This document shows positions 1 to 35,346 of a stretch of DNA of 35,346 bases, in pieces. The translations under genes were made by a program, and so were the position numbers. Position 1 is the first letter of the stretch; each line of letters opens with the position of its first letter. Source of the stretch: Phoronis australis (Eukaryota > Animalia > Phoronida); contig NMRA01001247.1 in NCBI GenBank assembly GCA_002633005.1, positions 1 through 35,346 on the forward strand. Direction: 5' to 3'. The notes below the pieces were generated by a model. That model did no database searches. It worked only from the letters and a program-made list of their open reading frames with translations, and had not been told where the DNA came from.

Positions 1-2859
1 TCACCACTTGGCGGCGCTAGTAGTAGCAGTAACAGCGAACTCACAAGTGAACTCTCCTATACTACTACACTCCTTGATTGGAGGTTGACTAGTGCTACAG
101 AGCCTTAGTTTAGAGGGCCGAATTGGGAAGTCCTTTTTTTAAAAAAGGTATTAAAATATCTGTTGATGGCCATGCTAGTGGGCTTTGCATCCTTTCAAAG
201 TTTTTGGTGTAGGACCATGCCTATATATAAATTCACGCCCTCCGTATGACTGTGCATGTTCTACTGTTGGTTCACAACTTACAAGTTTTTGCTAAAATCA
301 CTTTTGCTGGATCCCAGTGCCCTGCTACGCGACGTGGCCTCAGTTTAATTGGTTGCCATGATGACATTTTACTACACATGTTTTATTGGCAAACAATTCA
401 CGTTATATTGCTACGAGCAGTGGTGCTGATAGAGGTTTAAGTACACTGCTGTGCCAGAGGGCCTATAATACTGTTAAGACGACCCTGAGGTACACGGAGA
501 ATTGTTGGAAAACAATAACGTGATTGCAATGAGCAGTGTTGTGCATCATTTCACTTCAGTGACCAGGAGCTTATTGCTTAGCACCTCGCTAACAGGACGT
601 CAATGCTTGGATCTATGCATTTGAATATCAGTTGACTTGTCACGGCGAGTTATTCGCCGAGAATGGTGACCTCGTGTAATGTTGATCTGTCAGAAAGTAA
701 GATTGAAATCACTTCCTATCTGAATAATGACAGAATGCGGGTGTGTATCTGCTTTTCAAAATAAATATTAATTAAACATGTGCACTGATACCTTGCCCTA
801 ATGGATCGTTTCTACTTGTTGTGTCCAAACAAAACGGGGTGTTTTGAATATACTGGTATCGACCACGTTGTTAGATGAGTATCGTGTGCTCAACATAGAT
901 AATGAATGTCGTCGAGTGTGTTGCCTCCTAAAGTGGGGTCGCCTCTGTAAGTAAGAGGTAGGAAGGGCTCTGCATATTGACTTCTGGTAGCAACATGCTT
1001 GTTCACCTGAAGGACTACACTTTTCTACATAACTTTCCTCGCAACTGGCGAGTTCACATCAATTTAACTAGTTCCACGGGAATGTTTAGATGAACAGGTC
1101 AACTCGATAGGGTCGGCTTTTCTTGCTCTTTCATAAACTTGTCTAAAGCAAAATTCAAAACATTTTTTCTACAGGTTTCAGCCTCGCCAGTGTCCGCAAG
1201 ACCCGTTAGAAAACAGCAGTGCTGGTCGGTGGTGTCTCATGCTCCCGTGACACCCGTTTGAGCTCCAGGATCAAGTCTATGTTTATTCTTGTTGCCAATA
1301 TCATGGCTTATATTCAGCTTCGAGAGTAGCGGCAGTCTGTATTGTTGGCCGAATTTACAAAGTGAGAACCTCAGATGAATGTAGCGCTATCCCAGAACTC
1401 TTAGGTCTTGCGACCAAACACTTGTTCTCGTTGGTCAAAGAAAAGACCGTCTCATTGTGGGCTTGTTGAGAAGTGTTACAGTGTTTAATGTATTGTAGTA
1501 ATATATTACAGTGAGCTGCAAGCATGTAACGGTTGTATTTAATAGACTCTTGAATGGTGACGCTGTGTTGGGAACGGGTGTGCCGTGATCAGCCACTATT
1601 CGTTACCGACTGTAGGCCTAATTCGACCCCCAAAGTATTTGATTTGTCCTGGGTTGTCCCATCACCTGGATGGTACGTTATGGTTTACGTACAGGCAGGC
1701 ACAAAGGTAAAAATTATTGGAGGGATACAAGCCAATTCGACTTTGCCCCCTTTTAATGCCACCACCTTCGCCCTCTATTCTCTGGATACCTCCAATTTCG
1801 TACAGACCCCCACGCTTGTCGTAGGTGAGGGGCAAACCCCAGATGGCAGCCACCTGAATTGAAGTTGCTTCAACAAAATTTCACGGAGAGTGAGAATTAT
1901 AGGACCATGGGTCATCGTAAGCGCCATAGGTAGGCGGGAGCTGGACTGTATGCCTCAAGTGAACTATACATGCATGTGAGCTGACTGTTCACGCCAACTG
2001 CGAAGGTGTGAAAATACGAAGCGTATAAATTAGATTAGTTGTGATTCACTTGGTACTGACAGCTCAGCTTGTACAGTGCGTAACTGTCTGTGCTGGCTTT
2101 AAGATCATTCATCTCGTAGGGTCCAGGTTTGGGAAAGTTCATTTAATTAGCATCTGGTTTTGAAATTATAATATGAATGGATGAGATTCCGGTGTTCTCG
2201 GTACACTGCCTTTGGGGCTGTTTCAAATTAATACTAAGCATGTTTTGATGATATAAATCACTTCTCGTTCTGTCACCTATTGGTGTCCATCTTGAACGAT
2301 AAAAGCAGGAATCAGCTAAAAGCTCATACACCTCAAGTCACAGAATGGATATCATAGCTTTTGGTGCTGTGTAATTCGGCTGCCCATTTAGCAGTCTTTG
2401 AAATGAGCGGAGTTTTCATAATGTCCTCATAACTTTTGAGGGTTGTCGCGGGTAAAAGGTCATTATCTTATTTAAGAGAATTGGATAGATGAGACGTTTT
2501 AATACATGTATCCGTTAATAGGCAAAAACAGGGTTTGGTGTCCTTAGTGAGATATCGCGTGTTCTGTACGTACGGGAATGGAAAANCGCATTACGTTTTA
2601 ACATAAAATAACCCCAGTTTTGCGGTTAATTGTGGGCCCTCACCGACGATAACCCAAAATTTATGGTGGGGGGTGCAAGGGGCTATGCCCCCTAAAATTC
2701 CCTCAGATTCCACAAAGAAGCATTCACGTAGTTTGCTTTAATCTGACTAGTTCTGTGTTATAATCTAAAAATTACCAGCAGTTTTGCGGTAAATATGGCG
2801 CGCTTGCGGCGAGGAGAACCCAAGTGATAGGTTAGATTGTTAATAGGTCTTTCTCAAGC

Positions 2860-3245
2860 AATGGCAAACTGGCATCTGAAGTTAAAACACTGGTTTTGCA
2901 GACGTCGTAGAATGTTTCAGTATGGTTGAGCTTGTGCAAACTCCACGATGTTCAGAACTAATTACACAGAATATGACAATCGGTGTACCAAAAGATGAAA
3001 TAGCATTGGCAGTAATCACAGAAGAGAGAAGCAGGCACTACTTAAGGAACACGGTCGTCAGAGGGCAGCCTCAGCTCCTACTGATCAGGAACAAGTATAC
3101 ACCAGGGACAACTGCAACAGACCTTCTTGCTATCTTGCTAGAGAATTGGAATTTTTAGTCACAGGCGACGCTAAAATCTAATTAATGACCCGACAGAGGG
3201 CGGATATCCATTGTCTCTCGGACACAGATGGCTTCCAACCAACCA
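2860..3245 (+). mobile_element. Decayed 3' end of an RTE-clade LINE
   Basis: Frameshifted translation ...TIGVPKDEIALAVITEERSR / QRAASAPTDQEQVYTRDNCNRPSC / GIFSHRRR* resembles the terminal C-x2-C...IGLxSH finger of RTE ORFs; it is followed by ccattgtctctcggacacagatggcttcc and a short (caac) tail, like RTE 3' UTRs (recalled pattern). Confidence 0.5.
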
Positions 3246-4007
3246 CATGGCTAATGAATTTTGATATAGTGCGGTAGGAGCCCTGTCATTCTTAAGTACT
3301 GTTGAATACGCAAGCTGTATTGGCTTCATGCTGTTTCAAGGCTAACCTTTCGTATATTTTCTTGCGAGTGCTGCCGACTGGCGACAGTGTATTAGAAATT
3401 TTCCCAAGTACATCACGACCACGCAGAAGCAACATTACTCAATTTCAGAAAAAATCAAATACCAGAAGTGGGCTCTACACCTCACGAAACATAAGAAAGG
3501 ACACGACGCAGGATCAAGTAAGCCATCGTGTTCAGAAGATGGAAAGATTGGTCAAAATTCAGGGTGGCGGATGCCGACATCTTGAATTATAAAAAATGCA
3601 CAGCGTGCAACCAAGTTAATTTTGTTTTCCTAACCATATATAATGAATTTCGTAATGACAACTCCGCAGTAAAAACATCGTAGTGTCAACTATTCGCAGA
3701 AAGCATACTTTATCTGGGCCTATATCAGTAGATTGTGTTTCTGTGCCTTTAAATATTCCTTTGTTAATGGTAGAGAAGTCTACAAGATTACATGCATGTA
3801 ATTGGTATGCCCCATTTCCCTGCCAAACATTTACACGTTCCAGCCTTCCCGTCACCATTTATCAGAAAAATCGATTACGTATTAATTTGAAATCGAAATA
3901 AAACGAACCGAGGCCGAGAAAACTGGCCCGTCACCACGTATTTTAAGTGCCTCGCTTGCTGTGGTCCTGCCTAGCCCTGCAGGAAATTTTTCTACCAAAG
4001 CGTTCTG

Positions 4008-4706
4008 TCAAAACTGTAGGAGGGCTTCCTCCATGCTATCAAAGTACTTTGAGTCAACAAGAAACTGACACAGTTTTGTGGTCGCTTTGACCCTAGTCTC
4101 ACCTGTAGCCACCACAGCTAGTACTGCGCAAAATTGGTGGGAATTTTCGAACATCATTTCTGCAATAGTTTTCGATTGTAAGTTTATCATTCTTACACCG
4201 CAACGTCTGGCATTCGACAACATATGACCATAAGCCGTATTCAGTCGCTCCCTGTCCCTGTGTACGTCAAAGTAATACCTAGCTGCGTGCATTCTGGGCT
4301 CAAACTTCACTTGTTCAGGATCAAGTTCAATGCCGCAGCCAAGCAGTGCATGCACAACCCGATTATCATAACCGTACACAGTCTTAACTAAATCATTCAC
4401 AGAGCCACAACCAGGACGAGCATTGATTTCAAGTAACTTTGGTACTGCGTCACCGTTCTTGCGGATGAATTCGACGTTGTAGACGCCTTGACGTAGGCCG
4501 ACGGCTAAGGAGCACTGATACGAGGCCTCAATTATCTCAGTACGCTCCTTGTCCGAATCACCACCTGGTGTAACCCAAGAAGTGCCCCAAAAGTACGGAA
4601 GTGGGGCGGGGCCCGCATGTCCAACTGAACCGCCGACAAGTCTCCCTTTTGACATCACCAAGTCCACTTCATATTTGATACCTTGCAGGAATTCCATTAC
4701 TATAAC
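4008..4706 (-). CDS. CARNS1-like: Copy A terminal exon (232 aa + TGA), catalytic ATP-grasp C-domain
   Basis: Acceptor ttctgtgctag|GTTATAGTAATG at 4707/4706; includes ORF 4008..4697 with MEFLQG, NVEF and EINARPG; TGA at 4010-4008. Confidence 0.93.
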   Translation of the reverse strand, partial: VIVMEFLQGIKYEVDLVMSKGRLVGGSVGHAGPAPLPYFWGTSWVTPGGDSDKERTEIIEASYQCSLAVGLRQGVYNVEFIRKNGDAVPKLLEINARPGCGSVNDLVKTVYGYDNRVVHALLGCGIELDPEQVKFEPRMHAARYYFDVHRDRERLNTAYGHMLSNARRCGVRMINLQSKTIAEMMFENSHQFCAVLAVVATGETRVKATTKLCQFLVDSKYFDSMEEALLQF

Positions 4707-7700
4707 CTAGCACAGAAATGATTCACTTTACTCGTACATCCTGGACGAAAACAAAATTGGAATTACGATTTATAAAGTTCTACTGGGAATCCCGTCAAGC
4801 AAAGAATGATTTCCAGAAATGATTCAATATATAGTCCGGGAGCCAGGGGGCTGAACCTGGATTTACTGGATAAAGTATATTTCTTTGCTGTTTCATGTAG
4901 CCTAGGGTTAAGTAACCATGATTTAGGTGGTGACCATTTGCAACCCTTGCGCATTTTTAAACATGCAAATTAAGGTCGCCATTATGCAAAATTCCTTTTT
5001 TGCTTGAAATTTCCTTACCAAGAATTGCAGGCGGATAACTTTGACGTTTTCACTTATGCAAATTAACCCCGCCAGTATTCATTTTTTTTTCTTTTGTTTA
5101 TAGCTACAGTACCAGGCACCACAGATGAACAATAATGATATTTTCACCTAATGTATATTCTGATGGTCAATTAGTTTCATTAAATCAGCTGGCATGTTGT
5201 TGCATCGTAAATGTTCATAATTAATGTAAATTTGCGTAATTCATGCAAATTAAGAGTGTCATTATTCAAAATTATACTTTTGCTTATAGCTGCGGTACCA
5301 AGCACCTCAGGTAAACTTTCATGATATTAGAGTCTATATTTCTATGGTCAATTAGGTTAATGAAATCAGTTTGCAAGATAAATTTCCATAATTTAGGCAA
5401 ATATAGGCGGTCATAGTTAAAAATTATGTTTCTGCTCTTAACTTTATAACGGAGGCCACTACATGTAGATTACTTTGATATTTTTTCTGATGAATTTAAT
5501 GAAATCTGTCATTACATTATCAATATAAGTATTTCGTAATTTATTACTAAACATTACAAATTCTAGTTTTGTGTGATACCCAGGGTAGCTCAAGTAGATG
5601 ACCAAATTGTTTAATTGCATAAACCCAGGACAATAATCTCTCGAAGGAGAACAATAACAAACTGTTTCAAATGCTAATTCAACCCTCAGAACGTGTGCAC
5701 ACTAGAGTATAACATGCCCGAAATATTGTGCGAAGTAGAAATTGACATTGCAACTGCATCTATTTGAATTTCATTGGATCTGACTTTTGAAGCCACACCT
5801 AATCATCACCAGTATGCAACAGGAGCGAGATGGACACCATGTGGAATTATAAATGGTGAGAGTGATTTGTTTATGGAATCTTTCTTCCATCCATAGTCCA
5901 GCTGGACCTAGTGCTGGTGACATTCCACCACATGGTCGACTAGTATTGGGCTTTGTTTACCTATACACTTTCTGTGAATGTTTCGGTTGTCGGTGACAGT
6001 TTGTGGGCGATCTTATATAACTTGCAGTTTTTCTTCGCCATACTAATAGTCTAGTTCCGGACATCTTTCTGCTTCTCTTCATTTCATAACAGGCACAAAT
6101 ACATTTAGTGGCCTGTTTTATGATTATCAATAGTGCCGATGACAGACAGGTCATGTCCAGCCTTCAATATTTTAACGATGGATCCAGTTTCAACTCCATA
6201 ATAGCATGCCACTGCGTTACAGCGCATGCCCAGGGAGGAGGCCTTTACAATATCATTGCATGTTTCCACTGTCAACTAAATGCCTACGATTGTATTATGC
6301 TTACTAGTTGACTTCATGGTTGTGATATTTGAAGCTGTTTCGTATCTTAGTAATGCACACGAAGTACAAATACAGTTTGATCACCCGAAGCAACCTAAAA
6401 TTTGTTAAGTTCACATGCACATTTCAAGTCCAGTTGCACAATAGTGGAGGAGGCTTCTTCATGGGATGTCTCCAGATAATGCCTGCTGCCAATGTCCTTG
6501 TACTGCATGTATGTTAAGGGTCAGGGATCTTCATCTATGATTAACTACTTGTGTTCCTTGCGTAGCAGAAGCAGTGTTTGAAATACCGGTGTCCTTTGTT
6601 TGTATAAATTATGCAAATTCATCGTGCAACAACTTGCAAACTGATTTCATTAAATTAATTTACCATATAAACATGTGCGAAGATGTTACCTGGAGTGCTT
6701 GGTACTTCAGATATAAGCAAATTAATAAAAATAGAATTTTGAATAATGTTGGCCTTAATTTGCATATATTAGGCAAATTCACCATGCATCCACTAGCAAA
6801 CGCGCTTCGCTAAGTTCATTAACCATGGAACCATAGTTAAAAACATTAAAGTTACCTGTCGGTAGTGCTTGGCTACATTAAAAATGCAAATTTTCATGCT
6901 CCAGATTGCAAACTGATTTCGTTAAACTAATTAACCATAGGAACATAGGTGGAAATACCATGATAATTCACCTGTGATGATTGGAACCATAGCTATTGGA
7001 ACAAGAACAATTTTGAATAATTGCGATCTTAATGTGCGTAAATTATGCAAATTGACAATGTATCCACCAAAAAATTGAACTATTAAATTCGTTGATCGTG
7101 GAAATATGGGTGAAAGCATCAAAATAACCTGCCTGTAGTGCTTAGTAAGGAAATTATGAGAAAATATAGAATTTTAGATAATGGCGGGCTTATTTTGCAT
7201 ATATAAAAGGTTGAGTAAGGTCACCCCCTATTCCAGATTACCTATGCCTAGGCTACGTAAATCAACAAAGAAAAAAAATATCCAGCAAATCCAGGTTAAG
7301 TAAAAAAGACACAGCATTTGGCTTCTGGATAATTACTAGTACATCCTGGACGAAAACAAAATTGAAATTACGGTTTATATAAAAAACTTAAATTACTTCT
7401 GGTTAGAGTATACCCATCAAGCAAAGAACGATTTCCAGACGCCAAACCTGACCACAGTCGTCAAGCGTGACCACTTCACCTGTTAATCCTAATAGAACGT
7501 TTTTAGAACACAGCATACTTTGTTTCTATTAACTGGTAGCTGTGAATGAACTTGTCAAGTACACTAAAACTAACGGTATTGTGTTACGTTGAACTTAACT
7601 GCAGAGTTGAAAATGTTTTTAAAAAACAAAGCTTACCGACTGAGAATACGCAATTTGTTCACATGTTGTGGTCCCACAAGCCATGCCGCTGGACAGTTCG

Positions 7701-10700
7701 TTGAAGAAATGTAATGAATCAGTTTTGTTGTACATAATCTTGCAGCCAACGGCTCCACTTCCGCAGGCGGGCTTCATGACTACGGGAAACGCTAGTTTGT
7801 CTAAAGCGGCTAGTAGCTCTTCTTTATTATTCACGGAGTAACTGGGCACACCGTACTGAAATATCATTACACAGGTCTTGATTGTAATTGGTGAATAGCA
7901 GTTTGTTTCACTACAACATTACTCGTAAAATAATGCAANTGAGAACATAGTGCTTACGTACTAGACTCCAGGAAGAGTAAAAATATTAGTGACATGGGCC
8001 CAGAAGTGCCAAATATCTTGAATGGGCAGTAAAAGACAATATTAACACGGACTTGCCGTAACCACCCGCCCCAATAGTCTATTGCAAAATCTCATATTAA
8101 AAAAATAACTCAAAACTCTGAAGTAGTAATTCTGCATAGTGCTTCGTCGATTGTTTAAATATACCTCTTACCTTTGCAGTTTGGGGATTATTAAGCACAT
8201 GTTCCTGAGTAGCGTCTTTCAAATAGGCCACCCTCTTGCTCTCGTAGCTATCCCCCGGAATACCAAGTTCTTCACATAGGTAAGCTCCGACCATACTTGA
8301 AAAGTCACCAAAGAAGCAGCCCGCGTTCACCTGGCGGTAGAAAGTATTAGCAGATCAATCACTTATGTCCTCTGTAAACCACGTTTTGGTGTTCTAAACA
8401 CCAGCTTTGTGCACGGTCTGATGTGAACTTAGGAAACAATCACATAACCGTTCGTATCCTTTGTTTAATCAAACTAAAATTGGTTATGTCACACTGCTAC
8501 ACTTCCTTGAAACTGAGACTGACACTAACATGTTGTCATTAGAGATTTTAAAATATGTTTTGTTTGAAGCAATAAAGGCCTGTCGCATATTTTCAATGGA
8601 AGAGAAATAAAATATATTGATTAGGGAACGATCAGTTTTAAGAGACCAAGTAATTGAAATTTTGTTTTTATGGAGAAAAAAGCGCGCTTGTTAAATTATT
8701 TGTTCTGCCTACATTTTATTCTCCCATTGAGATGTTTGAGGAACGTCTTGGGTTTGTGACGCTACCTTGTTTAATTTCAAAATTTGTTTAGGGAAACTTA
8801 AAAACAAGTGAGATGCTCTGATACGCCGTAACATATAACAATTTCGTAAAATGTAACAAATGTTACATTTTATGTTGCTAGGCCTCTCCTAAAATGTAAC
8901 AAGTTGTTATATTTTATGTAATTGTTACAATTTACGTCGAATGCACATGCGAGAAATGTAACCTTTTTACATTTTACGAAAGCCACGTCATATTTCATGA
9001 GTTTGCATGGTATTTGTGACACGGGGTAAAACCGTTGACACACTTAACGCCTTCTGTCTCGGATAGTGTGAATGAAATTCTATCAAATGTGCCAGGTCGA
9101 CTTGATAGATTTATCCCTATGCACTTTCCATGTTTTTAACATGAGTAGTTTAATGGTATAGTCCACACGAAAGGAGTTTTACAGGATCAAGTAACAAGTT
9201 TTTTATCGTTAAGGCGTCCTTGGAATCTTTTGTGGGCACTCATAAACCAACTGTGTATCCGACATTACAGAAAACACACTTCCCTTGGTTAGAAAAATAA
9301 TGACATCGTATTTGGCTAATATTTATCGTATTTTTTCGGGAACGAACGACAATAACAAAATTTCTCATAGAGAATTCAATTTCGGAAGCCAATTTGATAG
9401 AAAAAAAACAAGTTTTAGTTCACGATAGTTTATTTCGGTCACTGTTTTATTGCCTTGGAGTCATCGCTAATGCCGTAATTGCCCTGCTCCACACAAAAGG
9501 AGCAAAACCAAAGTTGCTGATGTCCATGGGTTTTGTCTACCACCTTAGTTACGAATGACACATTGTGATGGAAGGAAATAAGAGCACGTGTTTATTTGCC
9601 GGCAGGTTGAAAGGCTTTGCCAAACCAACAGCAAAATACCGCCTTTGAGCACAGCGAGCCAATAGTGTAAAAAGGGCGGCATAGTAACGTGTGTTGTTCA
9701 GCTTGAACGATGAAAGAAAGTTCCTATGATGTCTAACCTGCCTGAAATAGCGGTGGTAACAACAGATGGAACCGTGACGTGTATACGTAAAAATGGGATG
9801 CCCAGCTAGGGAAATAAAAAATATTTTGCACTCTGGAAGGACATAACCATTTTGCTCAAACCTGGTCAAGGTCGATAATGTAAAGGAACGATAGTCTAAA
9901 GAAGCTGACTGGACGTGAAGTCACGTGTCTCATGAGGAGCCACTCTTTGTGTTACAGCTCGCAGATAAGGGAATTTGGCATATTAATCCTTTGATGCATT
10001 GCATTAAGGTTATCTCCAACCTTATTTAGTGGCCTCCATTCTAACACGTGTATAAAAAACTAAGCTTTGGCAACTAGTAAAAGTATATATTTTCTGAAAG
10101 AACAAAGACTAGGAAATATAAATTTTCTTTTTGTATTGATGAGCCATTATTTTTTTACGTAAAAACCTTTTTTTAAAATCAAAATTTCATTTTAAGAAAG
10201 GTGCATTCACAGCAAAGTATCCCCTCGGTCGATTTTTAATGAAACCTTTTTAAGCGAAAACTTCACCAGTTACCTCAAAAATGGTGTTACGAATTTTCGA
10301 TTAGTCTGTTTGTTTGGTTTCTATGACAAGGTATTTTTGTAAAAAATTGAAGTTTTATTCGTCTTTGTCCCATTAAGCAAAAACTAGGCTTTTATGTGCG
10401 TTCGACGTGAAATGTAACAACTACGTAAAATGTAACAACTTGTTACATTTCAGGAGAGGCTTAGCAACATATACTGTAACAATGACGTAAAATGCAACAG
10501 TTGTTACATTTTACAGCGTAACTATGCTCTTCAATGGACGCAATTAATTTCACAAACGCATTGATGCGATCACTGTTGTCATAGGGTATGCTCAACTTTT
10601 AAAATAAATTGTTTACCACTGTTATGCAAAATCTCAAATGTAATGCTGAAGACATTAGTCATAATAGCGACAGAGCCATCGGTAATTTTACACATTTTTA

Positions 10701-11796
10701 CTATAAACAAAAAGGTCAAAAGGAATATGTATCAAAGCGGACCAAAATACGAACAAAGTGCAGTTCGTGGGAGTTAAAAGGTCTTGCAAATTGTTGGATG
10801 AACTTGACGTATTTATCGCGGGTTAGTCATAGCTCTTGAGGAATAGTTACTGTTAAAACACATTTATTGTCGGACCTTAACTATATTGTTCGTGATTTGC
10901 ACGTGTTCATTATCTCATTTTTAGTCCTAAAAGGGAAAGTTACTTTGATATTTCTCTTTTTCAACCACCTGATAATGCTGGCGCTGATTTCTTCCACCGG
11001 TCGGTCATCCTTCTTTTCGTGAATCAAACCTTCGTCGTTGTACTCGTCAATGATTCCTAAGAACTTCATCTTTGCACACCAGTAATTATTCTCTTCGTTT
11101 TTCGGTACCAAGACATACAATGATTTCAGTCCCATCTTCTTCAAAGTAACCCAGACAGAGTTACCGAGTTCGGTTTCGTTGGTAACAAGCATACGATTAC
11201 ACAAACAAAGGAGAGATTTTTCTGCGAGAGGCCCAGATGGCGTGTATTGTAAAGGTGAAATCCTAAAATGAAACAGTAAAAACAATTCAATAGCGTAAGC
11301 GACCATGATAGGAATAGACCCTGAAGTGTTCCTCCCATATGCTAGAGAGAAGGGGACGAGTGTTCAATTTATGGAGGAAAAAGAAAATTAGCTCTGATCG
11401 CTCTTCTTAAAATAGTCTTTGCTAGGGGCAATTCGCTTGGACAGAGGGCGGCATGTTTACATGGAGACCTCTAGATGGTGTCAGTTGGAATGAGCATCCT
11501 GAAAGCGCCATCACTTAAACAAACATTGTGTTGCATCATCCACTTTTACGTGTAATCTAAGTCCGAACTTGAGGATGGTTGAGCAAGTTGCCGCCGTTGA
11601 ACTGATATCAAAGAACTCTTACCAAACACAGCTTTAACAAATTGCAAATTCTATGGTAGAAATACATGTAGGTTTTTCTTTCAGTTTTCTGGGCGAGCCC
11701 TCTTGTTGTTGTTACAGTTTAAGCACGTGACAAATGGATCATTTCTAATAGTACAATGTAAGTGCTTGAACCAGGCAGATTCACTTACATATTCAT
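4008..11796 (-). CDS. CARNS1-like: Gene copy A: carnosine synthase 1-like / L-amino-acid-ligase-like single-domain ATP-grasp protein, ~467 aa, 5 coding exons (11796-11789, 11262-10944, 8330-8172, 7855-7637, 4706-4008)
   Basis: Exons join in frame through GT-AG introns (phases 2,0,0,0): MNM|ISPLQ...KRNIK|VNAGCFFGD...PQTAK|YGVPSY...PVVMKPACGSGAVGC...YSQS|VIVMEFLQG...GVYNVEF...LLEINARPG...LLQF*. ATP-grasp motifs (P-x-V-x-K-P, glycine loop, MEF, N-V-E, E-I-N-x-R) are collinear with the C-terminal half of vertebrate CARNS1 as recalled. Exon lengths match copy B exactly. Confidence 0.88.
4832..7338 (-). mobile_element. Internally deleted Academ (AcademX)-type DNA transposon in the last intron of copy A
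   Basis: Imperfect inverted arms of ~700 bp (~4832-5560 vs ~6600-7338; aacctggatttactggata vs tatccagcaaatccaggtt) built from ~150-180 bp subrepeats; left end TAG; the core carries a degraded XPG-like + Cys-rich coding remnant; absent from the corresponding intron of copy B. Confidence 0.72.
5700..6560 (-). pseudogene. Degraded XPG/PIN-like nuclease + Cys8 zinc-finger region of an Academ-type transposase
   Basis: Manual translation across stops and frameshifts: RHYLETSHEEASSTIVQ...VASGDQTVFVLRVHY...CNAVACYYGVETGSIVKILKAGH...KQATKCICACY...LSPTTETF...DYGWKKDSINKSLSP...MIRCGFKS...NRCSC. This follows the recalled HEEAD / DTDVFVL / GCD-x-V / LPPT / YGW / CGC...RCSC series. Confidence 0.72.
7637..7855 (-). 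CDS. CARNS1-like: Copy A exon 4 (73 codons), ATP-grasp lid with PVVMKP and GSGAVG loop
   Basis: Acceptor atatttcag|TAC, donor TCG|gtaagc; 219 nt, phase 0/0. Confidence 0.92.
8172..8330 (-). CDS. CARNS1-like: Copy A exon 3 (53 codons)
   Basis: Acceptor ctaccgccag|GTG, donor AAG|gtaaga; 159 nt; LCEELGIPG...AYLKDATQ resembles the ATP-grasp 'LCQELGLP...AKQKSLTQ' segment. Confidence 0.9.
8819..10523. mobile_element. Non-autonomous TIR DNA transposon with 6-bp TSD (TG-type end, possibly Ginger2-like) in intron 2 of copy A
   Basis: TIRs of ~130 bp (tgatacgccgtaacatataacaa... / ...ttgttacattttacagcgtaact) rich in aaaatgtaacaa units; ATGCTC duplicated at 8813-8818 and 10524-10529; copy B shows the empty site (gaggtactcttta, ~28962). 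Confidence 0.85.
10944..11262 (-). CDS. CARNS1-like: Copy A exon 2 (319 nt), N-terminal domain
   Basis: Acceptor tttcattttag|G ATT TCA, donor AAA|gtaact; same length as the copy B exon 29379-29697 with 11 aa differences. Confidence 0.88.
11789..11796 (-). CDS. CARNS1-like: Copy A first coding bases (ATG AAT AT|) at the 3' end of a mostly 5'-UTR exon
   Basis: Donor AT|gtaagt at 11789/11788, conserved in copy B; its phase 2 matches the single G at the start of the next exon; in-frame TAA upstream at ~11863-11865. Confidence 0.7.
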
Positions 11797-12122
11797 GATT
11801 AGATATCCGGTCAAAGCACCCAGTGGATAGTCAGTGATTTCCACGAGATTGTTATCCAGTGTTTATCGGTGAAATGAAATGAAGCAATAAAACAGCAGAT
11901 TAAATTAAGCCCGCATCGCCTTCATTGCAAGCTAATACACTGTAGGTAATGAACCATTTATGCAGCGAAAATGTATTTCGCTACGTATATGTTCATTCTA
12001 CTTTTTGCCTGATGATGAGACATGCAGTCTCGACATATAGCTTGTGCTTTAATTTGCTTGTTTGTTATGTCTCGGTGCTTTGCTATAATTGCTGCACACC
12101 TGAAGAAAAGACATTGCTTCGA

Positions 12123-12534
12123 CACTACCGGGGTTTTCCGTACATGACCCCACGGGCGTGTATTTGGAAAATAACAGATATTTGGATTAAGGTGACGAAA
12201 AGTCATAGCCTTGACTGATATGAAAATATCAGCAATTTTTTCCATAAAACTGTGTTTTTTTAATTTTAATTTTAAGTTAGTTAATACATAGTTTGCCAAC
12301 ATCTTGTTCGTTTTTATCGATGATAAATGCTCCACAAAACTGTATCTGTGGCTAAAAGTTGATTGGGTTTTTAAGAGGACATTTTCCGAATTAACGCCTT
12401 ACAATCTGGACACTTGAAACAAGAAGTTCTAACACCAAATAATTGCCCATGGGCGTTTATTGGGCATAATTTTCCAAATAAACACCCGTTGGAGTTTCAT
12501 TGGGAGAGCTTATCTACGGAAAATCCTGGTACGA
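12123..12534. mobile_element. MITE with CACTA-like left terminus
   Basis: cactaccggggttttccgta...acgggcgtgtatttggaaaata is inverted to ttttccaaataaacacccgt...tacggaaaatcctggta; TSD not resolved. Confidence 0.55.
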
Positions 12535-12572
12535 GGGTCTTAGTACCAAGGTTTCCAACAAAAAGTTTAGCC

Positions 12573-12577
<5 letters not shown>

Positions 12578-12611
<34 letters not shown>

Positions 12612-12674
12612 TGTGTGTATATATATATTTATATATATGTTTGACACACACACACACACACATCCATATACATA

Positions 12675-12734
<60 letters not shown>

Positions 12735-12791
12735 TGTGTGACATGTGACATACATATATATGTTTGACACACACACACGTATGTATATGGA

Positions 12792-12827
<36 letters not shown>

Positions 12828-12885
12828 TGTGTCTGTGTGACATACATGCATGTACATACATGCATACGTGCGTACGTACATACGC
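12578..12885. repeat. Compound (TG)n/(CA)n/(TA)n microsatellite with internal inverted segments
   Basis: Directly visible; produces the spurious HT/CV-repeat ORFs. Confidence 0.97.
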
Positions 12886-12955
12886 AGGCTTCCTGTCTTC
12901 TATGAGCCTGGTGAGTATGAGGTTTGTTCCTGAGTCTCTCATTGATTTCTGTCAT

Positions 12956-13174
12956 ATGCAAAGGCTGGGAGCCGACTTTATGAATAGAGATGCAACCTAC
13001 TTGTGCAAGTAGGCCTACTGCACGTTATGCGCTCGTTACTTCGAGGAGTCCATGTTCACGAAAAACAAGCTGGTATGGAATGCAGCACCAACAATATTTG
13101 ATGCCCCAAATCCACCAAAAACGAAGATGTCAAAAAGTTCTCCGGAAATTATGTATATTACGGCTCTGGAATAG
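12956..13174 (+). pseudogene. Degraded THAP domain (C-terminal half), DNA-transposon-type (THAP12/PRKRIR-like)
   Basis: One frame reads GADFMNRDATYLCK*AYCTLCARYFEESMFTKNKLVWNAAPTIFDAPNPPK, i.e. LC-x2-(H>Y)-FE plus an AVPTIF-like box; one stop and loss of the zinc-binding His. Confidence 0.75.
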
Positions 13175-15439
13175 ACTCATTTGCTTGTCTGATTATAGCC
13201 TCATGAAGCTAAATATTTTACTGGGGCATCGCGTGTAGAAAGGACAATTGGTCAAAACCTGTTTCTCAAACTTTCACTAAGGTTGATCAGATTGAAACAT
13301 TTTATGAAAGGTTAACCTGTGATTTGGAGAGAACCAAACTCATGGATCTTTCAGAGTCTGAATGGGGGTCTGAAATTTTGATCCAACCTAAATTATTTGA
13401 AACGAACTACCAAACAAAATTTTGTTTAAAAATTAACATTTCTAGCGAAAAAAATCCATATTCTCTCAATTTAGATGTAGAGTCTTGCCGCAGAAAGTGT
13501 AAACTGCACGTTTTGGAATATTACTAGTATTGAGGAGCGTTTGTGTGATTTTTGTACTGTCCTAAGCATAAAAGATGTACTCATTTTCTTTGATCTTGTG
13601 TTCTCAACATTGATCTCAGAACAGCCTCTTCGCAAGTGTCACGTTAGTTTGTCCCAACTATGCTGAGCGAAGGACTCAGAATCAGTTTGCTTCTCTGTAA
13701 GTAAATTACTTTTCAGCTTTATTTATAACGCATTTCTTTGGCGAAAAGAGCTGTTGTGTATTAGTTAATTAAGAGAGTGAGAAAATTGGTTAGATTTTCT
13801 TGTTGTCTTGGTATATGTGTTGCCTATTTTGCACGTTTTTTGAAATTGTGATTAATATAAGCCCCAGTTGTGACTAGGTAACAGATTATGATCTCGTGAT
13901 TAAACCCCAACTTACCTGAAATATTTACTGTTATTGATAAGAGGAACAGTGGGTATGTGAAAGTAAATTTTGGTCATGCAAGTCTTTTTATTACAGTTTA
14001 GTATCAAGTTGTGGGTATAGTGAATATTTTGATTGCTGTTCAGAACTTCTTAAAACATTTTGTCATGACATTTTGGAACTTTGACTAGTTATGAGCGTAA
14101 GTTCTGAGTTATTCTACAGATTAGCAACAGACTTGTAACTATTGGTGATTATAGTAGTAGAGTGGGGAGTTTTCCATGTACTGGCATGTCACCAAGAAAT
14201 AATGGAATGTTCCAAAATTATATGTGAGGGTGCACCAAAATGAATTGCAATATTGTGGCAGTGATGAAGAGTCTTGCTTTCTTCTTTTTACTTGTGTGAC
14301 ACCCACTGCACAATTGTCAAAAATATTTGGTTGCCCTGGTGAGCACAAGAATCGATCCAAAGAGGGTGAGATTCTGTCAAGTGGTTCCAGATATATGTCT
14401 GTAAGTAAATTATGCTATTAGGCCAAACGAGGTCATTTTTGCCTGTGTCAGTGTCGTAAAAGCATCCCAAAATTGCCATGTGGAACTAAAGTGCCGACTG
14501 TAGCTAAAACTTGCACACTCGTCCGCTTAGGCCCTGTACTCTTTCTCAGAACACCAGAACATTTAGAACCCGGGACACATAGAACCCGGAATCGGGGACG
14601 CGAAAAATCCCGGAGCCAAAGTTACGCTCCCGTTAGTACATTTTCAGCATGTGAGTTTTCCTCAAAACTACAAATGCAACATTTTTCAGTTCGTTATTTT
14701 ATCACTAACAAAATGAAAACAAACAATTAGATGACACACAAGAAAGGATGACTAATGCTTTCATTAGTTGTCAGATTGAACGTACTATATGTGACGACCA
14801 ATAAGTGTTCATAACTCGAGATCAACTAATAAACTAATTGTCAAATAATGTTTGCAGGTGTTCAATTTAACAAATTGGTCGACTGGTGGGTTGTATTTAC
14901 ACTGTAGGTGTTCATGATTTGAAATCAGCAATTGTAAGCACTTTAAACAAATTCCAAAATAATATGGGATTTTCAAAAATATCAAAATCGTTTTTCCCAA
15001 TTCGACTGAAAACGTCTGGAATAGATACTGTACCTTTTGTTATTGTGATTTCATTTCAGTTGTTTACTTTGCAAAAATTATTTGTTCATTAGCTGTAAGT
15101 AACTTTCAAAAACTGTCGTTCCATGTGACAAATGGCATTTCTCACATGGAACATTGCGTTCTCACATGTGAGATATTTTCAATTGTGCCATGGGGTCAGA
15201 AAACAAATGGCACAAGGCATAAGCGGTCCATTTGTAACATGTCTCTTTTTATCGAAATTAGTAAAAGTGAATTTTATGTGATTTTAGCTGAATGTCATAA
15301 AACTGTATTTTTATTAGCAAATTGCATTGCTTACAGCACGTCTTCAATTGATAGTTAGAAAATTACAGATGTCTGTGTTTAACTATTCAGTGATTATAAA
15401 AACACTTTAGAAACAATTACACACATAGTAGGCTTCAAG

Positions 15440-15830
15440 ATGATGCCCATCACTCAGCGATAAGACGAAGCGAAACGTGTCGGTGCATATGTTCGACGTT
15501 TAAGATGCAACCATCGAGGAAGTGAGTGCACTCGTAGCAGACAATGTGGCATCAACGACTGCTGAGAGAAAACACAACTGCCTGCTACACAAAGAAGGCT
15601 CTTCGAACAATAAAAACAAAAGTGATGTGAATACAGAAAATGGACCCAGTCGTTTTAGTCAGCCTTTGCGCACTGTTCCGGTAGAGGTCATGAACAGCCG
15701 TCTTAACCTGATCATTCATGCTATACTCGAAGATGCCAGGACAAAAACGTATATGAACAGTGACGTGGCTTCCCAGTTGTGCAGTCAACATGCTCAGAGG
15801 ACAAGATAACAGTTTTTAAACGACGGATAT
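15440..15830 (+). mobile_element. BEL/Pao LTR-retrotransposon fragment (gag Cys/His knuckles + aspartic protease)
   Basis: AKRVGAYVRRLRCNHRGSECTRSRQCGINDC* / HNCLLH...LRTVPVEV...IHAILEDARTKTYMNSDVASQL follows the recalled BEL/Pao pattern C..CL...H....C....C....C...H..LLH then LRTVPV...ALLDDAST.TY.N.DVA; the catalytic D appears as E. Confidence 0.78.
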
Positions 15831-15907
15831 ATGCAATACAGCAGTTATGGACAGAAATCGCAATTGGATTGTTACCCCGAAGTGCATTTACTCCGAAGGT
15901 TCCTTAA

Positions 15908-16064
15908 CAGTGGCGGATTTAGAAGGGGGCCAAGGGGGGCATGCCCCCCCTAAAACTCTCCTAGATTCCATTTGGCAATTCGAGGGTGTGAATGTCTGAC
16001 GGGCAAAATCCTGGCTAATACTCTGCCCTGGCCCCCCTTACTAAAAATCCTGGATCCGCCCCTG
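15908..16064. mobile_element. hAT-like MITE (copy 1)
   Basis: TIR CAGTGGCGGAT / ATCCGCCCCTG; full-length similar copy at 21454-21609. Confidence 0.8.
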
Positions 16065-16291
16065 CTTACTTTTTTCGGAATATCGGAGTAAAAACGCAAT
16101 ACGCATCGCTTATTGTGCTCTTACTCCAAAAGACCACCTATTACACCAATTGCCGGCTACTGCAACGTTGGATCAATATATTTCGAATGAATGAGTCGCT
16201 TCAGAAACTAATAGCTGCGCTGTGATATGCATGTGCCTCTTCCGGCCTACGGATTATGAGATAGTGCGTCAATTGGGAAACAATAGTTGTT

Positions 16292-16704
16292 GGTCGAATA
16301 GGGCTGTCCCGGATTTTACGGCGATTGAAATCTCCTTTGTCCCGGAAATAAGAAAGCGCGAAACCTCCTCTTGAAATCAGGCACATTTTCTTGTCTGTTA
16401 TACGTGTCGGAAAGGCGAAAATTTTCTGATCACGCATTCACGCATTCATGCAGTTTATCAAACTTTCTTACGTCGGAGTTGCAGCCCACAGCACCGGTAG
16501 TAATATTTTGTTGGCACTGGGAGAACAAACATAGTAATGCAACCGAGAAAAATAGTAAACATCAGACAACAACAAACAACAAGTGAAACTCCAGTGGCAT
16601 GAAAGCGAGGCAGCAAATGGGCGTGACAAATGTTTACGGCATTGTGGGTAAATACAGCAACATTAGAGTGTCGCTGTTTAATCCGGGACGGCCCTATTTG
16701 GACC
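16292..16704. mobile_element. MITE with ~30-bp TIRs
   Basis: ggtcgaatagggctgtcccggattttacggcga is inverted to tcgctgtttaatccgggacggccctatttggacc. Confidence 0.7.
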
Positions 16705-16774
16705 CAAGTTTGTCACAGTTATACCAACAATGTCAAATATAGTTCTACAAATATTGCTGCTCTCTACTTCAACA

Positions 16775-19700
16775 CAGTACACTCTGGGTTGGGCCTTGCA
16801 GAAACCCCCGAAAATGTCAACCACCTTACAATGTATAGGGCCATTGGACATTTGAGCTGGATTAGATATGCTACGTGCCAGTTAAAACTAATATAAAACG
16901 AACGATAGTACCGCACCTAACACCGAATGGCCCATGACAGGCAAATTCTACTCTTTAAAGGGTCCGCTAGAAACACAAAAAGACCCTCAAAATGAGCGAG
17001 CTCATGCATTCGAGGTACCACAGAAACAATTCCATGTGAGTCACTAACTACTCAATACCCCCATGGCAGATAAAATACACTCTGACGTGTAGATGACCGA
17101 AATCCCCAAAACCTCAACAACGGTATGCCATTGAAATTTTGAGCTACATTAGATATTTGAGGTACCACAATAAACACTACCATATGATTCAAATAGAAGT
17201 TACTGGTTATTGAATGACCTGTGACAGACAAAGCCATCCTGGGTTGTGCGTGCCAGCCCCAGAAATCGCAACCACATACATGTAATTCTGTTGAAGTGTG
17301 TCATATGTTAATTGGATAATGAAAATCCCGTTTAAATCTTGGTAGAGTTTTTTGGTAGAGTTTTGTAGAATTAAGAATTTCTATAAGGAGGTGTGATCAC
17401 GTGTTTAGTTTGCAGCTCATGGAGAATTCTTGTATTTCCGTAATACTCCCGCGTGTACTGAATTCTCTCCTTGCCTAAAACTAATAATATAAGTTTTACA
17501 CTGACTGCCAAATGGATGGTGGCAAAAAGTAAGCATTTTGGAAAATACCTGATAACACTAAAACTTTGGGATACTAAGAACTGTCAATAAAACAACCCAT
17601 TAAGGGATGATTAAGACTGCAGCTACTGTAGCATTTTGGGTTATGGAAACGGGCAGCAGGTAAATCAAACATACTTCAGCGACACCACATGACCCCTTAA
17701 TTTACGTTAGATCGAGGAACCATGAAATTTTTTCCAAGAAGTCCTTCCATTGCATTTCCTACTAAACAATGTTTTAAAGAAATGCAGCAAACGTGTTTTT
17801 AAAGTCTTATTTAATCACAATAAATAGTCATCAAAGCACTTTCAAACAGCAACAATCACAATAACATCCGTGTCACAGGCTCTGATTAATGCATTGCCAT
17901 TTGAATTGGCTAAGTGGAAGGTTAGAACATGTCGACCTATTCATAGGAAACTTGAGAATCTGCTAGATGATCAGCTGCCATGGTACCGTTATAAGAAATG
18001 CGAATACAGTTGCCGCCATGTGAAACAATAAGTGTTTTATCCAGAAGAAATAGTCCATACAATGCATAGGTCTTTCTGCCATTCTTGTTGGAAGAAAGTT
18101 GCAAAACCGTCGTTAAATTGTCCCGTTCTGCATACCAGGAGTGTTTCAACAAGACACTTCTGGGTGTTAAATTCATGTTACGTTGTTTTACGGACAGAAG
18201 TTACATTTTTCCTAAATGAAAACTTCAGATCCTAAAAACAGTTGTGTTTATGTAACGTTGTTATTTTGTACTATTAACCTATAGCAACTGTTGTCGGTAG
18301 TAACTGACTAGCCGCTGAAATAAGATAATTAAGTTTTTCGTTTTTTTTTTAACCCCGTTGAGTACTTCATGTTGCTGACAGCGCATTGTGTACTTGCCAA
18401 TTGTCCCGCTCTTTGCGGACTGTCTGGTTTTCAATCTTTCCGCCATTCCGCCTCCCCATTTAATTGTCTCACTTTTTGACGCACGGCTAAATTGACACAC
18501 TATCATATTCTATTGTACACTGTAAATACTCTCGCAACATAGCCATATTTTTCCGCTCGACTTAAATGAAAAACGGGGCAGTTTCTAAGGCTCATTATGC
18601 TTTGCTGCAGTCTTAATCATCACTAAATGTGTTGTTTTGACAGTTTCTGGTATCCCATTAGTATTATTAGGTATTTTATAAAACGTTTACTTTCCACAAT
18701 CATCCATTTTGGCACTCAGTTTGACGCTGTTATTAATGTTAAGCAAGTTGAGAGCTCAGAGACCCGAACGTATTACGGTAATATATGAATTCGCTATGAA
18801 CAGCAAACAATGCGCGTGACCACAAGACCTTCCTTATGAAAATTCTTGATTATACGAAACTCTACCAAGACTTAATCGGGATCTTCATTGTCTAATTTAT
18901 CACAGTTTCAACAGAATTACATGTACGTGGATGAGCTTTCTGGGGCTGGCACGCACAACTCATAGTGGGCTTTGTCTTCCACAGGCCATTAACTAACCAG
19001 TAACTTCTATATGAATCACATAGAGTTGTTTATAGTGGTATCTCGAAAGTATGAGCTATCTCCTTTTGGGCGTCGTTTTTGAATTTATGTCGGACCCTTT
19101 CCAGAGAACGTTTTGTCTGTCATGTGCTATTCGGTGTGTATTGCGGCACGATTGTTGATTATTTAAATCTGATTTTGTAATCAGTTTTAGACGGTACCTC
19201 AAATATCTAGTGTAGCTCAAATTTTCAATGGCCTACCATGGTTGAGTGAGATTTTTTTGGATTTCTGGAGGGCACAACCCAAAGTGTATTTTGTCTCATA
19301 GGACATTCCTGACCGGTGACAGATTTTCATTCACATGGAATTTGTTTTTGTGGTACCTCGGATGTAGGAGCTAGATCATTTTGGGGGACATTTTTGGTTT
19401 CTAGCGGACCCTTTCCATAGCAAACTTTGTCTGGCATGGGTCATTTGTGGTCCAGTATTGTAGTACAGTTCGTTTTAAATCAGTTTTAGCTGGTACCTCG
19501 AATATTTTAACTAGCTCAAATTTTCAATGGCAAACCGTGGTTGACATTTTTGGGGTTTCTAACGGGCACAACCCAGAGTGTATTTTGTCTGTCATGGCGC
19601 ATTTAGTGAACAGTGACATGTATTGAAACACATGGAATTGGTCTTTTGTGGTACTTCGAATGTATGAGCTAGATCACTTTTCAATGGGGGGTCTCATTTT

Positions 19701-19985
19701 GGTTTGTGGCGGACCCTTTCCAAAGAGCAGTTTGTCTGTCATGGGTCATTTGGTGTTCAGTGTGGTACTATTGTTTGTTTTAAATCAGTTTTAGCTGGTA
19801 CCTCGAATATTTAATCCGGCAGCTCAAAGTTTGAATGTCATACGGTGGTTGACATTTTTGGGGTATCTAGCGGCCAAAACCCAGAGTGTACTTTGTCTGT
19901 AATGGGGCATTCAGTGATCAGTGACATAAAGTGAATCGTGTGTATTTTCGGGTACCTCGAATGTATGAGCTTTTACCTATACGAT
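16775..19985. mobile_element. Foldback-type element: long inverted arms (~16775-17655 and ~18575-19985) carrying ~300-bp tandem subrepeats around a ~0.9-kb spacer
   Basis: gttgtgcgtgccagccccagaaa (~17243) vs tttctggggctggcacgcacaac (~18937); gatgattaagactgcagc vs gctgcagtcttaatcatc; repeat units restart at ~19178, ~19478 and ~19783 (aatcagttttag..ggtacctc). Confidence 0.8.
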
Positions 19986-20475
19986 TTTGGGAACTGAAAT
20001 AGGGACTGCTCGAAGAAAAAGTTTGATAACGGGGGTATTTGTTCGATTTGGAAGGAATTAAACACATCGACAACCTCCTAAGGTGTTCCTTTATGCGCAA
20101 AAGGTATTTATAACAACGTGACTTTGATGGTTTAGTCGGTGCGAGGCATAATTCTCCGAAAAGCTTCCGGCGTACAGAGCCCCTATAGCCTCTGCATCGC
20201 CTCTGGTTCGGGCCAACAGAGGCGATGGTCATTGCCTACCGATATCTATGCGACGAGCTTGTGACCTAGTTTCCGTGGGTAGCTCAGACGGCAGACGTGC
20301 ATTTCCGTATGTACTGAGGAAGACTCTAACAGCCGTCTTCATAAAGGTTGTTTAAAGGTAAACCTGGTTTAAACTGGAAGTAGACCAGGTTTAAAGAGAA
20401 TCTGCAATTCATAAAGGTAGTTTAACTTTTAGACCAGTGGTATAGTAAAACCAGGTTTAACTCCAGTTTAGAACT

Positions 20476-20868
20476 GGGCCCAGTATCGAATCTTTTTTAC
20501 TCGAAATGGAATTCGAAATTATGTTTGGCATTTTTACCCTACTTTAGTGCGAACTCAAGATAAGTGTCTATTACTCTATATGCTCGAGTACATAATGACT
20601 TACTTGGATGATATATTAGTACTAATTTGCAGTTGAAAATCCATCATTAAAGCTAAAATTTCGAGTTTAAACTCGAAATTTAGAGTTTTTAGGTTGTAGC
20701 ATGAATATAAGGGTTTTTAGTGCAAACTTGCACTAGAAACTCAAATGCGTAAACTATAATTATTCGAGTCTGATAACCACTTATCTTGAGTTAGTACAAA
20801 AGGAGCAGAGATATTGCCAAAAATTATTCCGAGTTCGTTTCGAGCGCAAAGATTAGAAACCGGGGACT
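20476..20868. mobile_element. Nested MITE (GGGCCC-type end)
   Basis: gggcccagtatcgaatcttttttactcgaaatggaattcgaaattatgtttggc is inverted to gccaaaaattattccgagttcgtttcgagcgcaaagattagaaaccggggac; inner tagtgcgaactcaagataagtg vs cacttatcttgagttagtacaa. Confidence 0.65.
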
Positions 20869-21453
20869 GGTCTAAGTCAGATTTCATTTCACCAACGAGG
20901 TATAATATTACTTAGACCTGTATTAAGATCTTAAACCAGGTTTTACTTTAGACTTGGTCATACTCAGGTTTAATACTATTAAATATGGCAAACTTGTACT
21001 ACATGTATATAGGTGAAACTGAATGATGATGTGGTATGCATTTACGACGCAGCTTTAGAGCGAGAACGACTATTTTCAATATTCAGTTTGAGGACGACAC
21101 AAGATCAAACGTAAAAGGGAGGGACCAAGAATTTTTAATGGGGAGGGTGGTCGGGTCAAGGATTTTTAGAAGGAGAGCCTGGGTCAACAATTTGAAAATT
21201 ATAGATCTGATATCACTAAAATCAAGGGAAAAGGGGGTCAGGACCCTTGAACCCCTGGATCCGCCTTTACGTAGAACAGTATGTACCGAAAGGTGATCGT
21301 CGTATTTTCTCACAATATGATGGTTCGAGCAGAGCGTCATCGTCGCAAGCGCTACGCGTATGACTAAAAAGGCATCTACCTGTAATGAATATTATGGCCC
21401 AGTTCCATGTCAATTGGTCCCAGATATAAGGATATCGAACAGGTGTCCTACCC

Positions 21454-21609
21454 CAGTGGCGGATTTAGAGGGGGACAAGGGGGTCATGGCCCCTTTAAAA
21501 TTCTCCCAGATTCCATTTGGCAGTTCGGGGCTGCAAATGCCTGACAAGCAAAATTCTGGCTAGTACTCTGCCCTGGCCCCCCTAACTCAAAATCCTGTAT
21601 CCGCCCCTG
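21454..21609. mobile_element. hAT-like MITE (copy 2), nested
   Basis: Same TIRs and body as 15908-16064; absent from the duplicate segment near 23960. Confidence 0.8.
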
Positions 21610-22329
21610 TTCTCCTCCTTAGCCGCAAAAAAGTAAAAAAGCACGGAAATAAACGTTTGCATTTACTATGTTGCGATTAATCGTGAACAAGTACTTTAAT
21701 GTGTGTGCTTGTGTTGGACACAGACAATTCAAAATGAAAAATATCTCCCCATGATAACCTAGATCTGCCATTGGGTCACTCGCCGTTTTTCTTTGCAAAT
21801 TTTTCACAGAAGAAATTTTATTTCTGGCCTTTATTCTAGATCAATACCTCTGTAAGCCTCCTGCTTACGTTGACTTGATTTGGCACCAATTTTCTTATTC
21901 TCGACTATGACATTGGCTTTTTCTCTGGTCAGTTATGGGAGGGAACATTTTTCATTGCGAGAAAACCTTTTCGCCCTTTTTCGCAAATGTCTACACTGAT
22001 TCTTCTGCTTTGTGTCATTGTGTCCCCACGTGATCAATGTTTCATTGAAGCACTTCAATAGTTTCTTTGATGAGTTAATCCGGATCAATACAGTAGGGAC
22101 GCTTGGATACTTTAAACCTAATTTTACTAAACCCGCTTCGTGGTCTAACAAAACCAGGCTCTCAGACTTTTAAACCATATTGGTGAAATGCAAATCAGGT
22201 CTAAATTTAGACCAGGTTTAGGAAGACCAGATTTAAGTCTAAAACCTGTTTTTAATTGGACTTAGACCAGGTTTAAAGATAATTTGTACTAGTTCACTTG
22301 CTGACTCTAAATTAACACAGCCCATTATA

Positions 22330-23428
22330 ACATATTTTGAATCAAACGTTTGCCCAAATCCTGCCCGCCTCCAAACAAGGACTTAGTGTTTGACCCTTCA
22401 TTGCCTGCGGGCCAATCACCAGTGTGCAGTGCTATACCCTCTCTAATCGACCATAGTTGGCTCCTTGGCGGTGGAGCTTTGTAGTTAAAATGTATGGCAA
22501 TGCCTGCATCTCCATTGACAGTACTAAACGATGAACACTGCAAGTGCAAAAAGAACATCTGTGCTGGGAAACTGAGTTTGTGCTGCAATGCTGGGTCAAA
22601 CTGTACAGATATGTGCAGCTGTGACAACTGTAGTAACGTACATCAGCAACACTGACTGCATAACACTGGATAGTTCTTTGACAAGTCAACCCTAAATAGA
22701 CCTCCAACCTCGTTATTTCGTTTTTTGTATTAAAAAGTTAATTTTATTTGTTGATTAAGTCATAGAAAGTACATACTCTGATTATTGTCATGTATTTGTC
22801 TCATACTGCTTGATGAACGCTGTTAGAATAATCTATTATTTTCATACAGTTTGCACATTCACAGAGATCATTCCAGTATATTATTTTTGTACTATAATGT
22901 ATTTCTGGTGTATTATGCAAACAAGCTGTATTTTACACCATTAGTCAATGTTTTAGTCATTGAGGCACACATTTTGCCCAGTCTCAAGTGTTTTGTTTTA
23001 TTTTTGTTGCAAGACAATGCCAGAATAACTTCCTAGTAACATCCAGACTTAGTTTGTATTTTTGCCACTAGGTGTCTCTTTACATTTTTTAAATTTCACT
23101 GTTTACAATTAATCTACAATAGTAAAACATGTAATGTGAGTGTAATATTGTTCAATACAATGGCACTGATGGGACCATATTACTTGTTTTACAAAAAAGT
23201 CACCAAAACTGTTGTTTTTACAAATATAAGTTTACTAAGCTCTTTGGTGATTATTAGGTAACTTCAAACTCAAATTTCTCAAAAATGTGCAACTTTATAT
23301 GTGGGAACTTTTTAGATTTTGAAAACACTCTAATAAATGAACTAAAAAACACCAAAATAAAATTGCCCCCCTAAAGTACTCACAAAAACCATTTTCTAGA
23401 GGCCCTACAAAATCTGGCCCACCGACTA
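22330..23428 (+). mobile_element. 3'-terminal fragment of a second Academ-type transposon (Cys8/CXC finger + right end)
   Basis: PPPNKD / LTLHCLRANHQCAV / IPSLIDHSWLL...PASPLTVLNDEHCKCKKNICAGKLSLCCNAGSNCTDMCSCDNCSN (22360-22655); the fragment ends ...gcccaccgaCTA, matching TAG...CTA termini, just before an N. Confidence 0.7.
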
Positions 23429-23630
23429 CNATTCTTTAGACCTGTATTAAGTCGTTAACCAGCTTTAACTTAAGACTTGGTCAGACCCAGGTTTAACTGT
23501 TATTTATGACAGACTTGAATGATTTTGGTGCAACTGAATGATGCCGCCGTGTGCAATTACGACGCAGTTTTAGAGCCAAAATGCACTAATTTCAATATTC
23601 AGTTTTACGGTGACACAAGATCAAACGTAG

Positions 23631-23783
23631 CAGGGACGGATTCACAATTTTAAGGGGGGGGGTTGGTCATTTATTTTTTAAAGGGGGGACTAAGTCAACA
23701 ATTTGAAAATTGTAGATTTGATATCATTAAAATAAAGGGGGAAAGGGAGTCCGGACCCCTTAACCCCCTTGGATCCGCCTATG
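23631..23783. mobile_element. Small hAT-like MITE, present in both internal duplicates (other copy ~21115-21268)
   Basis: cagggacggattc...ggatccgcctatg termini; shared body acaatttgaaaatt.tagat.tgatatca.taaaat.aaggg. Confidence 0.55.
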
Positions 23784-25514
23784 TGTATACCCGTACATGT
23801 ACGTGCTAGATGGTGTCCTGCGTATTCCTCAGAATACGACTGGTCGATCAGGGCGTCGCCGTTGACGTAAGTGCTACGTCTTTGACTGAAGACAGCGTCT
23901 TCTGATTCTTCTGAGTTCCACCTCCATTGGTCTCCAATTCAATCTTGCCGGGAAGGGGTCTTGCCCCTCCCCCTTTGGCCGCGAAAAATAAACACTAAAA
24001 TGGCACGGAAATAAATTTGGACATTTATCATGTTGCGGCTAATCGTGAGCATGTACTTTATTGTGTGTATACGTGTGTTGAGCACAGACATTACATTTTT
24101 CCTCTTGCTTTTAGACCTTATTCGCAAATATCTGCACTGATTCTACGAGTGTGTATGTGCCATTGAGTACTCACGTGATCAAGGTTTCATTGAAGCACTT
24201 CAATAGTTTCTTTGTTGGGTTAATCCAGATCGACACAGCACGGTTGCTTAGTTACTTTAAACATGGTTTTACTAAACCGGCTCTCTGGTCTAACAAAATC
24301 AGGCTTTCAGAGATTTAAACCACGTTGGTGAAATGCAAGTTATAGGTCCAAAATTAGACCTGGCTTAGGAAGACCAGGTTTACAATGTAAGTCTTAAACC
24401 TGATTTTTGTTAAACCACCTTTATAAAATCAGCTGTAAGTGCTCCTATATGGTCAGGTACTGGAAAACCCATACTCCCACCCACACATTGTACGTGTACA
24501 CGTTAGACTATACGACGAACAGAGTTAAAGGCCAATGCATCCGGGTTAAGTCAAAGCGGAGGATAACGCATACTTGTATGAAGATAAATCGATAGATGTA
24601 CCATTGTTTCGTGAATGAATTGAAAGCTTCAAATTTAATTATAAGGGCCTCAAGGATTTATAGTCTGTGTACACTGTACATCTCGTTCAAAATAGGGAGT
24701 GCTCGACATGTTATCAAATATATCTATTGTTTTGAATTTGAATATGAATTGGACCTAATCGCACCAGAATAATAAGACATTAATAAAATAAATGTTCAAT
24801 TTGTTTTTCATGAGGGATGCTCAATATAGCGACTTCATTTATTGAGATTGCAACGTGTGTGAACTGCTGTCAATAGTCCGTGACGTATGCTAGCTGTTGA
24901 CACCTCAGCTATGTAGCGATCCTATAACCTTAACTTTATTCAATCTCAGAAAGCATCAAATGGTAATACCAGAAATAAACCCTTTGTTCCACAAAACATT
25001 AGAAATGACACAACGCAGGATCAAGTAAGCCAATACAGAAAGATTGGTCAAAATTCAGGATGACGGGTGCGGACATCTTAAATTATAGAAAATACAGTTT
25101 GTTCTTCTAACCACATATAATAAATTTCTAAGGAATACTATGCCGTAAACAACATTTTGTTATCAACTTTTTGCAGTATTATAGCTAGGCCTACGTCATA
25201 ATCGATTGGCTTCATGTGTTTATAATAGGAAGATATTTAATCAGCATAGTCGAGGAGTCTACAAGATCGCATAATTTACATTCAGTGTATCACACTATCC
25301 CTGTAAACGTTTACACGTTTCAGTATTCCCTGTCACCATTTCTTATTCATGTAAACCGACTGTCACACTGTATTAATTTAATGATTAAAGTTAAAAGAAT
25401 AACCGAGGCCGAGAGAACTGATCCATCACCGAGTATTTTAAACACCTAGATCCCTTATGGCCATACTGGGGTCTGCCTACCAGGAAAATATTTATAATCT
25501 GGGAAAATGTTCTT

Positions 25515-26213
25515 TCAAAACTGTTGCAGGGCTTCCTCCATGCTATCAAAGTACTTTGAATCAACGAGAAACCGACACAGTTTTGTGGTCGCTTTGGCCC
25601 TAGTCTCACCGGAAGTCACCACTGCTAGTACTGCGCAAAATTGGTGGGAATTTTCGAACATCAATTCTGCAATCGTTTTCGATTCTAAGTTTACCATTCT
25701 GACACCGTAATTTCTGGCATTCGACAACATATGACCATAAGCCGTATTCAGTCGCTCCCTGTCCCTGTGTACGTCAAAGTAATACCTAACTGCGTGCATT
25801 CTGGGCTCAAACTTCACTTGTTCAGGATCAAGTTCAATGCCGCAGCCAAGCAGTGCGTGTACAACCCGATTATCATAACCGTACACTGTCTTAACTAAAT
25901 CATTCACAGAGCCACAACCAGGACGAGGGTTGATTTCTAGTAACTTTGGTACTGCGTCACTGTTCTTGCGGATGAATTCGACGTTGTAGACGCCTTGATG
26001 GAGGCCCAGGGCTAGGGAGCACTGATACGAAGCCTCAATTAGGTCTGCACGTTCCTTGTCCGAATCACCACCTGGTGTAACGTAAGAAGTGTCCCAAAAG
26101 TACGGAAGAGGGGCGGCGCCTCTTTGTCCAACTGATCCGCCGACGAGTCTCCCTTTCGACATCACCAATTCGACTTCATATTTGATACCTTGCAGGTATT
26201 CCATTACAATTAC
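25515..26213 (-). CDS. CARNS1-like: Copy B terminal exon (232 aa + TGA)
   Basis: Acceptor ttctgcgctag|GTAATTGTAATG; includes ORF 25515..26204 with EINPRPG. Confidence 0.93.
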   Translation of the reverse strand, partial: VIVMEYLQGIKYEVELVMSKGRLVGGSVGQRGAAPLPYFWDTSYVTPGGDSDKERADLIEASYQCSLALGLHQGVYNVEFIRKNSDAVPKLLEINPRPGCGSVNDLVKTVYGYDNRVVHALLGCGIELDPEQVKFEPRMHAVRYYFDVHRDRERLNTAYGHMLSNARNYGVRMVNLESKTIAELMFENSHQFCAVLAVVTSGETRAKATTKLCRFLVDSKYFDSMEEALQQF

Positions 26214-29200
26214 CTAGCGCAGAAATGATTCACTGTACTCGTACATACTGGACGAAATCCAAAATGGCATAAGATTTACAAAAAAATAAAATTACTTAAT
26301 AAAGTCTACCCGTGATGCAAAGAATAATTCCCAGTCCTCAAGAGTGACCACTTCACCTGTTTATCCTAATACAAGAGCAACACGGAGCGTCGAAATGCAC
26401 CCACGAATGCCCAACAAACCGTTTGCTTCTAGGGTTGTTTATTTGTATCATAAATATGGCCAATAGATGGCGCAAATTAAGTAGAATCTATCCGAAATCG
26501 GGAACATGCCATTGTTTCTTAAATAGATAGCTAACTGACAAATTTCACAATAATCTGTAAAGAGACTTAGAGAAACAAAGGAAAAATGAAAAAATGAAAT
26601 TACCACTAAGTGGCACAGCGTTGGTCGGATCCGTCTGAAAGTCGTCGTCGTCTGTTGTTAAATCCAAATAAATGCACTTACTAAATTCAAAAAGATTCTG
26701 TAGTGGGTTTAGGAGATTCAGGTATTAGGGAAAAACAAAACAAAACTACCACAAGAAGTCGCCACAGTAGTAGAATTGGCCAACGACAACCGTCCTCTTC
26801 ACACTGAGAACACATACGCCAATTCTCAAAATCATCTTTATAATAGTTTGGTTGATAAAGGGGCAGGCGCCAAAACAGACACGAAAACAGCAAAAATGGT
26901 CACTAGGGGCGCAAAATACCTCAAACCAACCGAAAACGAAAGGATATCGCTGTCTCACTAATAGATGTCTATAGTCCAAATTTTATGGAAATCCGTTAAC
27001 CGTCAAAGATACAGAAGTAAACGTAAAAAACTAAAATTGCCACTAGGAAGCGTGCCGGTAGTCAGATCTGTCCGAAAGTCGTCGTCTTCCGTTGTCAACT
27101 TCATGTGAATACACATGCTAAATTTAGTAAGTGTCGTGCTGAGGGTTTAGGAGATACAGACATGGCAGCAAAACAAAACTATACTGCCACTATAAGGCGC
27201 TACAGTACTCGAAGTCGTCGGAAAATCATCGTTATAGTAAAAACATCGGTTTGGTTGATAGAGGGGTGGACGCCAAAAAACACTCTCGAAAACAGTAAAA
27301 ATGGCCACTAGTTGGCGCAAAATACCTCCAATCCATCCGAAAACGGAAAGATAGCGTCACCTTACTAATAGCTGCGTATATGCCAATTTTTATGAAATTC
27401 GTTGAGGACCTTTGAAGATACAGAGGTATTACGTAAAAATTAAAATTGCCACTAAGGGGCACACCGGTAGTCGGACCCGTCCGAAAGGTCGCTCATGCCG
27501 TCCCATCCTTGAAAGGAACACGTGCAAAATTTCATGAACACATGTCAAAAGTTTTTGGAGATGTAGCAGCGGATGCCGGCGCCGGGCGGACGCCGTACGG
27601 ACGCCGGACGAACATGAACGATGGCCCAATGCGTCCTCATATAAATATGTGGACGCTTAATAAGGATCTGTGAAAACAACATAACCTGTTCTATTAATTG
27701 GTAGTTGTGAATTAACTGCTCAAGTACAGTAAAACTAACGGTATAGTGTTACAATGAACTTAACTGCAGAGCTGAAACTGTTTTTAAACATCAACAAAGC
27801 TTACCGACTGAGAATATGCAATTTTTTCACATGTTGCGGTGCCACACGCCATGCCGCTGGACAGTTCGTTGAAGAAATGTAATGAATCAGTTTTGTTGTA
27901 CATAATCTTGCAGCCAACGGCTCCACTTCCGCAGGCGGGCTTCATGACTACGGGAAACGCTAGTTTGTCTAAAGCGGCTAGTAGCTCTTCTTTATTATTC
28001 ACGGAGTAACTGGGCACACCGTACTGAAATATCATTACACAGGTCTTGATTGTAATTGGTGAATAGCAGTTTGTTTCACTACAACATTACTCGTAAAATA
28101 ATGCAAGGTAATATTTAACCCCCCCTCCTCCCCCCAACAGGCATTCCACAATGATGCTTCCTAAGCTCGTAACGGTGTAATGGTGGAATGAGATCCTAGT
28201 GCACACATACATACTGAAGAATGCAAATATTAGTGATATAGGCCTAAAAGTGCCAAATATCTTGAATGTGCAGTAAATACTAACATGGAAGTGCCGTAAC
28301 AACCCGTCCCGAAAGACTATGGCAAAACCGATTTTTATAAAAAATACTCAAAACTCTACTGTAGTTCCGTATTGTGCTTCGTCGATTCTTTAACAAAATC
28401 TCTCACCTTTGCAGCTTGGGGATTTTTAAGCACATAATGTTGAGTAACGTCTTTCAAATAAGCCAGCCTCTTGCTCTCGTAGCTATCCCCAGGAATGTCA
28501 AGTTTTTCACACAGGTAAGCCCCGACCATACTTGAGAAGTCACCAAAGAAGCAGCCCGCGTTCACCTAGCGGTAGAAAGCATTAGCAGATTAGCCATTTA
28601 TGTCCTCTGCAAACCACGTTCTGGCTTTCTGCACGGTCACATAACGTTCGCATCCTTTGTTTAATCAATTAAAATTGGTTTTAACACACCGTTATACTCC
28701 CTTGAAACTGAGACTGAAACTAACAGTTCTTTAGAAATTTAATAGATTTTGTCTAAATCAATAAAGACCTGTCGCTTATTCTCAACGCAAGACAAATTAA
28801 ATAATGCGAGTACGGAACGATCATTTTTGAGTGACCAGGTAACTGAAAATTTTGTTTATAGACAGTGAAAGGAGCGTTTCTTACATTATTTGTTCTGCTA
28901 GATTTTATTCATCAATTGAAATTTAATTTCAAAATATGTTTCGGGTAACTAAGAAACAATTGAGGTACTCTTTAATGGATTCAGTTAATTTAAGATCCAA
29001 ACAAACCTATTGATGCCATCATTGTTGCCACAGGATATGTTCAACTTTTAAAATACACGTACAGTGTATAATACATTGCGCATGGCACTAAAATGTTAAC
29101 CATTGTAAGGCAAGATATCAACTGTAATGCTAAAGATAATAGTTATAGTAGCTTCTGAGCCAACAACAATATAACATATTTTTGCTACGAACAAAAAGGT

Positions 29201-31476
29201 CAAAAAGAATATGTATCAAAGCGGACCAAGATGCGGAGAGCATACAGTTCATGAGAGTTAAAATGTCTTGCAAATTAATTTATTGCATGAACTGGACATA
29301 TTTATTCCCGGTCCTTAACAATACTGCTAATAATTTACACCAGTTAATGTAATTTTTGGTCCTTAAAGGGATAGTTACTTTGATATTTCTCTTTTCCAAC
29401 CACTTGATAATGCTGGCGCTGATTTCTTCCACCGGTCGGTCATCCTCCTTCTCGTGAATCAAACCTTCGTCGTTGTACTCGTCAATGATTCCTAAGAATT
29501 TCATCTTTGCACACCAGTAACTATTCACTTCGTTTTTCGGTACCAAGACACATAATGATTTCAGTCCCATCTTCTTTAAAGTTACCCATACAGAGTTAGT
29601 CAGCTCGGTTTCGTTGGTAACAAGCATACGATTACATATACAAAGAAGAGATTTTTCTGCGAGAGGCCCATGTGGCGTGTATTCTACAGGTGAAATCCTA
29701 AAATGAAACAGAACCAATAATTAAAGGAAAATACGACCCAAAAACAGCCTAGATCGAGTAGTTCCAATCGATAACAGCAAGTACAACTCTAGTACCTGAC
29801 ACAAGAAGGCAGACGGAGGTGTTGAAATTAACCAATAACGTCAGAGGTTCGAACACAGTCTGTTCAGCAGTTCACAACACGCCTACTGGTCAGCTTTTAG
29901 CCCTCCATGAATTCATCGTTTTACACCAATAAATCATCAAAATTCGATGTAAAACCCTTACAAGTACATCGAGATCATAGCTGTGTGTTGTAATTTTAGA
30001 CTTGGCAGTTTTTTCAGTTCTAAACACACAAAACGTTTGTTATCCCGGCCAGTGGCTCGGAACCCAAGTCAGGCCCATCGCGACCGGACTGAAGGCATCA
30101 CGAACATAAACCAGCCAAAGTTGGAAACTAAACTTCCAGGCACAAAAAGTCTATACTAGTGAGCCAAAGAAATAATGATCACGTGATTGTTTTGGTGAAT
30201 TAGCCGCTAAAATGAAAATCTACTTACTAGCTCGTCGTGGGCCGCAAAGTCATAGGTTACCCTTACTGAGAGCCGTCAGGGTAAAAGTTGTACAGTAACA
30301 ATAATTCGAATAATGTATAATTCATGATTATATAAATAAAGATTCCCCTGACATCTGACAATAGGAGATAAAATTGCCCGGTCAATTAGCTTATTGCATT
30401 TAAAGCCAGTAACGCAGTGATTTATTCATTGCTGGCTTCTCAAAACATTTGCACTCACGAACACTCCAAGGCAAAACAAGTTGTATCTAATGAGACAGAC
30501 TTTGTTTCAATTTTATATAAGTATTGGTTGGCGAGAGAAACTGGTAGCACAATAATAAAAGTCAACGTGCCAATATGCAATTCCGACTTAGACGAGTGCT
30601 CATTCGACGAAGACTTCACATGTTGATCGTTAGGTTTCACAGGTTATCAGTTCAAACCGGAATGCACTGATCAAGAAATACTAGAGGTCCATGAACGTGC
30701 ACAGGCTACGGAACATTTGTATAGTTTCCGAAAACCGCTTGACTGACTTGTCATGTTGTCACGATAATGGAAACGACTGACGCTTGCGTTTGCTGCCACG
30801 AAATTCCGCAAGTGAAACGCCTTCTTGGAGCAAATCAGATGTGTCTCACGGACTGTCTTGGCTTTGCATCGCATCTAAACAGAGGTAGGCTTACGACGTT
30901 CGGCTGAGAAAAAGAACTGGCGAAAACACCCTACACCCAGAGGTTCAAACAGAAGTCTGACGAATGAGTCAGTCATCAAACAGGTTATTTAAAACGTTAT
31001 GATGTCACCCCTTGAATAAATTGTAATTGTTCATGTTTTAATGGCCAACTACAATTCTCCATAATCAAAAACCAATCAACAGCTGATCCGCGTTTCTTTG
31101 CCTCCTGCCTGTCGAACGCAAATACACTAGGCACAACATCTGACTTAAGCCTTAGTCTCTGTTTCCATGCGCGCACCCAGCCTTCAATATGGGGGACCTT
31201 TTGGTAACAAAAAAGCGGGCGGACTAAAAAAAATATAAAAACGAGAGCATCTCTGTGAATTGCGCGTTTGCGCATGTTTAATCGATTTATTCCTCATTTT
31301 CTCGGACCTTTTGTCTCTCTGAGGCGGACCTTTTTGCCCACTTCGCCAAATGGGGGCCAAATAACTCTTAGCAAAAACAGCTTTATGAAATTGCAAATTC
31401 TATCGAATCAGACTTCTCTGCGAGCCTTCGTTTTGTTGTTGTTACAGTTTGAGCACCCAGGCAGATCTACTTACAT
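25515..31476 (-). CDS. CARNS1-like: Gene copy B: carnosine synthase 1-like / L-amino-acid-ligase-like single-domain ATP-grasp protein, ~465 aa, 5 coding exons (31476-31475, 29697-29379, 28565-28407, 28023-27805, 26213-25515)
   Basis: Same exon lengths (319/159/219/699) and phases as copy A, all GT-AG, no internal stops; motifs PVVMKPACGSGAVG, MEYLQG, NVEF, EINPRPG; 46 differences in 464 aligned aa versus copy A by manual count. Confidence 0.88.
26371..27661 (+). mobile_element. Helentron/HINE (DINE-1-like) non-autonomous element with internal higher-order tandem repeat, in the last intron of copy B
   Basis: Absent in copy A (empty site cctaatagaacg, ~7488); starts acaagagc, then ~140-bp monomers grouped in ~410-440-bp units, a (cggacg) microsatellite-like tract and a 3' stem-loop gcgtcctcatataaatatgtggacgc (27631-27656). 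Confidence 0.7.
27805..28023 (-). CDS. CARNS1-like: Copy B exon 4 (73 codons)
   Basis: Acceptor atatttcag|TAC, donor TCG|gtaagc; 219 nt. Confidence 0.92.
28407..28565 (-). CDS. CARNS1-like: Copy B exon 3 (53 codons)
   Basis: Acceptor ctaccgctag|GTG, donor AAG|gtgaga; 159 nt. Confidence 0.9.
29379..29697 (-). CDS. CARNS1-like: Copy B exon 2 (319 nt)
   Basis: Acceptor tttcattttag|G ATT TCA, donor AAA|gtaact. Confidence 0.88.
30560..30900 (+). pseudogene. Degraded P2X7 C-terminal (ballast/nanor-like) Zn-coordinating Cys domain
   Basis: SDLDECSFDEDFTC*SLGFTGYQFKPECTDQEILE... then a frameshift to METTDACVCCHEIPQVKRLLGANQMCLTDCLGFASHLNRGRL, matching the recalled YxFEP...MxTxxECxCCxE...CITxHxGF...LN pattern. 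Confidence 0.7.
31075..31170 (-). pseudogene. THAP C-terminal box remnant
   Basis: KQRLRLKSDVVPSVFAFDRQEAKKRGSA resembles RLKxDAVPTIF followed by a basic tail; no zinc ligands visible upstream. Confidence 0.5.
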
Positions 31477-31556
31477 GTTTATGATTAGATATCCGGTCTA
31501 AGCACTCAGTCGGCAGATAGACAATTATGTCCACAAGATTGTTGTCCAGTGGTTAA
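31475..31556 (-). other. Copy B 5'-UTR exon ending in the AT of an intron-split start codon
   Basis: Polypyrimidine tract and acceptor tttcatttcacag| at 31557; donor AT|gtaagt at 31475/31474; in-frame TAG at 31500-31498 with no ATG between it and the donor; homologous to 11789-11866. Confidence 0.68.
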
Positions 31557-31680
31557 CTGTGAAATGAAAGAAAGCAATGAAACATCAAGATTTATTGCCC
31601 AGCATAATTTCATGTACGAGACCCCTATGCCCCTATGCTGAATTTTAACATATATGACAATGATTGCTTCAATATTGAAA

Positions 31681-32240
31681 GCAGCCGTCGGACGCTGTGC
31701 AGCCGAGGCTTGTAAGCCACGCATTCGGGCCCGATCGAACTGGTGGAGACAGCGCGGACGAGGCCCGTAAGCCACGCAGGAAAAGGCCGAGCTGACGGAG
31801 GCAGCGCGCAGACGAGGCCCGTAATTAAGCCACGCAAGCAGGACAGGGCAAGCCGTCGGAGGCAGCAGGGCCAAGGCCCGTAAGCCACGCAGGTGGGACA
31901 GGCCAAACCGTCAGAGGCACTAGAGCGCGTCCGTGACCCTAAGCCGTGCAGGCGGGGCAAGCGGCGGAGCCGTCGGATGCAGCGCGTCGTTGGTCCGTTA
32001 GCCACGCAGGCGGGACAGGCCAAGCAGCTAGAGTCAGCGCCATCGATCACGTGTAGCTGGCGGGACAGGCTGAGCTACCGGGGGCAGTGTGGCCGAGGCC
32101 GTGAGGTACGTGGGCGGGACAGCCCGGAGGTACATTTAAGCCTCGGTCAAGCGGCCGAAGGCAAAGCCGACGGAGATCGACGGCTGGAGGCGGGCCTCGG
32201 CCAGGAGGTCGAAGGCAGCACCGAAGAGGACGTTAAGTGC
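31681..32240. repeat. GC/CpG-rich ~55-59-bp minisatellite bounded by short inverted repeats
   Basis: taagccacgca core recurs at ~31713, 31768, 31826, 31881, 31940 and 31998; flanks caatattgaaagcagccg / cagccgcttttcaaatttg and caatgattg / caatcattg are inverted. Confidence 0.8.
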
Positions 32241-32639
32241 TTGTCCACGAGAGCACCAGCCATTCAGCGACAATGTGGGGGTCAGCCGCTTTTCAAATTT
32301 GACGCCTAGGTAGTCCTATGGAATCTATAAACAATCATTGGTAAATGTCAGACGATAGTCTGTGTGGGTTTGTTTAAAAGGTAGCTATGCTTTGAAGTTG
32401 TGCGTAGATGGAGAGTGAATAATCAAATCCAGTAATTAATTTATTATATGATAACCCCTAATTAGACAAATGAAACCTATTGTTAATTAAGTAATCAACT
32501 ACAAAGAGAAACTACGCTAGCGCCCTCTTAAAAGATTACTTTAATCAAACAACCAAATGATCAAATGTCTTATCTGCTTTCCAAGCTAGGGCTCTCCACT
32601 TGTTGGATGTCTGTCCTGTTGGTGAATCTTCGAACTACA

Positions 32640-33034
32640 NNNNNNNNNNNNNNNNNNNNNNNNNNNNNNNNNNNNNNNNNNNNNNNNNNNNNNNNNNNNN
32701 NNNNNNNNNNNNNNNNNNNNNNNNNNNNNNNNNNNNNNNNNNNNNNNNNNNNNNNNNNNNNNNNNNNNNNNNNNNNNNNNNNNNNNNNNNNNNNNNNNNN
32801 NNNNNNNNNNNNNNNNNNNNNNNNNNNNNNNNNNNNNNNNNNNNNNNNNNNNNNNNNNNNNNNNNNNNNNNNNNNNNNNNNNNNNNNNNNNNNNNNNNNN
32901 NNNNNNNNNNNNNNNNNNNNNNNNNNNNNNNNNNNNNNNNNNNNNNNNNNNNNNNNNNNNNNNNNNNNNNNNNNNNNNNNNNNNNNNNNNNNNNNNNNNN
33001 NNNNNNNNNNNNNNNNNNNNNNNNNNNNNNNNNN
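32640..33034. other. Assembly gap (N run)
   Basis: Run of N; isolated Ns also at 2586, 7939 and 23430. Confidence 0.99.
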
Positions 33035-34753
33035 TTCAACTACTTTAGCGCATCTGATTATCTTGCTGATTTCAGCCCATAATATAACATTCTACTTATT
33101 TAGTGATTGGCTAATAAAAACCACATGATCATATCCACTCGTATTATTGGCTGTTACAATTTGCTCTCAGAATATTCTAGAATCTCTAGAGTACTTTGAC
33201 CCCAGAACCCAAAGTTGTAAACACCATCTAAAAATAGATTTTGACGTTAAAATACATGTCAACAAGTCTGACCCCATGATTTAAAAGTACATATGCACAA
33301 ATTTTGGGCAACTTAAAATGAATCTATTCTTACTAATTACTTAATCAATATTTATTCTGACAGTAAAATATTTCCCCAAAATATTACGTTCTACTAAAAG
33401 TTATAGGCTCAAACACATTTTACGGTCTCGCAGCCATGTTTTCACGCTGTAAAAACTGTTCAATTTTCTGTTCATCTTTTTCCTTGGATAAAAGCTATTG
33501 AACTATTATTCACTTGGTATTGTTAAGTGGTGCCTGTAGATTTTCACACAGATGTCTTGAAGAAAAAGATTCCGATTTGCCACCCTCATTTTGTAGTTAA
33601 ACTTCACTGCCTCCCTTTATGCAATTTTGAGGTTATATTCAATACAATGCTATACCAAACCTGCCCCCAATGCTTTGAGAATGAAACTTGGCCAAAATGT
33701 TGAAAAAAACATGTTAATTTCATTGCATAAAATAAAAAAAAATTGTCAGCCAGTTTATTAGTTATACATTTTGGGACTTCAAATGTACAAAAATGAGAAA
33801 TTTTCAAACATCTGAGACCGTTGCCTGAGCATGTAAAAGCAGATTGTCCTTAATGTTTTTTGATATTTTGCAACAACGAGTTTGTTCCTCCTGAATGTTT
33901 TGAATGTTTTACTACTTACCACCTACGACTATAGTACTCCTAGATACCATACATTACTCCATTTTTTTAAAAAGCCGATTATGTCCTCCCCAGTCAACAG
34001 GGTTAGACATGAAGTCGACAATTGTAGGTTATTTTGATTTACAGTTGTTATGCTTTGCAATTTCCTAATGGGTCACACCTATTCAAGTCAGATTTTCTGT
34101 TGATCAAATGTTCATGCAATGCAATGAAAAATCAAATGAATGTTAAGTTAAGTGGTATGACCACAATTTTTCATACGACTTAAAACAAAAGGCCACAGAA
34201 ATTTTCCTGACTAAATATCGGGTTTGCAGTTCTCTAAAAACATTCAAATTCCAAGACTGTCCATGGCAACTCGTCGCATGTATATCGCCCATTAACCGTA
34301 TCATTCTTTTCCTTTGTTGTGTCATTTTTGGACACAGGTCAAACCTTGGGCGTACATCAGACCTTTGCCGAGAGAAACAACTTTGAAAACTCTTGGGAAA
34401 TGCACAAGAAATATAGCGAGACATTTCAGAACCTTAAAAGTGAGGGGACGTGAAGGAGGTGGAACGTGTCATCATGAGAAGTAGACTGTCTGCCTCGGAG
34501 GCAGGTATGCAGCAGGAGCTAGATTTTCTAGCGTAGTAGATTCACTTGTCCGAATCATCGTTACAACCCTCGACATATATTGGCGTCGCTAAAGACACTG
34601 AGTACACCCACTGCACACAAGAGGAGAAATCCGACAGAGGTCAGGAAAATGACCAAAGACATAAAGTCAAGGTTCAATGTTCTGCTTCATGCGTGTTTAG
34701 GGAAGAATCACCAAAATCCAAGGTCAGACCCTGAGGAATATTTTTAGGAGCAT

Positions 34754-34945
34754 TGATACGCCGTAAAATGTAACAATTTCGTAAAATGTAAGTTCTTACA
34801 TTTTACGAAATTGATACATTTTGCGTTGCTAAGCCTCTCCTAAAATGTAACAAGTTGTTACATTTTACGTAGTTGTTACATTTCACGTCGAACGCACATG
34901 CGAGAAATGTGCCATTGTTACAGTTTACGAAACCCACTTCATATT
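34754..34945 (+). mobile_element. Solo left end of the same TIR family as 8819-10523
   Basis: tgatacgccgtaaaatgtaacaatttcgtaaaatgtaa...gcctctcctaaaatgtaacaagttgtta...acgtcgaacgcacatgcgagaaatgt matches 8819-8990. Confidence 0.8.
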
Positions 34946-35346
34946 GCAAGGAAAATGACCAAAATCGCGAACATGTGGTATCTGAAACTACCAGGGGGTG
35001 TTGGAGTATTTTTGTACGAGGGATGCCGCCCGAAAAGTTTGAAAACGTACCCGTTTAGAGAGCGGGCTCGGACAAAAAAGTGACCCATTTACAGATTAAT
35101 TTGTGTAAAAATTCACATTTTCGCACACTTTTATTCCTGATATTCAGGAACGGCACCTTTTAGATATAAGTTTGTCGAAAATGGCACCATTTTGGAGAGT
35201 ATTTTTTCTGTGAAAGAACACCCTTTTGGGCTGTACTTTTGGTATACCTCTTCTTTAAAATGCCCTCCGAGCTGACACGACATGAATCTGGCTACCTATT
35301 ATCATTTTTATTAGTATTACATTACTATTACTATTATTAATACTGT

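Follow-up and report, generated by a model that had tools for sequence, protein, structure and literature searches.

The two tandem genes in the window analyzed here (35,346 nucleotides of Phoronis australis contig NMRA01001247.1) encode, as we hold with moderate confidence, a stand-alone protein of 465 residues that branched off from the C-terminal unit of CARNS1 and is predicted to be a cytosolic, ATP-dependent amide ligase with a product that is likely not carnosine. Carnosine synthase is the textbook example in animals of an enzyme linking two free amino acids via an ATP-grasp fold.

Copies A (11790-4008) and B (31476-25515) were both found to be five-exon genes on the minus strand, and position 4008 is exactly the stop of A and position 31476 exactly the start of B. 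As the preliminary description had claimed, both are intact spliced reading frames with an in-frame stop upstream of the start. The CDS of each model is 1398 nt, encodes 465 aa without an internal stop and is interrupted by introns with canonical GT donors and AG acceptors; in copy A, a start at the in-frame ATG that lies two codons further upstream (11796) would give 467 aa. The upstream stops are TAA at 11865-11863 in A and TAG at 31500-31498 in B. Exon 1 of copy B (31475-31556, 82 nt) is mostly untranslated, and its 3' end supplies the AT of the start codon. Exon 2 (29379-29697) encodes the N-terminal domain, residues 1-107 (hhalign probability 92.8), and is covered by RNA depth. Exon 3 (28407-28565; residues 108-160) carries K145, the first ATP lysine, exon 4 (27805-28023; residues 161-233) carries K188 and the P-loop, and exon 5 (25515-26213; residues 234-465) carries E238, the omega loop (262-276), E312, E326, N328, R330, the C-terminal domain and the stop. 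The 3' UTR of B (25000-25514, end approximate) was drawn from stranded RNA depth and an X5 contig, which matches 25175-25421 with 5 differences in 240 and a 7-nt gap; polyadenylation-type hexamers lie at 25382, 25241 and 24940. In copy A the counterpart of exon 1 (11789-11866) holds a split ATG at 11790-11789, and it is followed in the spliced model by exons 2 (10944-11262), 3 (8172-8330), 4 (7637-7855) and 5 (4008-4706, stop codon included). Because a pyrimidine tract and CAG precede it, exon 1 of B may be an internal 5'-UTR exon. The reading of this exon as a leftover coding piece from the CARNS1 linker was rejected: the N-half profile found no match there, and about 6 of the 12 A/B differences fall at third positions by hand count, which is non-significant.

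Transcription was assessed from one stranded RNA study, comprising three runs, of each of which about 19% was read, and one contig set. RNA depth was exonic and strand-consistent, with zero depth across 11280-11779. The split of the start codon by intron 1 was confirmed by 15 X8 reads (10 starts) and two X6 reads spanning the joint, and all of these exon 1 reads (15/15 X8, 2/2 X6) carry the in-frame TAG of B, the letters of its exon 1 appearing in them as loose ends. A cryptic acceptor bypassing this stop was discarded, as the 15 X8 reads continue through it. Every read checked over the 5' edge of exon 2 (22 X8 and two X6) led to exon 1, with no other partner among those listed, and thus none of the 24 joined exon 2 to upstream coding exons. 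Loose ends marking the joint between exons 2 and 3 were carried by 26 X8 reads, nine X6 reads and one X5 contig. The joints between exons 3 and 4 and between exons 4 and 5 are based on splice signals, phase and homology, RNA support being absent among the joints listed. Since the reads confirm the split start codon and carry the upstream in-frame stop of B, the expressed protein stands alone, and the earlier claim of a stand-alone protein was borne out, with one such short gene transcribed.

The two-unit layout of CARNS1 (about 800-1050 aa) is absent, the protein having 465 aa and the mRNA an in-frame stop, and what was found is the single-unit, three-domain layout of about 400-475 aa typical of L-amino-acid ligases. 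A profile of 27 CARNS1 N-terminal halves matched nothing in the six frames of the window (best E 0.28). The C-half profile likewise failed to pick up the genuine exon 2 (E 15-16), and therefore exons equally diverged could escape the N-half search. The window yielded no further gene; the 27 other ORFs had no Pfam match at cut-off and an Rfam search gave 0 matches. The L-amino-acid (dipeptide) specificity and the small-peptide biosynthetic locus of the preliminary description were not supported as stated and are putative. The intergenic DNA, previously described as transposon debris, was only partly shown to be so; it holds no Pfam domain at cut-off and one sub-threshold CXC fragment.

The expressed copy is B, or a B-like allele. 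That both copies work was not upheld, as an A-type first exon is absent from the RNA reads examined (0 of 17 exon 1 reads; zero depth at 11830-11879). Copy A could then be a promoter-less duplicate that looks intact through recent origin and gene conversion, which is compatible with the favored explanation for B and which we regard as a distinct possibility, though unlikely on balance. It would agree with the duplicated unit reaching about 35 nt past exon 1 in the upstream direction, with an acceptor CCG in place of CAG, with none of 301 placed RNA reads reaching 99% likeness on the 5' region of A, with the absence of a polyadenylation hexamer within 1.2 kb of the stop of A, and with a conversion tract that spans exon 4. 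On the other hand, dN/dS is 0.2-0.35 in each of exons 2-5 and dS 0.16 overall, without frameshift or stop, and a minority of X8 reads (about 15-25%) have A letters at 11142-11237 in exon 2, all reads being from unspecified tissues and stages.

The A and B proteins are identical at 419 of 465 residues. Their coding frames are under purifying selection (dN 0.051, dS 0.156, dN/dS 0.33; Fisher p 8e-8; 28, 19 and 51 differences at the three codon positions). The duplicated unit (3431-11901) matches 24932-31592, and its flanks are unrelated. Outside the exon 4 stretch the non-coding blocks are about 69-89% identical with differing insertions. Exon 4 with adjoining intron (7506-7938 versus 27672-28106) is 94% identical, with an exon dS of 0.06 against 0.16-0.23 elsewhere, and is likely a gene-conversion tract. 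Expressed alleles were found to be mosaics of A and B letters: reads over B exon 3 had mostly A-type letters, and of the listed variants 17 of 20 were B-like on A in exon 2 and 9 of 9 were A-like on B in exon 3. Such mixing would also be expected if the assembly had placed two haplotypes of a single locus side by side as A and B, but the unrelated flanks, the diverged non-coding DNA and a dS of 0.16 leave this only a slim chance. A clustering of A/B amino-acid differences in the omega loop (4 of 15, p 0.05) was dismissed as not significant; five differences in some 15-residue window occurred in 70% of shuffles.

The proteins A and B form a very long-branch offshoot of the CARNS1 C-terminal ligase unit, as judged from sequence comparison. 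The best tree placed them inside the CARNS1 C-terminal-unit clade with support 99/94, on a branch of 2.5 changes per site. The earlier match to this unit is thereby confirmed by the tree and by profile scores of 211-223 bits versus 157-167 and 143-151 bits, with the caveat of an AU test p of 0.18. The CARNS1 profile outscored the bacterial L-amino-acid-ligase-like one by about 45-65 bits, and CARNS1 profiles led in the N-terminal, the middle and the C-terminal region alike, in 3 of 3 subsamples. Since they did so in every region, the BacD-like strings noted previously show no special kinship with the bacterial enzymes. Among relatives, the C-terminal units of named CARNS1 proteins came closest; of the best 30 blastp matches, 29 fall within the CARNS1 clade, and no relative among 1.84 billion representatives exceeded 41% identity. 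A word-index search with B exon 5 against proteins of 407-2000 aa, a weak method, retrieved 0 of 2203 candidates.

Horizontal acquisition of a bacterial L-amino-acid ligase, or of a bacterial single-unit CARNS1 relative, with introns gained later, we regard as very improbable. The tree took in bacterial ligase-like proteins and left out the characterized enzymes, and grouping with those rows was not rejected (AU p 0.181, log-likelihood 7.3 lower). The branch is unresolved in a clade of which some unnamed single-unit members may be bacterial, and those neighbours by ESM features that have a recorded taxon belong to bacterial clusters, but the Atlas behind them covers only clusters of 50 or more members. 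The 99/94 support and the lead of the CARNS1 profiles in all regions and subsamples argue against transfer.

Compared to CARNS1/ATPGD1 (EC 6.3.2.11; for example bat KAM8814944.1, Octopus XP_029646820.1, Amia XP_066579534.1), the pair shows about 28-33% identity over 270-350 aa of the C-terminal unit. Its domains follow in the same sequence, first strand through C-terminus, and all core ATP, metal and Arg residues are shared, but it lacks the roughly 500-aa N-terminal half. The bacterial L-amino-acid ligases BL00235 (3VOT), BacD/YwfE (3VMM), RizA/RhiM (4WD3) and RhiC are likewise single units (410-475 aa) with the same predicted chemistry, and were the best PDB matches by sequence (E 1e-4), family profile and fold. 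The pair differs from them in being encoded by spliced eukaryotic genes, in an identity of only 17-19% in the fold match and in scoring lower with ligase-like than with CARNS1 profiles; the LAL_C2 Pfam domain gave no match, G or D stands in place of the Glu of the BacD F-T-E-T string, and A has lost the omega-loop acid of the ligases, whereas B has a shorter one.

The core ATP, metal and catalytic residues (K145, K188, E238, N310, E312, E326, N328, R330, and G332) were conserved 9/9 in both copies, including the two ATP lysines, the P-loop, the two metal glutamates, the Asn and the catalytic Arg, and the catalytic core is intact. Single exons matched Pfam ATPgrasp_Ter (29.9 bits, cut-off 29.1) and CPSase_L_D2 (24.8 bits, cut-off 19.8; A exon 4, E 1.8e-5). 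The predicted structure of exon 5 (pLDDT 91) had the L-amino-acid ligase 3VOT as best fold match (E 2e-10, TM 0.68), a match covering exon 5 only. No hydrophobic stretch was found (maximum 19-residue hydropathy 1.22). In PMC13579937, two Glu and one Arg are described as required for activity and the omega loop as forming the donor pocket.

The family-specific positions were less conserved. By rule-based sets, 25 of 32 universal positions were kept but 7 of 17 CARNS1-specific ones. In the omega loop, as positioned by offset from a conserved Glu and profile alignment to BacD and BL00235 with no superposition, D263 of CARNS1 is H or Q and E274 is G (copy A) or D (copy B). The loop after R330 reads P-G-C-G-S versus M-G-G-F-Y in CARNS1, so that G333, conserved in 31 of 33 two-unit proteins, is Cys, and the glycine-rich first loop is replaced by a longer one (exon 2). 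G333C and the lost glycine-rich loop could reduce activity. Of a 13-site "pocket" set, picked after the alignment was seen, one site was kept. Family-specific losses alone are no proof of a new substrate, since any branch as long as 2.5 changes per site should show them. The earlier proposal that the product is probably not carnosine still holds, as an intact core with an altered pocket makes a non-carnosine product likely on prediction.

A half-size but ordinary carnosine or imidazole-dipeptide synthase, in which the C-terminal unit alone makes beta-alanyl dipeptides, seems rather improbable. All of the named relatives that lie nearest are CARNS1, and of 21 single-unit relatives, 8 hold 12-13 of the 13 pocket sites. 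A clam CARNS1-like gene is tied to carnosine content, by correlation only, in PMC11591149, and CARNS1 is described as promiscuous in PMC6920838. However, the 7/17 of the pair is below all 45 clade members (10-17/17), and D263, present in 32/33 two-unit and 21/21 single-unit relatives, is lost. An acceptor other than a small molecule (e.g., the tail of a protein or peptide), or an ATP binder of weakened catalysis, would fit the open pocket (G334, S335), the replaced first loop and G333C; it is hardly probable given that fold and profile matches are small-molecule ligases and that the 9/9 core is under purifying selection.

For the favored amide ligase, the enzymology of L-amino-acid ligases (Lal) offers a model: the two lysines together with E312/E326 would hold Mg-ATP, a carboxylate positioned by R330 would become an acyl phosphate, and attack by an amine would give the amide, ADP and Pi. 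The predicted acyl-donor pocket would lack the acids conserved in CARNS1. Because these acids are lost and the loop after R330 is P-G-C-G-S, the substrates are probably other than beta-alanine and histidine. Of the two copies, B, with D274, is the more plausible user of an amino-acid-like donor, A having G274. Historically, a two-unit CARNS1 ancestor would have lost its N-terminal half, diverged fast and undergone tandem duplication with patchy gene conversion.

The half-length form had been taken as special to this lineage, which is not supported: "carnosine synthase 1-like" models of 416-458 aa were found in several bivalves, namely Mytilus (CAC5388968.1, XP_063448436.1), Pecten, Ylistrum (XP_060082534.1), Mizuhopecten (XP_021366737.1) and Ruditapes (XP_060575027.1), and in the nemertean Tubulanus (XP_074644000.1). 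These are gene predictions with 5' ends as predicted. The pocket is also heavily changed (3/13) in the Mytilus 455 and Mizuhopecten 453 models. General pocket erosion in single-unit relative to two-unit relatives was not found (p 0.14). The half-size models are not sisters of the window pair, and since single-unit models arise at several tree places beside two-unit proteins, the tree suggests repeated truncation. No description of half-size animal CARNS1 paralogues was found in the literature searched, subscription papers being mostly outside its reach.

ATP-grasp ligase chemistry and half-size models in databases are already known. With an expressed, naturally half-size form, one can ask directly whether the N-terminal half is needed for the C-terminal unit to work. 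More tentatively, and with slightly more doubt than belief, we propose that animals carry an unrecognized class of stand-alone, ribosome-independent amide ligases, repeatedly halved from CARNS1 and mis-annotated as "carnosine synthase 1-like", of which the Phoronis pair, with the most remodelled pocket of the clade, would make a new small peptide or amide, with donor specificity diverging between A and B. If the product is new, this would be an overlooked invertebrate route to small peptides, masked by misleading annotation, and a possible biocatalyst.

Comparison of the window with itself revealed a single duplicated unit, with 3431-11901 matching 24932-31592 and unrelated flanks. Each repeat carries a five-exon gene on the minus strand, copy A at 11790-11789, 11262-10944, 8330-8172, 7855-7637 and 4706-4008, and copy B at 31476-31475, 29697-29379, 28565-28407, 28023-27805 and 26213-25515. 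Every intron was found to be GT-AG with concordant phases, and both frames are stop-free over 465 aa (467 aa for copy A if begun at the ATG two codons upstream). The AT|G start codon is interrupted by intron 1 in both copies (11790-11789/11262; 31476-31475/29697), and RNA reads confirmed the split. The proteins are identical at 419 of 465 positions (dN 0.051, dS 0.156, ratio 0.33, Fisher p 8e-8). Since identity reaches 94% over exon 4 and its intron flanks, compared to ~69-89% in other non-coding blocks, we infer a gene-conversion tract there.

Copy A intron 2 holds a short palindromic repeat element in opposite orientations (8819-8997 and 10394-10514), which recurs upstream of copy B (34754-34948). 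The stretch from B exon 1 to the assembly gap (32640-33034) contains a degenerate, G+C-rich tandem repeat of ~55 bp (31680-32040) that has almost no RNA depth. The last intron of B contains a repeat of ~400-bp period (26450-27660) to which hundreds of RNA reads aligned at 90-95% likeness, almost all of them in a single direction; these come from a repeat family transcribed elsewhere in the genome. A 305-bp tandem repeat family in a large inverted arrangement (16772-17623 versus 18604-19971) is possibly a foldback-type element. A CXC/TCR cysteine cluster that falls short of the Pfam cut-off (E 6.6e-4) closes the degenerate frame at 22341-22652 (+), which is probably transposon-derived. The broken frame at 12872-13171 (+), adjoining a (TG)n microsatellite, looks by eye like what we take to be the end of a THAP domain; no Pfam match to THAP was found in it.

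Transcription was assessed in three raw RNA runs of one study with the same species label (X6, X7 and X8; ~18-19% of each read) and a small-share contig set (X5). Exon 5 was also present in four DNA runs, of which three may be the source. The exon bins of B were covered almost only in the mate direction expected of minus-strand RNA, with depths over 25407-26144 of 26 and 18 (X8), 10 and 7 (X7) and 4 and 4 (X6), and depth 0 in all RNA runs in the intron bin 28728-29096. In the 5' part of A, X8 depth was 22-33 over exon 2 and zero over 11280-11779. A junction whose 526-base gap has CT..AC ends and coincides exactly with intron 1 was found in 15 X8 reads (10 starts) and two X6 reads, while the portion of X7 read gave none; seven further X8 reads terminate in exon 1 letters. 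The exon 2-3 junction was found in 26 X8 reads, nine X6 reads and one X5 contig. The letter creating the in-frame TAG of B was present in 17/17 intron 1 junction reads, and their unaligned ends agree with B exon 1. Therefore, the mRNA carries an in-frame stop eight codons upstream of the split ATG. Among the unaligned read ends listed, exon 2 had no 5' partner other than exon 1. A profile of 27 CARNS1 (carnosine synthase) N-halves had no match in the window, the best E being 0.28, although the C-half profile also misses exon 2. The stand-alone half-size gene that was the key structural claim of the preliminary description withstood the RNA test, and the half-size pair is real.

Only one copy was shown to be expressed. 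Exon 1 reads were all B-type (0/17 A-type), as was the 3' UTR contig, and 17 of the 20 exon 2 variants listed were B letters, yet all nine exon 3 variants listed were A letters; the expressed allele is therefore a B-like mosaic. Several variants match neither copy. A run of A letters in ~15-25% of X8 exon 2 reads may represent copy A or a second allele. Copy A lacks an acceptor AG ahead of exon 1 and has no polyadenylation hexamer nearby.

When B exon 5 was used as a HMMER query against 1.84 billion representatives, 285 matches were obtained to E 0.001, 43 to 1e-10 and none to 1e-30. The highest identity was 41% among the 150 matches listed, and by these sequence searches no close relative is on record. 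A cluster name or organism was available for 20 of 30 matches looked up; these were CARNS1 or CARNS1-like proteins of bats, fishes, octopus, bivalves, gastropods and a nemertean, together with two-unit proteins of Ancyromonas and Petalomonas. The latter two (P0082, P0048) are CARNS1-like, which suggests that the two-unit architecture is older than animals.

The pair fell within the CARNS1 clade in both a fast tree (125 rows, units <330 aa excluded; support 99) and a mixture-model tree (44 rows; 99/94); its branch was very long in each (1.75 and 2.5, respectively), with no sister group resolved. Forcing the pair with five rows resembling bacterial L-amino-acid ligases (Lal) changed the log-likelihood by -7.3 and was not rejected (p 0.181). 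With scoring profiles of 25 sequences each, the full proteins scored 211-223 bits for CARNS1, 157-167 for Lal-like and 143-151 for other proteins; the ranking was the same for full length and middle region, and CARNS1 was top in every region. Descent from CARNS1 is most likely.

Half-size proteins of this kind are already common among database entries. The 78 rows of the clade comprised 33 two-unit proteins, 21 single-unit proteins (starting with Met, no shorter than 405 aa and with no more than 70 residues ahead of the first strand) and 24 that were excluded as fragments. Named single-unit models include those of several Mytilus species (429-458 aa; clusters of 4, 6 and 13), Pecten (443 and 450 aa), Ylistrum (450 aa), Mizuhopecten (453 aa), Ruditapes (416 aa) and Tubulanus (436 aa), scattered over several tree positions adjoining two-unit proteins. 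These are gene predictions and some may be fragments; the recurrence of lengths argues that the models from Mytilus and the scallops, at least, are real. CARNS1-like single-unit models recur in bivalves (P0055, P0068, P0093, P0076, P0079/P0182). The 436-aa and 895-aa Tubulanus proteins share one 90% cluster, and the shorter is possibly a recent truncation or a split model. P0080, P0099, P0062 and P0070 (441-455 aa) form a well-supported single-unit clade with 12-13 of 13 CARNS1 pocket sites and are candidate minimal carnosine synthases, possibly microbial. A clam enzyme without the ATPgrasp_N domain appears in PMC11591149, as a Pfam call and not a statement of half-size.

Both copies retain K145, K188, the P-loop, E238, N310, E312, E326, N328, R330 and G332. 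The omega loop is placed at 262-276 here, according to its offset relative to the conserved Glu. Within it, an Asp shared by 32/33 two-unit relatives and 21/21 single-unit ones is replaced by His or Gln, and the Glu aligned with the F-T-E-T string of BacD, which we take to bind the donor's amino group, is Gly or Asp in A/B. In RhiC and RhiM this loop forms the donor pocket, two matching glutamates hold Mg and the arginine holds the carboxylate, mutants being inactive (PMC13579937). By analogy, A and B would hold Mg at the two glutamates and the carboxylate at R330 and proceed through an acyl phosphate, a mechanism described in PMC9486568. The loop after R330 reads P-G-C-G-S, versus M-G-G-F-Y in the clade; Trp332 of BacD in the same loop is a specificity site (PMC6920838). 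By rule-based residue sets, A/B keep 25/32 universal and 7/17 CARNS1-specific positions. Of the CARNS1-specific set, 45 clade members keep 10-17, and the median across 61 outgroup rows is 1. Part of this loss could reflect long-branch divergence alone.

Among the best 60 of 101 PDB matches, BL00235 and BacD ranked best and no CARNS1 chain was found; the predicted model of exon 5 (pLDDT 91) had 3VOT as top fold match. With core residues kept and most CARNS1-specific positions lost, the protein is very probably an active cytosolic ligase and, if active, probably makes a product other than carnosine. It resembles L-amino-acid ligases in size and predicted chemistry, most likely descends from CARNS1, and falls outside carnosine synthase by architecture and family residues.
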